The notes under the pieces: model-generated
Told to the model about the DNA's origin: nothing
What the model saw: the letters and a program-made list of their open reading frames with translations, nothing else
The model's database searches: none
Assembly (NCBI GenBank): GCA_021822495.1
Contig: JAKAQO010000005.1
Coordinates: 42,548-106,547 of the forward strand
Direction: 5' to 3'
Length of the DNA stretch: 64,000 nucleotides
Origin: a bacterium
Lineage (GTDB): Bacteria; Elusimicrobiota; Elusimicrobia; UBA1565; UBA9628
In this document: one piece after another, positions 1 to 64,000 of the stretch
Numbering within the stretch: position 1 is the first letter of the stretch
How the letters are laid out: the number at the start of each line of letters is the position of its first letter
Made by a program: the position numbers and the translations under genes

Positions 1-2
1 CC

Positions 3-803
3 TTGGCCTTGGTGCGTTTCGGGTTAAGAGCTCCTAATGACCCCAAAATTCTAGATACTGTCAAAGTCATTGACGCTCTTCTCAAAAGTGAGACCAAAAC
101 GGGAGTTTCCTGGAGAAGATACAACGGAGATGGTTACGGCGAACACGAAGACGGAACTCCGTTTAATGGCACCGGAGTAGGCCGTCCGTGGCCTCTTTTA
201 GCTTTGGAGCGCGCGATGTATGAGTTGGCCTTAGGCCGCAAAGAGGCGGTTCAAGAGATAGTTAAAGCCGTAACCGCCCAAACCAGCGCCGGCGGGCTCA
301 TTCCTGAACAAATTTGGGACGAAAAAGACATTCCGGAGCGGGAACTTTTTAACGGGCGCCCCGCGGGGTCTGCCATGCCGCTAGTCTGGGCCCATGCGGA
401 ATACATCAAACTGATGAGGTCTCTGAGAGACGGAAAAGTTTTTGATATGCCGCCTCAGCCGGTTGAACGCTATCAGAAAAAACCGATGCGCCCTTGGGGG
501 CGAATGTGGAGGCTCAACCATCGTCTAAGAAGGCTTCCCGTCGGAAGAATATTGAGAATCGGCCTTTTTGACCCCGCCGTCATTCGTTATTCCTTTAATG
601 AAGGAAAAACCTGGTCTGAAATCACCGCTAAGGACTGCGGCTTGGGCATTTATTGCGCCGACCTTGAAAGCAAAGACCTTCCCATTGGTTCTAAAATTTC
701 ATTTACTTTCTTTTGGACTGAATCTCAAAAACAAGATGACCAAAATTTCGAGGTTGAAATCGTGACGGAAAAATCTTTTTCCTCCGATTGGACTCATTCA
801 TGA
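3..803 (+). CDS. Glucoamylase/glucodextranase (GH15) C-terminal fragment; the 5' end lies outside the window
   Basis: The motifs RYNGDGYGE..DGTPF..GRPWPLL..ERAMYEL and LIPEQIWDE are typical of bacterial GH15 catalytic domain C-terminal halves. The ORF is open to the window edge. Confidence 0.45.
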   Translation: MALVRFGLRAPNDPKILDTVKVIDALLKSETKTGVSWRRYNGDGYGEHEDGTPFNGTGVGRPWPLLALERAMYELALGRKEAVQEIVKAVTAQTSAGGLIPEQIWDEKDIPERELFNGRPAGSAMPLVWAHAEYIKLMRSLRDGKVFDMPPQPVERYQKKPMRPWGRMWRLNHRLRRLPVGRILRIGLFDPAVIRYSFNEGKTWSEITAKDCGLGIYCADLESKDLPIGSKISFTFFWTESQKQDDQNFEVEIVTEKSFSSDWTHS

Positions 804-1591
804 AAAGTCTTCTTAACGCTTTGCAAGAAGGCCGCCTGGTTGAACTCCCTGAAACCGATAAAGCCAAAGCCCTTGAGTATCTCGCGCATCTTATCGAGGC
901 GGTTCCCGACTTGGGAGTGCGCCCGGAACTGGCGGAAATGATGATTGCACGGGAAAAAGCTCAAAACACGGGAATCGGCCTTGGAGTCGCTTGTCCCCAT
1001 GTGCGAACCGATGGAGAAGGAGAACTTTTGTGTTCTCTCGGTTGGAGCCCGCAAGGAATTGAATACGGCTCTTCCGATGGCAAAAAAGTTCACCTGGTCG
1101 CGATGTATTATATTCCGGTTTCTCAAAAAGGCGCCTATTTAAAGGAAGTGTCTTCTTTGGTCGCATCCGTTCGCCGGGAAGGCTGGATTCAAGAAATCGC
1201 CAATGCCGCCGATATCGCGAGCGTTCGGGAAAGGCTTTTGGACTGGGTCTCAAATTCCATTGACCAAAGCGCTCCGGATACCAAAGCGCGCATGATTCGT
1301 CTGGAAGCCAAGCAAGCGGAAGCTTTTGCCGCGTCCTCGGCCTCTCCTGCCGTCGCGGAAGGACGCCCTTTATCGGTGGCGACGGTTCTTATTTTGATCG
1401 TGGCCGATAAAGCGTTCGCCTTAAGCGAAAAAAATGATTTAGTCGCGGCTTTGGAAAGCGACCGCTCTCTCAAAGAAATGGTTCTTCAAAAACAGCCTTT
1501 TTCAAAAGCCGGGTATTCTCTCACTTTCAGATCCGTGACCCACTACGGAGAGCGCTCGCTTTACGAATATCTCGCCGTCAAACCCGTCTAA
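800..1591 (+). CDS. PTS EIIA type-2 (EIIA-Ntr/PtsN-like) domain protein with a roughly 110-aa C-terminal extension
   Basis: GIGLGVACPHVRTDG contains the phospho-His consensus of PTS_EIIA_2. The ATG at 800 overlaps the upstream TGA (ATGA coupling). The ORF tracker's ATG at 788 is the alternative start. Confidence 0.5.
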   Translation: MKSLLNALQEGRLVELPETDKAKALEYLAHLIEAVPDLGVRPELAEMMIAREKAQNTGIGLGVACPHVRTDGEGELLCSLGWSPQGIEYGSSDGKKVHLVAMYYIPVSQKGAYLKEVSSLVASVRREGWIQEIANAADIASVRERLLDWVSNSIDQSAPDTKARMIRLEAKQAEAFAASSASPAVAEGRPLSVATVLILIVADKAFALSEKNDLVAALESDRSLKEMVLQKQPFSKAGYSLTFRSVTHYGERSLYEYLAVKPV

Positions 1592-1618
1592 AAAAGGGGA
1601 CTGTCCCCTTTTTTTTTC
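1590..1618. terminator. REP palindrome (core GGGGACTGTCCCC, 1596-1608) flanked by A- and T-tracts; bidirectional intrinsic-terminator-like
   Basis: A perfect 6-bp stem GGGGAC/GTCCCC with a 1-nt loop, A-run 5' and T-run 3', sits immediately after the TAA of the EIIA gene. Confidence 0.6.
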
Positions 1619-1656
1619 TGGAAAAGTAAAAAATTGGTAAAAACGGGAAAAACCCC

Positions 1657-1685
1657 TTGACAGCGGGGCCTTCGCGCTTTACACT
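1657..1685 (+). promoter_or_regulatory. Possible sigma70-like promoter: TTGACA, 17 bp spacer, TACACT
   Basis: TTGACA lies at 1657-1662 and TACACT at 1680-1685. The ORF tracker's TTG start at 1657 is in fact this -35 hexamer. If the promoter is real, the mRNA is leaderless or nearly so (ATG at 1693). Confidence 0.25.
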
Positions 1686-1692
1686 TAAGGGT

Positions 1693-4086
1693 ATGAGAAC
1701 AAAGTATTTTCTCGGGGCGTTTTTTTTAGCGACTCTTGAATTGGCAACGCTTTCTTCCTTTACGTTCGCGGATTCGGATTCAGATAACAACCAATATCTT
1801 CCGCCCCAGGTAGTTCAAAAAGAAGAGCTTAAAATTGCCGCCAAAAATGATGACATGGCGCCCATCGTGCTCCAGGTTAAAAACGACTATCAAGGCCGCC
1901 TAACGCCTGGCCAACTTCATAGTTTTGATCAATATGTCGCGTCTAGGGAAACTATTCGGGACAGTATCCGAAAATACATTCCTAATATTGATTTCAGCCA
2001 TCCCAATCAAGATCATCCTGAAATTTTGCAAGCCATTCAACAACATCCTGACCTCTATCAAAAAATGAACGTTTTTGGAAAAGAAAGCGCGCGGAATTTA
2101 GAAGCCATACAAGAAAACCCAAAAACAGGAGACCCTTTTCTTTCGGCGATTTTTAAAGCCGATGGTTTTGGACGAGATATCCTGAAGATTTACGCTCCCG
2201 GAGGCTCTCACAGTTCCGCCTCGCCGACAGCCGCCGATTACGTCCTTCAAGGGCGTTTAGCTTCTTCTTCCGGAGACAATAAGGCCGCGCTCAAAGACGC
2301 CAAGGCGGCAACGAAAATGGATCCCCAAAACGCCTCCGCCCAAACTTTACTCGCCCAGTCAGCCTTTCAAACCGGCAACTATCCCGAGGCGGCCTCCGCC
2401 GCCCAAGAAGTGTTGCAAAACCATCCCAAGGATAAAACCGCTTTGGCTATTTACGGACTCTCGGAAGGAAGAAATCCAAGAGTGGATGAACCTTCAACCT
2501 CTAACGCCGCGCCAAATTCCGCCATGCCTTTTCAATCCAACAGCTACGCCGCCGCGCAAGGCATCGCCTCTCCCGGAGATTCTCCTGCGGCATTGCCCAC
2601 AGCGCCCTCTTCCGTGCCCTTGGACGCCAATCTCGCTTTTCACATGGGAAATTACCGGGACGCCTTGGCCGGGGCCGATCAGGCGCTTAAGGCCAATCCG
2701 GCGGATATCGCGGCCAACCTCCTCGCCGCTGAGTCCTATGCGGGAATGGGAGATTACGGCAATGCCTTGAACATGGTCAAGGCGGGACTTCAGACCTCCC
2801 CGAACAGCCCCAGGCTTCTGAACCTGCGCTCGCAATATCTTTCAAGACAAGGGCGTTATCGCAAAGCTCTCGCATCTTCTGATGTAGTTCTCGAGGGGAA
2901 TCCCCAGAATGCCGAGGGATACTACAGCCGCGCCATGGCTTTAGCGGGAGTGGGAGACAGAAATGGGGTCATTGATTCTCTCAAAAGAGCCGCCGAGCTG
3001 GACATGAAATATCAGAAGCTTGCTCAAAAAGCCGCGAGCCTGCCCCTTAACTCAGACCTCAGGCTTTTATTTAACGGCCCCGGTAAAAAAGGATATTCTA
3101 GACTGGGCTTCTTGGGTCTTCCTTGGATTCCCAGGGTTAACACGCGGGGAAAAATGATTTTAGGAATTATTCTTTTGTCCTTGTCTGGCTTCATGTTTTT
3201 TGGAAGCAAAAAAACTTTTGCTCGTGCCAAATCTGAAATGCCCTTGCCTGAGTCCGAGGGAAAAACGATAATTCTCTCCGCCAATCGCATCGCCGGGCAA
3301 TATCAAATCGTTCGCCGAATTGGATCTGGAGGAATGGGCCTTGTGTATGAGGGGACCGACGTCAATTTGGGACGAAAGGTGGCCATTAAACATTTAAGAG
3401 AAGATTTAGCGGGCAACCCCCAGGAAAAAGCGCGTTTCTTGTCCGAAGCGCGTTTAGTTGCCTCCTTGGACCACCCCAATATTCTTCGCATTTATTCGAT
3501 TGCCGAGGAAAAAAATGAGGTCTATCTTATTTTTGAGTTCATCGAAGGGAAAACCTTGGAGGAATGGACTCAAGGACGCAAACTCAGTCTTTCCCAGACT
3601 TTTCAAGTCTTTAAGCCAGTAGCCCAGGCCTTGGATTATGCGCATGAAAAAGGCATTATCCACCGCGATATGAAGCCTTCCAATATCATGATTGGAAATA
3701 ACGGAGTCGTTCACGTGATGGATTTTGGAGTGGCCCGAGTAGCCAAAGACCCGTCGATGACCTCACAAATGACCAAAACCATCGTCGGCACTCCGGCTTA
3801 CATGGCGCCGGAAACCCAAGACGGGTTTGTCTCCAGGGAATCGGATATTTACGGCCTGGCGGTCTGCGTCTATGAATCTCTGACCGGCCAACTGCCTTTT
3901 GCCGCGACTCCCACGGGAACGGTCAATAAAATCAAACGCGTCTATCCCTTGCTTTCAGGCTTGGGCCTTCCCAAAACGATGGACCCTATTTTTAACCGCG
4001 CCTTTGACCCCAACCCCGCTTCGCGTTTTAAAAGCGCCAAGGAATTTATGTCGGAACTGGAGAAAACGGACGGAGTCGCGGTTTAG
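1693..4086 (+). CDS. Hanks-type Ser/Thr protein kinase with an N-terminal signal peptide and TPR periplasmic domain, one TM helix, and a C-terminal kinase domain
   Basis: Kinase motifs are all present: GSGGMGLVYEG, VAIKHL, HRDMKPSNIM, DFGVAR and GTPAYMAPE. TPR-like repeats occur upstream of the TM segment ILGIILLSLSGFMFF. The signal-peptide-like N-terminus is MRTKYFLGAFFLATLELATLSS. Confidence 0.8.
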   Translation: MRTKYFLGAFFLATLELATLSSFTFADSDSDNNQYLPPQVVQKEELKIAAKNDDMAPIVLQVKNDYQGRLTPGQLHSFDQYVASRETIRDSIRKYIPNIDFSHPNQDHPEILQAIQQHPDLYQKMNVFGKESARNLEAIQENPKTGDPFLSAIFKADGFGRDILKIYAPGGSHSSASPTAADYVLQGRLASSSGDNKAALKDAKAATKMDPQNASAQTLLAQSAFQTGNYPEAASAAQEVLQNHPKDKTALAIYGLSEGRNPRVDEPSTSNAAPNSAMPFQSNSYAAAQGIASPGDSPAALPTAPSSVPLDANLAFHMGNYRDALAGADQALKANPADIAANLLAAESYAGMGDYGNALNMVKAGLQTSPNSPRLLNLRSQYLSRQGRYRKALASSDVVLEGNPQNAEGYYSRAMALAGVGDRNGVIDSLKRAAELDMKYQKLAQKAASLPLNSDLRLLFNGPGKKGYSRLGFLGLPWIPRVNTRGKMILGIILLSLSGFMFFGSKKTFARAKSEMPLPESEGKTIILSANRIAGQYQIVRRIGSGGMGLVYEGTDVNLGRKVAIKHLREDLAGNPQEKARFLSEARLVASLDHPNILRIYSIAEEKNEVYLIFEFIEGKTLEEWTQGRKLSLSQTFQVFKPVAQALDYAHEKGIIHRDMKPSNIMIGNNGVVHVMDFGVARVAKDPSMTSQMTKTIVGTPAYMAPETQDGFVSRESDIYGLAVCVYESLTGQLPFAATPTGTVNKIKRVYPLLSGLGLPKTMDPIFNRAFDPNPASRFKSAKEFMSELEKTDGVAV

Positions 4087-4101
4087 AGTTGAGAGGAAAT
4101 T

Positions 4102-5697
4102 ATGTCTAAGGTTGATGTCATAGAAGCGAGACGAGCCCTGCGCCGAAAAAAGCGCGACAAGAAAGGCGGCGGGTTCTGGCTTTTGTGGAATAAAATTCGC
4201 TCTGCTTTGGGACTTGCCTCGGAAGAAGCGGGGGCTGGCGGCGCTTCAGCCGGAGGAAGTGCCCTATCCGGCGGTGGCGCGGCGGCCTCTGCCGCGTCAA
4301 GAGGAGCGGCGGAAGCTTTAGAAGCCGGACAAGGGCTCGGACGGGTTTCGGTTCTGAGTTCTGGCATGGCCACGCCCGCCTCTCAAAGTTCCATTTGGGC
4401 CACGCGCGCGGCTCTGGCGGCGGCGGGAATGGGGGTCGTCGCCGCGGGAGCGATTGGCTTTTCTCGCGCATTTTCAAATTCATCCGCCAAGGCCGGCCCG
4501 CATTTTGGCCCCATTGCGTCCCTAATTCATATTTTTAGGCCGCAATATGGAGCCTCAAAATCCTCCGCGAATTCCCTAGCCTCGGGAAATTCCGCCTCTT
4601 CCTTGGCTTCGCGCGCGGGCCAATCAAATTCCCCTAACTCCGGCAAAGCGGGAAAGGCCTCTTCCGCCAAAGACTCCGGAAAGACTGCGGCCTTTCCTTC
4701 CGCTTTCAACGGACTTCCTTCCGCCAAATTGAGCACGGATTTAAATGACGGCGGTCCCGTGGCCGCGCAATCTCTCAAAGAGGCAGGCCAAGGGGCGCAG
4801 GAAGCGGCCTTGGTTAAAAACGGTCAATTTAGCGCGAATAATAAAATTGCGGTCACCCCGATGGCGGCAGCGGCCTTATCGCCCTATCTTGTCGCCGGTG
4901 TCTCTATTGGAACCAAGGGCCGCGGCTTTAGCCGCTCTTACGGCGGCCTTCGCGGAATGTCGGAGTACGTTCACCCCATGGACGCTTCCGCCTCCGGATG
5001 CGCCTCGGGAGATTCTTCCTGCGATTCCGCCGCCGGGAACGCCATCAATCAATGGCAAAACGCGCCTATTGTCGAAAGCGGTCAAGGAATTTCAATGGGC
5101 GGCGCCAACGCTGGAACTTCGGATAATCCTCCACCGGCCAATTCTTCAAGCGGAGGCGGAGGGGGAAACACTGCCGGTAATTACGGCAACATGGCGGGAG
5201 ATATTTCCAATGTCTGTTCGGCCGATCAAATTCAAAAGGGATATGTCTCAAATGGCAATTCTTGCGTGCCCGGGTTTACGCCGGGTCAGAAAAATTCCAC
5301 CCCATGGCAAGCCCAGGTTGATTTAAGCAGACTTTTAACACAAATTGCCAGTGGCATTGTTATGGCAGCAGCGATTTATTTCCTACTTGCGGATATCTTA
5401 TTTGGTTCTGGATTTGGACCGCAAACCCTCATGGCAACTTATTTCCGTATGACTGCAAAGATTTTGGCCTGGGTCGCAGCCGCCATGGGAGTAGCAGTTA
5501 TTGGCCTTGGTGGATATATCGTTGCACAGGGTGGTGGAATGCAAGGTTGGACAAGCGTTATTACGGGTGGTATCATTACGACTTCGAGTGTTGTTGAAGC
5601 CATTGATCCTGCTGGTTTTACAAGCATGAATGAAACGATGCTCTTAACTTCTATCGCCTTGGGATCTGTTGTAACGATGCTCGCAAACTTACTATAG
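4102..5697 (+). CDS. Low-complexity Gly/Ala/Ser-rich membrane protein, paralog A
   Basis: A GAGAGG RBS precedes the start. The N-terminus is basic with a WLLWNKI motif, followed by a TM helix and a long G/A/S/N-rich region. A two-Cys motif GDISNVCSADQIQKGYVSNGNSCV is followed by three C-terminal TM helices. Confidence 0.6.
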   Translation: MSKVDVIEARRALRRKKRDKKGGGFWLLWNKIRSALGLASEEAGAGGASAGGSALSGGGAAASAASRGAAEALEAGQGLGRVSVLSSGMATPASQSSIWATRAALAAAGMGVVAAGAIGFSRAFSNSSAKAGPHFGPIASLIHIFRPQYGASKSSANSLASGNSASSLASRAGQSNSPNSGKAGKASSAKDSGKTAAFPSAFNGLPSAKLSTDLNDGGPVAAQSLKEAGQGAQEAALVKNGQFSANNKIAVTPMAAAALSPYLVAGVSIGTKGRGFSRSYGGLRGMSEYVHPMDASASGCASGDSSCDSAAGNAINQWQNAPIVESGQGISMGGANAGTSDNPPPANSSSGGGGGNTAGNYGNMAGDISNVCSADQIQKGYVSNGNSCVPGFTPGQKNSTPWQAQVDLSRLLTQIASGIVMAAAIYFLLADILFGSGFGPQTLMATYFRMTAKILAWVAAAMGVAVIGLGGYIVAQGGGMQGWTSVITGGIITTSSVVEAIDPAGFTSMNETMLLTSIALGSVVTMLANLL

Positions 5698-5718
5698 AAT
5701 TTTAATCTTGGAGGCTCT

Positions 5719-7302
5719 ATGAAAAAAGCCACGATTAATTTAAAAGAAATGCCGGGAAAAGTGATCAGTTCTCCGGCGAAAAAAGAGAAAAAAAGAGCCG
5801 GGCTTGCCTGGCTTTGGAGTAAAATTAAAGCCCCCTTTGTCGGCGCGACCGGCGGTGACGGCGCGGCCGGAGGTCTTGCATCCGCCTCTCGTGCGGGCGG
5901 AGTGTTGGAAGAAATCGGCAGTTCCGCCGCGGAAGAAGCCGGAGGCTTGGCCCGCGGAGCCGGAGAACTTGCGGAAGAAGCCGGAGGCTTAGGTCAACAA
6001 TTTGATGAACTCGCCGCGAGAGTCGCGGCCCGCTTAGGAGCGGAGGCTTCTCCCTGGGTCGGAAAAGCGATTATGGCGGCAATTACCGCCGGAGTCGTGG
6101 CAACCGGGGTTTTGGCCGCCCATCATTTAATGAGTGCCTCTGGAAGTTTAAAAACGCCTTACGGCGGCCCTATCGCTTCGGGAATTAACGCCCATCCATC
6201 GGGTCCCAATGCTATCGGAAACACCCCAACCGGTTATGTCGCTTCCAGAGCCAATACCGTAGCCGGAAATAATACCGCTACGCCCCAATCCGCCAAAACG
6301 CCCACTTCAGGAAAAACAGCGGTCCCCAATGTTCCTACTCCCTCAGGTGGGAAAACTCCAAATCTTGGGAGTCTCGCCATGCCTTCAAACGCCTCTTTTG
6401 GAGGCGGAGCTCCCATTGGGGGGGCGGGGGCCGCTCCTCAGTATATGGGTCAAGCCGCACAGGAAGCGGCGATGCAGAAAATTGCCTGGAAGCCTCAAGC
6501 AACAGTCACGGCCATGACTTCTCAAAACGCTAACATTAACAGGGGAAGCATGGGTTTTAGAGGCGGGCGGGCATTCAGGAATGGTCAAAGCTTGGCGGCC
6601 TTGCGCTCGGCGGTCGGCTATAATGCCGCGATGAACGGATACAGCAATGGCAATTCAGGTGCCGCGCAAAACGCCATCAATCAATTCGACAATCAGATGA
6701 CCTCGGGCGGCGGGATTTCCGCAGGAGGCATCACGACCGGAAGCGCGGATTCCGCCAATTCCGTAGGCGGACAAACTCCATCCATGATGGGGGGAGGCGG
6801 CGGAGGGAGCGGCTATGGCACGTCAAGCGCCGGAGATATCGGCCAAGTTTGCACGGCCGACCAACTTAGCAAGGGTTGGATTAGCAATGGGAGCGCTTGC
6901 GTTCAGCCGCCGGGCGCTGGTGGAGGCAACAATGCTTCCCCATGGCAATGGGCGCTTAACCTAGCTAATATGCTTCTTGGAATTGCGGGTTCACTCGTTA
7001 TCGTTGCTGGCATTCTTGTAGCGACTGGGTATGCAGACCCCGTTTTTCAAGGATGGCAAATACCAATTGGCGACATATTGGCAGGAATAGCGATTGGAAT
7101 GGGTGTTGCCGCTGCTTATTTGGCGACAAGGATCGGCTCAGCAGGCGGACATCAACAAGCTTTGATGGTTGGTCTTGAATCCATATCCGTCATCGCAGGC
7201 GGAGTTATGGTTTTCTTTGGTGGGACAGGTTGGGGTCTTTTCAATCTTGCCACGATAGCTCTTGGCGCCATGGCTGTGTTAGGGCCTCTGTTAGGTGGAT
7301 GA
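5719..7302 (+). CDS. Low-complexity Gly/Ala/Ser-rich membrane protein, paralog B
   Basis: A GGAGG RBS precedes the start. The architecture matches the upstream gene: WLWSKIK, GPIAS, NAINQF, the two-Cys motif GDIGQVCTADQLSKGWISNGSACV, and C-terminal TM helices. Confidence 0.6.
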   Translation: MKKATINLKEMPGKVISSPAKKEKKRAGLAWLWSKIKAPFVGATGGDGAAGGLASASRAGGVLEEIGSSAAEEAGGLARGAGELAEEAGGLGQQFDELAARVAARLGAEASPWVGKAIMAAITAGVVATGVLAAHHLMSASGSLKTPYGGPIASGINAHPSGPNAIGNTPTGYVASRANTVAGNNTATPQSAKTPTSGKTAVPNVPTPSGGKTPNLGSLAMPSNASFGGGAPIGGAGAAPQYMGQAAQEAAMQKIAWKPQATVTAMTSQNANINRGSMGFRGGRAFRNGQSLAALRSAVGYNAAMNGYSNGNSGAAQNAINQFDNQMTSGGGISAGGITTGSADSANSVGGQTPSMMGGGGGGSGYGTSSAGDIGQVCTADQLSKGWISNGSACVQPPGAGGGNNASPWQWALNLANMLLGIAGSLVIVAGILVATGYADPVFQGWQIPIGDILAGIAIGMGVAAAYLATRIGSAGGHQQALMVGLESISVIAGGVMVFFGGTGWGLFNLATIALGAMAVLGPLLGG

Positions 7303-7412
7303 TTGGAGTCTCGGGGGAGTCTTAGGAGTCTTAGGGACACATCACCTAATTGAATGTCCTGTCGCCGGGTTGCCGGGATTAAGTATTGTGTCCCTAGAAT
7401 TTCCCCAGAAAC

Positions 7413-7447
7413 ATGTTATACTAAAGTATAACTTTAATATAACATGT
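7413..7447. promoter_or_regulatory. Palindromic operator/promoter overlapping the start codon of the DUF4143 ATPase gene
   Basis: The sequence is CATGTTATACTAAAGTATAACTTTAATATAACATG. It contains inverted repeats CATGTTATA/TATAACATG and an inner GTTATAC/GTATAAC pair, with TATAAT-like elements. Confidence 0.4.
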
Positions 7448-8589
7448 ATAAAAGAATCCAGACTTTAAAAAATTTGGGGCGGGATTCTTGTTTTCTTTGG
7501 GGAGCCAGGCAAACCGGAAAAAGCACGCTTTTGGGACGTCTCTTTCCGGATTCTCGAAAATACGATCTCCTTCTTTCCGATGAATTCGCGCGCTTGTCGA
7601 CCCGCCCTTCGCTTCTCAGGGAAGAAATTCTGGAGTCTCCGCTCCCACATAAGCCGGTCATTATTGATGAGGCGCAGAAAATTCCATCTCTTCTTGATGA
7701 GGCTCAATGGCTCATCGTCAATAAAGGCATTCAATTTATTTTTTGCGGCTCAAGCGCTAGAAAACTTAAAAGGGGCGGGGCCAATCTTTTAGGCGGACGC
7801 GCCCTTCGTTATGATCTTTTTCCTCTTGTCTATCCGGAAATTCCGGATTTCGACCTCTTGCGCGCGCTCAATAACGGCCTCATTCCAAGGCATTACCAAT
7901 CCGATCACGCCCCGGATCTTTTGCGCTCCTATGTCGGCGATTATTTGAAAGAAGAGATTTACGCTGAAGCCGCGGTTCGGCGAATTCCGGCTTTTTCGCG
8001 TTTTCTGGAAGCCTCGGCATTCAGCAACGGAGAAATAGTTAATTTTCAGAATATCGCCGCCGAATGCGGCGTCAGCGGCCCGACCGTCAAACAATATTTT
8101 CAAATTCTTGAAGACACGCTGTTGGCGAGATTTATTTCCTCATTTCGGAAAAAGCCCAAACGACGCGTGGTGCAAGCGCCGAAGTTTTATTTTTTCGATG
8201 TCGGACTCGCCAACTTCCTTCTTAATCGCGGAAAAATCTTGCCCAAAAGCGAGTCGTTTGGAAAGGCTTTCGAACATTTTATCTGCCAGGAAATCTCGGC
8301 TCACAGCCATTACTCGGGGCTCCATTACCCAATTTATTATTGGCGAACCTCCTCTCAATTCGAAGTCGATTTTATCCTGGGAGATCATCAAGTCGCCGTG
8401 GAGATTAAGGCGGCGGAGCGGGCGGAAGAGCGGCATCTAAAGGGCATTCGCGCATTTCGAGAAGAATATAAAACCCAGAAGGCGATTCTCGTCTCCTTGG
8501 ATCCAAGGCCGCGCGTCATTGATGGGGTTTCCATTCTCCCTTGGAAAGAATTTCTCTCCCGGCTTTGGGCCGAAGAAATTATTTATTAA
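7444..8589 (+). CDS. AAA+ ATPase of the AAA_14 + DUF4143 family
   Basis: Walker A is GARQTGKST and Walker B-like is IIDEAQKIP. The C-terminal region is typical of DUF4143. Confidence 0.65.
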   Translation: MYKRIQTLKNLGRDSCFLWGARQTGKSTLLGRLFPDSRKYDLLLSDEFARLSTRPSLLREEILESPLPHKPVIIDEAQKIPSLLDEAQWLIVNKGIQFIFCGSSARKLKRGGANLLGGRALRYDLFPLVYPEIPDFDLLRALNNGLIPRHYQSDHAPDLLRSYVGDYLKEEIYAEAAVRRIPAFSRFLEASAFSNGEIVNFQNIAAECGVSGPTVKQYFQILEDTLLARFISSFRKKPKRRVVQAPKFYFFDVGLANFLLNRGKILPKSESFGKAFEHFICQEISAHSHYSGLHYPIYYWRTSSQFEVDFILGDHQVAVEIKAAERAEERHLKGIRAFREEYKTQKAILVSLDPRPRVIDGVSILPWKEFLSRLWAEEIIY

Positions 8590-8608
8590 AAAAGGGACAG
8601 TCCCTTTC
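8589..8608. terminator. REP short-stem variant (GGGACAGTCCC, 8594-8604) directly after the ATPase TAA
   Basis: The A-tract/palindrome/T-tract structure is present. Confidence 0.5.
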
Positions 8609-8649
8609 CAAACCCTAAGTCTTGTGTCCCCAGAATTTCAGAATTCCCA

Positions 8650-9828
8650 TTACAGATCAATCAGCAGGGAAGGCTGAGAGAGAATCTTCTCAACTGAAAG
8701 AACCGCAACTCCATTTCCAAGAGAATAATCTTCTTTCCCGGGGTAAAGAACATACCCCTGATCCAACTTTAAGTCCCGCATACAGGCAAAAATTCCCGGG
8801 ACATCTTCCCTGCGCGGATTTCCGTTCAATTTAATCTCAAAAGGAAGAAGGCGACTCCCATGGGCAAGAAGGAGATCAACCTCATAACTGGCCGTTCTTA
8901 AAAAATAGGCTTGTCTTGAGGGAGCGTTGAGTTGAAAGAAAGATAAAATTTCCTCGATGACGAAGGATTCCCAGCTGGATCCCCGGGCGGGGTGCGAAAA
9001 AAGAGATTCCGAACCCGCGATTCCCAGGAAATAATGCAGAAGACCGGTGTCTCGAAAATAGATTTTTGGGCTTTTGACCAAACGCTTTCCAATATTGGCG
9101 AAATAAGGCCTAAGAACGCGAATCATGAAGGCTTGCTCTAAAATTCCAACGTAGCGGTTGACGGTGTGGTAGCTGACGCCGAGACTTGAAGCCAGTTGAG
9201 ACGCGTTCCAAATCCCGCCGTTGACATGGGCCAGCATGGTCCATAACCGCCGCATATCCAAGGAAGAAACTTCGACTTTGAGAGCGGACAAGTCCCTCTC
9301 AATCCATGTGCGCGTATAAGCCTCGAACCAATCCATCCGAGCGGAAGACGACCGGCTTAAGAAAACGTCAGGAAAGCCGCCGCGAAACCAGAGATTTTCT
9401 AATGTAAAATCGCGCCTTTGCCCGCGCACCTCATCCCAGCGAAATGGAGTCAGATCAAGAAAGCCAACGCGGCCGGCCAAACTCTCGGAAATTCCGCGAA
9501 CCAAGGCCGGAGAAGCCGAGCCCAGTAAAATTAGGCGTCCGTTTTGGCGATGGCCTGAATCCAAGAAGCTTCTCAAAACGGGAAAAAGGTTGGGCTGACG
9601 CTGAGCCTCGTCCAGGATAAAACGGGAGCCAAGACGGTTTAAGGCGTCTTCCGGATCGGCAATGAAGCGAGCGGCGTCGGAGGGTTTTTCCAAATCAAAA
9701 TAAGACCAGCGCGGAAAGGCAGAACGGATAAAGGTCGTTTTTCCGCATTGACGCGGACCAAGAAGACATACGGCGGGAAATTCCCGCAGGAGTTTTTTAA
9801 GGCGCCCCTCGAAATGACGCTCAATCAT
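8650..9828 (-). CDS. AAA+ ATPase of the AAA_14 + DUF4143 family; divergent paralog, convergent with the 7444 gene
   Basis: Walker A is GPRQCGKTT and Walker B-like is ILDEAQRQP. Confidence 0.65.
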   Translation of the reverse strand: MIERHFEGRLKKLLREFPAVCLLGPRQCGKTTFIRSAFPRWSYFDLEKPSDAARFIADPEDALNRLGSRFILDEAQRQPNLFPVLRSFLDSGHRQNGRLILLGSASPALVRGISESLAGRVGFLDLTPFRWDEVRGQRRDFTLENLWFRGGFPDVFLSRSSSARMDWFEAYTRTWIERDLSALKVEVSSLDMRRLWTMLAHVNGGIWNASQLASSLGVSYHTVNRYVGILEQAFMIRVLRPYFANIGKRLVKSPKIYFRDTGLLHYFLGIAGSESLFSHPARGSSWESFVIEEILSFFQLNAPSRQAYFLRTASYEVDLLLAHGSRLLPFEIKLNGNPRREDVPGIFACMRDLKLDQGYVLYPGKEDYSLGNGVAVLSVEKILSQPSLLIDL

Positions 9829-9832
9829 ATCT

Positions 9833-9861
9833 GCATTATAGAATTTACACTTCTATAATGC
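9833..9861. promoter_or_regulatory. Perfect 11-bp inverted repeat GCATTATAGAA-N7-TTCTATAATGC immediately upstream of the minus-strand ATPase start
   Basis: The palindrome contains TATAAT on both strands, making it a candidate operator overlapping the -10 element. Confidence 0.4.
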
Positions 9862-10056
9862 AAAACGGAAGGGGGGGGGCCGCTTCTCTTACGGAATCTG
9901 GAAGCGGCACTTCCTCGCCTAGGCTCGGTCGGATTCTCGCTCATCCGTCGCTTCGCTCCTCCCTTGCGACCCGCCAGTCGCGCTGTCGCGAAATTTCATT
10001 TCGCTTTTCGTCCCCCGGACGCGCGCGACTTGGCTTCGAATCCCTTCCCATAAAAA

Positions 10057-10143
10057 CGGAAGGGGGGGGATTCGAACCCCCGATACCCTTGCAGGTATGG
10101 CAGTTTTCGAGACTGCTCGTTTCAACCGCTCACGCACCCTTCC
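10057..10143 (-). tRNA. tRNA-Ser (anticodon CGA)
   Basis: The reverse complement reads GGAAGGG TG CGTG AGCGGTTGAAA CGAG-CAGT CTCGAAA ACTGC-long variable arm-CGGGGG TTCGAAT CCCCC-CCTTCC. The anticodon loop is CTCGAAA and the long variable arm is typical of Ser tRNAs. Confidence 0.8.
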
Positions 10144-10146
10144 TTA

Positions 10147-10172
10147 AAAAAAAGGGGACTGTCCCCTTTTAA
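10147..10172. terminator. REP (core GGGGACTGTCCCC, 10154-10166) between the vapC stop and the tRNA-Ser 5' end
   Basis: The A8/palindrome/T4 structure is present. Confidence 0.55.
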
Positions 10173-10177
10173 TAAAT

Positions 10178-10606
10178 TCAAGACGGAAAAGCGAATCCTT
10201 TCGTTTCAAAGCCCATCGCCTGAGCCGCAAGGCCCATTCGAACGTCATGAGTTAAAATCGTGAGCTTATCTTTAATTTTCTGCTCGCAAAGAAGAGCGCT
10301 GGCCAAATGAATGGCGTCCAAAGAGCCGACGATGGTCGGAAAAGCCCGAGACGCCGCCTTGAGGACCGCTTCATTCAGAGAAATCGTCGAAGTTGAATCA
10401 AGAACCATCCCCAATAAGCGCGTTTTTTCCGAGACTTCCTCATCTTTTAGTTTTCCTTCCAGCCTCAGCCGGTCCAAGGTTCTTAAAGACTCAAGGCGAG
10501 TGATAGCGCTGGTGTAGCCTTCCTCCCAGCGTCCCCATTCTTTAATCGCCTCCGGTTGCCCCAGAAGTTTTCTTAGGATGACTGATGAATCTAAATAGGC
10601 CTTCAC
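10178..10606 (-). CDS. vapC: PIN-domain ribonuclease toxin VapC
   Basis: MKAYLDSSVIL..DAIHLASAL..ILTHD gives the PIN acidic residues. The start overlaps the upstream antitoxin stop by 4 bp. Confidence 0.65.
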   Translation of the reverse strand: MKAYLDSSVILRKLLGQPEAIKEWGRWEEGYTSAITRLESLRTLDRLRLEGKLKDEEVSEKTRLLGMVLDSTSTISLNEAVLKAASRAFPTIVGSLDAIHLASALLCEQKIKDKLTILTHDVRMGLAAQAMGFETKGFAFPS

Positions 10607-10863
10607 CTGCGACCCCGCTCCTCCCTCAAAAGATTGGTTACGTCAATTCTTTGCTTAACGGGCTTAATTTTAAGATTTCTAATCCGGGCGGGAGTTTTGA
10701 CAGCCGGAATTAAAACCGCCTCAAAGCCATTTCCGCCTCTAAAGGGTTCCACTTTGGCGACGGAAGTTTTTCTGTCCATGACGATCAATTCGTCCCCTTC
10801 TTTAACCCGGCTCAAATAAAAGCTAAGCCGGGCTTTTAAATCGGCAATATTAACCCAAATCAT
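10603..10863 (-). CDS. Antitoxin partner of VapC, Phd/YefM-like
   Basis: A short ORF, MIWVNIADLKARLSFYLSRVKEGDELIVMDRKTSVAKVEP, resembles the Phd/YefM N-terminus. I prefer the internal Met at 10863 over the ORF tracker's start at 10953. Confidence 0.45.
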   Translation of the reverse strand: MIWVNIADLKARLSFYLSRVKEGDELIVMDRKTSVAKVEPFRGGNGFEAVLIPAVKTPARIRNLKIKPVKQRIDVTNLLREERGRR

Positions 10864-10929
10864 GACTATAGGATAGTCATAAATAGACATATTGTCAATG
10901 GGGAGGTCCAAATTTAGTAAAATGAAAAA

Positions 10930-11703
10930 ATGTTCCGAATCGGCATCATCCAAAATAGTCCCCGCTTTCTCAAGGTCAAGGAAAACATCCTTGACGCCTT
11001 TTCCTTAATGGAAAAAAGCCGGGCGGATTTATGGGTTTTGCCGGAATTTTTCGCGACGGGATATAATTTTAAAACGAGAAAAGAAGTCTCTTCCGTGGCC
11101 GAGCCCATTTCCGGCGGGATGACTTGCGGCCTCTTAAGTTCCTGGGCGAAAAAAAACAACTGCGCCGTGGCCGCGGGTCTGCCTGAAAAATCGGGCAGCC
11201 GAATTTATAATTCAGCGATCTTGATTACCCCGTCTTCTCTCCATGTTTACCGAAAAACACACCTTTTCGGAGACGAGAAAAAATTCTTTTCTCCCGGAAA
11301 CACCGGTTTTTGGGTTAAGCCTTTTAAGAATGTCAAAATTGGAGTCATGATCTGTTTTGACTGGTTTTTTCCGGAATCCGCCCGAACCTTGGCCTTAAAA
11401 GGCGCCCAAATCATCGCCCATCCCGCCAACCTTGTTTTGCCCTGGGCGCCGGACGGAATGAAAATTCGCAGTCTTGAAAACCGGGTTTTTGCGGCCACAG
11501 CCAACCGCGTTGGAAATGAAAGAGGTCTTCGCTATATCGGCTCATCCCAAGTAACCACCCCCAGGGGAGAAGTTGTGTTTCGCCTCGGCGCAAATAAAGC
11601 CGGGATGTCGGTGGCCACAATTGACGAAAAACTCGCTCTTCAAAAAAATATCAACAAGAAAAATAATCTCTTTAAAGACCGGAGGCCGAAGTTTTATGCC
11701 TGA
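10930..11703 (+). CDS. Carbon-nitrogen hydrolase (nitrilase superfamily)
   Basis: The E-K-C triad context is present: LPEFF, RKTHLF and MICFDWFFPE. Confidence 0.7.
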   Translation: MFRIGIIQNSPRFLKVKENILDAFSLMEKSRADLWVLPEFFATGYNFKTRKEVSSVAEPISGGMTCGLLSSWAKKNNCAVAAGLPEKSGSRIYNSAILITPSSLHVYRKTHLFGDEKKFFSPGNTGFWVKPFKNVKIGVMICFDWFFPESARTLALKGAQIIAHPANLVLPWAPDGMKIRSLENRVFAATANRVGNERGLRYIGSSQVTTPRGEVVFRLGANKAGMSVATIDEKLALQKNINKKNNLFKDRRPKFYA

Positions 11704-12169
11704 AATTAAACCCAAGCCCGTGCGCGCATCCCTAACTCAAATATCGGATTTGACCAGCCCCGTCAACGCCAACATCAACGGTTCTGTTTTTGGAGGCGTC
11801 ATTTTGGCGATCGTCGATAAAGCGGCGGCTGTCTGCGCGATGCGGCATGCGGAAAAGCCCTGCGTCACCGTCGCGATGGAGAGAGTTGAATTTCTGGTGC
11901 CCCTTTATATCGGCGACTACATTATCGCGGAAGCCCAGATTAATTTCGCCGGAAAAAGTTCGATGGAGGTCGGAGTCGAGGTTTACGCCGAAAATTTAAC
12001 CAGCGGGGTTCGAAGGCATACTAACTCTTGTCTCGTCACCATGGTCGCGGTCAGTTCAGATGGGCGCCCGGCCCTGATTCCACCCCTTTTAGTCGAAACC
12101 CCGGAAGAAAAAACGCGGTTTGAAGAGGCCAAAACGCGCTACCAGCTCCGGCGCGCGCAAAAAAATTAA
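11696..12169 (+). CDS. Acyl-CoA thioesterase (hotdog fold, YciA-like)
   Basis: GGAGG lies 10 nt upstream of the ATG at 11696. NGSVFGGVILAIVDKAAAVCA is typical of hotdog thioesterases. The gene overlaps the upstream stop by 8 bp. Confidence 0.6.
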   Translation: MPEIKPKPVRASLTQISDLTSPVNANINGSVFGGVILAIVDKAAAVCAMRHAEKPCVTVAMERVEFLVPLYIGDYIIAEAQINFAGKSSMEVGVEVYAENLTSGVRRHTNSCLVTMVAVSSDGRPALIPPLLVETPEEKTRFEEAKTRYQLRRAQKN

Positions 12170-12684
12170 TTTTTTAGAGTGAGGACTTGGGTCTTCAAGG
12201 TTTTTCCCGTCTCAAGATAGGTCTTTAGCTTCGCCAGGCAGTCTTCCCATCCCGCGCGCGCGCCTATTAAATATTTAGCGAGTCTTGGACGAGTTGAAAA
12301 ACCGGGGTGAACGAGAGTCACCTCGCAATATCGGCCCTTGGCCTCGATAAAAATCGTCGAGAGAGGGGGATGTTTCCACTTGGGCTTGACCTCCCAAATC
12401 CATGAGATTTTTTTTCCGGATTCGAGATCGATAAAAACGCCTCGGACCTCTCCTTGAGCGGTGTGAGGGGGGAAAGCCCGTCGAACCTCGCCGTCTTTCA
12501 TCTTAATCCTGGGCCAAACGAGCCTCATCTTGCCCATGTTTTTCGCGTTGGTTTCCGCGCCTTCCAGCCACCAGCGGCACAAGGCCCGCGCGGAAGTCAG
12601 CGCCTCATAAATTTTTTTAGGGGTCGCCTTGATTTTGACCGTCAAGCGAATATCTTGCGTTTTAGACAAATTTTTATTTTTCAT
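12166..12684 (-). CDS. SRPBCC/Aha1-domain protein
   Basis: LTSARALCRWW, together with the size and pattern, resembles the AHSA1/SRPBCC family. Confidence 0.45.
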   Translation of the reverse strand: MKNKNLSKTQDIRLTVKIKATPKKIYEALTSARALCRWWLEGAETNAKNMGKMRLVWPRIKMKDGEVRRAFPPHTAQGEVRGVFIDLESGKKISWIWEVKPKWKHPPLSTIFIEAKGRYCEVTLVHPGFSTRPRLAKYLIGARAGWEDCLAKLKTYLETGKTLKTQVLTLKN

Positions 12685-12727
12685 AAATTATGGAACCCAA
12701 ACCGGAACCCGCTCAGACGGAAAAAAA

Positions 12728-12800
12728 AGCCCACGGGGAGAATCGAACTCCCGACCTACCGCTTACAAGGCGGTTGCTCTGCCCCTGAGCTACGTGGGCG
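12728..12800 (-). tRNA. tRNA-Thr (anticodon TGT)
   Basis: The reverse complement reads GCCCACG TA GCTC AGGGGC AGAGC A ACCGC CTTGTAA GCGGT AGGTC GGGAG TTCGATT CTCCC CGTGGGC. Confidence 0.8.
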
Positions 12801-12813
12801 ATAGTCATTTATT

Positions 12814-14319
12814 TTACCGTATTTTCAGCGATATTTCTCGAATAAGAAGAGCTTTTGCGTCTGAATCAATGAGAAGATAAGAAATTCCTAAATAAATGAG
12901 TCCTCCAATAAGAGCAAAACTAAAAAGTCCCAACCAGGTTCCAATCATTGCGTGAAAAATAAAAGCAAAGAGGCCCAAAGCCAAAGCGGCGATCAAAGGG
13001 CGCATCACCGAACTTAAAGCAAACTCAAAAACCCCAAGTTCAAGCGTCCGGCGATGAATGTAAATGAGAAATGGAATGGCCGCCAATATTTCAGCAATCA
13101 ACATCCCAATCGCCGCGCCCGTCATTTGCCAGCGGGGAATGAGAAGAATCCATAAAGGTAAAACCAGGGAAAATTTAAAAATCCAGGCATAAGCGCCCCA
13201 ATGAGGATTTCCTCTTGCGGAAGCGATTTGATTGGGCATATAGATGGAAAGGTTCAGCAAATTAGCGATGACAAGTATGCGAAAAGGCCAAGTGCAAACC
13301 TCGCTAAAAGCCGGTCCCAGCCACAAACTCATAAACTGCGGAATCAGGACAAAAGAAAATATTGACAGCGGCAAAAGCGCGAAAAAAGCGAGTTCCGAGG
13401 TTCTTAAATAAATTCTCTTTAGGCGTTCTTCATCTCCTCGTCCAACCAGTTCGGATAGAATGGGAAAAGAAACAGCGGCCACCGAAGCGGAAACTGAATT
13501 GAATTTTTGGGCGAGGCTCGCGGAAAGAGAATAATACCCCAGCTGCGTCAAGGAAAGCCAAAACCCCACCGCCGCGCGATCCCCTTGAGAGACCAAGGTG
13601 ACAAAGATTAAAGGCGCGGCGCTTTTAGCGGCAAAGGAAACAAAAGCTTTTTTGTCTTGAGAAGAAACACCAAGAGAGGGATTAAGAAAAAGCGGATAAA
13701 CCATTTTGAGTCCCAAAGCGCTCAAACACAACTGCGAAAAGACAAAAAGGAGCGCGATCGCTTTAAGCCCTAAGCCGAAATAGAGCAGCATCGAAGCGCC
13801 GCCCGTCATCAAAAGAGCCTGAACAGCGGTCAAGGCGTTGGCAAGGGAAAAACGTTTCAGGCCCCACAAAATGTTGTTTGAAAATTGCGCCGTAAAATAA
13901 AAGGGAATGGATAAAGAAAGAAGCGCAAAGACCCCCGGCCCCTCTTGGGATAAAGAGCCGTGCAAAAAGTGATGCGCGAGAAAATACCGGCTATTCCAAA
14001 CAGCCAAGGCAACCACAAACCCCGCGCCCCAGACGTAAAGAATGGTCTTTCTCAACAAAAGGGCTAAATCGCCTCGGCGCTCCTGAATTTCCTGCCATTT
14101 GGAGACAAAGTGCTGCGCGGCATAAAAACTTCCCAGATTAGCTATAAGGGCATAGCTTAAAACGCTCCACAAAAGCGTGTAAAAGCCGTATCCATCGACG
14201 CCCAATTTTTTTACGATCCAGGGAGTGAGAAGAAAAGACAGGATAAAAACCGCGCCCTGCCCTAAGAGATTGCTGAGAACGCCTCTTAGTATTTTGCGGC
14301 CAAGGGAGGATGAACTCAT
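12814..14319 (-). CDS. Polysaccharide/O-antigen flippase (Wzx, MOP superfamily)
   Basis: About 12 TM helices, with the size and N-terminal pattern of oligosaccharide flippases. Confidence 0.6.
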   Translation of the reverse strand: MSSSSLGRKILRGVLSNLLGQGAVFILSFLLTPWIVKKLGVDGYGFYTLLWSVLSYALIANLGSFYAAQHFVSKWQEIQERRGDLALLLRKTILYVWGAGFVVALAVWNSRYFLAHHFLHGSLSQEGPGVFALLSLSIPFYFTAQFSNNILWGLKRFSLANALTAVQALLMTGGASMLLYFGLGLKAIALLFVFSQLCLSALGLKMVYPLFLNPSLGVSSQDKKAFVSFAAKSAAPLIFVTLVSQGDRAAVGFWLSLTQLGYYSLSASLAQKFNSVSASVAAVSFPILSELVGRGDEERLKRIYLRTSELAFFALLPLSIFSFVLIPQFMSLWLGPAFSEVCTWPFRILVIANLLNLSIYMPNQIASARGNPHWGAYAWIFKFSLVLPLWILLIPRWQMTGAAIGMLIAEILAAIPFLIYIHRRTLELGVFEFALSSVMRPLIAALALGLFAFIFHAMIGTWLGLFSFALIGGLIYLGISYLLIDSDAKALLIREISLKIR

Positions 14320-14483
14320 GGAACCGGTCGCTAATTCCCTATTAATTGAATACCGGTCAACCCGTAAGGATTGCTGGAAGAAGGAAAATCAAATTTTCCC
14401 CGGATTTGTTGCTCTGTCGCTGATTTTATTCTTACACTTTATTAATTCAAATTAAACAAGTCAATTTATCTTATTCAAAATTT

Positions 14484-15797
14484 ATGCGATTTTTTATTGA
14501 TTGCACGCAAACCTACTTTGATGGAGGAACGACTGGAATTCCTCATGTGACCCGCGCAATAGCAAACGCATGCGCTCAAGCTGGACAAGAAACAGGATTT
14601 GAATGTTATCCTGTTGCGCGCATCAGCGACCGCGTCTTCAAAATCACAGTCATTAAAGATAAGAACGACCTGATATCTCTCTTGCGCAAAAAAAGACTCG
14701 CACTGCGAAAAAAACTTAAAACATTAATGCCATCTTCAAAAGACCGCATAATGAAGAGTAAAAATGAATTTGTAGTCACCCCGGCGCCCAGCATCATTAA
14801 AACCCTGATAGCCGGATTAAAAAAATACCAACGCAATCTAAAAAAACACATTCTCACAATTTTTGGAATGAAAATTGAATTTCAAGCGGGAGATGTTTTT
14901 TTACTGCTTGAACCAAATTGCGATCAATCTCTCCTTGATGTTGTCGACAAGGCTAAATTAAACGGCGCCAAGGTCGGATTTGTGCTGTATGATTTAATCC
15001 CACTAAAACGTCCGGAATGGCTTGACGCATCTTTTGTAGCTGAATTTAAAGACTGTTTCCAAAAAATGCTTGAAATCGCCGACTTCTGCTTGGCCATATC
15101 CGAAAGTTCTCGAAAGGAACTAGAATCCTATCTCTCCGAAGAAACAAGACTGGTCTCTCAAAAATCCCTTAAAATAGGGGCTTTCAGTCTTGGGGTGATG
15201 CGAAACAAACAGAAATATTCCAAGATTCGTTCCAGCCTTAAAGATGTTTTCTCAACCGCATCGAAACCAAAGCCTTATCTTTGCGTATCAACTCTGGAGC
15301 CTCGCAAAAACCAATCGCTTCTGCTGGATGTTTTTGAGGAATTATGGAGTAGGGATATCCATGCCAGGCTTTGCCTTGTTGGAGGAGTATGGTGGAGAGC
15401 CGATGCTCTTTTAAATCGAATCCTCCATCACCCGCAATGGCAGAAAAATTTATTTATGTTTAATGATTTGTCGGATGATGAAATCGTTTTCTGCTACCAA
15501 AACGCCAAAGCCTTGATATCCGCGTCCCTGGCCGAGGGCTTCGGTCTTCCGGTGGTTGAAGGTCTTAGCTTAGGATTACCGGTATTTGCAAGCGACATTC
15601 CGTCTCATCGAGAAATCGGGCAAGATTATTGCGCCTTTTTTGATCCAAAGGCGAGAGAACCCCTTTTCAAACTACTTGAGAATTTCGAGTTATCGGGGCG
15701 CTTTCCAAGCACTCAACCCACTTCTGGTTTTAGCTGGCCTGATTGGCTCCAAAGCGCGAAAGAACTCATCGATCAAATGCGCATCTGCGCCTCATAG
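14484..15797 (+). CDS. Glycosyltransferase family 4
   Basis: The C-terminal motif EGFGLPVVEGLSLGLPVFASDIPSHREIG is the GT-B E-x7-E region. Confidence 0.65.
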   Translation: MRFFIDCTQTYFDGGTTGIPHVTRAIANACAQAGQETGFECYPVARISDRVFKITVIKDKNDLISLLRKKRLALRKKLKTLMPSSKDRIMKSKNEFVVTPAPSIIKTLIAGLKKYQRNLKKHILTIFGMKIEFQAGDVFLLLEPNCDQSLLDVVDKAKLNGAKVGFVLYDLIPLKRPEWLDASFVAEFKDCFQKMLEIADFCLAISESSRKELESYLSEETRLVSQKSLKIGAFSLGVMRNKQKYSKIRSSLKDVFSTASKPKPYLCVSTLEPRKNQSLLLDVFEELWSRDIHARLCLVGGVWWRADALLNRILHHPQWQKNLFMFNDLSDDEIVFCYQNAKALISASLAEGFGLPVVEGLSLGLPVFASDIPSHREIGQDYCAFFDPKAREPLFKLLENFELSGRFPSTQPTSGFSWPDWLQSAKELIDQMRICAS

Positions 15798-15907
15798 GCT
15801 CTATGACTCTAAACTTTAGCGCCTTCATGAGTTGGAAAATGCAAAACTTTTGATAATATCTAAACATAAATGTCGTCTACCGTAAAATATGCCGCGTCTG
15901 CGGCTCT

Positions 15908-17017
15908 TTGGCCTTAAGCAAGGTGTTAGACCTTGGCAATCAATGTCTCCAAGGCTCCTTTGTAAAGCCCGGCATCGAGCAACCGCCTACCCGAAAAATT
16001 GCGACGACTCTTGTGCGTTGCGATCCGACAAAAGACGAGAAGGCATGCGGCCTGTTGCAAATGTCTCTTACGCTTCCGCCGGAGATACTCTATTCCGCCT
16101 ATTGGTACCGCTCTGGAACTAATCAGACCATGCGCGATCACCTGCGAAACATCGCCAGCGAAGCCACGGCAATGGTCAATAAACCCCGAGCGCGGGTTCT
16201 CGACATTGGGGCTAACGACGGCACGCTGCTTCAGAGTTATCCACCAGATTTCGTCAAATACGGCATCGATCCATCCGACGCCGCGCAAAATATCAGCGGC
16301 GATATTGCCATCATCCATGATCTATTCCCATCGGAAGAATTGTTGAAGGAAATGAAGGGGGGGAAATTCGACATTGTCACGGCAATTGCCATGTTTTACG
16401 ATCTAGAGGACCCTGTGCGCTTTGTGCGCGAAATTAAGCGCGTACTCGCCCAAGACGGGCTTTGGGTCTTTGAGATGTCTTATATGCCCTCCATGTTGCG
16501 AATGAACTCCTATGACACAATTTGTCATGAACACCTTGAATATTACAGCCTCGCGGTCATTGAAAACACCCTCAGGCGCCTACGGCAGGAGGAGTTCGAT
16601 GCGGCGTTTGACACAGATAAGCCCTACCGAAACTTCCAGGACCGCATCAATACTCACAAGCGCGAGCTGGTAGCGCTCATTAAGAAGATAAAACGACAGG
16701 GCAAGAAGATTCACATCTACGGAGCTTCAACCAAAGGAAACACGATCCTTCAGTTTTGCGGCATCGATAAAACGCTCATCCCTTATGCAGCCGACCGAAA
16801 CCCCGATAAATACGGCGCTCGAACGTTGGGAATCGATATCTCCATCATTAGCGAAACAGAATCAAGGGCCATGCAACCGGATTACTACTTGGTATTGCCC
16901 TGGCATTTTAAAAGCGAATTCGTTCAAAGAGAGCGCGAATCGTTGGAACGGGGAATCAAGTTCATCTTCCCCTTCCCTAAAATAGAAATTGTCGGCGCGA
17001 AAAAAAACAACGCTTAG
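15908..17017 (+). CDS. SAM-dependent sugar C-methyltransferase (TylC3-like) with a zinc-finger domain; 5' start unresolved
   Basis: The C-terminal methyltransferase domain is present. The conserved N-terminal CxxC (KICRVCGS) is encoded in frame upstream of the tracker's TTG start at 15908, with no canonical start after the stop at 15851. Confidence 0.55.
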   Translation: MALSKVLDLGNQCLQGSFVKPGIEQPPTRKIATTLVRCDPTKDEKACGLLQMSLTLPPEILYSAYWYRSGTNQTMRDHLRNIASEATAMVNKPRARVLDIGANDGTLLQSYPPDFVKYGIDPSDAAQNISGDIAIIHDLFPSEELLKEMKGGKFDIVTAIAMFYDLEDPVRFVREIKRVLAQDGLWVFEMSYMPSMLRMNSYDTICHEHLEYYSLAVIENTLRRLRQEEFDAAFDTDKPYRNFQDRINTHKRELVALIKKIKRQGKKIHIYGASTKGNTILQFCGIDKTLIPYAADRNPDKYGARTLGIDISIISETESRAMQPDYYLVLPWHFKSEFVQRERESLERGIKFIFPFPKIEIVGAKKNNA

Positions 17018-18072
17018 CTCAAACGACGATAGAGTTCGACAACTTGAGGAACGACTTTGTCCCAAGAAAACATTTCCATGGCGCGGGCGCGCGCTTTATA
17101 TCCTCGAACAACGCATTGTTCCTTGAAATTCCGATCTCTTAATATGTCTATGGCTTCCTCGATATTTTCATAAAGCCAACCAGCGTCTCCAACATAAAAT
17201 GAAGGCCCCTCTCCGCCATTTGTGACGACTGGAAGACCGCAGGCCATCGCTTCTAAAACAGCGGTGTTCGCCGCTCCATCCAGGAGAGGGAGAAAGAGGG
17301 CGTCTGAACCCTGAAGAAGATCAAGATATTCCTCATAAGAAAGTCTCGGCAGGATTCGGCAATGAGGATACGCTGAAAACCGGCGCGTCTCATCTTTTGG
17401 TCCCAAGATTAAAAACTCCATGACCTTTTTTTTATCCTCATTCGCCTTGACCGCCCTTTCTAATGCGGCAAAATCGCGCAAATAGGAACCTACAACGGCC
17501 AACCTTAGGATCCCCGGATTTTTTAATCGAGAATTTTTCGCCGGAAAAAAGGCCTCCGTATTAATTCCTGATGGAATAAGCGCAACATCCTTAATTTCTA
17601 GACGTAAATAAGCCGCTTCATCAGGGGTTAAAGCGATCGCGGCGCGCACGTGTTTCATGGCTTCCTTGTTCAAAAGGTATTTTTCGCGATCCCGCAGGGT
17701 AGCATGAAATGTGCAGACGATGTTTGGATGCCGAAAAAAGGAAAAAGAATTTTCCGCGCTTAGAAAATGAACGATTGAATTTTTCTTAACAATCGAGGAT
17801 AATCTTCTTTCGTCTAAAAACATGCTCGCTCCGTAGTAAGATGAAAGTCTTTTCCTCCAGAGACCAGTAGATTGCAGCCAGAAGCGGCCCATAAGGCGCG
17901 CAAGCACGGAATGAGGTTGAGGTTCCACGATGCGCGCGCCAAGAAATCTTAATCGTTCCGCCAAAACATCATAGCCGGAATTCTCGGAATGATTTTTCCA
18001 ACCTCCAGGGATGCAGATGACATTCTCGCGCAACCACTCTTCAACGGCGGCATGTCCGCTTGTCATAATCAA
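17014..18072 (-). CDS. Glycosyltransferase family 4
   Basis: VLEAMACGLPVVTNGGEGPSFYVGD matches the GT4 pattern. Confidence 0.65.
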   Translation of the reverse strand: MIMTSGHAAVEEWLRENVICIPGGWKNHSENSGYDVLAERLRFLGARIVEPQPHSVLARLMGRFWLQSTGLWRKRLSSYYGASMFLDERRLSSIVKKNSIVHFLSAENSFSFFRHPNIVCTFHATLRDREKYLLNKEAMKHVRAAIALTPDEAAYLRLEIKDVALIPSGINTEAFFPAKNSRLKNPGILRLAVVGSYLRDFAALERAVKANEDKKKVMEFLILGPKDETRRFSAYPHCRILPRLSYEEYLDLLQGSDALFLPLLDGAANTAVLEAMACGLPVVTNGGEGPSFYVGDAGWLYENIEEAIDILRDRNFKEQCVVRGYKARARAMEMFSWDKVVPQVVELYRRLS

Positions 18073-18100
18073 TTAGACTCGATCTTTAAAGGAGGTCTAT

Positions 18101-18772
18101 TTATTCCTTTCTTGCGATGAGCGCAATATTGTCAGCGAAATCACAACCCAGAACGCGCGTAATAAAAAAAGCCCTGAAGATATATCCAAACAAGGAAATC
18201 GGGTTTCTGGGCGAATCCCCAAAAACAACGCGGTAGCCTTCAACCTTCATATTGAGCGTCGTCAAATAAGCCCATAAATCAGAAATATTATAGCAGTGCA
18301 CATGCGTCATATCCCACGATAATGGATTTCGTACGCACCGCGCATTCGGGGTTTGAATGACAAGGATGCCGCCAGGCAACAAGATATCTCTGAGGCGAGT
18401 CATGAGATTGAGTCCTTCTTCGAGAGGCAAGTGTTCAATAACGTCAAGACACAAAACGGCGCCATAAGGGCGCCTAACTTCCGATAGCTCGGTATAATCG
18501 TATTCATGCTCTTTACCGATGTCTAAAGTGTGATAAACGCCGGCATAACCCGCTTTCTTTAACTTATAGAACATCCGAAAATTTCCAGCGCCAAAATCAA
18601 GCAAAGATTCCGATTTGCGTATTGCGTCAAAATATATATTTTCGATTTCGCTGAGCCCCTCTGTTGCCCACCAACGGCGCGTGGGAAAACGCGGAACATT
18701 GCCTGATAAAATCTCCTTGCGTCGCCAAAAGCTCAAATAACCGAGCTTGTTTTTCACGCCGTCTTTTTGCAT
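18101..18772 (-). CDS. Class I SAM-dependent methyltransferase
   Basis: LDFGAGNF and VLCLDVIEHLP are the expected motifs. Starting at the internal Met abuts the stop of the upstream response regulator; the longest ORF would start at 18844. Confidence 0.5.
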   Translation of the reverse strand: MQKDGVKNKLGYLSFWRRKEILSGNVPRFPTRRWWATEGLSEIENIYFDAIRKSESLLDFGAGNFRMFYKLKKAGYAGVYHTLDIGKEHEYDYTELSEVRRPYGAVLCLDVIEHLPLEEGLNLMTRLRDILLPGGILVIQTPNARCVRNPLSWDMTHVHCYNISDLWAYLTTLNMKVEGYRVVFGDSPRNPISLFGYIFRAFFITRVLGCDFADNIALIARKE

Positions 18773-18773
18773 C

Positions 18774-19490
18774 TCATATTCCGCGCGGAGACTTCCCAAG
18801 AGAAGCATCCGCTTGCGGCGCCGGAGCCAAGAGGCCGAGTTCAATGCCCTTGACTACGGCTTCCGTGCGGTTGGTCACGCGCAATTTCTGAAACATATTA
18901 TTGAGATGATTTTTAATCGTTTTAACCGCGCAGCCCATGTTCGCGGCCATCTCTTTGTTAGAAAGCCCCTGACTTAAATAAAGAAGAGCCTTGATTTCTG
19001 ATTGGGTCAGGGCCGCGGAGGAGGGACGCTTAAGCCCCTCGGAAAGTTGACGAAGGCCTTGCAAAATAATTTTAACAATTGAATGGGGAATGAAAACTCC
19101 GTCTTTGGCGAAAATTCTCAGAGCCGCCAATAGTTCGGATGCGGGAAGCATCTTTGAAAGATATCCGTTCGCCCCGGCCTGAACCGCTTCCAAAACATGC
19201 TCTTCATCTTCGTAGCTTGAAAGCATCATGACCAGCGCCTGCGGACAAGACTTTCGCACTTCCCGGGTGGCGGCGATTCCGTCCAGAAGCGGAAGCTTGA
19301 TGTCCATCAAAATAATATCGGGGTTGAGTTTTTTAGCCAGACGCACCGCTTCATGCCCATCAGAAGCCGTTCCAACGACTTGAAGGGTTTTGTCATTGGC
19401 CAAAACGTCCTCGATGCCTTCCCTAAAGAGGGTTTGATCATCCGCGATAAGAACCCGGACTCTTTTTCCAGTCTGATTTTCATTTGCCAT
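18774..19490 (-). CDS. Response regulator, NarL/FixJ family (REC + LuxR-type HTH)
   Basis: VLIADDQ and ILMDIKLP give the receiver Asp residues. The C-terminal LuxR helix is EMAANMGCAVKTIKNHLNNMFQKL. Confidence 0.75.
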   Translation of the reverse strand: MANENQTGKRVRVLIADDQTLFREGIEDVLANDKTLQVVGTASDGHEAVRLAKKLNPDIILMDIKLPLLDGIAATREVRKSCPQALVMMLSSYEDEEHVLEAVQAGANGYLSKMLPASELLAALRIFAKDGVFIPHSIVKIILQGLRQLSEGLKRPSSAALTQSEIKALLYLSQGLSNKEMAANMGCAVKTIKNHLNNMFQKLRVTNRTEAVVKGIELGLLAPAPQADASLGKSPRGI

Positions 19491-19536
19491 AACCCTAACA
19501 GGATGCCATATCCTTTTAAAAAAAACAAGGGGTGAG

Positions 19537-21714
19537 TTACGGAATGGAAATCCGGCCGCCAGAAAGGGTTAATCCAGCTGGAATAATTTTAAAGGGATGA
19601 ACGGAATCAGCTTCCAAGGGGAATTTCTCTTTCGCCCACATCTCAAGCAAAAAATGGGGTATCGGCGCCCGCCACAAGCGCAACGACTCCAACGAAACAA
19701 TTAAATCTTGCCCGCCTTGCGCCGAATCTCCTGAAATCCTTGCGCTCACTTTGGCCTGGATTGGAATTTTTCCCCACTGAGCGCTTAAATTTAAATTTTT
19801 GTCAATGGACAAACTCTTCACAGCCATATTCGGGAGGAGGCCTTGGATAAAGCCGGATAAATCAGCGGATGAGATTTGGGCCGAGGAAATGTCTGCCTCA
19901 TTCATCTTCAGAAAACGAAAATCCCCGTTCCATTTTTCTTTCTCATTGAGGACTGGAATGAGAGAAAGGTCTTTCATCTCGATTCTCAAATTCGAAACAG
20001 CAACCCCCTTGACGCGAATGAGCGCGGCCGAAAGTTCCGCATGAGGATAAGAAGCGCTTTGAAAGTCCCAATCTCCTAAGTTCAGCGTCACATCTTCAGC
20101 TTCCGCGTTCTTGGTGGAATAAAGTTGAAAGTGAATCTTTTTTTCGCGAAAAGGCGGCGCTTTGAGCTGCTTTTGCTTAAACAAAATAGCCAGGCTGTCA
20201 TCTGGAAGCCGCCACTGAGCGGCCTGTTCATAATTTAAGAGAAACCAGCCGTCCGGATCAAAAACAGTTTTTCGCGCGTCTTTAAGCCCGCCAGACGCAG
20301 GCCCTAAATGTCCATTCTTAAGCAAAAGAAATTCCGAGAATTCGCATAATCTTTTTTGAGGGAGAACGACGCTCATCTGTTTAAGCCCCAAAACGTCTTT
20401 CATCCATTTCAGATTAAACTCGTTAAAATAAGCGGCATTGGAAACGAGGGTTATGGGGTTGATAATTCGTTTTGAATCTGAAAGCTGGGCGGCGGTTTCC
20501 AAGACGCTTTTGAGATACCAGCGCTGATTAAGCGGCGGGTTCTGGGGAAAAAGAGAAATTTCGTGGATTGGGGTCGGAATATCCAAGGGCGAGACCCAAT
20601 GCGTATTAAAATTGGCGATGGTCAGAATTTGAAACCCGGCGGCAAGCCATAAAACCGTATTGGGCCAAGCGGATACCGCGGCAACCACAAGGCCTGAAAG
20701 CCCTGGAAGCAAAAACCCCAATTCTTTATCAGGAACGAGCGTCCAGAAAATATAGGAAGAAACGACCATCGCTAAAATCACCCAGCCCCAATCCCGGTGG
20801 CGCTTATATTGCGCCGTTAAAATTCCTGCCAGTCCCAAGGCCCAAACCAGAGGGCCCAAGCCGTCCATCATTTTAAAAAGATAAGCGATGACCCCGCCGT
20901 TTAGAAAAGGAATCGCTAAAGAATGAGCGGCTTCAAAAAAGCCAGATATGACAAACGGAAAATGGTAGAGATACCAAGGCGAAAAAAAGAGAAGAGACAG
21001 CGCCATGGCGGAGGTAATTTTCCAGCGCTTATTTGGGAATTTAAGATTCCCCGCAGCCGCCACAAGAATGGGGATGAAATAAGAAAAAAAGCTTTCCTTC
21101 ATCAACATCCCGGCGGCAAAGAGAACGCCGAAAAGAAGGCTTCCAACCCATTTTGAAAAACCCTCCGAAACCAGAAACGCCCATAACGCCGCCGCGGCCA
21201 AAGCCGACACCGGCAAGTCCCAAACCCGGGTTGTCATCATTCTCCAAATAACAGGAGAAGCGCAAAAAGAAACGACGGCCAAAACCGCGGTATAATCTGG
21301 CCTAAAAAAATAGGAGGAAGCAAAAATTGAAAGGCACAAGAGGATAAAGTAAGCGTAATTGACCCACAAGGCCGCCTGCGCGGGATGGGCGCCAGAACAA
21401 GCGAAAATCAAGCTGAGAGGATAAAGCGGGGGAGTTTCGCCGCCCGCAGATGGAGACAAGGAAATAACTTTTTTAAGGCTGAGATTTCCGTTCTGATAGT
21501 CCCGCCAGTAGTTCCAGGCAAAGTCCAGCTGCCGCGATTCAGTCCAAGAGGGGGGAAGCGAGTCTTCGGCGATAAAAGACTTAAGAAGAAGGCCCTCCCA
21601 AAAAATAAAGGCGAAAAGCCCGGCAAGGCTCAGGCCCAGCATTAGAATTTTTTTGTTGCGGGCTTTCTTAAGGGCGACTAAGTCTTCCTCATACCCGGCT
21701 ATTGAGTTGGACAT
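19537..21714 (-). CDS. Polytopic membrane glycosyltransferase (GT39/GT83 ArnT/PMT_2-like) with a C-terminal soluble domain
   Basis: About 11 N-terminal TM helices in a PMT_2-like arrangement, followed by a roughly 330-aa soluble C-terminal region. Confidence 0.4.
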   Translation of the reverse strand: MSNSIAGYEEDLVALKKARNKKILMLGLSLAGLFAFIFWEGLLLKSFIAEDSLPPSWTESRQLDFAWNYWRDYQNGNLSLKKVISLSPSAGGETPPLYPLSLIFACSGAHPAQAALWVNYAYFILLCLSIFASSYFFRPDYTAVLAVVSFCASPVIWRMMTTRVWDLPVSALAAAALWAFLVSEGFSKWVGSLLFGVLFAAGMLMKESFFSYFIPILVAAAGNLKFPNKRWKITSAMALSLLFFSPWYLYHFPFVISGFFEAAHSLAIPFLNGGVIAYLFKMMDGLGPLVWALGLAGILTAQYKRHRDWGWVILAMVVSSYIFWTLVPDKELGFLLPGLSGLVVAAVSAWPNTVLWLAAGFQILTIANFNTHWVSPLDIPTPIHEISLFPQNPPLNQRWYLKSVLETAAQLSDSKRIINPITLVSNAAYFNEFNLKWMKDVLGLKQMSVVLPQKRLCEFSEFLLLKNGHLGPASGGLKDARKTVFDPDGWFLLNYEQAAQWRLPDDSLAILFKQKQLKAPPFREKKIHFQLYSTKNAEAEDVTLNLGDWDFQSASYPHAELSAALIRVKGVAVSNLRIEMKDLSLIPVLNEKEKWNGDFRFLKMNEADISSAQISSADLSGFIQGLLPNMAVKSLSIDKNLNLSAQWGKIPIQAKVSARISGDSAQGGQDLIVSLESLRLWRAPIPHFLLEMWAKEKFPLEADSVHPFKIIPAGLTLSGGRISIP

Positions 21715-21792
21715 GGATAAAAGTATACCAATCTTTTTTTAAAAATTTTTGTAGAATGAACCCAGTGGATCATAAATTAAGGGGTTTAAATC

Positions 21793-23202
21793 ATGGAAAA
21801 AGTCTTTGAGATTAGATTTGGCACCGATGGTTGGAGAGGCGTTATCGCAAGAGAATTCACCTTTCAGAATGTGCGCCGCGTTTCCCAGGCGATGGCGCAA
21901 TATATGAAGGAAGAAGCCCAAAAGGACAAAAAATCCGTGCCGCCCATTATCATTGGGTACGACCGCAGGTTCCAGTCGGAAATTTTCGCCAAGGAAGCGG
22001 CGAAAGTCTTTGCTGGCAATAAAATTAAAACCATTCTCTCTTCCGAGGTTCTGACGACTCCGGCCGTGAGTTTCTTGACTCACAAGCTCAAATCTTGGGG
22101 CATGGTCATTACCGCCAGCCATAACCCGCCGAATTACAACGGAATTAAAATCAAGCATGACGGCCGCGGGGCGATGGAAACCATTACCCGGTCGGTCGAA
22201 GAATACATCGACAAGGATTCTCCAGCTTATGGAACTGACTTTGAAGAGAAATCTTTTAAAAAAGAATATTTGGCCTATCTTAAATCCCGCGTTAATTTAG
22301 CCAAGATAAAAAAAATTAAAAAGCCCATCGTCATTGATTATATGCACGGAGCGGCAGGGGGGCTTCTGGAAGAGATTTTATCTGGAAACAAAATCATATC
22401 CCTCCGCAGCCAAAGAGACCCGCTTTTTGGCGGGCAAGCCCCGGAACCGGTTGAAAGCCATCTCAAAGAATTGTCGGAAACTGTCGTTTCCCAAAAAGCT
22501 GTTTTAGGGATCGCCGTGGACGGAGACGCGGACCGCTTCGCTCTCGTTGACGACAAGGGAAAATATTTGACTCCGTGTCAGATATTTCCGCTGATCATTC
22601 GCTATTTAGTGGAGAAAAAAAAGATTAAGGGAAAAATCGTTCAATCGGTCTCCATGGGATATTTGGCCGAGCGCATGGCCAAAGATTACGGCGTTGAGTT
22701 TGAGGAATTGCCGGTCGGCTTTAAGCATGTCGCGGAAGCTCTAGCCGTCGGCGGCGCCGCGATCGGAGGCGAGGAATCCGGGGGATATTCCTGGACCAAG
22801 ACCATCGCGGAAAGAGACGGACTTTTGACCGCTCTCCTTTTTCTTGAGATGATCGCAACCGAAAACAAATCCATTTCTCAAATGTGGAATGAAATTTCGG
22901 CGAAACACGGAAAATCTTTCTTTAAACGGGTTGATTTTCACCTTCACAAACCCGTGGCGGACAAAAATCTTTTTGTTTCCCGCTTAATTAAAAAATTGCC
23001 AAAAAAGATATTAGGGTCTGAAATTAAGAACTTAATCCAGATTGACGGGCTTAAGATTTCCCTGGATGGGGGGCACTGGCTTCTCATGCGCCCTTCTGGG
23101 ACGGAATCCTTAATGCGGGTTTACGCGGAATCAGATTCTGCCGAGCGCACGCAATCTCTCTTGGAATTGGCCAAAAAATGGGTCGCCCCCAATCTGAACT
23201 AA
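21793..23202 (+). CDS. Phosphoglucomutase/phosphomannomutase (alpha-D-phosphohexomutase)
   Basis: GTDGWRG, the active-site Ser loop TASHNPPNYNGIK, the metal site DGDADR and GEESGG are all present. Confidence 0.8.
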   Translation: MEKVFEIRFGTDGWRGVIAREFTFQNVRRVSQAMAQYMKEEAQKDKKSVPPIIIGYDRRFQSEIFAKEAAKVFAGNKIKTILSSEVLTTPAVSFLTHKLKSWGMVITASHNPPNYNGIKIKHDGRGAMETITRSVEEYIDKDSPAYGTDFEEKSFKKEYLAYLKSRVNLAKIKKIKKPIVIDYMHGAAGGLLEEILSGNKIISLRSQRDPLFGGQAPEPVESHLKELSETVVSQKAVLGIAVDGDADRFALVDDKGKYLTPCQIFPLIIRYLVEKKKIKGKIVQSVSMGYLAERMAKDYGVEFEELPVGFKHVAEALAVGGAAIGGEESGGYSWTKTIAERDGLLTALLFLEMIATENKSISQMWNEISAKHGKSFFKRVDFHLHKPVADKNLFVSRLIKKLPKKILGSEIKNLIQIDGLKISLDGGHWLLMRPSGTESLMRVYAESDSAERTQSLLELAKKWVAPNLN

Positions 23203-23252
23203 AAAAGGGGACAGTCCCTTTTTTTGAGGGAAAAGGGGACTGTCCCCTTTTG
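23201..23252. repeat. REP inverted doublet (REPIN-like); cores 23207-23218 and 23235-23247
   Basis: GGGGACAGTCCC, an 18-bp spacer, then GGGGACTGTCCCC. The doublet follows the TAA of the phosphohexomutase. Confidence 0.6.
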
Positions 23253-23257
23253 TTTTT

Positions 23258-24295
23258 ATGAAAGCCATGCTTCTGGCCGCGGGCGCGGGAACGCGGCTTC
23301 GGCCGCTCACCTATCAAATCCCCAAGCCCCTTATTCCCGTCGTCAACCGCCCGGTCATTCATTTTGTTCTGGACAATTTAGCCCGCCATGGGATTAAAGA
23401 AATCATGATTAACCTGTTCGCCCACGCCGATCAAATTCGCTCTTATTGCGGAGACGGATCCAAGTGGGGGCTTAAACTTCAATACTCGCAAGAGCCGACT
23501 CTTCTGGGAACCGCCGGCGGAGTTAAAAGAGTGGAATCCTTTTTCAAAGGCGCGCCCTTTTTAATCATGTCGGGGGACGGCCTTTCCGATATTGATTTAT
23601 CCGCCATGATCGCTTTTCATAAAAAAAAGCGCGCGATGGGAACGATTGCGGTCAAAAAGGTCGACTCCCGTTTTGAATACGGAATCACGCTTCTTAAACC
23701 TTCCGGGCGCATCACGCAGTTCGTCGAAAAACCTTCCTGGGGGGAAATTTTCTCCAATACCGCCAATACCGGAATTTATCTCTTTGAGCCGGAGGTTTTG
23801 AAATATATCCCTAAGGGAAAACCTTATGATTTCGGGCATGAGCTTTGGCCCAAACTTTTGAAACTTAAAAAGCCCATCTTCGCCTATCCCCTCAAATCCT
23901 ATTGGACCGACGTCGGAAATCTCGCGGAATACCGCAAAAGCCAAATTGACTGTTTGGACGGAAAAGTCAATATCGCTCTTCCCGGACGGCAAATTTCCAA
24001 GGGAATCTGGATTGAGGAACCGGTCTCTATTTCTCACGACGCGGTTTTAAAAGCGCCTTGCCTTATCGGCAAAAACGTCCAAATTGCCGCCTTCGCGGAA
24101 ATCGGCCCCTACAGCGTGATTGGAGCCGACTCAAAAATATCCTCGCGCGCCGTGCTTAAAAATTGTATGCTTTTTGATAACGTGATCGTGGAAAAAGAAG
24201 CTCATTTATCCAACTGCATTCTAGGCCCTAAAAGCGTGGTCAAGGAAAGCATTACCGCTTATGAAGCCGCTGTTCTCAATATGCCGCAACAATAG
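23258..24295 (+). CDS. Sugar-1-phosphate nucleotidyltransferase (mannose-1-P guanylyltransferase-like) with a C-terminal hexapeptide beta-helix
   Basis: LLAAGAGTRLRPLT is the NTP_transferase signature. Confidence 0.65.
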   Translation: MKAMLLAAGAGTRLRPLTYQIPKPLIPVVNRPVIHFVLDNLARHGIKEIMINLFAHADQIRSYCGDGSKWGLKLQYSQEPTLLGTAGGVKRVESFFKGAPFLIMSGDGLSDIDLSAMIAFHKKKRAMGTIAVKKVDSRFEYGITLLKPSGRITQFVEKPSWGEIFSNTANTGIYLFEPEVLKYIPKGKPYDFGHELWPKLLKLKKPIFAYPLKSYWTDVGNLAEYRKSQIDCLDGKVNIALPGRQISKGIWIEEPVSISHDAVLKAPCLIGKNVQIAAFAEIGPYSVIGADSKISSRAVLKNCMLFDNVIVEKEAHLSNCILGPKSVVKESITAYEAAVLNMPQQ

Positions 24296-24304
24296 GAGAA
24301 AATC

Positions 24305-25516
24305 ATGGAACGAAAGGGAAGACATTTTTTCACCTCGGAATCAGTCACCGAAGGCCATCCGGACAAAGTTTGCGATCAGATTTCCGACGCCGTTTTAGAC
24401 GCCGTCCTTAAAGAAGATCCCATGGGGCGCGTCGCCTGCGAGACCTTTGTGACGAGGGGAATGGTGATTGTCGGCGGAGAAATCACGACTAAAAGCTATA
24501 TTGACATTGATGAACTGGCCCGCAAGGTTATTCGCGGAATTGGCTACGATCATCCCAAATACGGCTTTGACGCCACTTCCTGCGCGGTCTTAAACGCCAT
24601 CGGAAGGCAATCCCCCGACATCGCCCAAGGAGTGGACACCGGCGGCGCCGGAGACCAGGGCCTCATGTTTGGATATGCCTGCCGGGAAACGCCGGAACTG
24701 ATGCCGCTTCCCATCATGCTCGCCCACAAACTCATTCGCCGCCTTTCCATGGCCCGCCGGGAAAATATTTTGCCCTATCTCGGGCCCGACGGCAAAAGCC
24801 AGGTCACGGTTGAGTATCTGGACGGACGCCCCTTGCGTGTCGACACGGTCGTTTTGTCCACTCAACACACGGAAGAAATTTTAGACAAAACCGGAAAACA
24901 AATTACGGCGAAAGCCAAGGAAGAAATCATTAACGCCGTCATTCGCCCGGTTTTGGGAAAACGCCTTTTGGATGAAAAGACGCGCTTTTTCGTCAACCCC
25001 ACCGGAAAATTTGTGGTCGGCGGCCCGGCCTCGGACACCGGAGTGACGGGGCGGAAAATTATCGTTGACACCTACGGTGGATACGCTCCGCACGGCGGGG
25101 GGGCCTTCTCCGGAAAAGATCCGACGAAAGTGGACCGCTCGGCTTGCTACATGGCCCGCTATATCGCCAAAAACGTGGTCGCGGCGGGTCTTGCCGAAAG
25201 ATGCACGGTGCAGTTGGCTTACGCGATCGGGGTCGCTGAACCGGTGGGTGTTTATTTTGACACTCATGGAACCGGGGTTTGCGAGGAGTCAAAAATCGAA
25301 GCGGCGGTTCGCAAACATTTCTCCTTGACTCCGAAGGGGATTATCCAAACCCTGAAACTTCGGCGCCCCATTTATCAAAAAACGGCGGCCTACGGGCATT
25401 TTGGACGCGAGGAAGAAGGCTTTGATTGGGAAAAAACCGACCGGGCGGAAAACCTCAAGGCCGAGGTCGTTGGGCGTTCAAGCGCAAGGCCCAAACGCTC
25501 GGCTGTTTTGGCTTAA
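24305..25516 (+). CDS. metK: S-adenosylmethionine synthetase
   Basis: [16 protein letters not shown] and [17 protein letters not shown] are the MetK signatures. AGGAG lies 8 nt upstream. Confidence 0.9.
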
Positions 25517-25522
25517 GAGATT

Positions 25523-26284
25523 GTGAACAAAACAATCAAGAATGCCCCAGAAGCCTTATCCGGCCTTTTTGATGGGGCCACGATCATGATCGGCGGGTTT
25601 GGTTTATGCGGGCTTCCAGAAAAAATGCTGGAAGAAATTCAAAACATCAGCGCTAAAAATCTCACCATCATTTCCAACAACGCGGGAACCGACAACTACG
25701 GAATTGGGCTTCTCATCAAAAAAGGCCGGGTCAAAAAAATGATCATGTCTTACGGCGGAGAATGCAAGGCTTTTGAGGAAGCGGCTCTCAAGGGCTTAAT
25801 TGAAGTTGAGTGGACGCCGCAAGGGACCTTGGCCGAGAGAATCCGCGCGGCGGGGGCCGGAATCGGCGGTTTTTTTACGCCTACGGGATACGGCACGGTC
25901 GTCGCCGAAAGAAAAGAGACCCGCAACATTGACGGAAAAAATTATGTCTTTGAAAAACCGCTCTTTGCTGATTTCGCCTTGATTAAAGCCTGGAAGGGGG
26001 ATACGCTCGGAAATCTCATTTACCGTAAAACCGCGCGCAACTTTAATCAGGCCATGGCCACCGCCGCGAAAACGGTCATCGCGGAAGTTGAGACCTTGGT
26101 CAAACCCGGCGATCTTGAACCCGACGCCGTTCACACGCCGGGAATTTATGTTGATAAGATTTTCCAAGGCGCAAGCTACTTAAAACCCATTGAGAAACTA
26201 ACCGTCCAAGAGCCCTCCGAAAAAGGGGACAGTCCCCTTTTTCATGAAAATGGAGGAAAAAGGGGACTGTCCCCTTTTCTATAA
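25523..26284 (+). CDS. 3-oxoacid CoA-transferase subunit A (ScoA/AtoD-like), with a repeat-encoded C-terminal extension
   Basis: GTG start. MIGGFGLCGLPE is characteristic. The ORF has no stop before 26282 and reads in frame through both REPs (tail ..KGDSPLFHENGGKRGLSPFL). Confidence 0.7.
   Translation: MNKTIKNAPEALSGLFDGATIMIGGFGLCGLPEKMLEEIQNISAKNLTIISNNAGTDNYGIGLLIKKGRVKKMIMSYGGECKAFEEAALKGLIEVEWTPQGTLAERIRAAGAGIGGFFTPTGYGTVVAERKETRNIDGKNYVFEKPLFADFALIKAWKGDTLGNLIYRKTARNFNQAMATAAKTVIAEVETLVKPGDLEPDAVHTPGIYVDKIFQGASYLKPIEKLTVQEPSEKGDSPLFHENGGKRGLSPFL
26221..26280. repeat. REP inverted doublet; cores 26225-26237 and 26262-26274
   Basis: GGGGACAGTCCCC, a 24-bp spacer, then GGGGACTGTCCCC. The doublet lies inside the 3' end of the scoA reading frame. 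Confidence 0.6.
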
Positions 26285-26941
26285 ATGGATAAACGAATCG
26301 TCATCGCCAAAGCCGCGGCCAAACTTCTTAAGGATGGAGATTACGTCAATCTCGGCATCGGAATTCCGACTCTCATTCCCAATTTTCTGCCGCAAAAGGT
26401 TCATATCGTTTTACATACTGAGAATGGAATGCTCGGCTACGGCCCTTACCCCATTCGCGGCACGGAAGACCCCGATATCATTAACGCAGGAAAAGAAACG
26501 GTAACCGAAATGGAGGGTTGTTCTTATTTCGGATCTCACGAGTCTTTCGCCATGGTCCGCGGCGGACACATTGACGCCAGCGTCCTTGGCGCGATGGAAG
26601 TCTCTGAAAAAGGGGATATCGCCAACTGGATGATTCCGGGAAAAAAGGTCAAGGGAATGGGCGGCGCCATGGACATGGTAGCCGGCGCCAAAAAAGTCAT
26701 TGTCGCGATGGAACATGTGAGCAAAGAAGGCGCGCCCAAGATTTTAAAAAATTGCCAGCTGCCTCTCACTGGAAAAGGGGTGGTTTCCGCAATCGTGACC
26801 GATCTTGCCGTTTTTGAGATTACGCCCGAAGGACTTCTCTTAAAAGCCCATCATCCGGAGACGACGATTTCTCAAATTCAGAATTTGACGGACGCGAGTT
26901 TTAAAATCGCGCCTCAACTGGACGCTTCCTTTTTTCAATGA
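26285..26941 (+). CDS. 3-oxoacid CoA-transferase subunit B (ScoB/AtoA-like)
   Basis: NLGIGIPTL and the ENG catalytic Glu context (HTENGMLG) are present. Confidence 0.75.
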
Positions 26942-27321
26942 GAAGAGCCTCTTTTTGGATGTTTGTTATTGGATCAGCAGCCCTTTTCGCCTATTTGTTT
27001 GATTTAGTTTTTCTCTCAACGCCTAAACTTTCAAGCGCGGTTCCTCGCCCGCTTTCCAAAGCCCCCGGAATCCCCATTTTTTCTCCGCTAAAAATGCCCG
27101 CCCCGCCAAATAAAAATGAGCGCAATTACACCAACGAAGAACTTTACCACAATCTCCAAAAACAGACCGTCAAAATGGGAATCCAAGATATCGTCAGCCC
27201 TAATGAAAAAAATTCCCAAAATGATTCGCTCCCGCCTTGGCTCAAGAAAGAAGACAAGGGCGTCTATTTGGAGGGGAAAACGCCTTCCCTTTTGAAGGAC
27301 AAGACCAAGAAACCTCAATAA
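26938..27321 (+). CDS. Hypothetical small secreted protein
   Basis: An N-terminal TM/signal segment is present. The ATGA start overlaps the scoB stop. No recognisable domain. Confidence 0.3.
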
Positions 27322-27340
27322 TTGAGGGCAGTCACAAGCC

Positions 27341-28495
27341 CTAACTATTTAAAATCGCCTGCTCCAAATCCGCAGTTAAATCTTCGGCGTCTTCAATGCC
27401 GATGGAGAGGCGAATGAGACCATCGGTGAGGCCGCGCTTGAGCCTTTCTTCCCTGGGGATGGCCGCATGGGTCATGGTGGCGGGATGCCCGATCAGGGAC
27501 TCGACGCCGCCGAGACTTTCGGCTAAGGAAAATACTTTCATTTGAGAGGCCATTTTCTTAGCCGCCTCAAAGCCGGCTTTGAGTTCAAAAGAAATCATCC
27601 CGCCAAAAGCGCGCATCTGTTTTTTGGCCAGCGCATGGCCCGGGTGAGATTCAAGCCCCGGATAATAAACCTTGGAAACCTGGGAATGATTCGAAAGAAA
27701 GCGCGCGATTTTAAGGGCATTCTCCGAATGCCTCTCCATTCTTAAAGCGAGGGTTTTGGTTCCGCGCAAAAGAAGGAAACAATCCATCGGCCCCGGAACG
27801 GCTCCCACCGAATTTTGAATGAATTTAAGCCGTTCATGCCAGGATTTATCCGATGTAATGACCGCGCCTCCCACGACATCGGAATGCCCGCCGATATATT
27901 TAGTGCTCGAATGAACCACCAAATCAGCCCCGAGGCTCAAGGGTTCTTGAAGATAAGGCGTTGCGAAGGTGTTGTCCACCGCGACCGCGACATTTTTTTC
28001 GTGGGCTAGTTTTGAAATTTCAGCGATATCAGTGATATTTAAAAGAGGGTTAGTCGGAGTTTCCAGCCATAAAAGCTTGGTCTTGGGCGTAAGCGCTTGA
28101 GAGACGGCCTCGGCATCCGTCGTATCCACAAAATCAAAAGAAATCCCAAAACGCTCAAACACTTTTGTAAAAACCCGGTAGGTCCCGCCGTAGAGATCGT
28201 TTCCACTCACGACGTGATCGCCGGAGTTGAGCGTGGAAATAACGGCGCTGATGGCGGCCATGCCGCTGGCAAAGCAAAGACCGTAATCTCCGCCTTCCAA
28301 GGCCGCGAGATTTTCTTCAAGAGCCTTTCGGGTCGGGTTTTGAGTCCTGGAATATTCAAAGCCCTTGTGAACCCCCGGGGCTTCCTGGACATAAGTCGAG
28401 GTCAGATAAACCGGGGTCATGACGGCCCCGGTTGAGGGATCCGGCTTTTGACCGGCATGAACGGCGCGGGTTGCGAACTTTCCTTTCGTATTCAT
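27341..28495 (-). CDS. Cys/Met-metabolism PLP-dependent enzyme (cystathionine gamma-synthase/beta-lyase or O-acetylhomoserine sulfhydrylase family)
   Basis: AVHAGQ, the PLP-Lys region VVHSSTKYIGGHSD, and size about 384 aa. Confidence 0.75.
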   Translation of the reverse strand: MNTKGKFATRAVHAGQKPDPSTGAVMTPVYLTSTYVQEAPGVHKGFEYSRTQNPTRKALEENLAALEGGDYGLCFASGMAAISAVISTLNSGDHVVSGNDLYGGTYRVFTKVFERFGISFDFVDTTDAEAVSQALTPKTKLLWLETPTNPLLNITDIAEISKLAHEKNVAVAVDNTFATPYLQEPLSLGADLVVHSSTKYIGGHSDVVGGAVITSDKSWHERLKFIQNSVGAVPGPMDCFLLLRGTKTLALRMERHSENALKIARFLSNHSQVSKVYYPGLESHPGHALAKKQMRAFGGMISFELKAGFEAAKKMASQMKVFSLAESLGGVESLIGHPATMTHAAIPREERLKRGLTDGLIRLSIGIEDAEDLTADLEQAILNS

Positions 28496-28502
28496 GATTG
28501 AT

Positions 28503-28566
28503 AAAAAAAGGGGACAGTCCCCTTTTCTTCCATTCTACAAAAAAAAGGGGACTGTCCCCTTTTTTA
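28503..28566. repeat. REP inverted doublet; cores 28510-28522 and 28547-28559
   Basis: The doublet sits between the mgtA stop and the start of the PLP-enzyme gene. Confidence 0.6.
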
Positions 28567-31212
28567 AGCGTCGGCTTGATGAAGGTTGAGAAAACGCATC
28601 TTGACCTGATGAGCCAGCATCGCATACGCCAAAAGAGTCAAAAGAAGCCAGGGCCAAAAAGCCCAGGGAAGCGGCACAAGGCCGATGTAGGAAGCGATGG
28701 GGGAATACGGAAGAAGGGCCGCGATGGCGGCAATGCCGCCGGTCGTCAAAAAGAGCCCGGGACTGGCCCAACTTTGAATAAAGGGAATATGGCGAGTTCG
28801 AATAATATGAACCACCAAGGTCTGAGTAATCAAGGATTCCACAAACCATCCCGTATGAAACAGGCGTTCTAAATATTCCTTAGTCGCCTGCGGGGTTCCG
28901 GGAACGGAAAAAAGGTGACAACCAAAAAACCACATCATCAAGGCAAAAGTCGTGTAATCAAAAAGAGAACTCACCGGTCCTAACCACAGCATGAATTTTT
29001 TAATGAGCGAAATATCCCATTTTCGGGGTTTTTTCAAATAATCCTCATCCACGCGGTCAAAAGGAATTCCGACCTGGGAAAAATCATAAAGAAGATTGTT
29101 GACAAGGATTTGAATGGGTTCCATGGGAAGAAAGGGGAGAAGATAAATCGCTCCCAGCATGCTAAACATATTCCCAAAGTTAGAGCTTGCCCCCATGCGG
29201 ATGTATTTGATGATGTTTCCAAAAACCTTCCGGCCTTCAATGATCCCATCGTCCAAGACCATGAGGCTTTTTTCAAGCAAAACGATGTGGGCCGATTCCT
29301 TGGCGACGTCTGAAGCGGTGTCGACCGAAATTCCCACGTCCGCGCTTTTAAGGGCGGAAGCGTCGTTAATTCCGTCGCCTAAAAAGCCGACTACATGTCC
29401 ATTCTCTCTTAAGGTCGTGATGATTTCTTCTTTTTGAGTCGGAGACAAGCGGGCGAAAACTGAATGTTTTAAAACCATCTCCTTAAATTCCTGGGGTTCC
29501 ATTTTTTGAAGAACGTCTCCCGTCATAATTTCAGAAACCTCAAGCCCGACGTCCTTGCAGACTTTTTTGGTCACGAGAGAATTGTCTCCGGTCAGAACCT
29601 TAACCGCGACCCCGGCCCGGTTGAGAGCCTCAATGGCGACCGCGGCCGAATCTTTCGGCGGATCAAAGAAGGCGATATATCCCAAGAGAATCAAATCTTT
29701 CTCGTCAGCGGATGAGAAATTTTCCTTGGCGGTGGAAAAATCTCGGTAGGCGACGGCCAAAACGCGGTAGCCGTCCGCGCTGAGGCTTTCATACTCCTCC
29801 AACAAATCGCGCTTGAGCATATCGATTAGAGGATAAACGGCGTCATCGACTTGATAGCGGTTGCAAACGCTAAAAATTTCTTCGACCGCGCCCTTGCAGA
29901 TAAGAACGTGATCTCCCTCGTAATCGATAACCACCGACATTCTCCGGCGCACGAAATCAAAGGGAATTTCATCTACTTTTCGGCAGCTACGCTCAACATC
30001 TAAATCCGAGTGGGCCAAAATCGCCTTGTCGAGCAGATTGCGAAGCCCGGTCTGATAAAAGCTGTTCATGTAGGCGTATCTTAAGACGTCGTCTGATTCG
30101 CGATTAGTAACATCCACATGTTTTTCAAGAATAATGCGGTCTTGAGTTAAAGTCCCCGTCTTGTCGGTGCAGAGAACATCCATCGCGCCCAGATTTTGGA
30201 TGGAGCTTAAGCGTTTGACGATGACTTTTTTTGAGGACATCATTAAAGCGCCCTTGGACAAATTGACGGTGACAATCATCGGAAGCATTTCAGGAGTAAG
30301 TCCCACGGCGACGGCCAGCCCAAACATCAAGGCGTCCAACCATCCGCCGCGGGTAATTCCAACCAGGAAAAAAACGACCGCGACCATCACGATCATGAAG
30401 CGAATCATCAGCCAGGTAAAATCCGATATGCCGCGGTCAAAGCTGGTCAAAACTTTTTGCGCGCCCAATTTTTTGGATATTTCGCCAAAATAAGTTTTTC
30501 CTCCGGTCACGACCACAACGCCCTTGGCGCTGCCGCTAAGAACATTCGAGCCCTGAAAGCAAAGGTTTCCCAACTCAAGGCTGGTCTTGCCCGCCGAATC
30601 ACAAGGCAAGGTATTTTTTTCAACCGGCATCGATTCGCCGGTCAAGGCCGCCTGGCTGACGAAAAAATCCTTGGCGGAGACGAGCCTCAAATCGGCCGGG
30701 ATAATCGAACCCGCGGCCAAAACGACAACGTCTCCGGGGACCAGGTTTTCTGGGGGAATGGAATGTTCCTGCCCGTTTCTCAAAATAAGGCAAGTGGTCT
30801 TCACCATCGCGATCAGTTTTTCGACCGCGTTATTGGAACGAGTTTCCTGGACATAGGACAAAATGACGCTCAAAAAAAGCATTCCAAAAACGACTACGGC
30901 GGACCTCAAGTCTCCCATGAAAAGAGAAATGGCGGCAATAACCGTTAGCTGGATAATGAGAGGATTTTTAAAACGCGCGAGAAAATCAAGAACTAAATTT
31001 TTTTTCCGGGGGTCTTGCGCGAGATTGGGTCCAAAAAATTCGAGACGTTTTTGCGCCTCTTCTTCCGTCAGACCTTGTTCGCTGGAATTAATTTGGTTTA
31101 AAAACTCAGGCGCCGGAAGAGAGGCCGCCTCCGCAAGCGATGGATAATGTGGAAGAGCCTCTTGTTCCGCATTTAACATTTGGGAACTTTCGCTTATTTC
31201 CAATGAATTCAT
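28564..31212 (-). CDS. mgtA: Magnesium-importing P-type ATPase (MgtA/MgtB family)
   Basis: The P-type ATPase motifs are present: the phosphorylation site CTDKTGTLT, TGDN, and GDGINDASAL. The long N-terminus matches the MgtA type. Confidence 0.8.
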   Translation of the reverse strand: MNSLEISESSQMLNAEQEALPHYPSLAEAASLPAPEFLNQINSSEQGLTEEEAQKRLEFFGPNLAQDPRKKNLVLDFLARFKNPLIIQLTVIAAISLFMGDLRSAVVVFGMLFLSVILSYVQETRSNNAVEKLIAMVKTTCLILRNGQEHSIPPENLVPGDVVVLAAGSIIPADLRLVSAKDFFVSQAALTGESMPVEKNTLPCDSAGKTSLELGNLCFQGSNVLSGSAKGVVVVTGGKTYFGEISKKLGAQKVLTSFDRGISDFTWLMIRFMIVMVAVVFFLVGITRGGWLDALMFGLAVAVGLTPEMLPMIVTVNLSKGALMMSSKKVIVKRLSSIQNLGAMDVLCTDKTGTLTQDRIILEKHVDVTNRESDDVLRYAYMNSFYQTGLRNLLDKAILAHSDLDVERSCRKVDEIPFDFVRRRMSVVIDYEGDHVLICKGAVEEIFSVCNRYQVDDAVYPLIDMLKRDLLEEYESLSADGYRVLAVAYRDFSTAKENFSSADEKDLILLGYIAFFDPPKDSAAVAIEALNRAGVAVKVLTGDNSLVTKKVCKDVGLEVSEIMTGDVLQKMEPQEFKEMVLKHSVFARLSPTQKEEIITTLRENGHVVGFLGDGINDASALKSADVGISVDTASDVAKESAHIVLLEKSLMVLDDGIIEGRKVFGNIIKYIRMGASSNFGNMFSMLGAIYLLPFLPMEPIQILVNNLLYDFSQVGIPFDRVDEDYLKKPRKWDISLIKKFMLWLGPVSSLFDYTTFALMMWFFGCHLFSVPGTPQATKEYLERLFHTGWFVESLITQTLVVHIIRTRHIPFIQSWASPGLFLTTGGIAAIAALLPYSPIASYIGLVPLPWAFWPWLLLTLLAYAMLAHQVKMRFLNLHQADA

Positions 31213-31237
31213 CGCTCATTAGCTTAGCAAAATAATT

Positions 31238-31249
31238 GGGGACTGTCCC
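31238..31249. repeat. Degenerate solitary REP core (GGGGACTGTCCC) without A/T tracts, in the divergent region between mgtA and the 31256 gene
   Basis: A 12/13 match to the REP core. Confidence 0.4.
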
Positions 31250-31255
31250 TGATTA

Positions 31256-32233
31256 TTGATAGAATTACCTAGCATGACGAAAGAACAGAAGACCTCTTAT
31301 ATCCTTTTTGGACTGTGGGCCGCGCTGATTGTTTGGCTTCAACTGGGAGCGGCATTGCTGGCGGGTCTCATTTCCCTGATGATTTTGGAAGCCGCCAAGA
31401 AACCTTGGTCAAAAAAGTTGGGAGAGACCTCTTCTAAAACCCTGGCTTTATTTATTTTTATCGTCATTTCCCTGGCCTTTTTCTGGGTGCTGGCCGCTTT
31501 CGTGCGCCTGGCCGCCATTCGCGCTCCCATGATTGCGTCCCTCTTTATTCCAAAGATTAAAGCCTTGGCGGATTACTGGGGGATTTCTCTCCCGTTTGAC
31601 AACCTTGACGACATTCGCGCCTTGATCGCCAATTCCGCGAAAGACAATCTCAGGCAGATTACCCATGCCAGTTCTCTTCTTACGAAAGGTTTTCTCCAAA
31701 TCGCTCTTTCAATTTTCGCCGCCATCGCGGCCTTTTGGAGAAATCCAAATAAAGAATCGTCCCACGCCACGTTTAACGACAAGCTCCGCGCGGAAATGTC
31801 CAAGCGAATGGAACTCTTCATGGACGGTTTTAAAAGAGCCTTCGGAGCGCAATTTACGATTTCCCTCATCAACACCGGGCTGGTTTCTTTTTTACTTTTA
31901 ATTCTCCAAATTCCTTACATCCGTTTTTTAATGACGGCAACTTTCGTTTTGGGGCTTTTACCCGTCATTGGAGGCGCGATCACCAACGCCGCGATTTTAG
32001 CGGCAGCCTTGACTGTTTCAACCCGAACCGCGATTTTAGCCTTGATCTCTCTCTTGGTTTTACATCACGCGCAGTATCCCATCCAAGGCCAAGTTCTCGG
32101 CGAACAAATGAAGGTTCCCGCTTGGGAAATTCTCGTGGGTCTAATTTTAGGAGAAGCGATTTTGGGAGTCGCCGGAATGGTTTTGGCTCCGGCTTTGGTT
32201 TTTTATCTTCACTCGGAGTTAAGCCAGTCGTAA
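31256..32233 (+). CDS. Polytopic membrane protein, possibly an AI-2E/PerM-like transporter
   Basis: Eight or more TM helices. The family assignment is weak. Confidence 0.3.
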   Translation: MIELPSMTKEQKTSYILFGLWAALIVWLQLGAALLAGLISLMILEAAKKPWSKKLGETSSKTLALFIFIVISLAFFWVLAAFVRLAAIRAPMIASLFIPKIKALADYWGISLPFDNLDDIRALIANSAKDNLRQITHASSLLTKGFLQIALSIFAAIAAFWRNPNKESSHATFNDKLRAEMSKRMELFMDGFKRAFGAQFTISLINTGLVSFLLLILQIPYIRFLMTATFVLGLLPVIGGAITNAAILAAALTVSTRTAILALISLLVLHHAQYPIQGQVLGEQMKVPAWEILVGLILGEAILGVAGMVLAPALVFYLHSELSQS

Positions 32234-32260
32234 AAAAGGGGACTGTCCCCTTTTTTAGTT
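32233..32260. terminator. REP (core 32238-32250) between convergent genes
   Basis: taAAAAAGGGGACTGTCCCCTTTTTT directly follows the TAA. Confidence 0.55.
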
Positions 32261-32848
32261 GCCGCGGAGAAAAAGCTTGATCATCTCCGCTCCCGCGTAA
32301 AAATAAAGCTCGCAGCGAATGGTAAAATCAGATTTAGACATTACGACATTGGAGACCACCAGCAAATTAGCGCCGTCGACTTTCTTGAATCCCTGTTCAA
32401 TAAGGTTTCGGCGATTTCCCTCCGATATCTCCGGCACGGACAAGATTAGAAGAGTCGAAAATAATTCCCCCAACTCCCCGCAAAAGCCGTGCGCGACGAT
32501 GTTCGATATCTCCTTGACCACGTCCTGGGGGGGAAACTGAGCGCTTGCGCCCACCTGCCGGTAATTTTTGCTCCAAGCCTGCCCTAGCAAAGCGACGCTG
32601 TCAGGAGACATAATCATATGGACGCCCAGGGGAATCCCATCTTGAAGGGGAAGATACGCCGACCAATACGGCTTGTCAGATTCCGGAAAAGTTGAAAAAA
32701 GCGGGGTCGCGAAATTGTGATAAATGGAGGAAGCCGTACATTTCCAGGGTTCTTGGCTTAATTTAGAAAGGTAATCCGCTGTTTTTTGCGCGCCCATATC
32801 CAAGGCGCTTAAAAGCAACTTCTGTTCTCTTGCCGAGAGAGCGTCCAT
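32255..32848 (-). CDS. CheC/CheX/FliY-family CheY-P phosphatase-like protein
   Basis: It contains the phosphatase consensus E-x2-N-x22-P: EISNIVAHGFCGELGELFSTLLILSVP. Confidence 0.55.
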   Translation of the reverse strand: MDALSAREQKLLLSALDMGAQKTADYLSKLSQEPWKCTASSIYHNFATPLFSTFPESDKPYWSAYLPLQDGIPLGVHMIMSPDSVALLGQAWSKNYRQVGASAQFPPQDVVKEISNIVAHGFCGELGELFSTLLILSVPEISEGNRRNLIEQGFKKVDGANLLVVSNVVMSKSDFTIRCELYFYAGAEMIKLFLRGN

Positions 32849-32851
32849 GAC

Positions 32852-33214
32852 TTAAGGGAAAACTTGCGCCAAAGCGGCCTTAATATCATCAACCACAAAG
32901 GGTTTGAGCAAAATTCCTGAAGCTCCCATTAACAAGGCCTGCTTTTGGAGCATTTTTTGATCATTGGCGGTCACGATCAAAATTTTTGCTTGGGGATGTT
33001 TGAGCCGCAATTCTTTTAGAACGAAAAGACCGTCCATATCTGGAAGGGAAATATCCAGGGTCATTAAATCCGGGTTGTGCTTGGCGTAATTGGCGATGGC
33101 GTCTTTGCCATTTTCGGCAAAGCCGACCACCGTGTGCCCCAAGCCTTCAAGAGTCGTAGTTAATAGGTCTCGCATCATCGGCAAGTCTTCGACGACGAAA
33201 ATATTTTTTCCCAT
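32852..33214 (-). CDS. CheY-like single-domain response regulator
   Basis: VVEDLP, the phospho-Asp context LMTLDISLPDMDG, T in LIVTAN, and K in LLKPF. Confidence 0.75.
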   Translation of the reverse strand: MGKNIFVVEDLPMMRDLLTTTLEGLGHTVVGFAENGKDAIANYAKHNPDLMTLDISLPDMDGLFVLKELRLKHPQAKILIVTANDQKMLQKQALLMGASGILLKPFVVDDIKAALAQVFP

Positions 33215-33273
33215 GACTTTTTCTTTTTGATTTCCTCTCTGAACGCCTTATTCTATGCAAAACCCCGCGAAAG

Positions 33274-33651
33274 TCAAGCGTTCAAACGGCGTTCCAGCGC
33301 CTTGACCCGCGCCAGAAGAACTTCTCGTTCAAAGGGCTTGGTCACGTATTCATCCGCGCCCCGGTTGTATCCGCGAATTTGCTCGACAAGCAAAGCCCGG
33401 ACGGTCAGCATGAGAATCGGCAATTGGGCAAAACGAGGATCTGTGCGAATGCGCTCGGTGAGTTGAAGTCCGTCAAGCCTCGGCATATTAAGGTCAAATA
33501 TTCCCATGTCAATTTTATTTTTTTCCAGCTTTTCCCAGCCTTCCTGGCCGTCCACGGCCTCGACCACCTCATAGCCGTCTTCTTCAAGCATCATGCGAAG
33601 GATGTCCCGCACGCTCGCATCGTCATCCGCGATTAGAATTTTTTTAGCCAT
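33274..33651 (-). CDS. Single-domain receiver (CheY-like) response regulator
   Basis: ILIADDD, GIFDLNMPRLDG and VTKPF. Confidence 0.75.
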   Translation of the reverse strand: MAKKILIADDDASVRDILRMMLEEDGYEVVEAVDGQEGWEKLEKNKIDMGIFDLNMPRLDGLQLTERIRTDPRFAQLPILMLTVRALLVEQIRGYNRGADEYVTKPFEREVLLARVKALERRLNA

Positions 33652-33653
33652 CG

Positions 33654-34346
33654 CTATTTTTTCCTCCGCTGGATGACATTGGCGCTGTCCAACTCCCAGA
33701 CATAACCAATGCCGTGAACGGTCTTGATATAGAAGCCTGATTCCCCCAGCTTTTTACGCAGGGCCTCGATATGTTTGTCAACGGTCGAGGCTTGAACGCT
33801 ATCGGAGTCAGAACGAATCATCTGAAGGAGAGTTCTTCTTTCCAAGGCAACCCCGGGGCGTTCCAGGATAAACGCGAGGAGATCAAACTCCGTTTTCGTC
33901 AAATCGAGGGGTTTTTGATTTAAAACCGCAATTCGCCCCAGGCGGTCGATTTCGATTTTTCCGTCTTGAGATTTCAGCGTTCCAACAGCTTCCGGTTTAA
34001 CGAAGCGTCGAAACACCGCCTCAAGCTTAGCCGACAAAAGCTCTCCCGGCATATCCGGAGAAACCACGTCATCGGCCCCGGCGTTTAAAAGTTCGATGAG
34101 GCGCGCCGCATTTTGAAGACGGGAAGAAACTAAAAGAGAAAGCCGTGTTTCTTTCTCCCGAATAAGGTTTAAGCTTTGGGCATCGGGCAAAATTGATTCG
34201 AAGATAATGACGGTTCCCGGGGGCTTCGGCAAAAGGGCCAAAGCGCTTTTAAAATCCGTGCTTCTTAAAACTTTCCAGCCCCGGAGTAAAAATGCCTCCT
34301 CCCAGTTTTTTCCCAGCAATTCCGGCCCCGCGATTAGGATTTCCAT
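33654..34346 (-). CDS. OmpR-family winged-helix regulator with a degenerate (pseudo-)receiver domain
   Basis: The C-terminal trans_reg_C domain is intact (LTKTEFDLLAFILERPG...HGIGYVWE). In the N-terminal receiver, the acidic pocket is replaced (ILIAGPE instead of DD), the phospho-acceptor position is Glu (IIFESILPD), and the conserved Lys is absent. Confidence 0.55.
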   Translation of the reverse strand: MEILIAGPELLGKNWEEAFLLRGWKVLRSTDFKSALALLPKPPGTVIIFESILPDAQSLNLIREKETRLSLLVSSRLQNAARLIELLNAGADDVVSPDMPGELLSAKLEAVFRRFVKPEAVGTLKSQDGKIEIDRLGRIAVLNQKPLDLTKTEFDLLAFILERPGVALERRTLLQMIRSDSDSVQASTVDKHIEALRKKLGESGFYIKTVHGIGYVWELDSANVIQRRKK

Positions 34347-34372
34347 TTATTTAAATTAATCTAGCAAATTGC

Positions 34373-34497
34373 GGAAGAAAAAAAAGGGGACAGTCCCCTT
34401 TTCCTCATAAACTTAAGGTCGGGGACAGTGCCGTCCCTAAGAATTATGAAGAAGAGGCACAGTCCCCTTTTTTCTTCGTTATTTCTTCGTGATTGAT
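34373..34497. repeat. Composite 120-bp REP-containing leader element (copy 1), near-identical to 47086-47210
   Basis: Three REP-like cores (34386-34398; the variant GGGGACAGTGCCGTCCC at 34421-34437; GGCACAGTCCCC at 34456-34467) plus conserved flanks TTCTTCGTYATTTCTTCRTGATT. Confidence 0.6.
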
Positions 34498-34524
34498 CCC
34501 GGCATTTAGACTACACTCTTAAGG

Positions 34525-37500
34525 ATGCGAAAAAAGAACATTTGTGAACTCGTCTCCGAAGGCGCCCAACAAAAACGTTCCCAAAAATTAGGAAGATGGG
34601 GACTCTCCCTAACTCTCCTCATTTTTCTCGCCGCCCAAGCAAAAGCACAGGTGCAAAATATTATCTCGACGCCGACCTATCCAGCCAACGGCTCTTATTT
34701 TAATCTGCAAAACCAAACGCCGAACTTTAACTGGTTCGGCCCTTCCACAACGACAATTCAATTAGCGACTTCTCCTGTTTACAATCTTCAGGTCGGCACT
34801 GACCCCACCTTTGCCGCCGGCCTTGTTATTAACGTGCAAATTGCCGCCGTGATCCCAAGCACCGGCCTCCCAAACGCTTATGGCTCCTACCTGTCTGGAA
34901 CTTCTCTAACCAATAACACCACTTATTATTGGCGCGTCTATGCGACAGATAGCTCCGGAGGCGAAAGTATGTCTTGGAGCACATTTAGCTTTGTGACTGA
35001 TTTTGCCCCTGATTCTAACCTTTCAGCATCTTACTCGGGAACGTTGAACTCTTTAGGACAGACTACTCCAGAAAACCAGTTTGTTTCTTTATCCAATGGC
35101 GCGACATCTCAATTATCCGTTTCGGCTTCATTCAGTGGGATTGCGGTTTCAAGCTCCGCCGTACCGTTAACCGGGGATAGCGCTAGTTTTACACAAGGAA
35201 CCAGCGGCTACGGTGTCCTCTATTCGACCAATTCCGGCACGACCTGGGAGGATTACTCCTCATTAGGCATAAATGTTCCAGCAGCTGGCGGTGGAGCTAC
35301 GATCTGGAATTTAGCTGTTTTTAACGGTTTTCTCTACGCTGGTCTAAGCAACGGTTCTATCATTCACACAAATAATGGAACGAGTTGGAATACGGATTAT
35401 ACTGGTTCAAATTATGGAATTGGTGGTTTTACCATATATAAAAACACTCTTTACGCCTCAAACCACGACGGTAGTAATGCGTATATGGTCTCAATTACCA
35501 ACGCTGGAACGGTCAACCGAGCCACTGTATTCAACTCTGGAGCGGGTGTGAGTAAACCAGTCGTTCTTAATAATACTCTTTTCGTCGAAGCTTCTTATAC
35601 TGGAATCCCCGCAGGAGATCCTGGAGCTGGCAACGCTGGAGGCGGAATTTTTGCGTCACAAGACGGCATCCATTGGGTTCAAACGTCCGGTGTTGGCGTA
35701 TGTAGCGACAACTTTGACCAGCTTTTTACATTTAATGGAGAGCTTTATGCAAATGTACAATCAGGGGGTTTTGGATGCAGCGGGTTATTCGTAAGCCCAG
35801 ATGGGGTCAATTGGACAACAATTGACAATCAAAGCGTTCCAGGAACTGTTAATACCGCCACAGTTTTTAATGGAAAACTTTATATTGGAGTAAACAATGG
35901 AGGCTCAAACCCGCTCCTCTATTCATCCACTAATGGGCAAAGCTGGTCAGCGGACAATGGAACACTGACCCAACCTTCCTTGGGGGGCAGTGTCAACGAT
36001 CTTAATGTGGTCAATGGCAAGCTTTACGCCGGTATTTCCACGACCACTGCCAGAATATATGTGACCGAGGATGGAAACAACTGGTTTCCATCAATTTCAG
36101 GCGGCACAGGACAAACAGGAGCAGGAGCGCCCGTTTATTTTAATGGGAATTTTTATGCCGCCGCTGGTCCCGATATCATCACCATCTCGCCCTTTAGCGC
36201 CTCTCTACCTGGTTCTAATGGAGAGCCTTCTGGAACGCTTTCTGCCGTCAGTCCGCAACTTGCCGCTTCAACCACGACAACTACTTGCGGCGGAGTGTCT
36301 CCTTGCAACGCAACCAACCAAGTCATATTTACCGCAAGCGATATGGCAGGAAACACCCTCATGTCTGGTCCTTATGCTATTTTAGTTGACACCGAGGTCG
36401 GGGTCGCCATTTCAACGCCCAGCTATCCGGGAACGCCGACAGTGGGACAGTCTCCTCCGGGGACAGTCCCTTACGTGAACGTTCAGCCCAATTTCGACTG
36501 GATTGGGCCTTCAACCGGGGTCGCTTCGGCTTTGCAGCAGCCCGCCAATTTTTTTCTTGAGGTCTCATCCAACGATCCAACTTTTTCGCCTTCTAATATT
36601 GTGATTAGCACCTCGACTCCGGTCGTCGTTTATTCCACCAATGTCCCCACCGCCAACGGAGCCTACCTTTCGCCTTACGTGCTGGGAAATAACACCACTT
36701 ACTATTGGCGCATCTATATAAAGGATAATCTGGGCGGAACCAGCCCCACATCCCCAACCTATAAATTTATCACGGATTTTGCTCAACCCGCAGTGTCCAC
36801 CTCCAGCTTTCAGAGCATCAATGCCCAAAGCTCGCTCTTACCGGAAAATCAGTTTAACGATCTCGCTTCGGGCGTCACCGCCCAAATTACGGTCCAAGAT
36901 ACTAATTCAGGCCTTGCCGTTTCGACCAGCGCGCTTTCTTTCGCGGGGGATGGACATGATGACCCTCCAATAACCTCGGGGTTTGGAATTATCTATTCCA
37001 CAAATGCCGGGTTCTCATGGATAGTGCAGTCCACCTCCGCTGAAGCCAACAACGGCAGCGCGGTGGGAACGGGAATTCGCTCATTAGCTGTATTTAATGG
37101 GGATATCTACGCTGGGGATTACAGCGGTCATGTCTATTACAGCGCCGACGGCAACACCTGGAGCGCGGGAACTCCCGGGACAAACCCCATTCAATCTTTA
37201 AGCGTCTTCAATGGAATCTTATACGCCGGAGACGGCGGAGGATATATTTACTCAAGTTCAAACGGCAGCACTTGGAGTACAACTAATGGCGGCTCTGCCG
37301 TTGGGGCAGGCATACTCGCAATGACCGTCTTTAACGGACAACTTTATGCCGGAGATAATTTTGCCCGCGTTTTTGTCATGGATGCAAGTGGAAATTGGCA
37401 TAACGTAGACGGCGGAACTGTTGGAACGAGTTCCATTGAATCCTTGGCCGCGTTCAACGGCCAACTCTATGCCGGAGATTATTATGGAAATATCTATGCC

Positions 37501-40500
37501 AGCACAAACGGAAGCTCTTGGAACAGTCTTGGAACTATCGGCAACTCCGGCTCTCTAATTGAGACCATGGCTGTTTTCAATGGAAAGCTTTACGCTGGAG
37601 ACAGTAATGGGTTTATTCATTTTAGCGCTAATGGAGCGTCATGGACCACCAGTAATAATGGAAGCGCTGTTGGATCTGGAATTACCGCTTTAACTGTCTT
37701 TAACGGCCAACTTTACGCTGTAGACGCTCTTGGTTATGTTCATATCAGCGCAGACGGAGTTCATTGGAACTCAATCAAGGTCGCTACGCAAGGAACGGGA
37801 TTAGCTGGATTTAATGGAAACCTCTATGTTGGCGACTATTACGGCGCCGTCTACAGAGCCATCCCTCTTGCCGCGACGCTTTCCGGGTCCGACGGGACAA
37901 CGGCCAGCCAAACCTTGTCGGCAAACAACCTCAATCTCGTTCAATCCACCACAACCGCGACCTGTGGCGGGACTTCGCCTTGCAGCGCGACCGATCAAAT
38001 CATATTTACCGCCTCTGATTTAGCAGGAAATGTCGTCGAAAGCGGGCCGTACGCGATTTTGGTAGACACCACCGTGGCGCCGGCGATTTCGACGCCTTCC
38101 TATCCTTTAAACGGAGCTTACCTCAATTTCAACCCTAATTTTAACTGGACCGGACCCTCAACCAGCATCGTCTCCGGGCTTTTGGCCCCTTCCTATTATC
38201 AACTTGAGGTTTCAAGCAATGATCCCACCTTCGCGACGGTCTTCGTCAATATTTCCACGCCCATTCCGCCGGTCAATACCGGTCTTTCCACCGATAACGG
38301 CGCCTATATTTCTACTTATACGTTTGCCAATCTGACCACTTATTATTGGCGCGTAAGAACTATTGATGGGTTCGGCGGAACCAGCCCCTGGTCCACAACC
38401 TTTAGTTTTACCACTGATTTCTCAAGTCCAACGGCCGTCGGCGGAAGTTTCGCGACGCTCAACAGTCTCGGGGGGCTTGTTCCAGAAAATCAGGTCACGG
38501 TTCTCCAGTCAGGCGTCACTGCTCAGATTAATATTACCGATATCGGTAGCGGGTTCTCCGCCTTTAATTCCTCAAATTATTCCGTCAGGTATTCCACCAA
38601 CGCCGGCCTCTCCTGGATTTCAGAACCCTTTTCCGCGCTCGCTTTTACGGGCTCTATCGGCCAAACCTCGACTCAAACCTTCACGGCCTACGGTCTTAAT
38701 CTCGCCGCCTCAACCAATTCTTATGTCTGCGGGGGAATTTCTCCTTGCGGCGCAACCAACCAAGTTGAATTTACTTTTTCCGATCAGGCCCTCAATTTCA
38801 GCACGGCCGGCCCTTTTGCCGTCATTGTAGATACTCATTCAACCGATGTTTTGGTCTCCACGGCCAATGTCGCGCCTTTGGGAATCCCCCAAAACACCTC
38901 GGTTGCCTTTATCCGCCTGACCTTGAACAGTCTCACTGGAACCGCACCCTGGACCGGGCTCACGGTTCAAAGGCTCGGCAGTGGAACGGACGCGGATGTT
39001 CAAAACGTCGCCATCTACCGTGATAACGCGGGAACCGGAATATTTTCTCCCTCGGATACTCAAATCACCCAAAATGCGGTCTTTTCGGGGGGAATCGTCA
39101 ATTTAACAATGACCAATCCCGAGAGTATTACGACCTCGACCAAGACCTATTTCCTTGTCTATACCGCGGCCCCGGGGGCGCTGGTCGGAGATGGGCTCGC
39201 GGCGGAAATTACATCAACCGCCTCTTTTACCTTCAGCAACGGATACCAGATGAGTTCGGCCCAGACGACGATTTATCCCTTGATCTCCAGCACCGCCACC
39301 GTGGTCGACGGTCCCAATTATCTCTACATCACTCCGGCGAGCCAAGCCCCCAACGATGCCCCGCCCGGAACAGCCAACATCGAGATGCTTTCTTTAAAAG
39401 CCTATACGAATACTGGAACAAGCACTCTTTCCAAAATTGTATTTCATCTCCTAGGAACCGGGGCTTCTAATGACATCAGCTCCATCTCCATCTACAGAGA
39501 CTCAAACGGCACTGGGGTTTATGCCCCCAATGACAGTTTGGTGACCAGCGGCTCGGACTCCTTTTTTAACGGAGTCTCAACCGTCGCTTTCACGACCACC
39601 ATCGCCTCCGAAACCGTGACCACCTCTCCCATTTATTATTTCGTCCTCATCAGCTTGTCTCCGAACGCGCCATTAGGAGATACCTTAGGAATATCTATTT
39701 CCACTACCTCGGACGTCGAGCTGATAGACGTCTTAGATACGACTACTTTTACGACCAGCCCCGCGGCCTCCTCTCTTTTGACCATTGAATACATCAATAC
39801 CTTGAACGTTCAGGGAGTCAACCAAATCCCGTCCTCCCTTTTACAGGGTCAGCAATACGCCATTTTAAAAGCGAGTTTTACGGTTTCGACTGGGGAAACT
39901 TCGTTTAACGGAATCACTATCACGCGCATAGGACTCGGCCATGATTCGGATGTTTCGGCCGTCAGGGTGTGGCAGGACCCCGCTCCACCCGAGACCTTTA
40001 ACCCCGCGACCTTTTTGCAGTTGAGTTCAGGAACCTTTGTGAACGGAAACGCGCAGCTAAACTTCCCGCTTCAAACCTTGTCCGCCGGAACCACCTACGT
40101 CTATTACGTGACCTATAACATTAGTCCCACCGCCCTTCAGGGAGACACCTTGGGCGGAAGAATTACCAGTAATCTCGATATCTCAGACACCAATCCCGGA
40201 ACGACGATTGTCGGCAATTTCTCGATTAATTCGGCCACTTCCCCCGTGGTTCCAACAACCGCAGGGCTTTTTGTCAGCGCTCAAAATGTCGCCCCGAGTG
40301 ATCTCTTGCAAGGCGCGACCAATCAACAAATGCTCAATTTGACGATGGATACCACTCAATACTCAGTTCTTTTGGGAGCTTTGACCTTTAATTCCTTGGG
40401 AACGGCTTCTTCTTCCGATATTTCGCGGGTGGAAGTCTACCAAGACCTCGTGGGAAACGGAATTTTAAATACATCGACCGACCCGCTTTTAAGCGCGGTT

Positions 40501-42159
40501 TCATACCCCTTTATCTCGGGAACCGGCATCATTCCCTTTTCGCCGGGAATCACCATCAGCACTATTCCCATCCGGCTTCTGGTCGCGGTAGACGTTTCAA
40601 CCGGAGCCAATTATCTCAACAATGATTTTGGAATCGGAATTTCAACTCCCGCCAATATCTCAATCAACGCGCCCAATTTTGTCGTTCCCTCAACCACCAC
40701 ATTCCCGGCCGATTCAAGTATTATTCCCATTACGAAAGCCCCGGATGTCATGAGCGTTTTCCCGACTTCCTTGATGGATGTCAACGGCGTCGTTCAAGGC
40801 CAAAACGCGCCGGCGGCGAAACTGAGTTTAGTCACCCAGCACAGTTCCGTGACCTGGACGACGATTTCCGTTCAAAGAAGCGGCACCCTGCCGGATTCGG
40901 GAGTTGATTCCGTCAATATTTATGACGACGTAGATCAAAATGGTGTTCTTGACTCTTCGGATGTCCTAGTGGGAAGCGCGCCCTTTGTTTCCGGAACAGC
41001 CAATATTTCTTTCTCCACCGCGCAACTGGTCAGCCCCGCAGGAGCGGATTATCTCATTACGCTTCAAATTGACCCTAACGCTACTCCGGGAGACACCATT
41101 GGAATTTCCTTGTCCGGCGTGTCCAACTTTACCGTGTTGCCCCCGGACACCGTCTCGGGTTCAAGCCTTCCGTTTAACTCGGCCTTAGGGCCGGTTCTCA
41201 ATATTAAAACTCCCACTCAACCCATCGTCACTTTCCCGAACGGAGATTATTCCAGCTCCTTTGATTCGGTCGGCTTTATCTGGTATTCAACGGTCGCCGT
41301 CGGTTCCATTTCCAGCGCGGCCTATGCCGTGGGAACGACTCCCGGGGGAACCGATATCGCGCCGTATACCGCCATTCCTTTTGCGGCGTCTAGTTTCACC
41401 GCGACCAATCTTCTCCTCTCTAACGGGGCCACTTATTATGTCTCGGTGGAAGCCACCTCTAACTACGGCTTTACCAGCCCGCCGGGAATCAGCCCCGGGT
41501 TTTTGGTTGATTTAATCACCCCAGGGTCGCCGACCAATCTCAGCGCCAATGTCGGCGTAAGCTCGATTTATCTGACCTGGGATCCGGGAACAGTCGGGCC
41601 CTCAGGCGCTTCGGGATATCTTCTCGAATATTCAGACGTCGAACATCCGACCTGGTATAACGCCAAGACCGGAGCGGTCACCGCCCTGGCCGCCGGCCCC
41701 CATGGAACTCTTTCGGCCAATTTCATTCCCTCTTCGCCGTTTTTGTTCAACAATCCGCCGCAAGGAACCCTTCTTTTCCGCGTTAGTTTAGTCAACGGCG
41801 CGGGGGTTCAAAGCGCCCCGTCCAATTCGATCAGGGTTCTCTTTGGAACGCAGTCAAACGCTGGAATATCGAACGTCTCATCCTATCCCAATCCCTTTAA
41901 CTCAAATTCCGGAGTCGCGACTATCGTCTACACCTTGGATACTCCGGGGAATGTCTCCATTCAAATCTACAGCGTCTTTGGGAGTCTCGTCAAAAGCCTC
42001 TCTTATTCTGGTGGAAGCGTGGGGGGGCAAGCCGGCGTCAATACCGTGACCTGGGACGGAACCGACTCAGGCGGACGCAAAGTCTCCAAGGGCATCTACA
42101 TCGCCGTCCTCAAAGCCAATGGTATGAGCGTCCAATACAAAATCGGGGTCAATCACTGA
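34525..42159 (+). CDS. Giant (2544 aa) secreted repeat-rich surface protein with Asp-box/BNR-like beta-propeller repeats, FN3/Ig-like modules and a T9SS-type C-terminal sorting domain
   Basis: A signal peptide is present. There are three super-repeats of about 560 aa, each with TTYYWR(V/I), S-x-(D/N)-G-x-(S/T)-W propeller repeats and the Cys motif CGG.SPC.AT.Q..FT.SD. Five repeats of about 125 aa follow (..IYRD.NGTG..). An FN3 domain is next (IYLTWDPG), and the protein ends in a C-terminal domain of type PNPFN..ATI.Y.L....V.I.IY...G.LV..L..G..WDG.D..G..V..GIY. Confidence 0.75.
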   Translation: MRKKNICELVSEGAQQKRSQKLGRWGLSLTLLIFLAAQAKAQVQNIISTPTYPANGSYFNLQNQTPNFNWFGPSTTTIQLATSPVYNLQVGTDPTFAAGLVINVQIAAVIPSTGLPNAYGSYLSGTSLTNNTTYYWRVYATDSSGGESMSWSTFSFVTDFAPDSNLSASYSGTLNSLGQTTPENQFVSLSNGATSQLSVSASFSGIAVSSSAVPLTGDSASFTQGTSGYGVLYSTNSGTTWEDYSSLGINVPAAGGGATIWNLAVFNGFLYAGLSNGSIIHTNNGTSWNTDYTGSNYGIGGFTIYKNTLYASNHDGSNAYMVSITNAGTVNRATVFNSGAGVSKPVVLNNTLFVEASYTGIPAGDPGAGNAGGGIFASQDGIHWVQTSGVGVCSDNFDQLFTFNGELYANVQSGGFGCSGLFVSPDGVNWTTIDNQSVPGTVNTATVFNGKLYIGVNNGGSNPLLYSSTNGQSWSADNGTLTQPSLGGSVNDLNVVNGKLYAGISTTTARIYVTEDGNNWFPSISGGTGQTGAGAPVYFNGNFYAAAGPDIITISPFSASLPGSNGEPSGTLSAVSPQLAASTTTTTCGGVSPCNATNQVIFTASDMAGNTLMSGPYAILVDTEVGVAISTPSYPGTPTVGQSPPGTVPYVNVQPNFDWIGPSTGVASALQQPANFFLEVSSNDPTFSPSNIVISTSTPVVVYSTNVPTANGAYLSPYVLGNNTTYYWRIYIKDNLGGTSPTSPTYKFITDFAQPAVSTSSFQSINAQSSLLPENQFNDLASGVTAQITVQDTNSGLAVSTSALSFAGDGHDDPPITSGFGIIYSTNAGFSWIVQSTSAEANNGSAVGTGIRSLAVFNGDIYAGDYSGHVYYSADGNTWSAGTPGTNPIQSLSVFNGILYAGDGGGYIYSSSNGSTWSTTNGGSAVGAGILAMTVFNGQLYAGDNFARVFVMDASGNWHNVDGGTVGTSSIESLAAFNGQLYAGDYYGNIYASTNGSSWNSLGTIGNSGSLIETMAVFNGKLYAGDSNGFIHFSANGASWTTSNNGSAVGSGITALTVFNGQLYAVDALGYVHISADGVHWNSIKVATQGTGLAGFNGNLYVGDYYGAVYRAIPLAATLSGSDGTTASQTLSANNLNLVQSTTTATCGGTSPCSATDQIIFTASDLAGNVVESGPYAILVDTTVAPAISTPSYPLNGAYLNFNPNFNWTGPSTSIVSGLLAPSYYQLEVSSNDPTFATVFVNISTPIPPVNTGLSTDNGAYISTYTFANLTTYYWRVRTIDGFGGTSPWSTTFSFTTDFSSPTAVGGSFATLNSLGGLVPENQVTVLQSGVTAQINITDIGSGFSAFNSSNYSVRYSTNAGLSWISEPFSALAFTGSIGQTSTQTFTAYGLNLAASTNSYVCGGISPCGATNQVEFTFSDQALNFSTAGPFAVIVDTHSTDVLVSTANVAPLGIPQNTSVAFIRLTLNSLTGTAPWTGLTVQRLGSGTDADVQNVAIYRDNAGTGIFSPSDTQITQNAVFSGGIVNLTMTNPESITTSTKTYFLVYTAAPGALVGDGLAAEITSTASFTFSNGYQMSSAQTTIYPLISSTATVVDGPNYLYITPASQAPNDAPPGTANIEMLSLKAYTNTGTSTLSKIVFHLLGTGASNDISSISIYRDSNGTGVYAPNDSLVTSGSDSFFNGVSTVAFTTTIASETVTTSPIYYFVLISLSPNAPLGDTLGISISTTSDVELIDVLDTTTFTTSPAASSLLTIEYINTLNVQGVNQIPSSLLQGQQYAILKASFTVSTGETSFNGITITRIGLGHDSDVSAVRVWQDPAPPETFNPATFLQLSSGTFVNGNAQLNFPLQTLSAGTTYVYYVTYNISPTALQGDTLGGRITSNLDISDTNPGTTIVGNFSINSATSPVVPTTAGLFVSAQNVAPSDLLQGATNQQMLNLTMDTTQYSVLLGALTFNSLGTASSSDISRVEVYQDLVGNGILNTSTDPLLSAVSYPFISGTGIIPFSPGITISTIPIRLLVAVDVSTGANYLNNDFGIGISTPANISINAPNFVVPSTTTFPADSSIIPITKAPDVMSVFPTSLMDVNGVVQGQNAPAAKLSLVTQHSSVTWTTISVQRSGTLPDSGVDSVNIYDDVDQNGVLDSSDVLVGSAPFVSGTANISFSTAQLVSPAGADYLITLQIDPNATPGDTIGISLSGVSNFTVLPPDTVSGSSLPFNSALGPVLNIKTPTQPIVTFPNGDYSSSFDSVGFIWYSTVAVGSISSAAYAVGTTPGGTDIAPYTAIPFAASSFTATNLLLSNGATYYVSVEATSNYGFTSPPGISPGFLVDLITPGSPTNLSANVGVSSIYLTWDPGTVGPSGASGYLLEYSDVEHPTWYNAKTGAVTALAAGPHGTLSANFIPSSPFLFNNPPQGTLLFRVSLVNGAGVQSAPSNSIRVLFGTQSNAGISNVSSYPNPFNSNSGVATIVYTLDTPGNVSIQIYSVFGSLVKSLSYSGGSVGGQAGVNTVTWDGTDSGGRKVSKGIYIAVLKANGMSVQYKIGVNH

Positions 42160-42827
42160 TATGAAAAAAAGGGGACAGTCCCCTTTTTGGGGGAAATCTC
42201 GAAAAAGGGGACTGTCCCCTTTTTTGGCCGCCCGATGCGGCGCTCAAGCCCCATTTCCTCTCTTATCTCTTGCTCACGCTCACCACCATACACTATTTCT
42301 TTATAAAAATAAGCCCTCTCCTGGGCAGAATTTCCAAGAGATAAATAACCTGGGCTTTCCTCCAGAAAAGGGGACTGTCCCCTTTTTCCTGTATAGAATC
42401 CATAGCTGGACCAAGAGTAATCTTCCGGTTTTTTCACGATGGCTGCGCGAACGGGGTTTAACTCAATATAACGGCCACAGAAAAGCAGGCTTCTCTCCGT
42501 TGGCAACAAGACGCTTTTATAACGCCCCTGCCAGAGATGACCCACCAGAGAATTTTTTCCTCGGAAATAATCGGAATATCCCTGCAAAAGTCTTTGCATC
42601 GCCTTACCCAGGTCTTCCGCTTTTTGAACTTGAGCTAAGAAATGAACATGATTTGGCATTAGGACATAATGATACAGGTGAAAAGGATTTTTTTTCTTCG
42701 CCCATTTCAGAAGAGCTAAGAATTTTTCATAATCTAAATCTTCCTGAAATATCTTCTGTCGGTTATTCCCACGAGCCATCAGATGATAAAACATTCCCTC
42801 AAGCACATTTCTCCTCTGTCTTGGCAT
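42153..42827 (-). CDS. IS200/IS605-family Y1 tyrosine transposase of the REP-associated type (RAYT)
   Basis: The HuH motif is MPNHVHFL and the catalytic Tyr context is GHLWQGRYKS. One REP (42370-42382) is inserted in frame, giving GKRGQSPF. The ORF has no stop until it has read through the downstream REP doublet (..KKGTVPFFEISPKKGTVPFF). Confidence 0.7.
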   Translation of the reverse strand: MPRQRRNVLEGMFYHLMARGNNRQKIFQEDLDYEKFLALLKWAKKKNPFHLYHYVLMPNHVHFLAQVQKAEDLGKAMQRLLQGYSDYFRGKNSLVGHLWQGRYKSVLLPTERSLLFCGRYIELNPVRAAIVKKPEDYSWSSYGFYTGKRGQSPFLEESPGYLSLGNSAQERAYFYKEIVYGGEREQEIREEMGLERRIGRPKKGTVPFFEISPKKGTVPFFSYQ

Positions 42828-42960
42828 ATCACCCCTCCTTTCCGCCTAGATTCTCTGCTATATTTCATACGGCAGAAACACAAAAAAAGTTCCCTCAAAA
42901 AAAGGGACAGTCCCTTTCTCGGTTAAAATTCCTAAAAAAAGGGACTGTCCCTTTTTTCTT
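42161..42960. mobile_element. RAYT-REPIN unit: RAYT gene flanked by inverted REP doublets (42165-42235 and 42897-42960)
   Basis: Downstream doublet cores are at 42171-42183 and 42207-42219. Upstream doublet cores are at 42904-42914 and 42941-42951. This is the classical genomic context of REP-associated tyrosine transposases. Confidence 0.6.
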
Positions 42961-44485
42961 ATTTCTACTTCTCTCTTCCATATCGGCTTCCGCAGCCAGC
43001 AGCTTCTATGCCGGTTCTCCTAACGAAATTTTCCAGTTCGGAGCTGACGCCAGGGCCATGGGAATGGGAAACGCTTATACCGCAATCGCTGGCGGCGCGT
43101 CTTCTCTTTACTACAACCCCGCAGGACTCGGCCTTCTCAATGGTCCCGATATCAGCGCCATGCAGGCCAGTCTCATTGGCGGCGCGGCTTATGAAAATTT
43201 ATCCTATGCCCAGAATTTTTCAAAGATGCCTGGAGCTTGGGGAGTTGAAGCCCTCAACATGGGCGTTGGAGGGGCCGAGCAAAGGGACTCTCAAAATAAT
43301 TTGACCGGAAGTTTTGGCTTTCAAGAAACCGGATATGGAGCGGGATTTGGATTGCGAAATGTCGTCATTCCAGGTTTATCATTGGGAGGATCTTTCCAAG
43401 GGCTCAGCCGAAGCTTAGGTGGAAGTTCTTCCGACATGCTCTATGGAGCCAATCTCGGCGCCCAATACGGCCCTTTTTTTGATAATATGGTGACCGCCGG
43501 ACTCGTTCTCCAAAACGGCTTTAACGGAGCGCAAAACACCTTTGACCGGTTGCCTACGGTTCTACGCGCGGGCCTGGCCGTCACTCCCATCGACAATCTT
43601 CTTATCTCCGCGGACTATGGAAACGACGGAGATTATGGAATAGGCGCGGAATATAGAATATGGATGTTCGCCCTGCGAGCCGGATATATGCCGGAAGGCC
43701 TCACCTTTGGCGCTGGAATCTATTATAAATCAATGGAAGCCGATGTCGCGATGGTCAATGATCCGATTTTTGGAATGGGGGAGCGGTTTTCGATCAACTA
43801 CCGATTCGCGGGGAAGAAAAAAGAAAAGCCTCTCCAGACTTATACCAACAGTTATCTTGACGCCGCGAAAAAAGAACTTAATATTCGCAATTACCTCAGC
43901 GCGCAACTGGCTCTTGAAGAAGCGATGGGGATTGATCCAACCCAGATTCCCCAAATATGGAAGGAAAAACTCAAACTTCTTCAAGCGTTCAATCAATATT
44001 TAGATCTCAAGAATCGACCGGATGAGGTTAAGACTCTTCTCGCTAATGATCCGGCGGCGATACTCGCCCAAAAATCGATTTTTTCTTATTTAGAGGGGCG
44101 TGACGGCGATGCGATGATTTGGGCCTCCGTGGCCGCTGGAACGGCTCATAAATCCATGCCCTATATTGACTTTATCAAGACAATGGCTTATCTTACGAGT
44201 ATGAAGGTTTCGGAAGGAGATTTGTTGCCGCCGGCCGAATATGTTTCCAAAAAAATGGAGACTGCTCTTCAGGACATTTATCAAAAACGCTTCGCGAATT
44301 CAGTCAGAGATTGCCAACAGGCCATTGTGGTCAACCCGAAAGAATCTTCCGCCTGGACTCGTCTTGGCAGCGCTTATTTTGCCTGGGGACACAAACAAGA
44401 AGCCAAAAAGGCTTATCAAAAAGCCCTGGAGCTCGATCCCAAGGATGAAAATCTTAAGAAATTCATGGAGATCTATATCAAATGA
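42956..44485 (+). CDS. Outer-membrane beta-barrel protein with a PorV/PorQ-like N-terminal motif and C-terminal TPR; 5' start unresolved
   Basis: The signal-peptide-like segment KKGTVPFFLFLLLSSISASAASS is partly encoded by a REP. It is followed by FGADARAMGMGNAYTAIAGGASSLYYNPAGLG and Gly-rich beta-strands, with TPR at the C-terminus. No ATG/GTG/TTG start exists between the REP doublet and this segment. The frame is open back to 42161, antisense to the RAYT gene. Confidence 0.45.
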   Translation, partial: FLFLLLSSISASAASSFYAGSPNEIFQFGADARAMGMGNAYTAIAGGASSLYYNPAGLGLLNGPDISAMQASLIGGAAYENLSYAQNFSKMPGAWGVEALNMGVGGAEQRDSQNNLTGSFGFQETGYGAGFGLRNVVIPGLSLGGSFQGLSRSLGGSSSDMLYGANLGAQYGPFFDNMVTAGLVLQNGFNGAQNTFDRLPTVLRAGLAVTPIDNLLISADYGNDGDYGIGAEYRIWMFALRAGYMPEGLTFGAGIYYKSMEADVAMVNDPIFGMGERFSINYRFAGKKKEKPLQTYTNSYLDAAKKELNIRNYLSAQLALEEAMGIDPTQIPQIWKEKLKLLQAFNQYLDLKNRPDEVKTLLANDPAAILAQKSIFSYLEGRDGDAMIWASVAAGTAHKSMPYIDFIKTMAYLTSMKVSEGDLLPPAEYVSKKMETALQDIYQKRFANSVRDCQQAIVVNPKESSAWTRLGSAYFAWGHKQEAKKAYQKALELDPKDENLKKFMEIYIK

Positions 44486-44552
44486 AAAAAAGGGGACAGT
44501 CCCCTTTTGGGGACATTTCTTTAAAAAAGGGGACAGTCCCCTTTTTTCTTTG
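44483..44552. repeat. REP doublet in direct orientation (cores 44492-44504 and 44529-44541, both GGGGACAGTCCCC)
   Basis: Both central bases are A, whereas the other doublets are inverted (A...T). The doublet follows the stop of the outer-membrane protein gene. Confidence 0.55.
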
Positions 44553-44561
44553 GAGGTTGTC

Positions 44562-47075
44562 ATGGACATATTAATGATTATTTTTATCCCAAGTCTTTTT
44601 CTTGTGTTGGGAGCCCTGATGTTTATCGTCAGCCGGGTCATGGAGTTTTCACAATCCAACCGTTATTTCGCAAAACAACGAGGAAACAGTCTTATGTTTA
44701 CACGTTTCATGACTCAAATCGCCATAGCGAAAAGCCAACTGGGAAAAAGGGCCCAGGAACTGGAAGCCCTCTCCATGCGTCTTCAAATGAACAATGAAGA
44801 GCTCGCGAGGCTCAACAATCTCAAGATGAAATTTCTTTCCATGGCGGTTCATGATATTCGAAACCCCTTGACCGCCATTACCGGCTATAGCGATATCCTG
44901 TCTCGCAACAAAAATATTGGTCCGAAAGAACAAGTCCTCTCGAAAATGATCTTGACCGCGACGCGGCAAATCAACCACCTCATGGGCGACTTGACCGATC
45001 TGGCCGTCATCGAAGCGGGAAAATTCAAGATGGAAATGGCGCCCTTTGATCTGGCCGGACTCATCCAAGAAGTCGGCGCGACGCTGGCTCCTGGAGCCTC
45101 TAACAAAGGCGTCATTCTTTCTGTTCTGGAACCTCCGTCGGGAATCATCATCACCGCCGACCGCTACCGCATTTGGCGCGTTTTGACGAATCTTTTAGGC
45201 AACGCCGTCAAATTTACTCCCTCGGGCGGCCGCGTTGAACTGAGAGCCGAAGTCGCGGCGGGAATGGCCATGATTTCCGTTCAAGATAATGGTCCCGGAA
45301 TTCATCCCACCGAACGCCGAAAAATTTTTGAAAAATTCTACCAGTCAAAGCACATCAAGGATGAAAAGGCCCGCAAGGGCGGCTGGGGGCTGGGACTCGC
45401 CATCGCCCAAGAAATTGTTCAAGCTCACGGAGGGGAAATTGGGGTTGACAGCCGCGGTCTCGGGCATGGATCCACTTTTTGGGTTCGCATTCCTCTTAAA
45501 GCTCGGCGCCCCATTCGCTCTAGCCCCATGCGCCTTTCTCTTGCTTTAATCGGGTTTTTAGCTCTTTCTTTTATTCCGAAAAAAACTGGGGCTCAAACTG
45601 TTCCCTTTCTTGAAAAATCCAAGTTCGAGAAATCCCTAGAAACCAAGGTGGACGGGGTTCTCCTCAATATCCTGGGGCCCAATCGGGCCAAGGTCATCAT
45701 CAACGCGACCTTAAACTTTACCAAGACGGAAAGTTTTCAAACCGAAGGCGCAAGCGTCACAACCACAAAAACCTCGGGGCTACCTTATCTCTGGCAAGAG
45801 CCCAGCAAAACGGCGCAGCCCGAAGAACTTCTTCCTGGAGTGCCGCTTGATTCCGGAGGCCCTGCTCTTCCCATGCCACCGCCGTCAATTAAGGGATATA
45901 AAAAAGAAGATTCCTTTCCCGCCGAATTTATCAAGAGGTTGGATGTCACTCTCATTTTGGACAATTCCGTTAAGGGAAATCGCAGCGCCGAAATCGGCAA
46001 AATTACATCCGACCTTCTCAATCTCAATCCCAAACGGGGGGATTCTTTAACCGTGGTCCACACCGAGTTTTCTCCTATTTGGAAAACCGTCTGGTATTCT
46101 CCGGCCACTGCGGGCATGCTTCTTAAATATATTTTGACCGGGTTTCTCTTTTTCATGGCCTTGATCGTCATCGCTATCGGATTCATAAAAATCGCCAACG
46201 CCATGCGCATGATGGCTAACGCCCAAGCTCAGCAAATTTCCATGGAAATGAAGGGACTCGATGGCGAGGGGGGAAGCGGACCAGGAGGGCTTTTAGGACA
46301 CAATACGCTCATGATTGGGGATCAAAAATCAGGAGAAAACGTCCCTGAGAATAAAAATGAACCCGTCATGTTCGACGTAGGGATGGATCAGGTAGAAACC
46401 CTGGCTCAAATGCTTCTCCCCGAACCGGCCAATAACATTGCCATTGTCGCGTCCCGCCTAACCCCGGATGTTTCGAAAAGACTCATTGAGGCCCTTCCCC
46501 CGGAACTGGCGACGCAAGTCATCAGCCAACTCGCTCGTCCGCGCTTTATCGATCCGGAAATTATCGTCAACTTAAAGGAAGAGCTGGAACGGCGTCTTTC
46601 CGGCGCGGTGGGAGGCGTTCATTATCTCTCGGAACTCATGTCGGCCGCCAGCCAAAAGAGGCGCCATGAGATGCTCGAAGCCGTTCGCGCGCAAAACCCG
46701 AACCTCGCGGAAGAACTTAGAAAAAGAGTCTTTTTCATCGAGGATCTTTCAAAGCTGAGCCAACAGGAATGGTCATACCTCTTATCCTTGGTCACCTATC
46801 AAGAATGGAGTGCGGCCCTTCATGAGGGACCCCAAGTGGTCGTCGAAGCCATTAAGCAAAATCTATCGGAAAAAGCCTGGGGGGTTCTTAGCGAAATGAT
46901 TGAAACGGCTTCTCCCAGCATAGAACAAGCGGAAATAGCGCAAGACAAAATCGGTCAAAGCGTCTCGGAACTCATCAAGGAACAGAGAATCAAGACCATC
47001 GCACCACAATTGGGACTTCAGGTTCATGAATCTCCAATTGAGGAAGAAAAAGGCGCAGAAAGCAACAAAAAGTAA
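44562..47075 (+). CDS. Multidomain fusion of a membrane histidine kinase (HisKA + HATPase_c), a FliF/SctJ-like periplasmic ring-building segment with a TM anchor, and a FliG (rotor/switch protein) middle + C-terminal domain
   Basis: GGAGG lies 6 nt upstream of the ATG at 44562. The kinase motifs are the H-box AVHDIRNPLTAITGYSDIL, the N-box LLGNAVKFT, and the G-boxes DNGPGI and GWGLGLAIA. There is no stop after the kinase. A signal/TM-like segment MRLSLALIGFLALSF (ATG 45528) is followed by about 200 periplasmic residues, then the TM segment LLKYILTGFLFFMALIVIAIGF. The FliG-like region is LPPELATQVISQLA...EELERRLSG.VGG...NPNLAEELRKRVFFIEDLSKLS..E..YLLS.V....AL......V.EAIKQNLSEKAW.VL.E.....SIEQAEIAQ. 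Alternatively these are two genes, with the second starting at 45528. Confidence 0.6.
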   Translation: MDILMIIFIPSLFLVLGALMFIVSRVMEFSQSNRYFAKQRGNSLMFTRFMTQIAIAKSQLGKRAQELEALSMRLQMNNEELARLNNLKMKFLSMAVHDIRNPLTAITGYSDILSRNKNIGPKEQVLSKMILTATRQINHLMGDLTDLAVIEAGKFKMEMAPFDLAGLIQEVGATLAPGASNKGVILSVLEPPSGIIITADRYRIWRVLTNLLGNAVKFTPSGGRVELRAEVAAGMAMISVQDNGPGIHPTERRKIFEKFYQSKHIKDEKARKGGWGLGLAIAQEIVQAHGGEIGVDSRGLGHGSTFWVRIPLKARRPIRSSPMRLSLALIGFLALSFIPKKTGAQTVPFLEKSKFEKSLETKVDGVLLNILGPNRAKVIINATLNFTKTESFQTEGASVTTTKTSGLPYLWQEPSKTAQPEELLPGVPLDSGGPALPMPPPSIKGYKKEDSFPAEFIKRLDVTLILDNSVKGNRSAEIGKITSDLLNLNPKRGDSLTVVHTEFSPIWKTVWYSPATAGMLLKYILTGFLFFMALIVIAIGFIKIANAMRMMANAQAQQISMEMKGLDGEGGSGPGGLLGHNTLMIGDQKSGENVPENKNEPVMFDVGMDQVETLAQMLLPEPANNIAIVASRLTPDVSKRLIEALPPELATQVISQLARPRFIDPEIIVNLKEELERRLSGAVGGVHYLSELMSAASQKRRHEMLEAVRAQNPNLAEELRKRVFFIEDLSKLSQQEWSYLLSLVTYQEWSAALHEGPQVVVEAIKQNLSEKAWGVLSEMIETASPSIEQAEIAQDKIGQSVSELIKEQRIKTIAPQLGLQVHESPIEEEKGAESNKK

Positions 47076-47085
47076 AAGAAGAAAA

Positions 47086-47210
47086 AAAAGGGGACAGTCC
47101 CCTTTTCCTCATAAACTTAAGGTCGGGGACAGTGCCGTCCCTAAGAATTATGAAGAAGAGGCACAGTCCCCTTTTTTTCTTCGTCATTTCTTCATGATTA
47201 AATGCCGCTT
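47086..47210. repeat. Composite 120-bp REP-containing leader element (copy 2), near-identical to 34373-34497
   Basis: About 115 bp are near-identical to copy 1, including the variant core GGGGACAGTGCCGTCCC (47125-47141). Confidence 0.6.
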
Positions 47211-47228
47211 TTGTTCTACCCTATAACT

Positions 47229-48173
47229 ATGAGTGAAAGTCCAAAAGGTTCTATCTTTTCCTCATTAAGGGCATTAGAGGAAGTTCTGGAAGAAACTCCC
47301 ACTGCAATACCTACTCCGCAAAACGTTTCTCCCGCTCCTGTTCAAGCCGCACCACCGCCACCCACTCCCACGCCCATGAGTTCAACGCCGCCCGTTGATT
47401 CTTCAAGCGAAGCTCTCAAATCCGTGGAAGCAAAGATTGAAAAAATCGATCAAAAAATTCAGGAATTAGGAAATCTCCCAATCTCGCCAAATCTTGATCG
47501 CATTGAAGCTCTTGAGAAAAACCTACAACAGATGCAGGAGCGGGCCATCCAGGCAGAAGTTGCGCTCAGAGAACGAGAAAAATCCCAAGAAGCCGCAAGA
47601 CGTGAGACAGAATCTCTTCTTCAAAATCTAGCATCCCAAAGACGACTCGAAGAATCCGACAGGCAAATGAAGGAGAACCTGTCCTACTGCCGGCACCGCA
47701 TCGAGGAATTAGAAGAGCGGCAAGCCTCTCTCAAAATTTCAGATACGCAACAGTCGGAGCATGAGTTTAAATCGCTCTTAAAAAATTTTATGGAACAAAT
47801 CGACCTTAAAACAGCCCCGATTTTAACGTCTCTCCTTGAACTCAAGAAAGAGAATCAAAACCGCGAAAAAGAGAGTCTCAATATGGAAAAAAGGATAGGC
47901 CATCTTGAAACCAAAACCGCTAATAAAAGCCAAGTTGACGCTCTGCGCGAAGACTTCCTCCATTTAAAACAGTCCGTGGAAAAAATTAATTTGGAAACAT
48001 CGGAAAAGCTCGATAAAATAACCGCGGCATTAAGCCTATTGTCGCTTAAACTCCACAAAGATAAGGCAACAGAAGAATTAATCATTCTCGATAAAGAGTT
48101 TCAAAAAATACACTCTATTCTCAACGCCAATATTTCCAACTCTCCCAAACAAACAGGAATAGCCCCTGATTGA
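47229..48173 (+). CDS. Pro-rich N-terminus plus long coiled-coil protein (function unknown; placed in the motor-like cluster)
   Basis: A PAPVQAAPPPPTPTP segment is followed by heptad-rich sequence with abundant E/K/L/Q. The start at 47229 is the second in-frame Met; the ORF tracker starts at 47202. Confidence 0.4.
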   Translation: MSESPKGSIFSSLRALEEVLEETPTAIPTPQNVSPAPVQAAPPPPTPTPMSSTPPVDSSSEALKSVEAKIEKIDQKIQELGNLPISPNLDRIEALEKNLQQMQERAIQAEVALREREKSQEAARRETESLLQNLASQRRLEESDRQMKENLSYCRHRIEELEERQASLKISDTQQSEHEFKSLLKNFMEQIDLKTAPILTSLLELKKENQNREKESLNMEKRIGHLETKTANKSQVDALREDFLHLKQSVEKINLETSEKLDKITAALSLLSLKLHKDKATEELIILDKEFQKIHSILNANISNSPKQTGIAPD

Positions 48174-48211
48174 TTTGGAATTCTCTTTTCTTTCCTTATA
48201 TAATAGGCATC

Positions 48212-48949
48212 ATGGAACTGACATCGATTATCGGCCTTGGAGCAATTTTAACTCTAACCGCAATTGGGCTCGCCACGGGAGGGCTCCCGGCGGTTTTCAT
48301 CAACTGGCACGGAATCGGCATCGTCCTGGGCGGCACTTTTTGCGCCTTGATGATTAACACTCCCCTGGATATCTTGCTCAGAACTGGAGCGGCTATAACA
48401 GATTTAGTTTCAGCCGATCCTTACGTCGATCGCATCGCCCTTGTGGACGCGATCATGGCCTTGGCTCAAGAGGTTCAATCCCGAGGAATCAGCGCCTTTA
48501 ACAACGTCAACAAAACGGTTGCCGCTGGGTATCTCGCTTATGCCGCTCAAATTGCCGTCGAATACAATAATCCTGAAACCCTCCGGCAGGTCCTGGAAAA
48601 TGAGATTATTCAAAACTCCGATTTACAAAATGAAGCGGTCAACGTTTTTAGAACCGCAGGAATTTTGGCGCCGATGTTTGGGCTTTTAGGGACCTTGATC
48701 GGAATTGTCGAAGTTCTGCGCCAAATCGCCAACCCCGCTCAAGTAGGCTCCGCCATGGCAGTCGCCATTACTACCGCTTTTTATGGTATTGCGACGGCTA
48801 ACGTTTTTTGCGTGCCAATAGCTGGGAAATTGAGAATCAGGTATTGGAGAGAAACGCAGGCTAAAACCATGGTTTTAGAAGGCGTCTATGAAATTCTTCA
48901 ACGAACGCCCACCGTCATCATCTCCAGGAAACTAAAATCTTATTTATGA
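48212..48949 (+). CDS. motA: MotA/PomA-type proton-channel stator subunit
   Basis: Four TM helices with a large cytoplasmic loop. The TM3-TM4 core is APMFGLLGTLIGIVEVL...AMAVAITTAFYGIATAN. I chose the ATG at 48212; the ORF tracker's TTG is at 48170. Confidence 0.65.
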   Translation: MELTSIIGLGAILTLTAIGLATGGLPAVFINWHGIGIVLGGTFCALMINTPLDILLRTGAAITDLVSADPYVDRIALVDAIMALAQEVQSRGISAFNNVNKTVAAGYLAYAAQIAVEYNNPETLRQVLENEIIQNSDLQNEAVNVFRTAGILAPMFGLLGTLIGIVEVLRQIANPAQVGSAMAVAITTAFYGIATANVFCVPIAGKLRIRYWRETQAKTMVLEGVYEILQRTPTVIISRKLKSYL

Positions 48950-48975
48950 TAAAAAAGGGACAGTCCCCTTTTTCT
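48950..48975. repeat. REP (core GGGACAGTCCCC, 48957-48968) between motA and motB
   Basis: An intra-operon copy, so perhaps an attenuator rather than a full terminator. Confidence 0.5.
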
Positions 48976-48980
48976 TGATT

Positions 48981-49673
48981 ATGAGACGATCACGGCACGA
49001 AGACCTCGAAAATCAACTCGCGAAATCCGCCCAATGGGCTATTACCTACGGCGATTTCATGAGCTATCTCATGATTTTCTTTCTCATCATGTTCTCTTTT
49101 ACGCTCTCCAAATCCGGAGGGAAAACCACGGAAAACGTTAAATATCAGGAATCCTTGATTAAAATCCAGAAAGTCTTTGGGGGAAAAGGAAGCTCCCTGG
49201 ATTACGATCGCCTCATTAAGCGCGAAAAAGAAGAGTCCATGGTGACCCAACTCAAACAGGCTCTGGACAAGAAAGACTTGTCCAAATACGCGAAAATAGA
49301 AACCTGGGATAAAAAAATTCGATTAATTCTCGCTAGCGCGGTTCTTTTCGATTCAGGGCGAGCGACCTTGGCCCCGCGCTCGGAAAAAATTCTGGCCGCC
49401 GTCGCCCAACAGCTTAAGACTTTGGACAACCCCATTCAAATTGAAGGCCATACCGACAACGTGCCAGTTCGCGGCGGACGTTATAAGTCCAACTGGGAAC
49501 TTTCGATGGCGCGGGCTTATTCCGTGCTGGTCTTTTTGGAAAAGCAGGGCATCGCGCCTCAGCGCTTATCCGCGATTGGCTACGGCAAGTATCATCCCAT
49601 TGCCGACAACAACACCGCGGAAGGACGCGCTAAAAATCGTAGAATCGAGATAGATTTATTACGGACAGAATGA
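48981..49673 (+). CDS. motB: MotB-type stator subunit (single TM with a conserved Asp plus an OmpA-like peptidoglycan-binding domain)
   Basis: AITYGDFMSYLMIFFLIMF carries the channel Asp. The C-terminal OmpA-like region is ILASAVLFDSGRATL...IQIEGHTDN...NWELSMARA...NRRIEI. Confidence 0.7.
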   Translation: MRRSRHEDLENQLAKSAQWAITYGDFMSYLMIFFLIMFSFTLSKSGGKTTENVKYQESLIKIQKVFGGKGSSLDYDRLIKREKEESMVTQLKQALDKKDLSKYAKIETWDKKIRLILASAVLFDSGRATLAPRSEKILAAVAQQLKTLDNPIQIEGHTDNVPVRGGRYKSNWELSMARAYSVLVFLEKQGIAPQRLSAIGYGKYHPIADNNTAEGRAKNRRIEIDLLRTE

Positions 49674-49686
49674 GGAGAAATTAAAT

Positions 49687-50706
49687 ATGAAAAAGTCATT
49701 TGCGGTTCTATCTTTGAGCCTAGTTTTGTCGACGCTCGCTTTTTCAGCAGTCTCATCGCAAGCGAATAATTCAACAAGCTCTCCCGCCCAAGGGGCCACG
49801 GTCCCACATCCAAAAATTCCTCAGGATCCTTATCTGACAGCTCTTGACGATATCAAAAGTCCCATTCCCTCGGTTCGCTTAGCAGCCGTTCAAGTCTTGT
49901 CCCAAAACCGCAATCCCGCCTCTATCGCGCCTTTGACAAAAGCCCTTTCCGATAAAAGTCCGGCTGTCTGCGCCGCCGCGATTCACGCCTTGGGCCTTTT
50001 GAGGGTTAAAGCCGTGGCTCCAAAAATCGCGCAACTGCTCGCCACTTCCCCGTCTTCCCAAGTGAGGCAAAATGCGGCCGTCGCCTTGGCTTATCTGGCT
50101 GACCCGGCGGCCATCCCCACTTTAATTTCCGCCATATCCGATTCGCATCAAAGCGTTCGCTATGCGGCAATCAAAACTTTGGGCAGTCTCCACGCCCAGG
50201 CCGCGGTACCCGCCCTCATCAACACGCTCAAAAGTTCCAACGCTAATATTCGAGAGACTGCCGCCGCGGCCTTGGGGCAAATTCAATCTCCTCAAGCCTC
50301 CTCCGCTCTTGCCGGTTTGACGACCAATCCCAACATCCAGGTCCGGGAAGCCGCCGTCATCGCGCTGGGCTCGACCGGAGGCAAGGCCGCTATTTCTCCA
50401 CTTCTCAAGGCGCTTAAAGACGCGAATTTTTCCGTCAGCCTTGACGCAGCGCGTTCTCTTTCAAAACTGGGAAATTTTAAGGGAAAAAGCGTCGCTCTCA
50501 AAGGACTTAGCCAAAAAGATCCCTTTCTTAGGCAAGAAGCCGTTACAATTTTAGGAATGACCGGAGGGAAAAAATCTCTCCGGGCTATTGAAAAGCTCTC
50601 TAAAAAAGAAAAGGATCCCGCGACGATTAGCCTGATTGGCTTTGCCGAAGCCCAGATTAAGGGACGCCTCGGAATCAAACCCGCACCGCAATCGCGTAAG
50701 AAATGA
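49687..50706 (+). CDS. Secreted HEAT/PBS-lyase-like repeat protein
   Basis: A signal peptide is present, followed by about nine repeats of type VR..A..AL....A...L...L.D.... Confidence 0.55.
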   Translation: MKKSFAVLSLSLVLSTLAFSAVSSQANNSTSSPAQGATVPHPKIPQDPYLTALDDIKSPIPSVRLAAVQVLSQNRNPASIAPLTKALSDKSPAVCAAAIHALGLLRVKAVAPKIAQLLATSPSSQVRQNAAVALAYLADPAAIPTLISAISDSHQSVRYAAIKTLGSLHAQAAVPALINTLKSSNANIRETAAAALGQIQSPQASSALAGLTTNPNIQVREAAVIALGSTGGKAAISPLLKALKDANFSVSLDAARSLSKLGNFKGKSVALKGLSQKDPFLRQEAVTILGMTGGKKSLRAIEKLSKKEKDPATISLIGFAEAQIKGRLGIKPAPQSRKK

Positions 50707-52718
50707 GACGCCTCTTTGGCCTTTTCTTTTCGTTGGCCCTGAGTTTCCTTTTTATTTTTCTTTATCGGCCGCCCTTATTTAGAATCCAGGCCAACGATGT
50801 CTTCAATAATTTGGAGAATTCCTGGCAGGATTTTCTTTTTCGCCTTAACAAGGATCATTTAAGACGCGGAGACCCCCGCATTATCATTGCCGCTATTGAT
50901 GACCCGACCCTCCATCAGTACGGATATCCTCTCCCTCGAATAGTGTACGCGAAACTCCTAGATCGTCTTCGCGAACTTAAAGTCAAAACCGTGGCCTTTG
51001 ACGTTCTTTTTCCCGAGCACAGAAAGGGAGATTTTGAATTCGCTCAAGCTCTAGGAAAATTTAAAGAAAACGTTCTCGCTTATGCTTATGATAAAAATAG
51101 TTCCCAACATTTCGTTTTGCCCGCGCCTCCGCTTTATCAAGCCGCAAAAAGTCTTGGGTATGTCAATGTAGGAGATTCCATAGACCCTGATGGGCATATC
51201 CGACAGTTTCAGATTTTTCAATCTTCTTTTAAAAACCCGAAAAAAAATTCCATGGGAGAAGCTCTCTCGGTTCCGACGCTCGCCTATTTTACCGGGCAAC
51301 TCTTTCAAAAGACGACCGGCATCGCCCCAACGGATGCGCATTTCTATCTTAATGTCAGGCCTCCAACTTATGCCAATGATCAGAACGTGTTTTTTTCTTA
51401 TCCCGTTTTTTCCATCGCTAAGATTTTAAACAATAAGCTTCCGCAAAAAGAGAAAGACGCCTTGAAAGGCTCTTTGGTTTTAGTCGGTTCAACCGCTCTT
51501 TCCGCTTTCGATCATTATCCATCTCCCTTTAGCGACGTCAGCCCCGGAGTGGAATATCACGCTAACATTCTGGATAATCTTCTTCATCGCGACTGGATGC
51601 GCTTCTTTTCTCCTTTCTATCAGATTCTCATCATCCTCTTATTTATCTGGATTCCCTTTTTCCTAAGACGCGCGCCAACGCAGTGGGAAACGCTCTCGGT
51701 TTTCGGAGTTTTTCTGGCCTGGACTGGTTTTTGCGAATGGCAATTTCTGAAAGGCGTTCGCGTGGAATTCGTCCTTCCCTCCACAGCTCTTCTAACCTCT
51801 TTTATCGGCGAAACTATCCATCAGGCCTTGACCGAGGGGCGCGAGAAAAAATTCATCAAGAACTTATTCGCTCAATTTGTTTCTCCCGAAGTAGTCGAGG
51901 ATCTCGCAAAGAATCCGGATAAAATCAAGCTAGGGGGAGAGAAAAAAGACATGACGGTTCTTTTTCTCGATATCGCCCATTTTACCAGCATCTCGGAAAA
52001 GATGTCGCCGGAAGAGCTCATCAAATTTCTCAACCGCTATCTTTCGCGTTTAAGCCAGGTCATTCACGATCACGGCGGTGTCGTTGACAAATACATTGGA
52101 GATTCCATCATGGCTTTTTGGAACGCGCCCCTTGAGGTCAAATCCCATCGCGTCAAGGCCTGTCTTGCGGCCCTGTCTCTTCAAGACGCCGTTTTGGAAC
52201 TCAATAAGAACCTTCCTTCAAGCATCCCTCATCCGCCTCAAGTCAGAATTGGAATAAACTCCGGCTTTGTCACCGTGGGCCTCACTGGAAGCGAACACAA
52301 ACTTCAATATACCGTTATCGGAGACGAGGTTAATTTAGCCTCTCGCCTTGAAGGAGCCAATAAGTTCTTCAAATCACAGACGATGATCAGCGAAGCCGTT
52401 TACGCCGAAGCCAAAGCAGAAATTGAAGTCCGGGAAATCGGAATTATCCGCGTTCTGGGTAAGGAAACTCCCATCAAGACTTATCAGATTTTAGCTCGAA
52501 AAGGGGCGTTGTCTCGCGCCTGGAAAACAGCTCTTCCTATCTACAATCAAGCGCTTCAGGATGTCCGCAATAAAGAATACGTCAATGCCATCGCCCTCTT
52601 TGAGACTTTCCTTAAAATTATTCCCAATGATGGGACCGCTTCGTTTTATCTCTCCGCATGTAAAAAAGCTCAAGAGAGCACTCCCTGGGACGGAATTATT
52701 CATTTGACCGCCAAATAA
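50703..52718 (+). CDS. CHASE2-sensor class III adenylate/guanylate cyclase
   Basis: An N-terminal periplasmic CHASE2-like domain is followed by TM helices. The cyclase motifs are TVLFLDIAHFT, YIGDSIMAFWNAP, RIGINSGFVTVG and VIGDEVNLASRLEG. Confidence 0.75.
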   Translation: MRRLFGLFFSLALSFLFIFLYRPPLFRIQANDVFNNLENSWQDFLFRLNKDHLRRGDPRIIIAAIDDPTLHQYGYPLPRIVYAKLLDRLRELKVKTVAFDVLFPEHRKGDFEFAQALGKFKENVLAYAYDKNSSQHFVLPAPPLYQAAKSLGYVNVGDSIDPDGHIRQFQIFQSSFKNPKKNSMGEALSVPTLAYFTGQLFQKTTGIAPTDAHFYLNVRPPTYANDQNVFFSYPVFSIAKILNNKLPQKEKDALKGSLVLVGSTALSAFDHYPSPFSDVSPGVEYHANILDNLLHRDWMRFFSPFYQILIILLFIWIPFFLRRAPTQWETLSVFGVFLAWTGFCEWQFLKGVRVEFVLPSTALLTSFIGETIHQALTEGREKKFIKNLFAQFVSPEVVEDLAKNPDKIKLGGEKKDMTVLFLDIAHFTSISEKMSPEELIKFLNRYLSRLSQVIHDHGGVVDKYIGDSIMAFWNAPLEVKSHRVKACLAALSLQDAVLELNKNLPSSIPHPPQVRIGINSGFVTVGLTGSEHKLQYTVIGDEVNLASRLEGANKFFKSQTMISEAVYAEAKAEIEVREIGIIRVLGKETPIKTYQILARKGALSRAWKTALPIYNQALQDVRNKEYVNAIALFETFLKIIPNDGTASFYLSACKKAQESTPWDGIIHLTAK

Positions 52719-52719
52719 C

Positions 52720-53433
52720 ATGATTATATTTTGGCGCCTCTTATTTGGGCATTTATTGGCGGATTTTACGCTCCAAACCAATGCCGTCAATCGCTGGAAA
52801 AGAAAAAATATTTTTGGGATGCTGTTTCACTGCGCCATGCACCCCGTTCTCTACGCGCTTTTAACCTATCCCTATCTTTCCCGTCCCTGGATTGAATGGA
52901 AAAGTTTCAGTCTAAACGGATGGGCTTGCGTAATCATTCTTTTTTTAGTTCATTGGCTTGAGGATGAATGGCGGGTTTTCACTATCTTTAAATACCGCAC
53001 TCCGGACAATACGCTTTACTTTCTCTGGGATCAAGTCATCCACGTCGCGCTGATTTTCGCGGTAGCGCCTCTTTTGGCCTTTTCCAACCCTTCCCAAGGG
53101 TTTATCCCCGAGAAATGGCCTATCCTAGGATGCCTGTTTGTTATCGCGACTCATTTCAGCGCCATTCTGATTTATTTCATCGAACAAGATTTTTTCGGGA
53201 CGCCCTTTCCAGGAACTTTCAAAAAATATTCCCAGATGGCCGAACGCCTGGGGCTTGTCCTTTGTTTTTTCGCGCCTCATGATCTCTGGCCTGTATTAGC
53301 CTCGGCTTGGATCGGAAGCATGGCTTTTCTCCGCATAAAAAAACGCGATCAATTCTCATGGACCAGCTTCTTGATTGGCGCTCCTCTCGCCGGGATTTGC
53401 GGTTTTCTCTCCAGAATCTTGTATTATCATTAG
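52720..53433 (+). CDS. DUF3307-family membrane protein
   Basis: The N-terminal HLLADFTLQ signature is present, with multiple TM helices. Confidence 0.5.
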   Translation: MIIFWRLLFGHLLADFTLQTNAVNRWKRKNIFGMLFHCAMHPVLYALLTYPYLSRPWIEWKSFSLNGWACVIILFLVHWLEDEWRVFTIFKYRTPDNTLYFLWDQVIHVALIFAVAPLLAFSNPSQGFIPEKWPILGCLFVIATHFSAILIYFIEQDFFGTPFPGTFKKYSQMAERLGLVLCFFAPHDLWPVLASAWIGSMAFLRIKKRDQFSWTSFLIGAPLAGICGFLSRILYYH

Positions 53434-53439
53434 TAGGAA

Positions 53440-53462
53440 AAAGGGGACAGTCCCCTTTTTCA
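53440..53462. terminator. REP (core 53443-53455)
   Basis: It lies between the DUF3307 gene stop and the thiolase RBS. Confidence 0.55.
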
Positions 53463-53473
53463 AGGAGGCATTT

Positions 53474-54619
53474 ATGGAAGATATTTTTATTCTCTCAGCC
53501 GCAAGAACACCGATTGGCTCATTAAACGGTTCTCTCGCCGCCTACAGCGCGCCGCAACTAGGAGGAAAAATTTTAGCTGAGGCGGTCAAACGAGCCGGAA
53601 TTTCGCCGGAAGTTTTAAGCGAAGTCGTCATGGGAAACGTATTATCCGGAGGAGTCGGTCAAGCCCCGGCCAGGCAAGCGATGATGGCGGCCCAATTTCC
53701 CGTTTCGGTGGGGGCGACAACTGTCAATAAGGTTTGCGGTTCCGGACTTAAGGCGGTCATGATGGCTGCCCAATCCATCGCCTTGGGCGAAGAAGATTAT
53801 GCCGCCGCGGGAGGAATGGAATCCATGTCCCAATCTCCCTTCCTGCTTGAAAAAGCTCGAAGCGGATACCGTTATGGAAACGGGGTTTTGATCGATTCCA
53901 TTTTAAAAGACGGTCTCATCGATCCCTATTCCAATTGGCACATGGGGGAATGCGGAGAATTGTGCGCGGAAACCCACTCCATCAGCCGTGAAATGCAGGA
54001 CGCTCACGCCGCCGAAAGTTACGCGCGGGCTCTTAAGGCTCAGCAAAGCGGCGCTTTTTCAGAGGAAATTTTCGCCATTGACGGAATCGCCTTGGATGAG
54101 GAGCCGGGCCGGGGAAAGCCGGAAAAAATAGCGCGTCTTAAACCCGCCTTTAAATCCGGCGGAACCATTACCGCGGCTAACGCCTCAAAACTCAACGACG
54201 GCGCCGCGGCTCTCGTTTTGGCCAGCGTCAAAGGCGCCGCCGGGAAAAAACCTTTAGCCCGCATCGCGGGATGGGCCACTTTTTCGCAAGAGCCCAAATG
54301 GTTTACGACCGCGCCAGCCGGAGCCATCGAAAAACTTCTCAAAAAGACGGGCTGGCCCAAGGAATCAGTTGATCTTTTAGAGGTGAACGAAGCCTTTAGC
54401 GTGGTCGCTTTAGCCGTTCAAAAGCTCGCGGGCCTTCAACCAGAAAAAATCAATGTCAACGGCGGGGCGGTCGCTTTAGGACATCCCCTGGGAGCCAGCG
54501 GAGCGCGAATTTTAGTCACGCTCTTATACGCTTTGAAAGCGCGGCAAGGAAAACGCGGAATTGCGGCCATTTGTCTGGGAGGGGGAGAATCCGTTGCCGT
54601 CGCCATCGAAAGAATTTAA
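53474..54619 (+). CDS. Acetyl-CoA C-acetyltransferase (thiolase II)
   Basis: AAGGAGG lies 6 nt upstream of the ATG at 53474. The active-site Cys region is NKVCGSGLKA and the C-terminal region is GHPLGASGARI...CLGGGESVA. The ORF tracker's upstream ATG at 53375 would translate through a REP. Confidence 0.85.
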   Translation: MEDIFILSAARTPIGSLNGSLAAYSAPQLGGKILAEAVKRAGISPEVLSEVVMGNVLSGGVGQAPARQAMMAAQFPVSVGATTVNKVCGSGLKAVMMAAQSIALGEEDYAAAGGMESMSQSPFLLEKARSGYRYGNGVLIDSILKDGLIDPYSNWHMGECGELCAETHSISREMQDAHAAESYARALKAQQSGAFSEEIFAIDGIALDEEPGRGKPEKIARLKPAFKSGGTITAANASKLNDGAAALVLASVKGAAGKKPLARIAGWATFSQEPKWFTTAPAGAIEKLLKKTGWPKESVDLLEVNEAFSVVALAVQKLAGLQPEKINVNGGAVALGHPLGASGARILVTLLYALKARQGKRGIAAICLGGGESVAVAIERI

Positions 54620-56096
54620 GCTTCCAAAAAAACTTTCGCTTTTCGATTTGAGGCTTTTGGACGGTTCGGTTCGGGCCGCCTTAGACCCTTTAAGCGCAAA
54701 AAAAATCAAAAAATCGCGCGCCATCGTCGAAAAAATTGCCGCTGGCCAAAACCCGGTCTATGGAATAAACACTGGTTTTGGCAGTCTCGCCTCCCAAAAA
54801 ATCCCCAAAGAAAACCTCCTCGAACTTCAAAAAAATCTCGTTCTCAGCCACGCCTGCGGGGTTGGGGAAATTTTAAGCGAAAAAGAAGCTAAGGCCATTC
54901 TGTTTTTACGGCTTAACGAGCTTTGCCGGGGTTATTCCGGCGTCAGAATGAATCTTGTCGAACATATGCTTCGAATTTTCAATTCCCCGGCTTCTCCGCG
55001 AATTCCCTCTCAAGGTTCCGTCGGGGCAAGCGGAGATTTGGCTCCTCAGGCGCACATGGCGATTCTTCTTCTTGGAGAGGGAGACGCATTTTTCAATGGG
55101 AAACTCATGCCCAGTAGGGAAATTTTGCGCGCGCTCAAACTATCGCCGCTCCAACTGGAAGCAAAAGAAGGCCTTTCTTTGATTAACGGAACGCAGGCCA
55201 TGCAAGCCGTGGGGGGACTGGCCCTATCCTCCGCCTATCGAATTTTTGAGACCGCGCAAAAAACCGCCGCGCTCAGCCTTGAGGCTCTCACCGGAAGCCC
55301 GGTTCCCTTTGAAGAGAAAATTCAAAAACTCAAACCCCACCCGGGTCAAATTGAAACGGGACGAACACTCACACAACTTTTGAAAGACAGCCCTCTCCGG
55401 AAATCTCACCTGCTCAACGATCTGCGCGTTCAGGACCCTTACAGTCTTCGTTGTCTTCCTCAAGTCCACGGCGCGGTCTTAGACGCGCTTGAGTTTTCCA
55501 GAAAAACCGTCGAGCGCGAAATGGAGAGCGTGACCGATAATCCTCTCGTCTTTCCTGACGGCAAAATTATTTCCGCCGGAAACTTTCATGGGCAAGCCTT
55601 GAGCTTCGCTTTTGATTTCGCGGCCATGGCCCTGACCTCCCTGGGAAACATCTCCGAACGAAGAACTTTCCAACTAATTTTAGGTCAAGCTCCGCGGCTT
55701 AAGCCTTTTTTGGCCCAAAGACCCGGACTTGAGTCTGGTTGGATGATTGCCCAAGTCGCGGCGGCGGCCCTGGCCTCTGAAAACAAAACCCTCGCCCACC
55801 CCGCCTCCTCCGATTCAATACCGACCTCGGCCAATCAGGAAGACTTTGTCAGCATGGGAATGAACGCGGCGCTCAAACTTAAGCGAATTCTCCAAAACGT
55901 TTCCCGCATCGTCGCTATTGAAATGCTTTGCGCGGCCTGCGCGATGGAATCGCATAAACCCCTCAAGCCCGGAAAAGGAATTCGCGATTTTATCAAGAAA
56001 CTGAACGCTCAAATAGACACCTCGCCCAGAGAGCGCCCTTTATCTCCTGAAATTGAAAAAGCCCATCTTTTAATTTTAGATGGATATTTCGATTGA
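54561..56096 (+). CDS. hutH: Histidine ammonia-lyase
   Basis: The MIO-forming ASG triad is in GSVGASGDLAPQAH, and YGINTGFG is present. The ATG start at 54561 overlaps the thiolase by 59 nt. An alternative TTG at 54648 gives an N-terminus (M-RLLDGS) that aligns better with known HutH N-termini. Confidence 0.7.
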   Translation: MRPFVWEGENPLPSPSKEFKLPKKLSLFDLRLLDGSVRAALDPLSAKKIKKSRAIVEKIAAGQNPVYGINTGFGSLASQKIPKENLLELQKNLVLSHACGVGEILSEKEAKAILFLRLNELCRGYSGVRMNLVEHMLRIFNSPASPRIPSQGSVGASGDLAPQAHMAILLLGEGDAFFNGKLMPSREILRALKLSPLQLEAKEGLSLINGTQAMQAVGGLALSSAYRIFETAQKTAALSLEALTGSPVPFEEKIQKLKPHPGQIETGRTLTQLLKDSPLRKSHLLNDLRVQDPYSLRCLPQVHGAVLDALEFSRKTVEREMESVTDNPLVFPDGKIISAGNFHGQALSFAFDFAAMALTSLGNISERRTFQLILGQAPRLKPFLAQRPGLESGWMIAQVAAAALASENKTLAHPASSDSIPTSANQEDFVSMGMNAALKLKRILQNVSRIVAIEMLCAACAMESHKPLKPGKGIRDFIKKLNAQIDTSPRERPLSPEIEKAHLLILDGYFD

Positions 56097-56127
56097 CAAA
56101 AGACTCAAACTTCTCTAAGATAAAACC

Positions 56128-56802
56128 ATGAACGCCTATACAAGCTTGATCCTTGATCCGTTAAGCGACGCCTTAACACGTTTTGCGTCGCATCTGCCGC
56201 AGCTCGCGGCGGCGATTGTCTTATTGATTATCGGAATGTTCGTGGCCAGAGCTTTGCGCACGGTCGTTGACAAGCTCTTTGAGCGCGCTCATCTTGACGA
56301 GTATACCAGCAGAATCGGGCTCAACGAGGTTTTCTCGCATTTGGGCTTTGGGAAATCTCCCGCTTATGTGGCCTCGTTTCTGATCTACTGGTTTATTTTG
56401 TTTATCTTCATTATTTCCGCGGCCAATGCGGTGAACATGACGGTGGTTTCAAATCTCCTTGAGAAATTCGCGCTTTTCCTGCCCACACTGGTCGCAGCCC
56501 TTCTCATTCTGTTTGGAGGACTTTTTTTCGCGCGTTTTCTCTCGACCGTCGTTGAGAACGCGGCAAAGTCAAACGGCATAGCCGGAAGCGCTTTTATCGC
56601 TGAGATTGCCTATACCTTCGTTCTTGTATTCACGGCGATGACCGCTCTTCAACAGTTGGGATTTAAAATGGAACTCTTAACAGTCGCAATCGAAATTATT
56701 TTTGCCTCGGTAGGCCTGGCTGCGGCCATCGCTTTTGGTTTGGGCGGAAAAGAAGCGGCGGCTGATTTAATCCGCGATTTTGTCAAGAAATCAAAAGGTT
56801 AA
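56128..56802 (+). CDS. Membrane protein with repeated conserved TM-helix motifs (TM_helix/MscS-N-like)
   Basis: Four or five TM helices. The family assignment is weak. Confidence 0.3.
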   Translation: MNAYTSLILDPLSDALTRFASHLPQLAAAIVLLIIGMFVARALRTVVDKLFERAHLDEYTSRIGLNEVFSHLGFGKSPAYVASFLIYWFILFIFIISAANAVNMTVVSNLLEKFALFLPTLVAALLILFGGLFFARFLSTVVENAAKSNGIAGSAFIAEIAYTFVLVFTAMTALQQLGFKMELLTVAIEIIFASVGLAAAIAFGLGGKEAAADLIRDFVKKSKG

Positions 56803-56807
56803 AAGAT

Positions 56808-56880
56808 TGGGCCGTAGAGGATTTGAACCTCTGACATCTGTCGTGTGAGGACAGCGCTCTACCGCTGAGCTAACGGCCCG
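56808..56880 (-). tRNA. tRNA-Val (anticodon CAC)
   Basis: The reverse complement reads GGGCCGT TA GCTC AGCGGTA GAGC G CTGTC CTCACAC GACAG ATGTC AGAGG TTCAAAT CCTCT ACGGCCC A. Confidence 0.8.
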
Positions 56881-56904
56881 ATTTTCTAATTTTACAAAAT
56901 TTAG

Positions 56905-56925
56905 ATAGTTAGGGACAGTCCCTAA
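56905..56925. repeat. REP variant with an extended 8-bp stem, TTAGGGAC-A-GTCCCTAA (56910-56926)
   Basis: The core GGGACAGTCCC lies upstream of the tRNA-Val 5' end and the next gene. Confidence 0.45.
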
Positions 56926-56933
56926 TTCTCATT

Positions 56934-57971
56934 ATGAAGCTTTTAAGTTTTGAAATTTCAACGCCATTAGGACCTCAGGAGCGCCTCGGGGTTTTATGGG
57001 GCGTTCATATCGTCGATCTCAACCTCGCCGCCCGTCTTAGATTTAAAGCGGAAGAGAAATCCAATCCTGAAAGACTGGCCAATGCCTTCGTTCCGCCGGA
57101 AATCATCGCTTTTTTAGAGATGGGAAATGAATCTTTCTTGGCCGCAAAGGAAACGCTTAAATTTTTGGAGACTCAATTTTCCCAAAAAACGCCTTTGGGG
57201 ACGAAAGGCGAAAAGATATTTTATTTAGAGACGGAAATCCGTTATCTTCCGCCCGTTCCTCATCCCGGCGCGCTAAGAGATTTTTTCGCTTTTGAAGATC
57301 ACGCCCTTAAGGCCTCCGAGCGCCGCAACGAGCCCCTGAGCCAATCTTGGTATGATCAACCCATTTATTATAAAGGAAATCACCGGGAAATTTATGGGCA
57401 TAGGGCGATGATTCCCTGGCCTAGTTATACCCGGCGTTTTGATTTTGAACTTGAAATCGCCTGCATCATTAAAAAGAAGGGCCGCGACATTCCGGTTGAA
57501 AAAGCGGGCGACTATATCGCCGGATATTCGATTTTAAACGATTTTTCCGCCCGCGATATTCAAAAAAACGAGATGGTTTGCCGCATGGGCCCCGCCAAGG
57601 GCAAAGATTTCGCGACCGGCCTCGGGCCTTATCTGGTGACGCCTGATGAAATCAAAAACCAAAATAATCTCCCGATGTCTGTTTCCATCAACGGGGAAAA
57701 ATGGAGCGAGGGAAATTCCGGCGGCCGGTATTGGAGTTTTGAGACCATGATTTCCCACATCTCCCAGGAAGAAACGATTTATCCCGGAGACATTCTGGGA
57801 TCGGGCACCTATTACCGCGGTTGCGGGCTGGATTTAGACCGTTGGGTCAAAGCTGGCGACATCATCGAACTTGAAGTCGAAGGCCTTGGAAAACTCATCA
57901 ACACCGTTGGAACGCCCAAAGAGCAAAAACAGCTAAAATACCCGAGAAAAGAACATGCCCTTGATCGTTAA
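56934..57971 (+). CDS. Fumarylacetoacetate hydrolase (FAH) family protein
   Basis: The FAH-fold C-terminal region: GYSILNDFSARDIQ...MGPAKGKDF...PGDILGSGT. Confidence 0.6.
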   Translation: MKLLSFEISTPLGPQERLGVLWGVHIVDLNLAARLRFKAEEKSNPERLANAFVPPEIIAFLEMGNESFLAAKETLKFLETQFSQKTPLGTKGEKIFYLETEIRYLPPVPHPGALRDFFAFEDHALKASERRNEPLSQSWYDQPIYYKGNHREIYGHRAMIPWPSYTRRFDFELEIACIIKKKGRDIPVEKAGDYIAGYSILNDFSARDIQKNEMVCRMGPAKGKDFATGLGPYLVTPDEIKNQNNLPMSVSINGEKWSEGNSGGRYWSFETMISHISQEETIYPGDILGSGTYYRGCGLDLDRWVKAGDIIELEVEGLGKLINTVGTPKEQKQLKYPRKEHALDR

Positions 57972-59163
57972 GCGCGGAGAAGTTCCCAAAACCCCGCACA
58001 CCGAATTTTACGGGCGGAAAAATATTTTATCCCTTGAAGAGATTCATGGAACCTATGGTTTTTCCGGGGCCTTTTCAAGAAAAATGCACTTGCGCCGCTA
58101 TCCTACGGTTCAAACGGAAAGCCCAAAACTTTTGCCTTTAAGTCTCACAAGTCCGCTTCTTCAAAACGCCCCGCTCAGCCCTTATCATCTCCTGACCGGT
58201 AAAATTCCCTATCAAGAAACTTTCGAGTGTTCAAGGCATTGTCTTCTCAAAGGTCTCACCGCATCAATTTCAGTTTCCAAACCCCTCCTTTCATCCCCAG
58301 AAAACGAGTTTTTTAGGAACGCGGAAAGACATGAATGTCTTTTCGTCCAGGAGGGAAACGGGATTTTAGCCAGCGAATACGGAGAACTTAAATTTAAAGA
58401 AAGACAATATCTCGTGATTCCCAAGGGAACGACCTATCAATTCCGCCTTTCAACAAAGCGCGCTTTTTTTCTCATCATCGAATCTCTTTACCCCATTCGG
58501 TTCGCGCCGCACTACCTCAATTCCGACGGTCAGGCGACCTTGATGTCTCCGGTCATTGAAACTGAAATCGGAATTCCCGATTTTAAAGAGCCTTTAGATA
58601 TCTCGGGGAAATTTAACATTCTTTCCAAACACAACGATGGGCAAGTCACAAAAATCGTCTTGGGCCATCATCCCTTTGATCTCATCGGCTGGGAAGGGGC
58701 GCTTTACCCCTTTAGCTTTGACTCATCCGATCATCATTCCATCGCCCGGGAAATTCACACCGCGCCTCCAGTTCGGCAAACCTTTCAGGCTGGAAACGCG
58801 CCGCATAGCGGTTTTTCCATCTGCACCTTCCGAGCTCAAATTGAGGGTTGGAATCCCAAGGACGTGCCTGCGCCCTACGCGCATTATAACGTCGATTCCG
58901 ATGAAATGATGTTTTTTTCAAACACGACTTACGAAGCCAGAAAAGGAATTGTTGAACCGGGATCCATTACCTTTCATCCGGCCGGGCTTCCGCACAGCCC
59001 GCATGGAGACGCCGCCAAAAAATCGTTTAGCTCCCGCGGAAAGCTTTCGAATTATTTAGCCGTCATGTTGGATACTTTTTTTGAATCTCTTCAGCCTACC
59101 AAAGAAGCCCTCAAATACCACGACCCCCAATATCCGCTCAGTTGGGCTAGGGCGCAAATATGA
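57955..59163 (+). CDS. Cupin-type dioxygenase, homogentisate 1,2-dioxygenase-like
   Basis: The size, the C-terminal ITFHPAGLPHSPHG, and the adjacent FAH gene suggest the homogentisate branch of aromatic amino-acid catabolism. The N-terminus is atypical. Confidence 0.35.
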   Translation: MPLIVKRGEVPKTPHTEFYGRKNILSLEEIHGTYGFSGAFSRKMHLRRYPTVQTESPKLLPLSLTSPLLQNAPLSPYHLLTGKIPYQETFECSRHCLLKGLTASISVSKPLLSSPENEFFRNAERHECLFVQEGNGILASEYGELKFKERQYLVIPKGTTYQFRLSTKRAFFLIIESLYPIRFAPHYLNSDGQATLMSPVIETEIGIPDFKEPLDISGKFNILSKHNDGQVTKIVLGHHPFDLIGWEGALYPFSFDSSDHHSIAREIHTAPPVRQTFQAGNAPHSGFSICTFRAQIEGWNPKDVPAPYAHYNVDSDEMMFFSNTTYEARKGIVEPGSITFHPAGLPHSPHGDAAKKSFSSRGKLSNYLAVMLDTFFESLQPTKEALKYHDPQYPLSWARAQI

Positions 59164-59169
59164 AAACAG

Positions 59170-59222
59170 AAAAAGGGGACAGTCCCCTTTTTAGCAAAAA
59201 AAGGGGACTGTCCCCTTTTTTT
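59170..59222. repeat. REP inverted doublet; cores 59175-59187 and 59203-59215
   Basis: The doublet lies between the dioxygenase stop and the GTG start of the flavin reductase. Confidence 0.6.
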
Positions 59223-59225
59223 CCC

Positions 59226-59825
59226 GTGGATGTGGACAACTTAAGCGTCCGGGAGCGCTACCATCTTCTGGTTTCAACCGTTATTCCGCGCCCCATCGCC
59301 TGGGTTTCAAGCGTTAATCAAAAGGGGCAAACCAACCTCGCGCCGTTTAGTTTTTTTAATGCCATCGCGGCCAACCCCATGAGCGTCTGTTTTGCTCCCG
59401 TCAACGATCGGAACGGAAAGCCCAAGGATACGCTTCTCAATATCAAGGAAACCAGACAATTCGTCGTCAATATCGCCAATGAAGATAATGCGGAAAAGAT
59501 GAACGCGACTTCCGAAACCTATCCCTACGGAGTCAGCGAATTTGAAAAGGCGGGACTCACCCCGCTTCCATCTTTAAAGGTTAAGCCGCCGCGTGTTTTG
59601 GAATCGCCCGTCCAGATGGAATGCGAACTGCTCCAAATTGTCACTTTAAGCGAAGGCCCCTTGGGCGGGAATCTCGTTATCGGCAAAGTCGTTATGTTTC
59701 ACGCCGATGAAAAAATATGGAATAATGGGGATATTCGGCATCAAGATTTAAAAGCCGTGGGCCGCATGGCGGGAAATTGGTATGCGAGAACCCGAGACGC
59801 TTTTGAGCTGATAAGGCCCAAATAA
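59226..59825 (+). CDS. Flavin reductase-like FMN-binding domain protein
   Basis: RPIAWVSSVNQKGQTNLAPFSFFNAIAANP is typical of Flavin_Reduct. I chose the GTG start at 59226, after the REPs; the ORF tracker's ATG at 59160 would translate the REPs. Confidence 0.6.
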   Translation: MDVDNLSVRERYHLLVSTVIPRPIAWVSSVNQKGQTNLAPFSFFNAIAANPMSVCFAPVNDRNGKPKDTLLNIKETRQFVVNIANEDNAEKMNATSETYPYGVSEFEKAGLTPLPSLKVKPPRVLESPVQMECELLQIVTLSEGPLGGNLVIGKVVMFHADEKIWNNGDIRHQDLKAVGRMAGNWYARTRDAFELIRPK

Positions 59826-59840
59826 AGAGGAGAAACTTTA

Positions 59841-60599
59841 ATGAAAAAACCATTCATGAATTTTGTCGTGGACCACATGACTTTTCTGGTTGAACCTCGG
59901 TTTTATCCCGTAACCTACGCCCTCTTTAGAATTATCTTTGGGCTTGGAGATGAGGATATCATCTACAACAAACGCCGCAAATGGCCAGGGGAAAATCAGG
60001 AAAAATCCATGACCTTTGCCGCGCGCCTGGGGAAATACGAGGGAAAGCCCGGACTCGATCAATCCATCGTCGCCGTCGTTCAGCCTTCCGAGCCTGATTC
60101 CCAACCTTCTCATGTCCGGGAAATGCTCAAAACTCGGGGAGGCTCGGCCCATTGGCAGCATATCGCGCTCAGAACGCCGGATTTGATGGCCTTTCACAAA
60201 TACGCGCTTGAGCGGGGGGTCAATTTCATCACGCCCATTCTCAAGGACGCGGAAGAAGATTTAATTCAGGTTTTTAGCGGAGAGTGGAAGCTCCCCGGAA
60301 TGCCGCCGAGCGGCATCTTTTTTGAGTTCGTGCAAAGAAACCCTTCAAAAGAACTTCTTGAAAAGATTTCTTCCAACCGCGAGGCCTTTTTCCGCGATAA
60401 AACATTTTTGGGACTTTATCAAGAAAAAGAAGCTGAATATCAAAGCAAAAAAGTCCGTCCTTTCATTGACGACGAACTTTTCTTTGAAATCGAGAAATCG
60501 CTGGCGGGAAAACCCATCTGGGAATTGGGCGAAAAAGATTTTCGCGTGGTTGAAGAAAAAATGAAAAACTACGCGCGCGCCCTGCTTGCCCATTCCTAA
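59841..60599 (+). CDS. VOC/glyoxalase-fold protein with a 4-hydroxyphenylpyruvate dioxygenase-like C-terminal motif
   Basis: HIALRTPD...FFEFVQR resembles the HPPD C-terminal domain. Supporting context is the nearby homogentisate-dioxygenase-like and FAH genes. Confidence 0.3.
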   Translation: MKKPFMNFVVDHMTFLVEPRFYPVTYALFRIIFGLGDEDIIYNKRRKWPGENQEKSMTFAARLGKYEGKPGLDQSIVAVVQPSEPDSQPSHVREMLKTRGGSAHWQHIALRTPDLMAFHKYALERGVNFITPILKDAEEDLIQVFSGEWKLPGMPPSGIFFEFVQRNPSKELLEKISSNREAFFRDKTFLGLYQEKEAEYQSKKVRPFIDDELFFEIEKSLAGKPIWELGEKDFRVVEEKMKNYARALLAHS

Positions 60600-60611
60600 G
60601 AAAACCGTCGT

Positions 60612-61382
60612 TTATTTCCGCGGAGAGAGTAGGCCGCGCAAAGAGAACTCAGCGCTCACATCGCCTAAAATAGCGTCTTCTCCAAAGGCGGCCATTTCAA
60701 GCCTGGCCGAATTAAAAGTTTTTTTCCCTGGACGGATATCAAGACCAGCGATATAAATTTTTCCAGAACTCGCATAATTTTCGCCAAAGCTTATTTTTTG
60801 CCTATCTAGTTGATGAGAATCCAGGAACTTTTCCGCTTGGTTTTTATCGAGAATAGAAACAATGACCGGCTGAACCTTGATTAAGCGCTTTTGGGAAATA
60901 AAAAATCTCAATTCCAGATGTTTGCGCAATTCTTTCAATGATTTGGGAAACAGCGAAATAATGAGTTCTCCCTTGACTGGATTTCCGTAAAGCGCGGCAA
61001 GAACCTTGGCGGAAGACTCCTCACCCTTGAGAACCTTTTTAAGCGTCACTTTCTTAGTCTTTTTATTTTTAATTTTCTCAACCACATTTTGAATCTGGCG
61101 AATAAATAGCGCGGATTTAAACTTTTTCTTTTTTTCTTTAAAAACCGAAATAGGCTTCCAATGCGCTGAATCTTTTGGAATAAAAACACCTGAAGACGCT
61201 TTGTGTTTTTTCGCCTTTTTCTTTAATTTTTTTTTATTTTTTTTGTTTGAGCTCTTCGGCAAGGCCTTATGATGGGGTTTTGATTGCAGCGGAGCGTTTT
61301 GAGAGTTTTGAGCCGGCAAATTCATGGAAAACGCAGCCGATAAAAAAAGCCCAAGCGTCAAAAGCGAAAAAAGTTTTTTCAT
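60612..61382 (-). CDS. Secreted Lys-rich hypothetical protein
   Basis: A signal peptide is followed by a poly-K stretch (KKNKKKLKKKAKKHK). No recognisable domain. Confidence 0.3.
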   Translation of the reverse strand: MKKLFSLLTLGLFLSAAFSMNLPAQNSQNAPLQSKPHHKALPKSSNKKNKKKLKKKAKKHKASSGVFIPKDSAHWKPISVFKEKKKKFKSALFIRQIQNVVEKIKNKKTKKVTLKKVLKGEESSAKVLAALYGNPVKGELIISLFPKSLKELRKHLELRFFISQKRLIKVQPVIVSILDKNQAEKFLDSHQLDRQKISFGENYASSGKIYIAGLDIRPGKKTFNSARLEMAAFGEDAILGDVSAEFSLRGLLSPRK

Positions 61383-64000
61383 ACAAGAACCTTAATCAAA
61401 TCCTCAAGACGCGCTTTTTTAGACCGCGCCGTATCATAAAGCAAACGAGTTTCAGAGACGTCTTCCGGCGCCGCCTTTGAAAGGTAATTGGAATCGGAAA
61501 GCTTTTGAGACAATTTACTCAAGTCGCTTTCAACTTTTTGAAGCTCTTTTCCCAGGCGTTCGGCTTCTTTTTTAAAATCAATCAAACCCTCAAGCGGGAC
61601 ATAAAAGCTAAAGCTTGAGGAAACCGCGGAAGCGACCTTGGCGGACAACCCACCATTTGTGGAGTTAAGAAAAGAAACCTCTTTCCCACCGGTTAACGCG
61701 ACCAAATAAGAGAGGTTCTGTTTTAGGAATTTCAGCTCCAAGGAATGTTCGCCTTGACAGATGATTGGAATCTTAAGCCCCGGCGAAATCCCAAGTTGAG
61801 AGCGCAAAGATCTTAAAGAGGCAACCGCTTCAATTAAAGCGCTCATTCCTTTTTGAGTTTCTTCCGTAATTTTAGTTTCCGGAACGCTCGGGAAACGGGA
61901 ATTCATCAAAAAATCCGCCGGTTGAATATCCCATCTCTTTAAGACCGAATAAATTTCTTCCGTCACAAAAGGCATCAAGGGATGAAGCATTTTGACCACG
62001 CCAATCAAAATTGTCACTAAAACGCGAAAGGCCGTTTTTCGAGCGTTTAAATCAGAACCTTGAAGCCTGAGTTTGGCAAGCTCCACATACCAATCGCAGA
62101 ATTTATCCCACAAAAATTCATACATTTGCTCCGCCGCGCCGGCGAGATTGTAAGCTCCCACCTCTTCTCGAACAGAGGCAATCATCTTTTGATACTCCGA
62201 TAAAATCCAAAGATCCGCCGCCTCCAACGGAAAATCCTGGAGATCGCCCAATTCTTCCGGGCTCACCGCGTTCATCAAGGCAAAGCGCGCCGTATTCCAC
62301 AATTTGTTGGTGAAATTACGCCCAGCAATCAGCGAATCTTCCGAGAAAATGATGTCTTTCCCGGGACGGGCCTGGGAAATCAAGGAGAAACGAAGAGCAT
62401 CGGTTCCGTATTTCTCCATCATTTGGAGGGGATCCACCACATTCCCCAGGGATTTAGACATTTTTTTTCCCTTTTTATCACGGACAATGCCGTGAATAAA
62501 GGCTTCCGAAAAGGGAACCTTCCCGGTAAAATAGAGGCCCATCATCTGCATCCGGGCAACCCACAAATAGATAATTTCATAGCCCGTGACGAGAATTTGA
62601 GTCGGATAATAGCGCGCGAGATCATCAGTCTTATCCGGCCAGCCAAAAACTGAAAAAGGCCAGAGGGCGGAAGAAAACCAGGTGTCTAAAACATCGGGGT
62701 CCTGGATAAACTCAGAGCCTCCGCAAGCAGAACAGGTTTTTGGTTTTTCGCTCGCGACCACTCCCTTGAGATTAGGAATTTGATGGAAAGGAGTATCTTT
62801 CGAAATAGCGTTACATTTGAGGCAATACCAGACGGGAATTTCATGCCCCCACCAAATCTGGCGGGATACGCACCAATCGCGAATATCAAGCAACCAATCC
62901 CGATAAGGCTTTTCCCAGGACACAGGATAAATTTTAAATTGCCCGGCGTCCAGCGCCTTTAAAGCCTCTGCGGCCAAGTCCTTGGTTTTGACAAACCACT
63001 GCTGAGAGAGTAACGGCTCTATAATTTCCTGACAACGGTAGCAAACCCCGACCGCGTGGGGGTGGGGTTCGGTTTTTTCCAAAAGACCTTGGGATTCCAA
63101 GTCCTGAAGAATTTTTTTGCGCGCCTCTTCTCTGGATAAACCGGCATAAACACCGCATTCTTCCGTCATCTTTCCCGCGGGAGAAATGACTTTAAGGCGG
63201 GGAAGCTTGTGGCGAAGCCCCATTTCAAAGTCATTGGGATCATGGGCCGGAGTGACTTTAACTGCGCCTGTTCCAAAAGAGGAATCCACAAAACCATCAG
63301 CAATGACCGGAATTTCCCGGTTGACGAGAGGCAAGCGCAGTTTTTTTCCAATTAAGGCTTGATAGCGCCGATCGTCTGGATGAACGGCAACAGCCACGTC
63401 TCCCAGCATGGTTTCGGGCCGAGTCGTGGCCACGACTAACCCCGCGCCGCCTAAAACCTCCGGGTAGCGGATATGCCAGAGATTTCCCTTTCTTTCCTCA
63501 TGTTCTACTTCAATATCGGATAAAGCCGTTCCGCATCTCACGCACCAATTGACCAAACGCTCTCCGCGGTAAAGAAGTCCATCGTCCCACAATTTTTTAA
63601 ACGCATGAAAAACGGACGTTTTCCGTTTTTCATCCATGGTAAAAGCCTCGCGGCTAAAATCAAGCGAACACCCCAGTTTTTTCAGCTGGCCTAAAATTGT
63701 TTCTTTGCAATGAACCGTCCAATCTTCCATGCGACTGGTAAAAGCCTCGCGGCCAAGCCGAATCCGGGAGGTGTTTTCCGTCTTTAAAATTTTTTCCATC
63801 ACGGTTTGAGTCGCAATGCCGCCGTGATCGGTTCCGGGAACCCAGCAGAGGTCTTTCCCCGACATTCTCTTTGAGCGAGCCAAAAAATCCTGAATTGTGT
63901 TATTAAGCGCGTGCCCGATATGAAGCGCTCCCGTTACGTTCGGAGGGGGGATGACCAGGGAATACGGCTCTCGATTTAAATCGGAATGAGAGTTAAAAAT
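61379..64000 (-). CDS. valS: Valyl-tRNA synthetase; the N-terminal end lies beyond the window
   Basis: KMSKSLGNV is the class I KMSKS motif. The HIGH motif (NVTGALHIGHALNN) is encoded at 63900-63940, upstream of the tracker's ATG, so the ORF continues to the window edge. The C-terminal coiled coil is typical of ValRS. Confidence 0.85.
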   Translation of the reverse strand: MFNSHSDLNREPYSLVIPPPNVTGALHIGHALNNTIQDFLARSKRMSGKDLCWVPGTDHGGIATQTVMEKILKTENTSRIRLGREAFTSRMEDWTVHCKETILGQLKKLGCSLDFSREAFTMDEKRKTSVFHAFKKLWDDGLLYRGERLVNWCVRCGTALSDIEVEHEERKGNLWHIRYPEVLGGAGLVVATTRPETMLGDVAVAVHPDDRRYQALIGKKLRLPLVNREIPVIADGFVDSSFGTGAVKVTPAHDPNDFEMGLRHKLPRLKVISPAGKMTEECGVYAGLSREEARKKILQDLESQGLLEKTEPHPHAVGVCYRCQEIIEPLLSQQWFVKTKDLAAEALKALDAGQFKIYPVSWEKPYRDWLLDIRDWCVSRQIWWGHEIPVWYCLKCNAISKDTPFHQIPNLKGVVASEKPKTCSACGGSEFIQDPDVLDTWFSSALWPFSVFGWPDKTDDLARYYPTQILVTGYEIIYLWVARMQMMGLYFTGKVPFSEAFIHGIVRDKKGKKMSKSLGNVVDPLQMMEKYGTDALRFSLISQARPGKDIIFSEDSLIAGRNFTNKLWNTARFALMNAVSPEELGDLQDFPLEAADLWILSEYQKMIASVREEVGAYNLAGAAEQMYEFLWDKFCDWYVELAKLRLQGSDLNARKTAFRVLVTILIGVVKMLHPLMPFVTEEIYSVLKRWDIQPADFLMNSRFPSVPETKITEETQKGMSALIEAVASLRSLRSQLGISPGLKIPIICQGEHSLELKFLKQNLSYLVALTGGKEVSFLNSTNGGLSAKVASAVSSSFSFYVPLEGLIDFKKEAERLGKELQKVESDLSKLSQKLSDSNYLSKAAPEDVSETRLLYDTARSKKARLEDLIKVLV

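Follow-up and report, generated by a model that had tools for sequence, protein, structure and literature searches.

The window, that is the whole 64-kb stretch of DNA analysed here, contains 29 cores of a short palindromic repeat at 18 loci (seven doublets, two three-core composites and nine singles) and, among them, a single-copy gene encoding a predicted REP-associated tyrosine transposase (RAYT). The repeat (REP) unit is about 23 nt long and is composed of A5-8, the core GGGGAC(A/T)GTCCCC and T4-6. An earlier note on this DNA had reported the same count, and we found a core at every coordinate it listed, some of them displaced by 1 nt (8593, 42903, 42940, 48956 and 56911). The features, with strand where one applies, are as follows.

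1590..1617: single REP, core 1596-1608; A-tract overlaps the TAA stop of ORF 788-1591
8588..8607: single REP, variant AGGGACAGTCCCT, core 8593-8605; between convergent genes
10146..10170: single REP, core 10154-10166; between the stop of a PIN-domain gene (10178, minus strand) and tRNA-Ser (10057-10143, minus strand)
23201..23251: REP doublet, cores 23207-23219 and 23235-23247; between phosphomannomutase-like and NTP-transferase genes
26220..26278: REP doublet, cores 26225-26237 and 26262-26274; junction of CoA-transferase subunits A and B, lengthening the subunit A ORF
28503..28565: REP doublet, cores 28510-28522 and 28547-28559; between two minus-strand genes
31230..31258: REP variant with AATAAT/ATTATT outer stem, core 31238-31250; between divergent genes
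32232..32256: single REP, core 32238-32250; stop codons of both convergent genes 4 nt away
34378..34473: composite of an outer REP (34386-34398), a degenerate inverted partner (34455-34467) and a third degenerate core between them (34421-34433)
36438..36473, plus strand: in-frame 36-nt insertion in a giant gene of 2544 aa, degenerate cores 36443-36455 and 36459-36471; adds GTPTVGQSPPGTVP
42153..42827, minus strand: RAYT (Y1/HUH REP-associated tyrosine transposase), 224 aa, from profile, fold and motif matches
42164..42225: REP doublet, cores 42171-42183 (central A) and 42207-42219 (central T); at the RAYT 3' end, 11 nt past the giant-gene stop
42366..42387: REP within the RAYT ORF, core 42370-42382; encodes GKRGQSPFL
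42896..42958: REP doublet, AGGGACWGTCCCT variant, cores 42903-42915 and 42940-42952; 5' side of the RAYT gene
44485..44547: REP doublet, the only one with central A in both cores, 44492-44504 and 44529-44541; between TPR and HisKA-FliG genes
47082..47178: second copy of the composite, cores 47090-47102, 47125-47137 and 47159-47171
48951..48973: single REP, core 48956-48968; between motA- and motB-like genes
53438..53460: single REP, core 53443-53455; 9 nt past a TAG stop
56907..56927: REP variant AGGGACAGTCCCT with AGTT/AATT flanks, core 56911-56923; between tRNA-Val and the next gene
59170..59222: REP doublet, cores 59175-59187 and 59203-59215; between tandem plus-strand genes

The comparison with shuffled sequence proposed in the earlier note was run on the window: the exact pattern GGGGACWGTCCCC occurs 18 times, against 0.02 expected from dinucleotide-preserving shuffles, and 34 core sites are found with up to two mismatches, against 1.21 expected. 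Five sites additional to the 29 cores (34598, 36443, 36459, 41946 and 55213) belong to this relaxed set; all are within coding sequence and have no A/T tracts, and the pair 36443 and 36459 makes up the in-frame insertion listed above, which is derived from a REP. The half-site AAGGGGAC is present at 41 sites, just one of which is outside a full core. With 29 cores in 58 kb, the repeats make up about 18% of the intergenic DNA, which itself represents only about 6% of the window. Their density is uneven, with no copy in 10.2-23.2 kb or beyond 59.2 kb, and no core was found on the same contig in the 5.9 kb upstream or the 7.4 kb downstream of the window. The DNA read for this organism amounts to 77 kb (the window plus 13 kb of the same contig), so that the family is shown here for one stretch of about 58 kb and not for the whole genome.

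Single-stranded, the unit forms a hairpin of 11 bp, in which a CWG triloop caps an inner stem of GGGGA/TCCCC and an outer stem of A:T pairs (for 1590..1617, -9.9 kcal/mol as DNA and -13 kcal/mol as RNA), and the composite at 34378..34473 folds into one long imperfect hairpin. When 25 copies were aligned with the central base set to A, positions -1 to -4 were A in 23-25 of them and positions +1 to +4 were T in 23-24; the GTAG or CGTC tag of classical REPs was not found in the aligned copies. The copies at 31238 and 56911 have other self-complementary flanks. Indeed, outer stems covary between lineages and between copies (A5/T5, AAAT/ATTT, AATT/AATT, AATAAT/ATTATT); the pairing is therefore conserved and the U-tract is not, so that, judged from sequence comparison, the hairpin structure is what selection acts on. 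Degenerate copies such as AGGGAC..GTCCCT also exist. The inverted doublets described earlier as REPIN-like are indeed inverted, and the central A followed by T is present in six of seven (binomial p = 0.0013 against an expectation of 1/4); the gap between cores is 15-24 nt, and not 18-25 as first proposed.

Most copies had been placed 0-5 nt after a stop codon. This holds in part: the core lies within 14 nt of a stop codon at 12 of the 18 loci, and a TAA stop merges into the A-tract at four (1596, 8593, 23207 and 32238), but three loci are between divergent genes (31238, 34386 and 42903/42940) and several are within likely operons (scoA/scoB, motA/motB). A preference for stop codons or TAA as target cannot be separated from the scarcity of intergenic DNA, which weakens it as an argument for termination as the primary role.

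The RAYT ORF matches Pfam Y1_Tnp (E=2.9e-14) and NCBIfam NF047646 REP_Tyr_transpos (82.4 bits, above the cut-off of 80). Its only sequence match in the PDB is 4ER8, the E. coli TnpA-REP, a RAYT bound to REP, at about 17% identity, and 4ER8 is also the top fold match (E=3.5e-7) of its AlphaFold model (pLDDT 82). The protein carries an HUH motif (N59-H60-V-H62), W99-Q100, a catalytic-tyrosine helix (Y120-IELNP) and a basic tail (RIGRPKKG), and the catalytic H-x-H and Tyr are invariant across the RAYT alignment. The gene is bracketed by REP doublets on both sides, its final 25 or so codons running through the 3' doublet. It had been overlooked in the earlier note, of which it is the decisive missing piece; the dedicated binding protein that the note had postulated thus has a candidate in the middle of the region, with the repeats around it.

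By its NHVH, WQ and YIELNP motifs, the predicted protein is a member of TnpA-Y1 subclass 2.1 (Quentin et al. 2018, PMC6006769), which corresponds to RAYT Group 1 (Bertels et al. 2017, PMC5581495) and to the "TIRYT" of TIRtron elements (Di Nocera et al. 2013, PMC3733652). Its length is close to the class median (224 versus 238 aa), the published flanking-repeat consensus of the subclass, GGGGWSAS, fits GGGGACAG of the window repeats exactly, and the 3' end of the gene runs into a repeat, as in TIRYT; some published TIR families are also self-complementary and found in dimers. Unlike TIRYT, however, the window repeat is just a 13-nt perfect palindrome with A/T tracts, at the density given above, whereas published subclass 2.1 genes are scored "REP: no", with flanking 16-mers present about 12 times per replicon and TIR families that are only "moderately abundant", in a few genomes. 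In addition, no C-terminal HTH domain was detectable in the window RAYT. The other close system is the REPIN-RAYT of Pseudomonas and Enterobacteria (Groups 2 and 3, including E. coli TnpA-REP), which likewise combines a single-copy, vertically inherited Y1 transposase with flanking short extragenic palindromes, inverted doublets as the likely replicative unit, copies mainly downstream of genes and an occupancy that varies among close relatives. The window RAYT, although closest to 4ER8 in sequence and fold, is nevertheless of a different subclass, and its repeats differ by the missing tag, by a much shorter doublet spacing and by the perfect palindrome of the hairpin, which is therefore nearly identical on both strands. 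Finally, the in-frame insertion at 36438-36473 and the copy in the RAYT ORF recall Rickettsia palindromic elements (RPEs) and intragenic REPs, but RPEs are 100-150 bp long and CGTC-tagged, whereas the window inserts are of 24-36 nt and most copies are extragenic.

The RAYT occupies the same syntenic position in three related Elusimicrobiota lineages, and two relatives (RAYT identity 70% and 64%) have the same RAYT-REP layout; dN/dS between the window RAYT and its syntenic sister copy is 0.17, indicating purifying selection. The core, which the earlier note had proposed to look for in related genomes, is present there with differing occupancy and flanks. Per 20 kb or so, 12 cores in the window lineage compare with 6, 1 and 0 in relatives whose MetK is 94%, 89% and 84% identical. 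The doublet at 42896-42958 is conserved in the sister lineages L198 and L209, and the copy within the RAYT is kept at the equivalent place in both, each with the flanks of its own lineage (AAAT/ATTT in L209, and not A5/T5). Elsewhere, close relatives differ by clean presence or absence, in agreement with the recent mobilisation proposed earlier. L206 and L207 lack the 23201-23251 doublet and have a far shorter intergenic gap (TAATTCTTCCATG in L206), a clean indel of about 50 bp just past the TAA. The 47082-47178 composite is missing from L198 (indel of about 80 bp, conserved flanks on either side), as is the 36-nt insertion from the L198 orthologue of the giant gene, and at 42164-42225 L198 has a single REP instead of a doublet (36-bp difference). 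At 44485-44547, L198 has an unrelated 129-bp sequence and L209 a doublet; at 48951-48973, the L198 core has AATT/AATT flanks; and the scoA/scoB junction has one core in L207, a decayed core in L206 and none in L208. No expected cleavage or target site could be defined at the indel boundaries. Such between-species indels could also come from deletion or from palindrome-palindrome recombination.

The same core is found beside divergent RAYT homologues in four other phyla. Among 114 eight-kb loci selected solely for carrying the 19-mer, four encode a RAYT homologue (about 0.2 expected by chance, by our estimate), where the core either lies 30-80 bp beyond the coding match or overlaps its end. Conversely, of 80 metagenomic RAYT homologues, seven of which were left out for too little flanking sequence, 44 of the 73 testable have an inverted sequence common to both sides of the gene, in most cases with the head GGGG[AT]CAG. 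At related RAYT loci the sequence is not always palindromic, as in GGGGACAGACCCC and GGGGTCAGAATT, yet hairpins or inverted repeats are still formed. A rough NJ tree does not place the RAYTs with an identical flanking core in one monophyletic group, so that a constraint other than a single enzyme lineage may act on the core.

We consider it highly probable that these repeats constitute a REP/REPIN-like family belonging to the single RAYT gene. Mobility of the copies is supported, at the level of sequence, by the two composites (34378..34473 and 47082-47175), 100% identical over about 95 nt including the non-palindromic spacer, and by the clean indels at 23201-23251, 47082-47178, 42164-42225 and 36438-36473. 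We infer that the RAYT is the mover, and model its chemistry on E. coli TnpA-REP and IS608 TnpA: it would bind the folded hairpin on transiently single-stranded DNA, cut beside it using Tyr120 and a metal bound by His60/His62, and rejoin it at another place. In this way intergenic DNA, and now and then a gene in frame, would gain copies of singles, doublets and the 95-nt composite or lose them, while the RAYT gene itself would be immobile and vertically inherited. Two published points count against this reading, namely that subclass 2.1 was scored as not REP-associated (PMC6006769) and that Group 1 is the most IS-like RAYT group (PMC5581495).

The family could alternatively be a fossil, which spread in the past and whose RAYT was later domesticated to do something else, differences between relatives reflecting deletion and decay only. 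The RAYT is indeed single-copy in the window, syntenic and under purifying selection, the pattern described for domesticated RAYTs (PMC5581495), and some copies are degenerate, including the decayed scoA/scoB core of L206. We nevertheless regard this as unlikely: 18 cores share all 13 positions and the composites match over about 95 nt, 23201-23251 and the in-frame insertion resemble gains of the window lineage with short intact junctions in relatives, and sister lineages differ in flank consensus throughout their copies, the intra-RAYT one included, so that turnover or homogenisation must have been recent. A binding or uptake signal in duplex DNA for a dimeric protein, either nucleoid or regulatory, or of the Neisseria DUS or Haemophilus USS type, seems most improbable. 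DUS and USS uptake sequences are often inverted pairs in terminators, and a perfect palindrome with a single central base, present in many phyla and at 31238 and 56911 just upstream of gene starts, is what a dimer site would look like. However, the half-site almost never stands alone, unlike uptake sequences, the flanks covary to keep pairing, as for a hairpin and not a duplex site, the non-palindromic versions at related loci preserve hairpins or inverted repeats, and the linked gene is a RAYT and not a competence or regulator gene.

It is also very unlikely that the repeats are primarily bidirectional intrinsic terminators of the host, kept near-identical by selection or gene conversion, with a RAYT that is incidental or exploits them. 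The terminator-like hairpin that the earlier note saw on both strands is structurally correct by folding: each copy is shaped, by its A and T tracts, like a weak bidirectional intrinsic (Rho-independent) terminator, and doublets like a strong one (RNA folds of -13 to -16 kcal/mol, doublets to -41). Copies often lie directly past stop codons and between convergent genes, non-REP terminator-like matches in the window are at shuffle expectation, so that REPs account for the only excess, and E. coli REPs reportedly attenuate transcription and stabilise upstream mRNA (bioRxiv 10.64898/2026.03.23.713779). Ordinary terminators, however, have no loop and stem invariant across loci and phyla, are not linked to a transposase, and are absent between divergent genes and from ORFs. 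Here, the loop and inner stem show an invariance that termination does not need, copies lie between divergent genes, in likely operons, within the RAYT ORF and, in frame, within the giant gene, the G/C stem is merely 4-5 bp, L209 flanks offer only three T and one L198 copy has AATT/AATT, and the RAYT association recurs in the four other phyla. A terminator role is plausible, probably as a side effect or secondary use and not as the origin of the family.

In the library searched, no paper brought Elusimicrobiota together with REP, RAYT or TIRYT terms. The REP family served by its RAYT would belong to a kind of miniature mobile DNA that is already known, with an uncultivated Elusimicrobiota bacterium as a new case.

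The 29 cores of the form GGGGAC(A/T)GTCCCC listed at 18 loci by the earlier note were all recovered when each site was printed with its flanks, and they are arranged as seven doublets, two three-core composites and nine singles. The comparison of the core count with a shuffled expectation, which the same note had proposed, was run on the window and gave a large excess: GGGGACWGTCCCC has 18 exact sites in the 64 kb where dinucleotide-preserving shuffles give 0.02, and the core with up to two mismatches has 34 sites where 1.21 are expected. Like REPs in general, these are short palindromes found far above chance and mainly outside genes, since 24 of those 29 cores lie in extragenic DNA or at the end of an ORF; the five exceptions are a copy within one ORF, described below, and two doublets that are read through by that ORF and by the ORF of a CoA-transferase subunit A. 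Orienting the 25 best copies by their central base defines a unit of about 23 nt composed of A5-8, GGGGACAGTCCCC and T4-6, with A at positions -1 to -4 in 23-25 of the 25 copies and T at +1 to +4 in 23-24 of them. Two copies, at 31238 and 56911, have different, still self-complementary flanks. The classical REP superfamilies bear a GTAG or a CGTC tag, whereas neither tag appears in the oriented alignment of the 25 copies, in which no flank is conserved beyond the A/T tracts; the repeats are therefore not filed under either tagged superfamily (Di Nocera 2013).

A single unit is predicted to fold into an 11-bp stem with a CWG triloop (-9.9 kcal/mol as DNA, -13 to -16 kcal/mol as RNA). In the seven doublets the core-to-core gap is 15-24 nt, and six of the seven read central A then T (p = 0.0013), so that their two units are inverted tail to tail. 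Each doublet folds as one long hairpin (-26 kcal/mol as DNA, -41 kcal/mol as RNA), and the inverted, REPIN-like geometry ascribed to the pairs is thus upheld. The composites form an imperfect hairpin of about 90 nt whose outer arms are two REPs.

Listing the ORFs around the densest cluster of repeats revealed a gene for a REP-associated tyrosine transposase (RAYT) that the first reading of the sequence had not seen, surrounded and penetrated by REPs:

42153-42827 (-): RAYT gene, 224 aa
42164-42225: REP doublet at its 3' end (cores 42171 and 42207)
42366-42387: single REP within the ORF (core 42370)
42896-42958: REP doublet 70 nt upstream (cores 42903 and 42940)

The product matches Pfam Y1_Tnp (E = 2.9e-14) and the NCBIfam model NF047646, "REP-associated tyrosine transposase", at 82.4 bits for a curated cut-off of 80. 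Searched against solved structures, the sequence matches only 4ER8, in which the E. coli RAYT is bound to a REP hairpin. The same entry comes first (E = 3.5e-7) when structures are ranked by fold similarity to an AlphaFold model built with 21 homologues (pLDDT 82, pTM 0.76), ahead of the TnpA structures of IS608 and ISDra2. Residues N59, H60, H62, W99, Y120, I121, E122, N124 and P125 are invariant in the alignment of RAYT homologues, Q100 is present in at least 90% of the sequences, and the helix Y120-IELNP aligns with the catalytic-Tyr helix DYIYINPV of 4ER8. The earlier note had proposed that the repeats imply active or recent mobilisation or a dedicated binding protein; this REP/REPIN interpretation is supported, and the RAYT gene amid the repeats strengthens it.

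The repeats also shape the protein. The ORF reads through the 3' doublet, in which AAA AAG GGG ACA GTC CCC TTT TTT is translated within RPKKGTVPFF. The internal REP brings no change of length relative to homologues (GKRGQSPFL aligns with YGK-KDGIV) and is kept in three lineages, namely at 42366-42387 of the window and at positions 10446 and 3565 of the loci L198 and L209, which carry the syntenic RAYT of two relatives. Its flanks follow the consensus of each lineage (A5/T5 or AAAT/ATTT) at the expense of the protein sequence, which becomes GKRGQSPFL, GEKGQSPFL and GNRDSPHFI. This pattern suggests that the internal copy may be homogenised with the family or may have an autoregulatory role.

To our knowledge, work on REPIN-RAYT systems has dealt almost exclusively with Gammaproteobacteria, and RAYT Groups 2 and 3 are the only ones accepted as REP-associated. 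In the literature searched, we found nothing of this sort for Elusimicrobiota, and a full-text search for the core sequence returned only unrelated eukaryotic and viral primer or site matches. The motifs NHVH (59-62), WQ (99-100) and YIELNP (120-125) match those of TnpA-Y1 subclass 2.1 (Table 1 of PMC6006769), and the protein length fits as well; Quentin et al. 2018 equate this subclass with RAYT Group 1 of Bertels (PMC6006769). The same class was named TIRYT by Di Nocera et al. 2013, who described many members flanked by inverted repeats sharing GGGGWSAS, some of these repeats being self-complementary and set in dimers, and some overlapping gene ends (PMC3733652). GGGGACAG is an exact fit to GGGGWSAS, and the related heads GGGGTCAG and GGGGACAG flank most of 80 RAYT homologue loci. 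Judged from their sequences, the repeats and their RAYT are therefore a system of a known kind, RAYT Group 1 or TIRYT with GGGGWSAS-headed repeats.

The published view of this class is that of a poorly productive one. Subclass 2.1 was scored "REP: no" (PMC6006769), the 16-mers flanking Group 1 number about 12 per replicon versus 57 and 140 for Groups 2 and 3 (PMC5581495), and TIRtrons and TIR families "coexist in a limited number of genomes" (PMC3733652). Against this background the repeats of the window are unusually dense. Moreover, TIRYT proteins are expected to carry a C-terminal HTH extension (Bac_DnaA_C, HTH_23 or HTH_28), whereas the RAYT of the window has none: Pfam gives Y1_Tnp only, even at E <= 10 on the tail alone, and the model shows short helices at 159-191 followed by a basic tail, the last ~35 residues being predicted as disordered. 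The clade may thus be a short-tailed branch of subclass 2.1. What stands out is the high density for the class, the minimal perfect palindrome that mimics a bidirectional terminator, the host phylum and a core identical across phyla.

Close relatives were used to follow the gain and loss of copies. The named best MetK matches are all Elusimicrobiota, at 84% identity and below, which places the source among the uncultivated bacteria of this phylum. The RAYT of L198 is 70% and that of L209 64% identical to the window protein; both genes occupy the same place, between a giant surface-protein gene and a TPR gene, with the same layout of 5' doublet, intra-ORF copy and 3' copy. Between the window and L198, dN/dS is 0.17 for RAYT and 0.027 for MotA. 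Synteny, dN/dS and differing REP sites, with one RAYT in 77 kb, show a vertically inherited RAYT with a REP population that varies between relatives. An autonomous IS200/IS605 insertion sequence was considered and rejected, as there is a single RAYT in these 77 kb, no adjacent tnpB, and sisters that keep the gene at one syntenic site with 64-70% identity.

In 21 kb around metK, 12 cores were counted in the window. The count falls to six, mostly at other sites, in a relative whose MetK is 94% identical, to one in a second (89%), and to none in a third (84%; 65% G+C). Individual sites differ in the same way. The doublet after a phosphomannomutase-like gene is a clean insertion of about 50 bp directly after TAA, where L206, a locus of the 94% relative, has TAATTCTTCCATG. 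The scoA/scoB junction holds a doublet in the window, one core in L207, a further relative's locus compared around metK, and a decayed remnant in L206. In L198 the 3' doublet of RAYT is a singlet, differing by 36 bp, and the composite 47082-47178 is missing from between flanks that are conserved; the doublet 44485-44547 is present in L209 and replaced in L198 (8197-8346) by an unrelated sequence of 129 bp. Within the giant surface-protein gene (2544 aa), 36 nt carrying two degenerate cores are inserted in frame at 36438-36473, so that YPSGYVNVQ becomes YPGTPTVGQSPPGTVPYVNVQ; the L198 orthologue lacks this insertion, which is reminiscent of the palindromic elements found in frame in Rickettsia genes. 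The two composites (34378-34473 and 47082-47178) are identical over about 95 nt including their non-palindromic spacer, which only copying can explain. The earlier note had called for an alignment of the flanks to define the full element and its target preference; the unit with its A/T tracts could be defined, but the indel boundaries revealed neither a target-site duplication nor a defined target or cleavage site. Transposition by Y1 enzymes is not expected to duplicate its target site.

Three side observations concern these sites. The 129-bp replacement in L198 is A/G-rich then C/T-rich (GAAAGAAACGGAAAG...CTTTCCGTTTCTT) and looks like a different long imperfect palindrome. In L206 (11222-12601), a single 459-aa ORF is called for CoA-transferase subunits A and B, with a seemingly decayed core (AGAGGCGGTCTTA) at the junction. 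Finally, a sequence of about 25 nt, CTTCGTYATTTCTTCRTGATT, follows both composites with about 90% identity (34474-34498 and 47179-47203) and also occurs at the orthologous L198 site (reverse complement ~12437-12460), which lacks the composite. The two downstream genes may have this sequence in common as a promoter or operator, or it may be a favoured target for insertion.

The flanks of the cores change by lineage, being A5/T5 in the window and in L198, GAAAT/ATTTC in L209, the intra-RAYT copy included, and AATT/AATT in single orthologous copies. Since these lineage-specific flanks are all self-complementary, the pairing of the outer stem is kept by covariation, while the run of T is not. This stem covariation and the half-site count make it improbable that the core serves as a duplex binding site or as an uptake signal: the half-site AAGGGGAC occurs 41 times in the window, 40 of them within full palindromes. 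A DNA uptake sequence of the DUS/USS type was rejected likewise, half-sites not occurring alone.

The position of the repeats relative to genes bears on the other alternative, that of transcription terminators. According to a gene map that is crude, the core lies at most 14 nt from a stop codon at 12 of the 18 loci, and at four of these 12 the TAA stop continues into the A-tract. Three loci lie between divergent genes, several inside likely operons (the CoA-transferase subunit A/B junction and a motA-/motB-like junction) and one inside an ORF, that of RAYT. Divergent, operon-internal and intra-ORF positions do not fit a simple post-gene element. With a crude coding fraction of 94%, REP units occupy roughly a sixth of the intergenic DNA. 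No copy was found at 10.2-23.2 kb or past 59.2 kb of the window, nor in 13 kb beyond it on the same 144.7-kb contig (5.9 kb upstream, 7.4 kb downstream). Other features of the window are the following:

4102-5697 and 5719-7302: adjacent genes for paralogous Gly/Ala/Ser-rich proteins whose C-terminal regions are hydrophobic; Pfam gives no match, and a TPR Ser/Thr kinase lies upstream
7444-8589 (+) and 8650-9828 (-): convergent AAA_14/DUF4143 ATPase genes with a REP variant between them
10057-10143 (-): tRNA-Ser(CGA), with a REP copy 10 nt upstream
12728-12799 (-): tRNA-Thr(TGT)
44560-47075: histidine kinase (HisKA, HATPase_c) fused to FliF_C/FliG_M/FliG_C-like domains
56808-56879 (-): tRNA-Val(CAC), with a REP copy 31 nt away

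The AAA_14/DUF4143 pair is adjoined by a PIN-domain gene and a small upstream ORF that resemble a toxin-antitoxin pair. The HisKA-FliG fusion is followed by motA- and motB-like genes (48170-49673), a HEAT-repeat gene and a CHASE2-guanylate cyclase, a cluster kept in the sister genome. The 13-kb REP-free stretch (10166-23200) has a lower G+C (0.46-0.475) and contains mostly polysaccharide-synthesis genes (flippase, glycosyltransferases, methyltransferases). Since its gene content differs in L206, this stretch may be an island of recent exchange.

As bidirectional intrinsic terminators the REPs are structurally valid. By shape, a G/C stem-loop followed by a U-tract is present on both strands for most copies, as the earlier note had described, with the exception of 31238, 56911 and the L209 lineage. 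In a simple scan, terminator-like signals in the window are at shuffle expectation except at REPs, which are the only excess, and REPs of E. coli reportedly attenuate read-through and stabilise the mRNA upstream of them (bioRxiv 10.64898/2026.03.23.713779). However, the divergent, operon-internal and coding placements, the invariance of the loop and the AAAT/ATTT flanks of the sister lineage indicate that termination is a secondary property at most.

Outside the close relatives, a protein search with RAYT gave 2800 homologues at E <= 1e-5, the nearest named ones being from Elusimicrobia and Omnitrophota, and a metagenome scan with the RAYT alignment gave 80 loci at 35-50% identity. The exact core is absent from all 80 metagenomic loci, which have related heads instead. 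An inverted sequence common to both sides of the gene was found at 44 of the 73 loci with enough flank on both sides, in most cases with a GGGG[AT]CAG head (e.g. AAATGGGGTCAGAATTATTTT, TGGGGACAGACCCCATTTTTC and CAATGGGGTCAGACTCGATTGAT), and some loci carry the sister palindrome GGGGTCAGACCCC. Conversely, a scan with AAAGGGGACWGTCCCCTTT over one genome per species gave at least 114 stretches. The matches listed belong to Polyangiales/Myxococcales, Coriobacteriia, other Actinomycetota, Acidobacteriota, Aminicenantes, Planctomycetota, Nitrospirota, Bacteroidales, Clostridia, Omnitrophota and several Proteobacteria; among them the median G+C is 62% and doublets mostly read A then T. Several assemblies have repeated matches dispersed over the chromosome, among them CP070713 (0.21, 0.72, 1.30, 1.39 and 3.10 Mb) and CP070825 (0.06, 0.16, 1.04 and 3.55 Mb), and in the genomes matched the core is the tip of longer lineage-specific hairpins, such as atgcaacaaaGGGGACTGTCCCCtttgttgcat in Collinsella. 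An Omnitrophota MAG (L015) carries direct tandem core pairs with a 20-nt period (GGGGACAGTCCCCaaaaggcGGGGACAGTCCCC) at 4309-4341, 4503-4535 and 4831-4863, three within 600 bp, an arrangement different from the inverted doublets of the window.

Four of the 114 listed loci, from a gammaproteobacterial MAG, a Planctomycetota MAG and two Nitrospirota MAGs, also contain a RAYT homologue of 31-39% identity. A core overlaps the end of the matched coding stretch or stands 30-80 bp beyond it, on one side or on both. If the gene is single-copy and the genome measures a few Mb, about 0.2 such co-occurrences are estimated to arise by chance. Beyond Elusimicrobiota, this core flanks remote homologues of RAYT in four phyla. 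In a rough NJ tree, exact-core RAYTs are scattered among homologues with other heads, which does not support the idea of one RAYT subclade with one core and implies that the palindrome was retained many times or arose repeatedly from the GGGGWCAG head. Its place beside distant RAYTs, and at the tip of lineage-specific hairpins in many more phyla, suggests an unusual degree of conservation for the recognition element of this clade.

The best-supported reading is that the repeats form a REP/REPIN-type non-autonomous family tied to the resident RAYT. By analogy with E. coli TnpA-REP and IS608 TnpA, as treated in PMC3479197 and PMC8266576, RAYT would recognise the folded REP hairpin on single-stranded DNA, cleave it with an HUH-bound metal and the catalytic Tyr, and rejoin the strands without target duplication. 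Most homologues end in RGRPKK, which is AT-hook-like. Sequence before the GGGG head is A-rich for 27 of 29 homologues with a G-R/W-P tail versus 11 of 30 others (Fisher p = 6e-6, kinship ignored), and ATCAAT takes that place in a subgroup whose tail is GGDRKS. All tail classes are A/T-rich before the head, and at the 3' repeat the KK codons are the A-tract itself; with this overlap and a kinship-blind comparison, we put forward an AT-hook as conjecture only. A broader reading, which we consider improbable as a whole, joins three propositions: that a widespread Group 1 / subclass 2.1 clade, so far held not to be REP-associated, uses the near-invariant apical hairpin GGGGAC(A/T)GTCCCC as its recognition element in many phyla (those sampled including Elusimicrobiota, Nitrospirota, Planctomycetota, Proteobacteria and probably Myxococcota, Actinomycetota, Acidobacteriota and Bacteroidota), that here it would be a mobile bidirectional terminator cassette supplying most intrinsic terminators of the region, and that the disordered C-terminal RGRPKK tail would read the A:T outer stem.

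Genome annotation is affected in two ways: REP hairpins of this family will be taken for intrinsic terminators, and ORFs are lengthened or interrupted by them, as in the tails of scoA and RAYT and in the giant gene. Should these hairpins end transcription, they would be a mobile source of terminators. The window provides a clean case, in an uncultivated Elusimicrobiota lineage, of a Group 1 / subclass 2.1 enzyme within dense minimal palindromes bearing the GGGGWSAS head of the class, and the three related lineages let the gain, loss and concerted change of REPs be traced.

What the first reader, a model, noticed from the sequence alone, without database searches (positions are those of the whole stretch)
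4102..7302. Tandem pair of paralogous Gly/Ala/Ser-rich membrane proteins with a conserved two-Cys motif, immediately downstream of the Ser/Thr kinase
Both proteins (531 and 527 aa) share the same architecture. Each begins with a basic N-terminus carrying a W(L)LW(N/S)KI motif, then a TM helix, a GPIAS motif, and a low-complexity G/A/S/N region of several hundred residues. A conserved NAINQ(W/F) box follows, then a nearly identical cysteine motif, G-D-I-(S/G)-x-V-C-(S/T)-A-D-Q-(I/L)-x-K-G-(Y/W)-(V/I)-S-N-G-(N/S)-(S/A)-C-V. Each ends with three TM helices. Both have strong RBSs and are co-directional with the kinase, only 15 bp downstream of it. They resemble no family I recognise. They could be kinase substrates, or cell-envelope or sheath proteins.
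Basis: seen in the sequence. Interest (0 to 1): 0.6.

Follow-up and report, generated by a model that had tools for sequence, protein, structure and literature searches.

The report
Kinase-linked membrane proteins with swappable modules
Two neighbouring genes encode real, related membrane proteins of a family found only in the little-known phylum Elusimicrobia; they follow a signalling kinase, belong to a larger uncharacterised gene cluster, and carry a membrane-embedded end piece that strains swap like a cassette, a pattern usually seen in recognition or conflict systems.

Summary
They match nothing in Pfam, NCBIfam, PADLOC, PHROGs, PDB sequences or PDB and viral structures.

They are not orphans. 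An exhaustive profile search finds about 65 representatives, and every named one is an Elusimicrobia hypothetical protein. In other lineages the homologues (g2, X, Y) lie in a conserved co-directional cluster, STK-g1-g2-X-Y-g5-g6-g7-g8. It is headed by a membrane-anchored Ser/Thr kinase and no other component has a known domain. The window carries a reduced kinase-A-B version.

The "low-complexity" middle is predicted to be disordered, yet it is under purifying selection as strong as the kinase's (dN/dS 0.12 vs 0.11). The C-terminal four-helix membrane bundle is a polymorphic cassette. Two strains are 99-100% identical up to ...NASPWQNDLQTA and about 40-55% identical after it. Other pairs show the reverse pattern.

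Best reading: A and B are inner-membrane subunits of a new kinase-coupled envelope module whose membrane bundle determines specificity. Their function is inferred, not shown.

The parts
1657..4086 (+). Ser/Thr protein kinase that heads the module (809 aa). Layout: signal/TM segment, periplasmic TPR repeats (about residues 190-460), TM helix (498-516), then a C-terminal cytoplasmic Hanks-type kinase domain (545-805).
   Evidence: Pkinase E=7e-52 plus several TPR families. Hydropathy segments. The VAIK, HRD, DFG and APE motifs are visible in the translation. The TM-then-kinase layout is shared by all cluster kinases. Kinase-domain identity to the other cluster kinases is 39-44%.
4087..4101 (+). 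15-nt spacer between the kinase and A, with a GAGAGG ribosome-binding site.
   Evidence: No terminator-like site lies between the genes.
4102..5697 (+). Protein A (531 aa), a member of the Elusimicrobia-specific g2/X/Y membrane-protein superfamily.
4102..4206 (+). A: basic N-terminal helix (residues 1-35; 12 K+R in the first 40) that contains WLLWNKI (4177-4197). Predicted cytoplasmic.
   Evidence: Helix 3-35 with pLDDT about 77. Charge count. K21, G24 and W27 are invariant or nearly so across 46 family members.
4402..4476 (+). A: first transmembrane helix (about residues 101-125).
   Evidence: Hydropathy peak at 103-121. Helix 94-125.
4477..5196 (+). A: G/A/S/N-rich periplasmic region (residues 126-365). 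It is predicted to be disordered but carries conserved short motifs: GPIAS, LPSAKLS, QEAA, LRGM, NAINQW and GISMGG. It also holds the extra Cys pair C300/C307.
   Evidence: pLDDT below 50. Mean pairwise identity among A orthologues 77.5%. For the whole pre-PWQ part, dN/dS is 0.12 against 0.11 for the kinase. Motif coordinates. Equivalent motifs in distant members.
5197..5310 (+). A: Cys-bridged helix-beta-hairpin (C372...C388) followed by N-S-T-P-W-Q (PWQ at 5302-5310). This is the conserved left border of the variable cassette.
   Evidence: pLDDT 85-87, strands 381-384 and 387-390. The Cys pair and PW are invariant. The identity drop starts at about 5311. Base-level breakpoint in related strains.
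5311..5697 (+). A: polymorphic C-terminal four-helix membrane module (residues 404-531) with the conserved GGxxQG loop (5530-5547).
   Evidence: pLDDT 91-97 for three of the helices. Mean 34% identity among orthologues whose N-parts are 73-99% identical. Nucleotide identity to L002 is 33-52% here against about 82% upstream. P0020 vs P0024: 99% in the N-part, 39% in the module.
5698..5718 (+). 21-nt spacer between A and B, with a GGAGG ribosome-binding site. Together with the last codons of A and the first codons of B it forms the conserved right flank of the A cassette.
   Evidence: Identity recovers to 67-73% from about 5671.
5719..7302 (+). Protein B (527 aa), paralogue of A with the same architecture: basic N-terminus with WLWSKI (5809-5826), TM1 (about 6061-6129), constrained disordered region, Cys hairpin (6832-6903) and PWQ (6940-6948).
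   Evidence: Full-length profile match to family Y (hhalign E=7e-16).
6949..7302 (+). B: polymorphic C-terminal four-helix membrane module with a GGHQQA loop (7144-7161).
   Evidence: Mean 31% identity among B orthologues. P0012 vs P0015: 90% in the N-part, 25% in the module. Nucleotide mosaic between L038 and L039.

Best explanation
A and B are two paralogous inner-membrane proteins of an undescribed superfamily restricted to Elusimicrobia (A, B, g2, X, Y). They work with the membrane-anchored Ser/Thr kinase encoded just upstream. The trio is a reduced version of a conserved nine-gene envelope cluster, STK-g1-g2-X-Y-g5-g6-g7-g8.

Architecture. This is partly shown by sequence, selection analysis and the structure model. 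The topology is inferred.
- A basic cytoplasmic N-terminal helix and a Ser/Thr-bearing tail.
- One TM helix.
- A periplasmic tether of about 240-280 residues. It is intrinsically disordered, but its short linear motifs are under strong purifying selection.
- A disulfide-stapled helix-hairpin.
- The N-x-T-P-W-Q box.
- A four-helix bundle buried in the membrane.

Shown: the bundle is a polymorphic cassette. Strains exchange it by homologous recombination, with the left breakpoint a few codons after PWQ. A and B draw on separate allele pools, and their modules assort independently.

Inferred mechanism: the conserved tail, tether and hairpin connect each protein to invariant partners. These would be the kinase on the cytoplasmic side, which probably phosphorylates or docks on the tail, and the kinase's TPR domain or other envelope proteins on the periplasmic side. 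The variable bundle acts as an intramembrane specificity determinant. It either recognises a variable ligand or partner, or escapes a variable antagonist. Its state is reported through the kinase.
For: Family and context:
- A and B are homologous.
- Each has only 9 close clusters among 5.8 billion proteins. About 65 representatives are found by exhaustive profile search, and about 30 of them are full-length and keep every motif.
- All named members come from Elusimicrobia.
- g2, X, Y, A and B form one superfamily (hhalign probability 94-100%).
- The conserved order STK-g1-g2-X-Y-g5-g6-g7-g8 is seen in L008, L020, L025, L029, L031 and L032. L030 keeps STK-g2-X-Y. In L009 the kinase also sits just upstream of g1. 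L023 is rearranged.
- All cluster kinases share the TM-then-C-terminal-kinase layout. The window kinase is 39-44% identical to them.
- The gaps are 15 and 21 nt with no terminator, so the three genes look like one operon.

Architecture:
- Hydropathy, charge and Cys positions.
- AlphaFold with 46 sequences gives pLDDT about 77 for the N-helix, below 50 for residues 37-363, 85-87 for the hairpin and 91-97 for the bundle.

Constraint on the 'low-complexity' part: dN/dS is 0.12 against 0.11 for the kinase.

Cassette:
- Region-wise identities and discordant pairs.
- The same behaviour in g2 and X of a second clade.
- A sharp nucleotide breakpoint at PWQ against L002.
- L038 and L039 are 100% identical through the kinase end and the start of A, 40-55% in the A module, 90-98% in the B middle and 43-70% in the B module.
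- At base level these two are identical through NASPWQNDLQTA and then unrelated.

Other points:
- Conserved Ser/Thr columns in the tails.
- Precedent for variable membrane-spanning specificity subdomains: IdsD/IdsE (PMC4471559).
Against: - There is no experimental or co-evolutionary evidence that the kinase touches A or B. The conserved N-terminal box itself has no conserved Ser/Thr.
- The TPR domain is absent from several cluster kinases (L008, L020, L025, L030). TPR binding of the tether therefore cannot be general.
- Three lineages have no kinase within reach of the cluster. Instead they carry an FtsH-like ATPase or a two-component system.
- The other cluster genes (g1, g5-g8) are not in this 64-kb window. 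I could not test whether they occur elsewhere in the genome.
- The positive-inside rule gives no signal for the orientation of the bundle, which is almost uncharged. Its topology rests on TM1 and the Cys positions.
- The A and B modules do not co-vary (Spearman 0.28, not significant, 6 genomes). An A-B allele-specific pairing is therefore unlikely, and the partner or antagonist of the bundle is unknown.
- The saturated synonymous divergence in the module may be inflated by uncertain alignment at about 27% identity.
- TM helices tolerate substitution, so some of the divergence could be neutral.
Confidence: 0.45

Rival explanations
1. Neutral mosaic. A and B are ordinary structural or scaffold membrane proteins of a lineage-specific envelope complex. 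The C-terminal helices need only be hydrophobic, so they drift fast. Occasional homologous recombination between strains then produces the mosaic pattern without any specificity function.
For: Only a few positions in the bundle are conserved: NxTPWQ, LG..I and GGxxQG....GG. The bundle is nearly uncharged. The fold searches find only generic helical bundles. No partner gene co-varies with the modules.
Against: Drift alone predicts module divergence that scales with divergence of the rest of the protein. Instead strains with 99% identical N-parts carry modules 39% identical, and strains with 86-92% N-parts share modules 96-98% identical. The borders are base-sharp. Deep allele classes persist within one narrow clade and recur in independent assemblies. 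The same behaviour is seen in g2 and X of another clade. Long-term maintenance of many old alleles is the usual signature of balancing or diversifying selection.
Confidence: 0.2
2. Arms-race target. The variable bundle is the part of an inner-membrane protein that phages or bacteriocin/CDI-type toxins exploit for entry. Allele replacement is escape from those antagonists, and the kinase signals envelope damage.
For: Polymorphism with recombination. The A and B modules assort independently, as expected if each is targeted separately. A caspase-like peptidase and TPR proteins, common in conflict systems, are inserted in the cluster in L008, L009 and L017.
Against: No phage, toxin or defence gene is linked to the pair in the window. 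PADLOC finds nothing apart from generic kinase-domain matches. PHROGs and the phage and plasmid searches are negative. Variation affects the whole buried bundle, not only the exposed loops.
Confidence: 0.15
3. Polymorphic toxin or effector. The conserved N-part is a delivery and anchoring region. The post-PWQ hydrophobic bundle is a pore-forming toxin domain released, perhaps by proteolysis, into competitors.
For: A conserved N-part, a conserved border motif and then a hypervariable C-terminal module exchanged by recombination is the hallmark of polymorphic toxin systems (PMC3482391, abstract listed). Searches show that pattern here. A caspase-like protease is present in some clusters.
Against: No immunity-like gene follows A or B. 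B starts 21 nt after A, and the region downstream of B differs between genomes. No orphan cassettes are found. All modules are homologous variants of one fold and share a conserved GGxxQG loop, unlike the unrelated toxin folds of true polymorphic toxins. There is no toxin or trafficking domain in Pfam. The N-terminal TM anchor and strongly hydrophobic helices predict retention in the producer's own membrane. No secretion system is linked.
Confidence: 0.1
4. Self/non-self recognition pair of the Ids type. A and B bind each other through their variable membrane bundles in an allele-restricted way.
For: Two adjacent genes encode membrane proteins with variable membrane-spanning subdomains, as in IdsD/IdsE (PMC4471559).
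Against: The modules of A and B assort independently. Genomes sharing a 97% identical A module have B modules only 53% identical. Genomes sharing a 95% identical B module have A modules only 38% identical. There is no T6SS or other export system nearby and no sequence similarity to the Ids proteins. A and B are paralogues, whereas IdsD and IdsE are unrelated to each other.
Confidence: 0.07

Closest known systems
Proteus mirabilis IdsD/IdsE self-identity proteins (PMC4471559)
   Same: Adjacent genes encode membrane proteins. Strain-to-strain variation is concentrated in subdomains predicted to span the membrane, and in Ids these determine binding specificity.
   Different: No sequence or fold relationship. 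Ids depends on type VI export, and nothing of that kind is linked here. IdsD and IdsE are unrelated to each other and co-vary as cognate pairs, whereas A and B are paralogues whose modules assort independently. The variable unit here is a whole four-helix bundle of about 125 residues, not a 20-30-residue stretch.
Polymorphic toxin systems (CdiA, Rhs, LXG and others; PMC3482391)
   Same: A conserved N-terminal part, a short conserved border motif (here N-x-T-P-W-Q) and a C-terminal module replaced by recombination, with base-sharp breakpoints.
   Different: No immunity gene, no orphan cassettes, no trafficking or toxin domain, and no secretion system. All modules are divergent versions of a single hydrophobic fold.
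Hypervariable agr locus of staphylococci (AgrB/AgrD/AgrC specificity groups). Comparison from my own knowledge; not checked in a paper here.
   Same: A polytopic membrane module that exists as deep allele classes with sharp borders, coupled to a conserved kinase output.
   Different: The kinase here is a separate Hanks-type Ser/Thr kinase, not a histidine kinase fused to the variable module. No peptide-signal gene lies between or beside the variable segments.
TolA/TonB-type envelope tethers. Comparison from my own knowledge; the only tool result is a weak sub-threshold TolA hit for paralogue X, E=2e-4 at 20.7 bits against a cut-off of 59.
   Same: An N-terminal inner-membrane anchor followed by a long low-complexity periplasmic segment.
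   Different: No TolA or TonB C-terminal domain and no ExbBD/TolQR-like partner. The chain returns to a hydrophobic four-helix bundle instead of ending in a soluble domain.
Membrane-associated partners of Hanks-type kinases in actinobacterial and firmicute pknB operons. Comparison from my own knowledge.
   Same: Co-transcribed with a transmembrane Ser/Thr kinase. Cytoplasmic tails carry conserved Ser/Thr residues.
   Different: No FHA protein or PP2C phosphatase is seen next to the kinase in the window or in the clusters examined. The kinase has the inverted layout, with the extracytoplasmic domain first and the kinase last. The partner proteins are unrelated.

Membership tests
Any curated protein family (Pfam-A, NCBIfam, PADLOC, PHROGs) | Significant profile match | tested here: not met
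   No family matches A or B at E<=1 in Pfam or NCBIfam. Across 25 family members there are only scattered noise hits. PADLOC and PHROGs give nothing.
Any solved structure | Sequence or fold similarity to a PDB chain | tested here: not met
Polymorphic toxin systems | Conserved N-terminal region, then a variable C-terminal module exchanged by recombination at a conserved border motif | tested here: met
Polymorphic toxin systems | Cognate immunity gene immediately downstream of the toxin module | tested here: not met
   B starts 21 nt after A. Downstream of B there is a 141-nt gap and then a DUF4143 ATPase in the window, but a CN_hydrolase or PIN genes in relatives.
Polymorphic toxin systems | Unrelated toxin folds at the C-terminus, plus orphan cassettes | tested here: not met
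   All 84 modules align as one family with conserved NxTPWQ and GGxxQG. No orphan module is found in six-frame searches of the window and 33 loci.
Polymorphic toxin systems | Trafficking domain or a linked secretion system (T5/T6/T7, PrsW, etc.) | tested here: not met
   No such domain in A, B or the cluster proteins. None is seen in the parts of the window I annotated.
Ids-type self-recognition pair | Variable membrane-spanning subdomains in two adjacent proteins | tested here: met
Ids-type self-recognition pair | Cognate alleles of the two proteins co-vary | tested here: not met
   Independent assortment across 6 genomes. The sample is small, and A-B pairing was partly inferred from shared contig lengths.
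Diversity-generating retroelement target | Template repeat near the variable region, a reverse transcriptase, and adenine-specific changes | tested here: not met
   No repeat of either cassette anywhere in the 64-kb window. Alleles differ at about 50-60% of all nucleotide positions, not only at adenines.
TolA/TonB-type tethers | C-terminal TolA_III or TonB_C domain and ExbBD/TolQR partners | tested here: not met
   No such Pfam or NCBIfam hit for A or B. X has only a sub-threshold low-complexity TolA hit.
Hanks-type Ser/Thr kinase (the upstream gene 1657-4086) | Pkinase domain with catalytic motifs | tested here: met
   PF00069 E=7e-52. VAIK, HRD, DFG and APE are present in the translation.
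   Only indirect support: operon structure, phylum-wide synteny and conserved Ser/Thr in the tails.
Elusimicrobia STK-g1-g2-X-Y-g5-g8 cluster (defined here) | Membership of the g2/X/Y superfamily, located directly downstream of the TM-anchored kinase | tested here: met
   hhalign probability 94-100%. The Y profile hits A at 1e-128 and B at 1e-120, although that profile included A and B themselves. Kinase layout and identity.
Elusimicrobia STK-g1-g2-X-Y-g5-g8 cluster (defined here) | Presence of g1, g5, g6, g7 and g8 | tested here: not met
   No hit at E<=1e-5 in the 64-kb window or in L001-L004. The rest of the genome could not be searched.

The most novel reading that the evidence does not exclude
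Elusimicrobia possess a previously unrecognised, kinase-coupled recognition system embedded in the membrane. In it, interchangeable four-helix transmembrane cassettes on two or three tandem paralogues act as strain-identity or ligand-specificity determinants. A Hanks-type Ser/Thr kinase reads them out, and they are wired to a nine-gene envelope apparatus that includes a protein of about 3,000 residues. If so, this is a new kind of bacterial allorecognition or conflict machinery with no homologue outside the phylum.
Probability: 0.2. Interest if true: 0.85.

Novelty: categorically new. Interest (0 to 1): 0.68.

Why it matters
Three points make this more than another pair of hypothetical proteins.

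1. It defines a protein superfamily confined to one phylum, and a conserved nine-gene cluster headed by a kinase. Apart from the kinase, no component has a recognisable domain, so a whole piece of Elusimicrobia envelope biology is undescribed.

2. It is a clean natural example of an apparently disordered, low-complexity segment under purifying selection as strong as that on an enzyme. This warns against dismissing such regions as compositional noise.

3. The hypervariable, recombining unit is an intramembrane helical bundle with a base-sharp border. Polymorphic cassettes are well known for soluble toxin domains and surface loops. Whole membrane-embedded bundles behaving this way are rare; Ids is the nearest case. 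If the bundle proves to be a specificity determinant read by a Ser/Thr kinase, that would be a new signalling logic, and a testable one because alleles can be swapped at the PWQ border.

Tried and rejected
- **Spurious low-complexity ORFs:** rejected. Shuffle z-scores, orthologues in more than 10 assemblies and dN/dS of 0.12 all argue against this.
- **Mobile-element origin:** no relatives in the plasmid or phage collections.
- **Retroelement-driven (DGR) hypervariation:** no template repeat, and substitutions occur at all four bases.
- **Silent-cassette shuffling within a genome:** no orphan modules found.
- **Exchange of modules between A and B:** modules stay within their own paralogue's pool. 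The one weak exception is P0008, whose nearest modules are B-type at 32-33% identity.
- **The window's own 2,544-aa ORF (34525-42159) as the cluster's giant protein g8:** rejected. It is an Ig/beta-propeller/DUF6242 protein with no similarity to g8.
- **Topology of the bundle from the positive-inside rule:** inconclusive, because the bundle has almost no charges.
- **Natural X-Y fusion (P0111, 986 aa, L008) as evidence that the paralogues interact:** not used. Several other genes in that long-read assembly are split, so an indel artefact is likely.
- **Literature:** two full-text searches and the main Elusimicrobia comparative-genomics paper mention neither the family nor the cluster.
- **First metagenome scan:** it failed because the alignment was too divergent. 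It was repeated with a tighter alignment.

Full report
**1. Observation**

The window holds two co-directional ORFs at exactly the reported coordinates: A (4102-5697, 531 aa) and B (5719-7302, 527 aa). They follow an 809-aa protein (1657-4086) that combines TPR repeats with a Pkinase domain (E=7e-52). The gaps between the genes are 15 nt and 21 nt. A GAGAGG site precedes A and a GGAGG site precedes B. No terminator-like site lies between the three genes.

A and B align over almost their whole length: 32% identity, E=5e-25 with compositional adjustment. Against composition-preserving shuffles the alignment score has these z-values:

| Region | z |
|---|---|
| Full length | 29.6 |
| Cys motif | 19.6 |
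| G/A/S-rich middle alone | 9.2 |
| N-terminal box | 5.2 |
| C-terminal membrane region | 3.4 |

There are two corrections. First, the C-terminus has four helices rather than three. Second, A has an extra conserved Cys pair, C300/C307.

**2. What family is it?**

Nothing matches in any of the following:
- Pfam or NCBIfam at E<=1;
- PADLOC or PHROGs;
- PDB sequences, by single sequence or by profile;
- solved or viral structures;
- the plasmid or phage collections.

A word-indexed search of 5.8 billion proteins returns only nine clusters for each paralogue. All are unnamed, and several share contigs with the other paralogue's orthologue, so the tandem pair is conserved.

An exhaustive profile search of 1.84 billion representatives finds 65 proteins at E<=1e-3. 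About 30 of them are full-length proteins of 490-570 aa. They keep the whole architecture and an equivalent of every motif:
- a basic N-terminal box (DLKKKEKERKKAG.AW);
- one TM helix;
- LG.I(A/S)S;
- LSGAKLS..LGG;
- ALAQLRGM.PYN..MR;
- AA..QFEG;
- a Cys-x(10-16)-Cys pair;
- N-V-T-P-W-Q;
- a hydrophobic C-terminus with GG.PQG.

Every hit that carries a source name is a hypothetical protein from Elusimicrobia/Elusimicrobiota.

**3. Genomic context**

In the window's own clade the order GH15-like, EIIA-like, kinase, A, B is conserved (L001-L004, L034-L039). These genomes are close relatives, however.

The informative comparison is with distant members. They sit in a co-directional cluster whose parts recur by profile search:

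| Component | Size (aa) | Features |
|---|---|---|
| STK | 305-780 | TM helix directly before a C-terminal kinase domain; N-terminal TPR region in some lineages |
| g1 | about 335-370 | one TM helix at each end |
| g2 | about 495-510 | same build as A/B |
| X | about 490-535 | same build as A/B |
| Y | about 520-580 | same build as A/B |
| g5 | about 470-600 | N-terminal anchor, Cys-rich C-terminus |
| g6 | about 790-870 | anchor plus coiled coil |
| g7 | about 850-1120 | signal peptide |
| g8 | 2600-3100 | signal peptide |

- The kinase directly precedes g1 or g2 in L008, L009, L020, L025, L029, L030, L031 and L032. It is rearranged in L023.
- Three lineages lack a kinase within reach: L006/L007 and two related contigs, L017, and L018/L019. 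Some of these carry a two-component system and an FtsH-like ATPase upstream instead.
- All cluster kinases place a TM helix immediately before a C-terminal kinase domain. The periplasmic TPR part is present only in some.
- The window kinase is 39-44% identical to them in the catalytic domain.
- g2, X, Y, A and B are one superfamily (hhalign probability 94-100%). A and B are each other's closest relatives (E=2e-41), and B aligns with Y over its full length.
- None of g1 or g5-g8 has a Pfam, NCBIfam or PADLOC match, and none is found in the 64-kb window.

The window therefore carries a reduced kinase-A-B version of the cluster.

**4. Architecture**

- The first 40 residues hold 12 Lys+Arg. One hydropathy peak follows at about residue 103-121 in A and 117-135 in B.
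- All Cys residues lie between that helix and the C-terminal hydrophobic region.
- AlphaFold with 46 family members gives:

| Residues (A) | Element | pLDDT |
|---|---|---|
| 3-35 | N-terminal helix | about 77 |
| 37-363 | mostly unstructured | below 50 |
| 368-390 | helix plus beta-hairpin, placing C372 and C388 on the hairpin | 85-87 |
| 403-501 | three long helices | 91-97 |
| 509-530 | fourth helix | 66-74 |

- The inferred topology is N-terminus in the cytoplasm, a long periplasmic loop with a disulfide-stapled hairpin, then a four-helix bundle in the inner membrane.
- The positive-inside rule cannot confirm the orientation of the bundle, because the bundle is almost uncharged.

**5. Evolution: the unexpected part**

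Among orthologues the predicted-disordered part is well conserved and the membrane bundle is not:

| Region | Identity among A orthologues |
|---|---|
| Residues 1-404 | 73-99% |
| Residues 405-531 | mean 34% |

The two parts are phylogenetically discordant:

| Pair | N-part identity | C-module identity |
|---|---|---|
| P0001 / P0002 (A) | 86% | 27% |
| P0003 / P0004 (A) | 91% | 36% |
| P0004 / P0006 (A) | 86% | 97% |
| P0012 / P0015 (B) | 90% | 25% |
| P0012 / P0013 (B) | 87% | 95% |
| P0020 / P0024 (A) | 99% (395 aa) | 39% |
| P0020 / P0026 (A) | 92% | 98% |

Selection against the closest genome, L002:

| Region | dS | dN | dN/dS |
|---|---|---|---|
| A before PWQ | 0.72 | 0.08 | 0.12 |
| Kinase | 0.76 | 0.08 | 0.11 |
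| A after PWQ | saturated (pS 0.78) | pN 0.52 | not computable |

The saturated synonymous value may be partly an alignment effect at such low identity.

Nucleotide identity to L002 is about 82% up to position 5310, which is the PWQ codons. It is 33-52% across 5311-5670 and 67-73% again across the A 3' end, the spacer and the B start.

The clearest case is L038 against L039:

| L038 coordinates | Region | Nucleotide identity |
|---|---|---|
| 3720-4200 | kinase 3' end and A 5' end | 100% |
| 4200-5220 | A N-part | 90-100% |
| 5220-5580 | A module | 40-55% |
| 5580-5760 | A 3' end, spacer, B start | 62-78% |
| 5760-5940 | part of B's cytoplasmic tail | 15-33%, with indels |
| 5940-6780 | B middle | 90-98% |
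| 6780-7320 | B hairpin and module | 43-70% |

At base level the two strains are identical through AAT GCT TCG CCG TGG CAA AAT GAT TTA CAG ACG GCG AA (NASPWQNDLQTA) and unrelated afterwards.

Further points:
- g2 and X of a second clade behave in the same way.
- Modules stay within their own paralogue's allele pool.
- A and B modules assort independently.
- There are no orphan cassettes in the window or in the 33 loci held at the time of the search, and no template repeat.
- Across 84 modules only N-x-T-P-W-Q, LG..I and GG..QG......GG are conserved.

**6. Interpretation**

Shown:
- A and B are real, constrained, paralogous membrane proteins of a phylum-specific superfamily.
- They are linked to a distinctive membrane-anchored Ser/Thr kinase across much of the phylum.
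- Their C-terminal bundle is a polymorphic cassette exchanged by homologous recombination, with a fixed left border just after PWQ.

Inferred:
- The cytoplasmic tail, which carries conserved Ser/Thr columns, is the kinase's docking site or substrate.
- The tether's conserved short motifs bind invariant periplasmic partners.
- The bundle is an intramembrane specificity determinant.

Which selective agent maintains the alleles cannot be decided here. It could be a partner, a ligand, a phage or a toxin.

The nearest functional analogue is IdsD/IdsE, where variable membrane-spanning subdomains set allele-restricted binding (PMC4471559). The lack of A-B co-variation argues against a simple Ids-like pairing.

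The polymorphic-toxin pattern is matched in form but fails on immunity gene, orphan cassettes, toxin fold and trafficking.

Neutral drift plus recombination remains a serious rival. It explains poorly the coexistence of near-identical and very old module alleles within one narrow clade.

**7. Novelty and limits**

I found no description of the family or the cluster in the curated libraries or in the literature I searched.

Limits:
- All genomes are metagenome-assembled.
- The function is untested.
- The rest of the window's genome could not be searched for the missing cluster genes.
- AFDB-scale fold comparison was unavailable.
- The co-variation test rests on six genomes.

Noticed in passing
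window 44241-47075 (+): A 944-aa ORF (longest-ORF call) combines histidine-kinase domains (HisKA and HATPase_c, residues 195-420) with FliF_C-like, FliG_M and FliG_C domains (residues 564-917). That would be a histidine kinase fused to a flagellar-switch-like module, with no flagellar genes evident nearby. It overlaps the preceding ORF by about 245 nt, so the true start may lie further downstream.
   Followed up: no
window 34525-42159 (+) and 42161-44485 (+): A 2,544-aa protein with DUF6242, Ig-like, beta-propeller and fn3 domains and a C-terminal FlgD_ig-like domain, followed by a 774-aa TPR protein. It is unrelated to the giant protein g8 of the Elusimicrobia cluster.
   Followed up: partly
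window 7444-8589 (+) and 8650-9828 (-): Two convergent paralogous genes lie immediately downstream of B; they hit each other at E about 1e-25. The first is an AAA_14/DUF4143 ATPase by direct Pfam scan, and the second carries the same Pfam marks on the gene called in L034. Both are absent from the same position in L003, L004, L038 and L039, so they look like an insertion in this strain.
   Followed up: partly
window 10178-10953 (-): A small two-gene pair of 142 aa and 116 aa. The orthologous 142-aa gene in L039 is marked PF01850 (PIN), so this is probably a VapBC-type toxin-antitoxin pair. It is present in L003, L005 and L039 but absent in L004 and L038.
   Followed up: no
L003 7375-9864 and L039 1881-4469 (B orthologues P0016 and P0015): In some strains B is 830-862 aa long. 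A Q/N-rich extension of about 300 residues, probably coiled-coil, follows the membrane bundle. In these alleles the replaced segment also includes the Cys hairpin.
   Followed up: partly
L038 5613-7307 vs L039 1881-; also P0013 and P0014: B has a second variable segment in its cytoplasmic tail. Some alleles duplicate the basic WLW box (GGLAWIWNKI...ALFWLWSKI). Nucleotide identity there falls to 15-33% between otherwise near-identical strains.
   Followed up: partly
L008 9007-9846, L009 2981-4162, L017 8158-9828: A caspase-like peptidase (Peptidase_C14, with ankyrin repeats in L009) is inserted inside the cluster next to X or Y in three lineages. This hints at a proteolytic or conflict-type accessory function.
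   Followed up: no
L008 2782-3372 (-), L023 5131-5799 (-), L029 2649-3296 (-), L031 2564-3349 (-): A divergently oriented gene of about 200-250 aa with no Pfam match lies directly upstream of the cluster kinase in four loci. It may be a further component or a regulator.
   Followed up: partly
L008 10001-12961 (P0111, 986 aa): X and Y are called as a single fused protein in a 3.1-Mb contig. Several other cluster genes in that locus are split, so the fusion may be an assembly indel and not a true gene fusion.
   Followed up: no
L002 (contig ends 123 nt after A), L035-L037 (contigs end inside B): Several independent assemblies break inside or just before B. This is consistent with co-existing strain variants disrupting assembly at the polymorphic segments, but low coverage could explain it as well.
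   Followed up: no
window 5290-5310 and 6928-6948; family-wide: The border motif is usually N-x-(S/T)-P-W-Q, which formally contains an N-x-S/T sequon. Whether the Asn is modified is unknown. A PMT_2-type glycosyltransferase gene lies at 19537-21714.
   Followed up: no

Follow-up and report, generated by a model that had tools for sequence, protein, structure and literature searches.

Open reading frames (ORFs) in an Elusimicrobia genome run through copies of a short palindromic REP element in scoA, in the gene for a REP-associated tyrosine transposase (RAYT) and in a PorV-like outer-membrane gene, all within the 64 kb stretch of DNA analysed here (the window). These cases are probably best explained by a lineage-specific REP/REPIN family that usually lies 3' of stop codons and that here lies where no non-coding DNA was free. 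Three sites would have lacked such spare DNA: the junction of the overlapping scoA and scoB genes, the RAYT gene towards its 3' end, and the first codons of the PorV-like gene, which would be translationally coupled to the gene upstream. Host ORFs would run through the repeats because the REP variant of this genome has no stop in any frame, and the encoded residues would be passengers. That REPs are read at gene ends is an ordinary finding; what is new is a phylum and an untagged REP type added to the known list. The unexpected result is a whole REP-RAYT-REP unit inside the outer-membrane gene, just 3' of its ancestral start codon. Comparisons covered the window together with 3-10 kb of flanking DNA at related loci, and every genome used is a metagenome-assembled genome.

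The REP family and its placement

The repeat has the form A5-GGGGAC[A/T]GTCCCC-T5 and is associated with the single RAYT gene of the window. With up to three mismatches allowed, 43 strand-matches to the motif AAAAAGGGGACAGTCCCCTTTT occur in the 64 kb, where 0 are expected, and the core GGGAC[AT]GTCCC has 26 exact occurrences; 6 of 82 loci contain this core, all from the same clade. Neither the GTAG nor the CGTC tag could be read in the consensus A5-GGGGACAGTCCCC-T5 or in its flanks. Rfam returned no REP family, its sole matches within the window being three tRNAs. Seven inverted doublets (REPINs) are present in the window, with spacings of 28 or 36-37 nt; their centre bases are A then T in six cases and A/A in the doublet 44492/44529.

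REPs are typically placed behind genes. At seven of the eight co-directional junctions that hold a REP, and at convergent junctions, the stop of the upstream gene lies 1-12 nt before the repeat, and the upstream TAA is often fused to the REP A-tract. This distance applies to ten gene ends; scoA and RAYT, in which the stop comes after the REP, are the exceptions.

TAA, TAG and TGA are all absent from the REP motif of the window genome, and all three of its frames are therefore open, as a preliminary description of this DNA had stated. The result is trivial, being due to the A5/T5 arms of this genome's variant; the variants of sister genomes, TTAGGGAC...CCCTAA and ATAGGGAC...CCCTAT, do contain TAG or TAA. 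REP-encoded peptides use all three frames (KGDSPLF, KRG(Q/L)SPF and KKGTVPFF). REPs are embedded in an ORF, between two host-homologous stretches, at residues 146-156 of RAYT, at 36443-36471 in a giant protein, in the outer-membrane ORF, and in the linker of a fused ScoAB protein in a related genome (L006).

The in-ORF copies are as near to the DNA consensus as the extragenic copies. Positionally orthologous REPs carry genome-specific arms at the scoA tail, the pgm/NTP-transferase spacer, the ATPase stop and the RAYT interior (A5/T5 in the window, AATTA/CAATT in L003, TTA/TAA in L006, AAATA/TATTT in L080 and L085). In the copies compared, it is the DNA or RNA palindrome that is maintained, not the encoded peptide. 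Because orthologous REPs, including those inside ORFs, carry the variant of their own genome, protein tails would be rewritten as the repeat population shifts, which bears on the homogenisation of REPIN populations.

Several other candidates were rejected. The ORF 9858..10172, which passes through the REP at 10151, is spurious as a gene, as it overlaps a tRNA (10057-10143) and has no family match. N-terminal read-through was rejected for the ORFs from 44241, 53375 and 59160, a start codon being found 3' of each REP; GGAGG is seen 5' of ATG 44559 and AAGGAGG 3' of the REP at 53440.

The scoA/scoB junction

The following features define the junction:

25523..26284, plus strand: scoA ORF (3-oxoacid CoA-transferase subunit A), 253 aa including the REP-encoded tail
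26285..26941, plus strand: scoB (subunit B), 218 aa
26220..26279, plus strand: inverted REP doublet (REPIN), read in the scoA frame as KGDSPLF...KRGLSPF
26220-26241, plus strand: REP1, centre A
26257-26278, plus strand: REP2, centre T
26282..26287, plus strand: TAAATG junction, the scoA TAA (26282-26284) directly before the scoB ATG (26285) in the same frame

The scoA ORF has no stop at its usual end, and the protein ends ...QEPSEKGDSPLFHENGGKRGLSPFL* after the REP doublet; the peptide GDSPLFHENGGK belongs to this tail and is encoded by the window ORF. The preliminary description had noticed this extension, and had called such REPs translated, as their open frames suggest. The match to solved ScoA structures stops at residue 229-237, and the Pfam/TIGRFAM domain ends at 215. 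ScoA is 230-245 aa long in nearly all of the best 120 homologues, from a search that scored the 8000 candidates with the most words in common with the query; the window's self match and the proteins of L003-L006 fell outside these, and the ScoA sequences of L003-L006 were compared from their DNA loci instead. Relative to REP-free homologues, the tail is a gain of 15-18 aa. In outgroup Elusimicrobia, ScoA has 234-237 aa and ends PIEKLTVRKAAAHV*, and the scoB ATG overlaps the stop as ATGTCTGA; these orthologs mark the ancestral stop.

Within the clade, REP-encoded sequence replaces the ScoA tail after PIEKLTV(Q/R)E. The tail reads KGDSPLF...KRGLSPFL* in the window and LGTVPNAR* in L003, where scoA and scoB overlap by 11 nt. 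It reads LGTVPNSHNEGASPRE in L006, continuing into ScoB as a fusion, while L004 and L005 contain a decayed form of the L006 tail sequence, likewise fused to ScoB; in these three relatives ScoA-ScoB is a single 459-aa ORF. In L080, scoA reads through a different inserted element and its stop lies 20 nt before scoB. A stop just 5' of the REP, which would have spoken against read-through, was found in none of these orthologous scoA genes. By position, the REP of L003 and L006 is the ortholog of REP1, and the decayed copy in L004-L006 that of REP2. These alignments establish the continuity of the ORFs, the orthologous positions of the repeats and the ancestral gene ends.

Human SCOT1 (PDB 3dlx) can be aligned with the fused L006 protein over the full length of both, and the REP-derived stretch coincides with the SCOT linker. 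The locus forms a series across genomes: outgroup genes overlap; within the clade, scoA ends in a REP, or in a REPIN with a single in-frame stop before scoB, or the REPIN has decayed into the covalent linker of a fused ScoAB. The series shows concretely how a selfish repeat might bring about the fusion of two genes, here with a product that parallels the eukaryotic enzyme.

A RAYT gene antisense to the outer-membrane ORF

The RAYT gene, the outer-membrane gene and the giant gene upstream of them contain these features:

42153..42827, minus strand: RAYT ORF, 224 aa, family NF047646
42166..42224, minus strand: REP doublet forming the RAYT C-terminal tail KKGTVPFFEISPKKGTVPFFSYQ, the ORF ending ...GRPKKGTVPFFEISPKKGTVPFFSYQ
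42366..42387, minus strand: interior REP of the RAYT ORF, aa 146-156, TGKRGQSPFLEE, directly 3' of the catalytic core
42161..44485, plus strand: ORF of 774 codons that includes the PorV-like outer-membrane gene
42898..42957, plus strand: REP doublet lying between the start of RAYT and the outer-membrane gene body, read as KKGQSLS...KKGTVPFF and followed by hydrophobic LFLLLSSISASA
36443..36471, plus strand: two REP-like units in frame in the giant protein (2544 aa), TVGQSPPGTVP
34598..34610, plus strand: degenerate REP GGGGACTCTCCCTAACTCTC in the signal-peptide region of the giant protein, in frame, GRWGLSLTLLIF

The RAYT protein scores 82.4 bits against NF047646 (cut-off 80). All aligned sequences share its H60 and H62 (HuH motif) and Y120, and its pN/pS against relatives is about 0.25-0.33 (NG86 dN/dS about 0.14). 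The gene is flanked by REP doublets on either side, and its position between the giant gene and the outer-membrane gene is the same in L083, L085, L086, L167 and L168. GRPKK, the conserved C-terminal motif of the RAYT family, stops where the REP A-tract begins, and the ORF continues through the doublet, which on the plus strand provides the first codons of ORF 42161..44485 (MKKRGQSPFWGKSRKRGLSPF). The RAYT tail includes the peptide GTVPFFEISPK. The preliminary description was correct about this C-terminal read-through and missed the interior REP.

In L083, L085 and L086 a REP occupies the interior site too; two reading frames are represented, and every copy is of the variant typical of its genome. 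The window and L083 read the site as GQSP, L086 and L085 as (G/R)DSP, and its arms follow the genome (A/T arms in the window, ATAGGGAC..CATTT in L085); between the window and L085 this copy shows a compensated +1/-1 shift. A metagenome scan with the RAYT protein recovered distant relatives only (54% identity or less). In a k-mer screen of these distant loci, flanking repeats overlap the last codons in some (for example, L119), and the interior-site REP is absent; the interior REP is thus clade-specific. Simple insertion is apparently not the whole story for this copy, because it adds no net length relative to distant homologues.

ORF 42161..44485 runs from the ancestral start through a REP doublet, the stop-free strand antisense to RAYT, another REP doublet and the hydrophobic region of a signal peptide to the PorV-like barrel and TPR repeats. 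The ancestral outer-membrane start codon lies 1 nt 3' of the stop of the giant gene. Through the doublet at 42898-42957 the frame reads ...KKGQSLSRLKFLKKGTVPFFLFLLLSSISASAASSFYAGSP, so KKGTVPFF is indeed REP-encoded in the signal-peptide region, as the preliminary description held. Its proposal of an N-terminal leader fails locally: ATG, GTG and TTG are absent in every frame from 42828 to 43007 of the window, the only in-frame start candidates 5' of the signal-peptide segment are TTG 42821 and the rare ATA 42860, and the ORF extends upstream to ATG 42161. Its N-terminal stretch amounts to 264-293 codons versus 35-36 in REP-free homologues, a gain of 228-258 codons, and includes the peptide DDPPENFFLGNNR from the antisense-RAYT part.

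Across six genomes, the antisense-RAYT frame contains 0, 0, 0, 0, 0 and 1 stops over 180-224 codons. It is stop-free and in register in five of the six, where about 12 stops are expected (the window-wide stop rate for this frame is 5.6 per 100 codons), and synonymous-codon permutations match the observed stop count in 0-32 of 3000 trials. RAYT pS (0.60-0.83) is not below that of the neighbouring outer-membrane gene (0.52-0.69). A conserved antisense protein was rejected, the synonymous sites of RAYT being saturated; judged from these codon statistics, the absence of stops alone is conserved. The lack of stops in this frame shows that one of the three sites is under genuine selection to stay translatable. 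At the outer-membrane/RAYT site, "passenger" would thus not be a full account.

With somewhat less than even confidence, we suggest that the whole REP-RAYT-REP unit is nested in the PorV-like gene just after an ancestral start coupled to the giant gene, and that translation of the host ORF continues across the REPs and the RAYT antisense (about 230-260 extra codons before the hydrophobic region), with selection only for a stop-free, in-register frame. Transposase and host would share DNA on opposite strands, with stop-free REPs as both boundaries, and the same logic would cover the scoA tail and the ScoAB fusions. A functional RAYT lies antisense inside the maintained frame of another gene; if that frame is translated, it would be a clean natural example of selection that favours translatability and nothing else, and would give a domesticated transposase a novel means of persisting within an operon.

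REP-encoded residues (WGLSL or KKGTVPFF) occur in the outer-membrane signal peptide of five related genomes (L085, P0243, P0241, L083 and the window). In L085, P0243 and P0241 the REP-bearing signal peptide has its own ATG, which in L085 goes together with decay of the antisense frame, and the corresponding outgroup signal peptides are REP-free. In the giant protein, the units at 36443-36471 are absent from its two paralogous internal repeats and add about 10 aa. The degenerate REP at 34598-34610 resembles the TTAGGGACAGTCCCTAACTCTCAT variant of L006. The retention of REP residues in signal peptides, of the outer-membrane protein in five genomes and of the giant protein, could indicate a use beyond mere tolerance.

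Competing explanations and known systems

If REPs lie where spare DNA was lacking, their residues would be passengers at positions that tolerate any sequence. These would be the C-terminus of ScoA, corresponding to the interdomain linker position of single-chain SCOT enzymes, the variable region 3' of the catalytic core in RAYT, and the n/h region of the signal peptide in the outer-membrane protein. The REP-encoded tails are presumably produced and functionally neutral.

Read-through may instead be selected, ribosomes melting a REPIN hairpin that would otherwise terminate transcription or mask a start, and so keeping the coupling and 1:1 expression of scoA with scoB and of the giant gene with the outer-membrane gene. 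This possibility, which we regard as the strongest competitor although a rather doubtful one, draws on the geometry of the junctions: both are overlapping or at most 2 nt apart in outgroups (ATGTCTGA, TGATG, TAAagATG), and the stop-to-start contact in the window and the overlap in L003 retain such proximity. The scoA doublet folds into a single strong hairpin (-41.6 kcal/mol, z = -6.0) followed by a U-run; the ancestral-type REP TTAGGGACAGTCCCTAA has one open frame only, the very one in which L003 and L006 read it as part of scoA; and in six genomes the antisense-RAYT frame has stayed open, apart from a single stop in one of them. A general need for read-through at operon junctions is weakened, however, by the seven of eight co-directional REP junctions that lack it. 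Between the outer-membrane and HisKA/FliG genes, 4 nt apart in outgroup L170, the window has an untranslated REP doublet, and the scoA stop of L080 lies 20 nt short of scoB. The scoA cases may also share a single ancestral insertion and so would not be independent events.

It is unlikely that the in-ORF REPs are not insertions at all and that coding sequence was overwritten by gene-conversion-like homogenisation, or by repeated RAYT-mediated replacement, in step with the current consensus. The length gains at the ScoA tail, the giant protein and the outer-membrane gene are clear, and the conversion mechanism is hypothetical, although the unchanged length at the interior RAYT site, the genome-specific arms of orthologous REPs and the compensated shift between the window and L085 are what overwriting would produce.

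Less likely again is that REP peptides have been put to use, the A-tract lysines and the phenylalanine/leucine of the T-tract arms as the n- and h-regions of signal peptides and the REPIN as a flexible interdomain linker. REP-derived residues do stand in the outer-membrane and giant-protein signal peptides, those of the outgroups being REP-free, and a REPIN-derived linker does join ScoA to ScoB in L004-L006 at the SCOT linker position. The peptide is not conserved, however, as frames and REP variants differ by genome; copies inside ORFs adhere to the DNA consensus no less than those outside; the signal-peptide segment of the window has no start codon of its own; and linkers and signal peptides accept nearly any sequence of suitable composition. 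An artefact, in which a sequencing or assembly error in the repeat deleted the true scoA stop or a frameshift conceals one, can be dismissed as extremely improbable: short-read metagenome assemblies are prone to errors in repeats and homopolymer runs, but the identical 253-aa ScoA is called on six contigs from different assemblies (including an ENA assembly and NCBI GCA_027319695.1), read-through recurs in five related genomes, each with a different sequence, and a single indel inside a REP that is stop-free in all frames could not create a stop.

The window has several parallels among known systems. The preliminary description was mistaken in holding that in-frame REPs are not generally known: REPs wholly inside ORFs were catalogued in many species by Di Nocera, De Gregorio and Rocco (2013, PMC3733652), slightly more than 10% of these intragenic copies falling at the COOH end and a larger share at the NH2 end, with REP termini supplying stops. 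Repeats extending gene 3' ends were reviewed by Delihas (2011, PMC3184786). The window REPs resemble the GTAG/CGTC REPs as short palindromes, single or dimeric, mostly extragenic near 3' ends with a minority inside ORFs or at their COOH or NH2 end, with termini able to supply stop codons, and linked to a RAYT; they differ in being untagged and in their Elusimicrobia host. In the parts of PMC3733652 consulted, no REP inside a RAYT gene, REPIN as a fusion linker or nested REP-RAYT-REP unit is described, all of which are cases here.

The window also recalls the Rickettsia palindromic elements (RPEs), residues being added at tolerant positions and host genes left intact. RPEs are about 100-150 bp long and are typically internal insertions, whereas in the window single units measure 22 nt and doublets about 60 nt, most of them lying at junctions or the ends of genes; we know of no RAYT linked to the long RPE-1 elements. 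These in-frame palindromes, which leave genes intact, were described by Ogata et al. (2000), as cited in PMC3733652 and PMC3184786.

REPINs have been described as extragenic, and REPIN-RAYT systems are known (Bertels and Rainey 2011, PMC3116915). The window shares with them inverted doublets that form one long hairpin, REP positions that persist among relatives, and a REP-flanked RAYT, the only one in the window, which may likewise be a vertically inherited single gene; unlike them, some of its REPINs are read through by ORFs and its RAYT is embedded in the frame of another gene. In E. coli, ribosomes are reported to stall at REPs that follow a stop codon by no more than 15 nt, with less translation of the upstream gene (Liang, Rudd and Deutscher 2015, as cited in PMC12306157). 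Most window REPs, which start 1-12 nt after the upstream stop, share this geometry, whereas in the read-through cases the stop comes after the REP.

Long antisense overlapping genes include pop, antisense to ompA (PMC7103648), and overlapping genes of P. aeruginosa (PMC8850804). The antisense-RAYT frame is likewise a long stop-free frame opposite a conserved gene, with statistical evidence of maintenance; it differs in being continuous with a flanking ordinary gene and an ancestral start, and in the saturation of RAYT synonymous sites. Finally, the ScoA-ScoB fusion of L004-L006 has the same domain order and linker position as single-chain SCOT (PDB 3dlx), whereas the bacterial linker is derived from a REP doublet and the scoA and scoB of the window are still split by one in-frame TAA.

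The REP family and its usual placement

The AAAAAGGGGACAGTCCCCTTTT motif, with up to three mismatches, gives 43 strand-matches in the window versus 0 expected, and the exact core GGGAC[A/T]GTCCC occurs 26 times. Seven doublets are present, with a spacing of 28 or 36-37 nt, and six of the seven have the inverted (REPIN) arrangement, with centre base A then T. The gene at 42153-42827 (-) scores 82.4 bits against the NCBIfam cut-off of 80 for REP-associated tyrosine transposase (RAYT), retains the HuH histidines and the catalytic tyrosine in alignment, and is flanked on both sides by REP doublets.

At ten gene ends a REP begins 1-12 nt past the stop codon, the TAA often being fused to the A-tract, and a single REP (32233/32255) is bracketed by the TAA codons of a convergent gene pair. 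Such a terminator-like position 3' of genes is ordinary for REPs (PMC3733652), and a stop codon shortly before a REP is a geometry reported to stall Escherichia coli ribosomes (Liang et al. 2015, as cited in PMC12306157). A 104-aa ORF running through the REP at 10151 (9858-10172) is spurious, as it overlaps a tRNA gene on the opposite strand (10057-10143); this REP is located between the tRNA and the stop of a PIN-toxin gene (10178).

Several REPs end 4-8 nt upstream of the next start codon (23250-23258, 26279-26285 and 48971-48975), and nothing resembling a Shine-Dalgarno sequence separates the two; in this organism the U-rich REP arm may belong to the region where translation initiates. Three REP-like units (GGGGACAGTCCCC, GGGGACAGTGCCGTCCC and AGGCACAGTCCCC) occur together in a composite element (about 120 nt) that exists in two near-identical copies (34374-34495 and 47078-47200), placed just 5' of the genes that begin at 34525 and 47202, respectively.

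The scoA 3' end

The gene for subunit A of 3-oxoacid CoA-transferase contains a REP doublet that its ORF reads in two different frames:

25523-26284: scoA ORF, 253 aa, C-terminal end ...PIEKLTVQEPSEKGDSPLFHENGGKRGLSPFL-stop
26220-26241: REP1, within the scoA ORF
26257-26278: REP2, within the scoA ORF
26282: scoA TAA, followed directly by the ATG of scoB (subunit B) in the same reading frame

The match to solved ScoA chains stops at residue 229-237, domain models cover the protein to residue 215 only, and the 120 best database matches are, with few exceptions, 230-245 aa long. The doublet forms one hairpin of -41.6 kcal/mol (z = -6.0). An identical protein is called on GCA_027319695.1 contig DAHVMS010000016.1 and on ENA ERZ27237373 k141_686699; all sequences compared are metagenome assemblies.

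Outgroup Elusimicrobia encode a ScoA of 234-237 aa with the terminus PIEKLTVRKAAAHV-stop, and their scoB ATG either overlaps the scoA stop (ATGTCTGA) or is no more than 5 nt away. Thus, the junction had no intergenic space. In the related locus L003 (91% identity), a single REP, ttaGGGACAGTCCCCaATG, is read through to give the tail ELGTVPNAR, and the scoA stop falls inside scoB codons 3-4. L006 (86%) carries the same REP and a decayed second copy (GGGGGCGTCCCC), in frame and without any stop. ScoA and ScoB form one 459-aa ORF in L006 (4001-5377), L004 (1441-2817) and L005 (3162-4538); both REP units are decayed further in L004 and L005, the fusion is the same, and in all three the linker is the decayed doublet. 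In an end-to-end alignment of the fused L006 protein with the single-chain human succinyl-CoA:3-ketoacid CoA-transferase (SCOT1; 3dlx), the REP-derived stretch RELGTVPNSHNEGASPRE falls on the SCOT interdomain linker RKEGDGEAKSAKPGDDVRE. Thus, the ScoA tail is at a site that tolerates arbitrary sequence.

L080 (89%) has a different palindromic element at the same site (about 4685-4800; GTCACTCCGGCAATCCGTAAGCCGGAGTCC ... GGATTCCGGCTTACGCCGGAATGAC), which is read through to give a 30-aa ScoA tail, and a REP remnant (GGCAGTTCCTAACT) past the scoA stop, just before the scoB ATG. Small palindromic elements appear to have landed repeatedly at the scoA 3' junction. Because REP read-through or remnants occur across the clade scoA loci, the junction REP is ancestral to the clade, and one ancestral insertion may underlie all the read-through cases. 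The preliminary description, which held that REPs are translated in frame as C-terminal tails or N-terminal leaders, took as the contrary result an orthologous scoA with a stop just ahead of the REP; no such stop is seen across the clade loci.

REPs in the RAYT gene and the surrounding outer-membrane ORF

RAYT proteins end in a GRPKK motif and a short variable end. In the window, the KK codons of this motif merge into a REP doublet at its A-tract, and the ORF goes on as KKGTVPFFEISPKKGTVPFFSYQ-stop. A third REP lies inside the gene (aa 146-156), directly past the catalytic core, and a REP occupies the same site in L083, L086 and L085, whose RAYTs share 63-70% aa identity with that of the window. 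The encoded peptides differ among the four (GKRGQSPF, EKGQSPF, KGDSPLF, NRDSPHF) and the DNA follows the REP variant typical of each genome, the arms being A/T in the window and ATAGGGAC..CATTT in L085: at this site, the palindrome is what is maintained. The protein is under purifying selection between related genomes (pN/pS about 0.25-0.33; NG86 dN/dS about 0.14). The interior REP brings zero net length gain versus distant homologues, and overwriting of existing sequence, not insertion, is a live alternative here.

Positionally orthologous REPs likewise have genome-specific arms: A5/T5 in the window, AATTA/CAATT in L003, TTA/TAA in L006, and AAATA/TATTT in L080 and L085. This comparison of sequences suggests that the whole REP population changes in concert, copies inside ORFs included.

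Orthologous REP sites
Window: 23207/23235, 26225/26262, 28510/28547
L003: 1613/1719, 4700, 7062
L006: 1647/1714, 4694
L005: 6134/6240

The RAYT gene lies within a longer frame on the opposite strand:

42161-44485 (+): outer-membrane gene, PorV-like/TPR, 774-aa ORF
42828-43007: zero ATG, GTG or TTG in all frames
42898-42957: REP doublet, read by the outer-membrane frame as ...KKGQSLSRLKFLKKGTVPFFLFLLLSSISASA, then ASSFYAGSPNEIFQFGADARAMGMG

The outer-membrane gene scores 73.3 bits for PorV_fam, under the cut-off of 90, and has TPR domains. Outgroup homologues have ordinary signal peptides without a REP, 10-12 residues ahead of a GxGAR..GMG motif. Clade relatives have a REP in the signal peptide and an ATG of their own (MFPWKWGLSLFILFLAHFGSAAS in L085, MFPWSWGLSLSL.. 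in P0243 and MRRKKFPWKWGLSLF.. in P0241); the position of this ATG reads AAG in the window and L083. The window frame is open back to ATG 42161, 1 nt past the stop of the giant upstream gene (...KIGVNH-stop, TGAtATG), and outgroup genes start at the same point (...KIGVIH-stop, TGATG in L170; TAAagATG in L171). From this ATG to GxGAR..GMG there are 35-36 codons in the outgroups and 293, 279, 282 and 264 in the window, L083, L168 and L085, respectively, with the frame kept in all four. Two REP doublets, with the RAYT antisense strand between them, account for the extra codons.

The antisense-RAYT frame has no stop in the window (224 codons), L083 (211), L086 (212), L168 (212) and L167 (at least 180, to the contig end), and one in L085, the TAG of its REP variant; about 12 are expected. 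Per 100 codons, the mean number of stops in this frame is 5.6 across 46 window genes and 4.7 across 80 distant RAYT homologues, and no homologue among these 80 is stop-free. Synonymous-codon permutations matched the observed count in 0-32 of 3000 per genome, the six genomes being related to one another, though saturated at synonymous sites. An antisense stop is unavoidable where Phe is followed by K, N, T, I or M, and the 14 Phe residues of the RAYT protein include no such case. Synonymous sites are saturated (pS 0.60-0.83) and therefore antisense conservation means stop absence and register only, not protein sequence. The simplest reading, to which we give slightly less than an even chance, is that a REP-RAYT-REP unit is nested in the outer-membrane ORF just past the ancestral coupled start codon and that the frame is translated. 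Some relatives would later have acquired a new ATG close to the hydrophobic region, and L085 would then have gained a stop.

In the giant protein (2544 aa), one of three paralogous internal repeats carries two in-frame REP-like units (TVGQSPPGTVP; 36443-36471) and exceeds the others by about 10 residues; the signal-peptide region of this protein has a degenerate REP (34598-34610; GRWGLSLTLLIF). The gene 3' of the outer-membrane gene (44559-47075; 10568-13072 in L170) is an unusual fusion of HisKA and HATPase_c with FliF_C/FliG_M/FliG_C; MotA/MotB- and FlgO/CsgG-like genes lie downstream of it in the outgroup cluster, and the upstream giant gene bears a FlgD_ig domain.

Origin of read-through and comparison with known REPs

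In the best account, REPs would have inserted at sites without non-coding DNA; as the window variant is stop-free in all frames, host ORFs read through it, and the REP-encoded residues would be passengers where the protein tolerates them. Read-through could instead be under selection, to keep genes coupled or to suppress the hairpin; this version fits the two junctions that overlap ancestrally but is weakened by seven of the eight window REP loci between co-directional genes, which are not read through; these include the outer-membrane-HisKA/FliG junction, only 4 nt in L170.

An Rfam search returned no family matching the window REP, which, unlike the GTAG/CGTC superfamilies (PMC3733652), lacks both tags. 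In the papers covered by a limited literature search, there was no description of a REP retained within its RAYT gene, of a REPIN-derived linker in a gene fusion, or of a maintained host ORF with a RAYT nested inside it in antisense. Contrary to the preliminary description, in-frame REPs as such are not new: Di Nocera et al. (2013, PMC3733652) already describe ORF-internal and terminal REPs. Many species there have REPs wholly inside ORFs, where dimers encode 20-30 aa; the COOH end holds slightly more than 10% of these REPs and the NH2 end a larger share, and some stop codons are supplied by REP termini. In-frame fused repeats that lengthen gene 3' ends have also been reviewed (Delihas 2011, PMC3184786).
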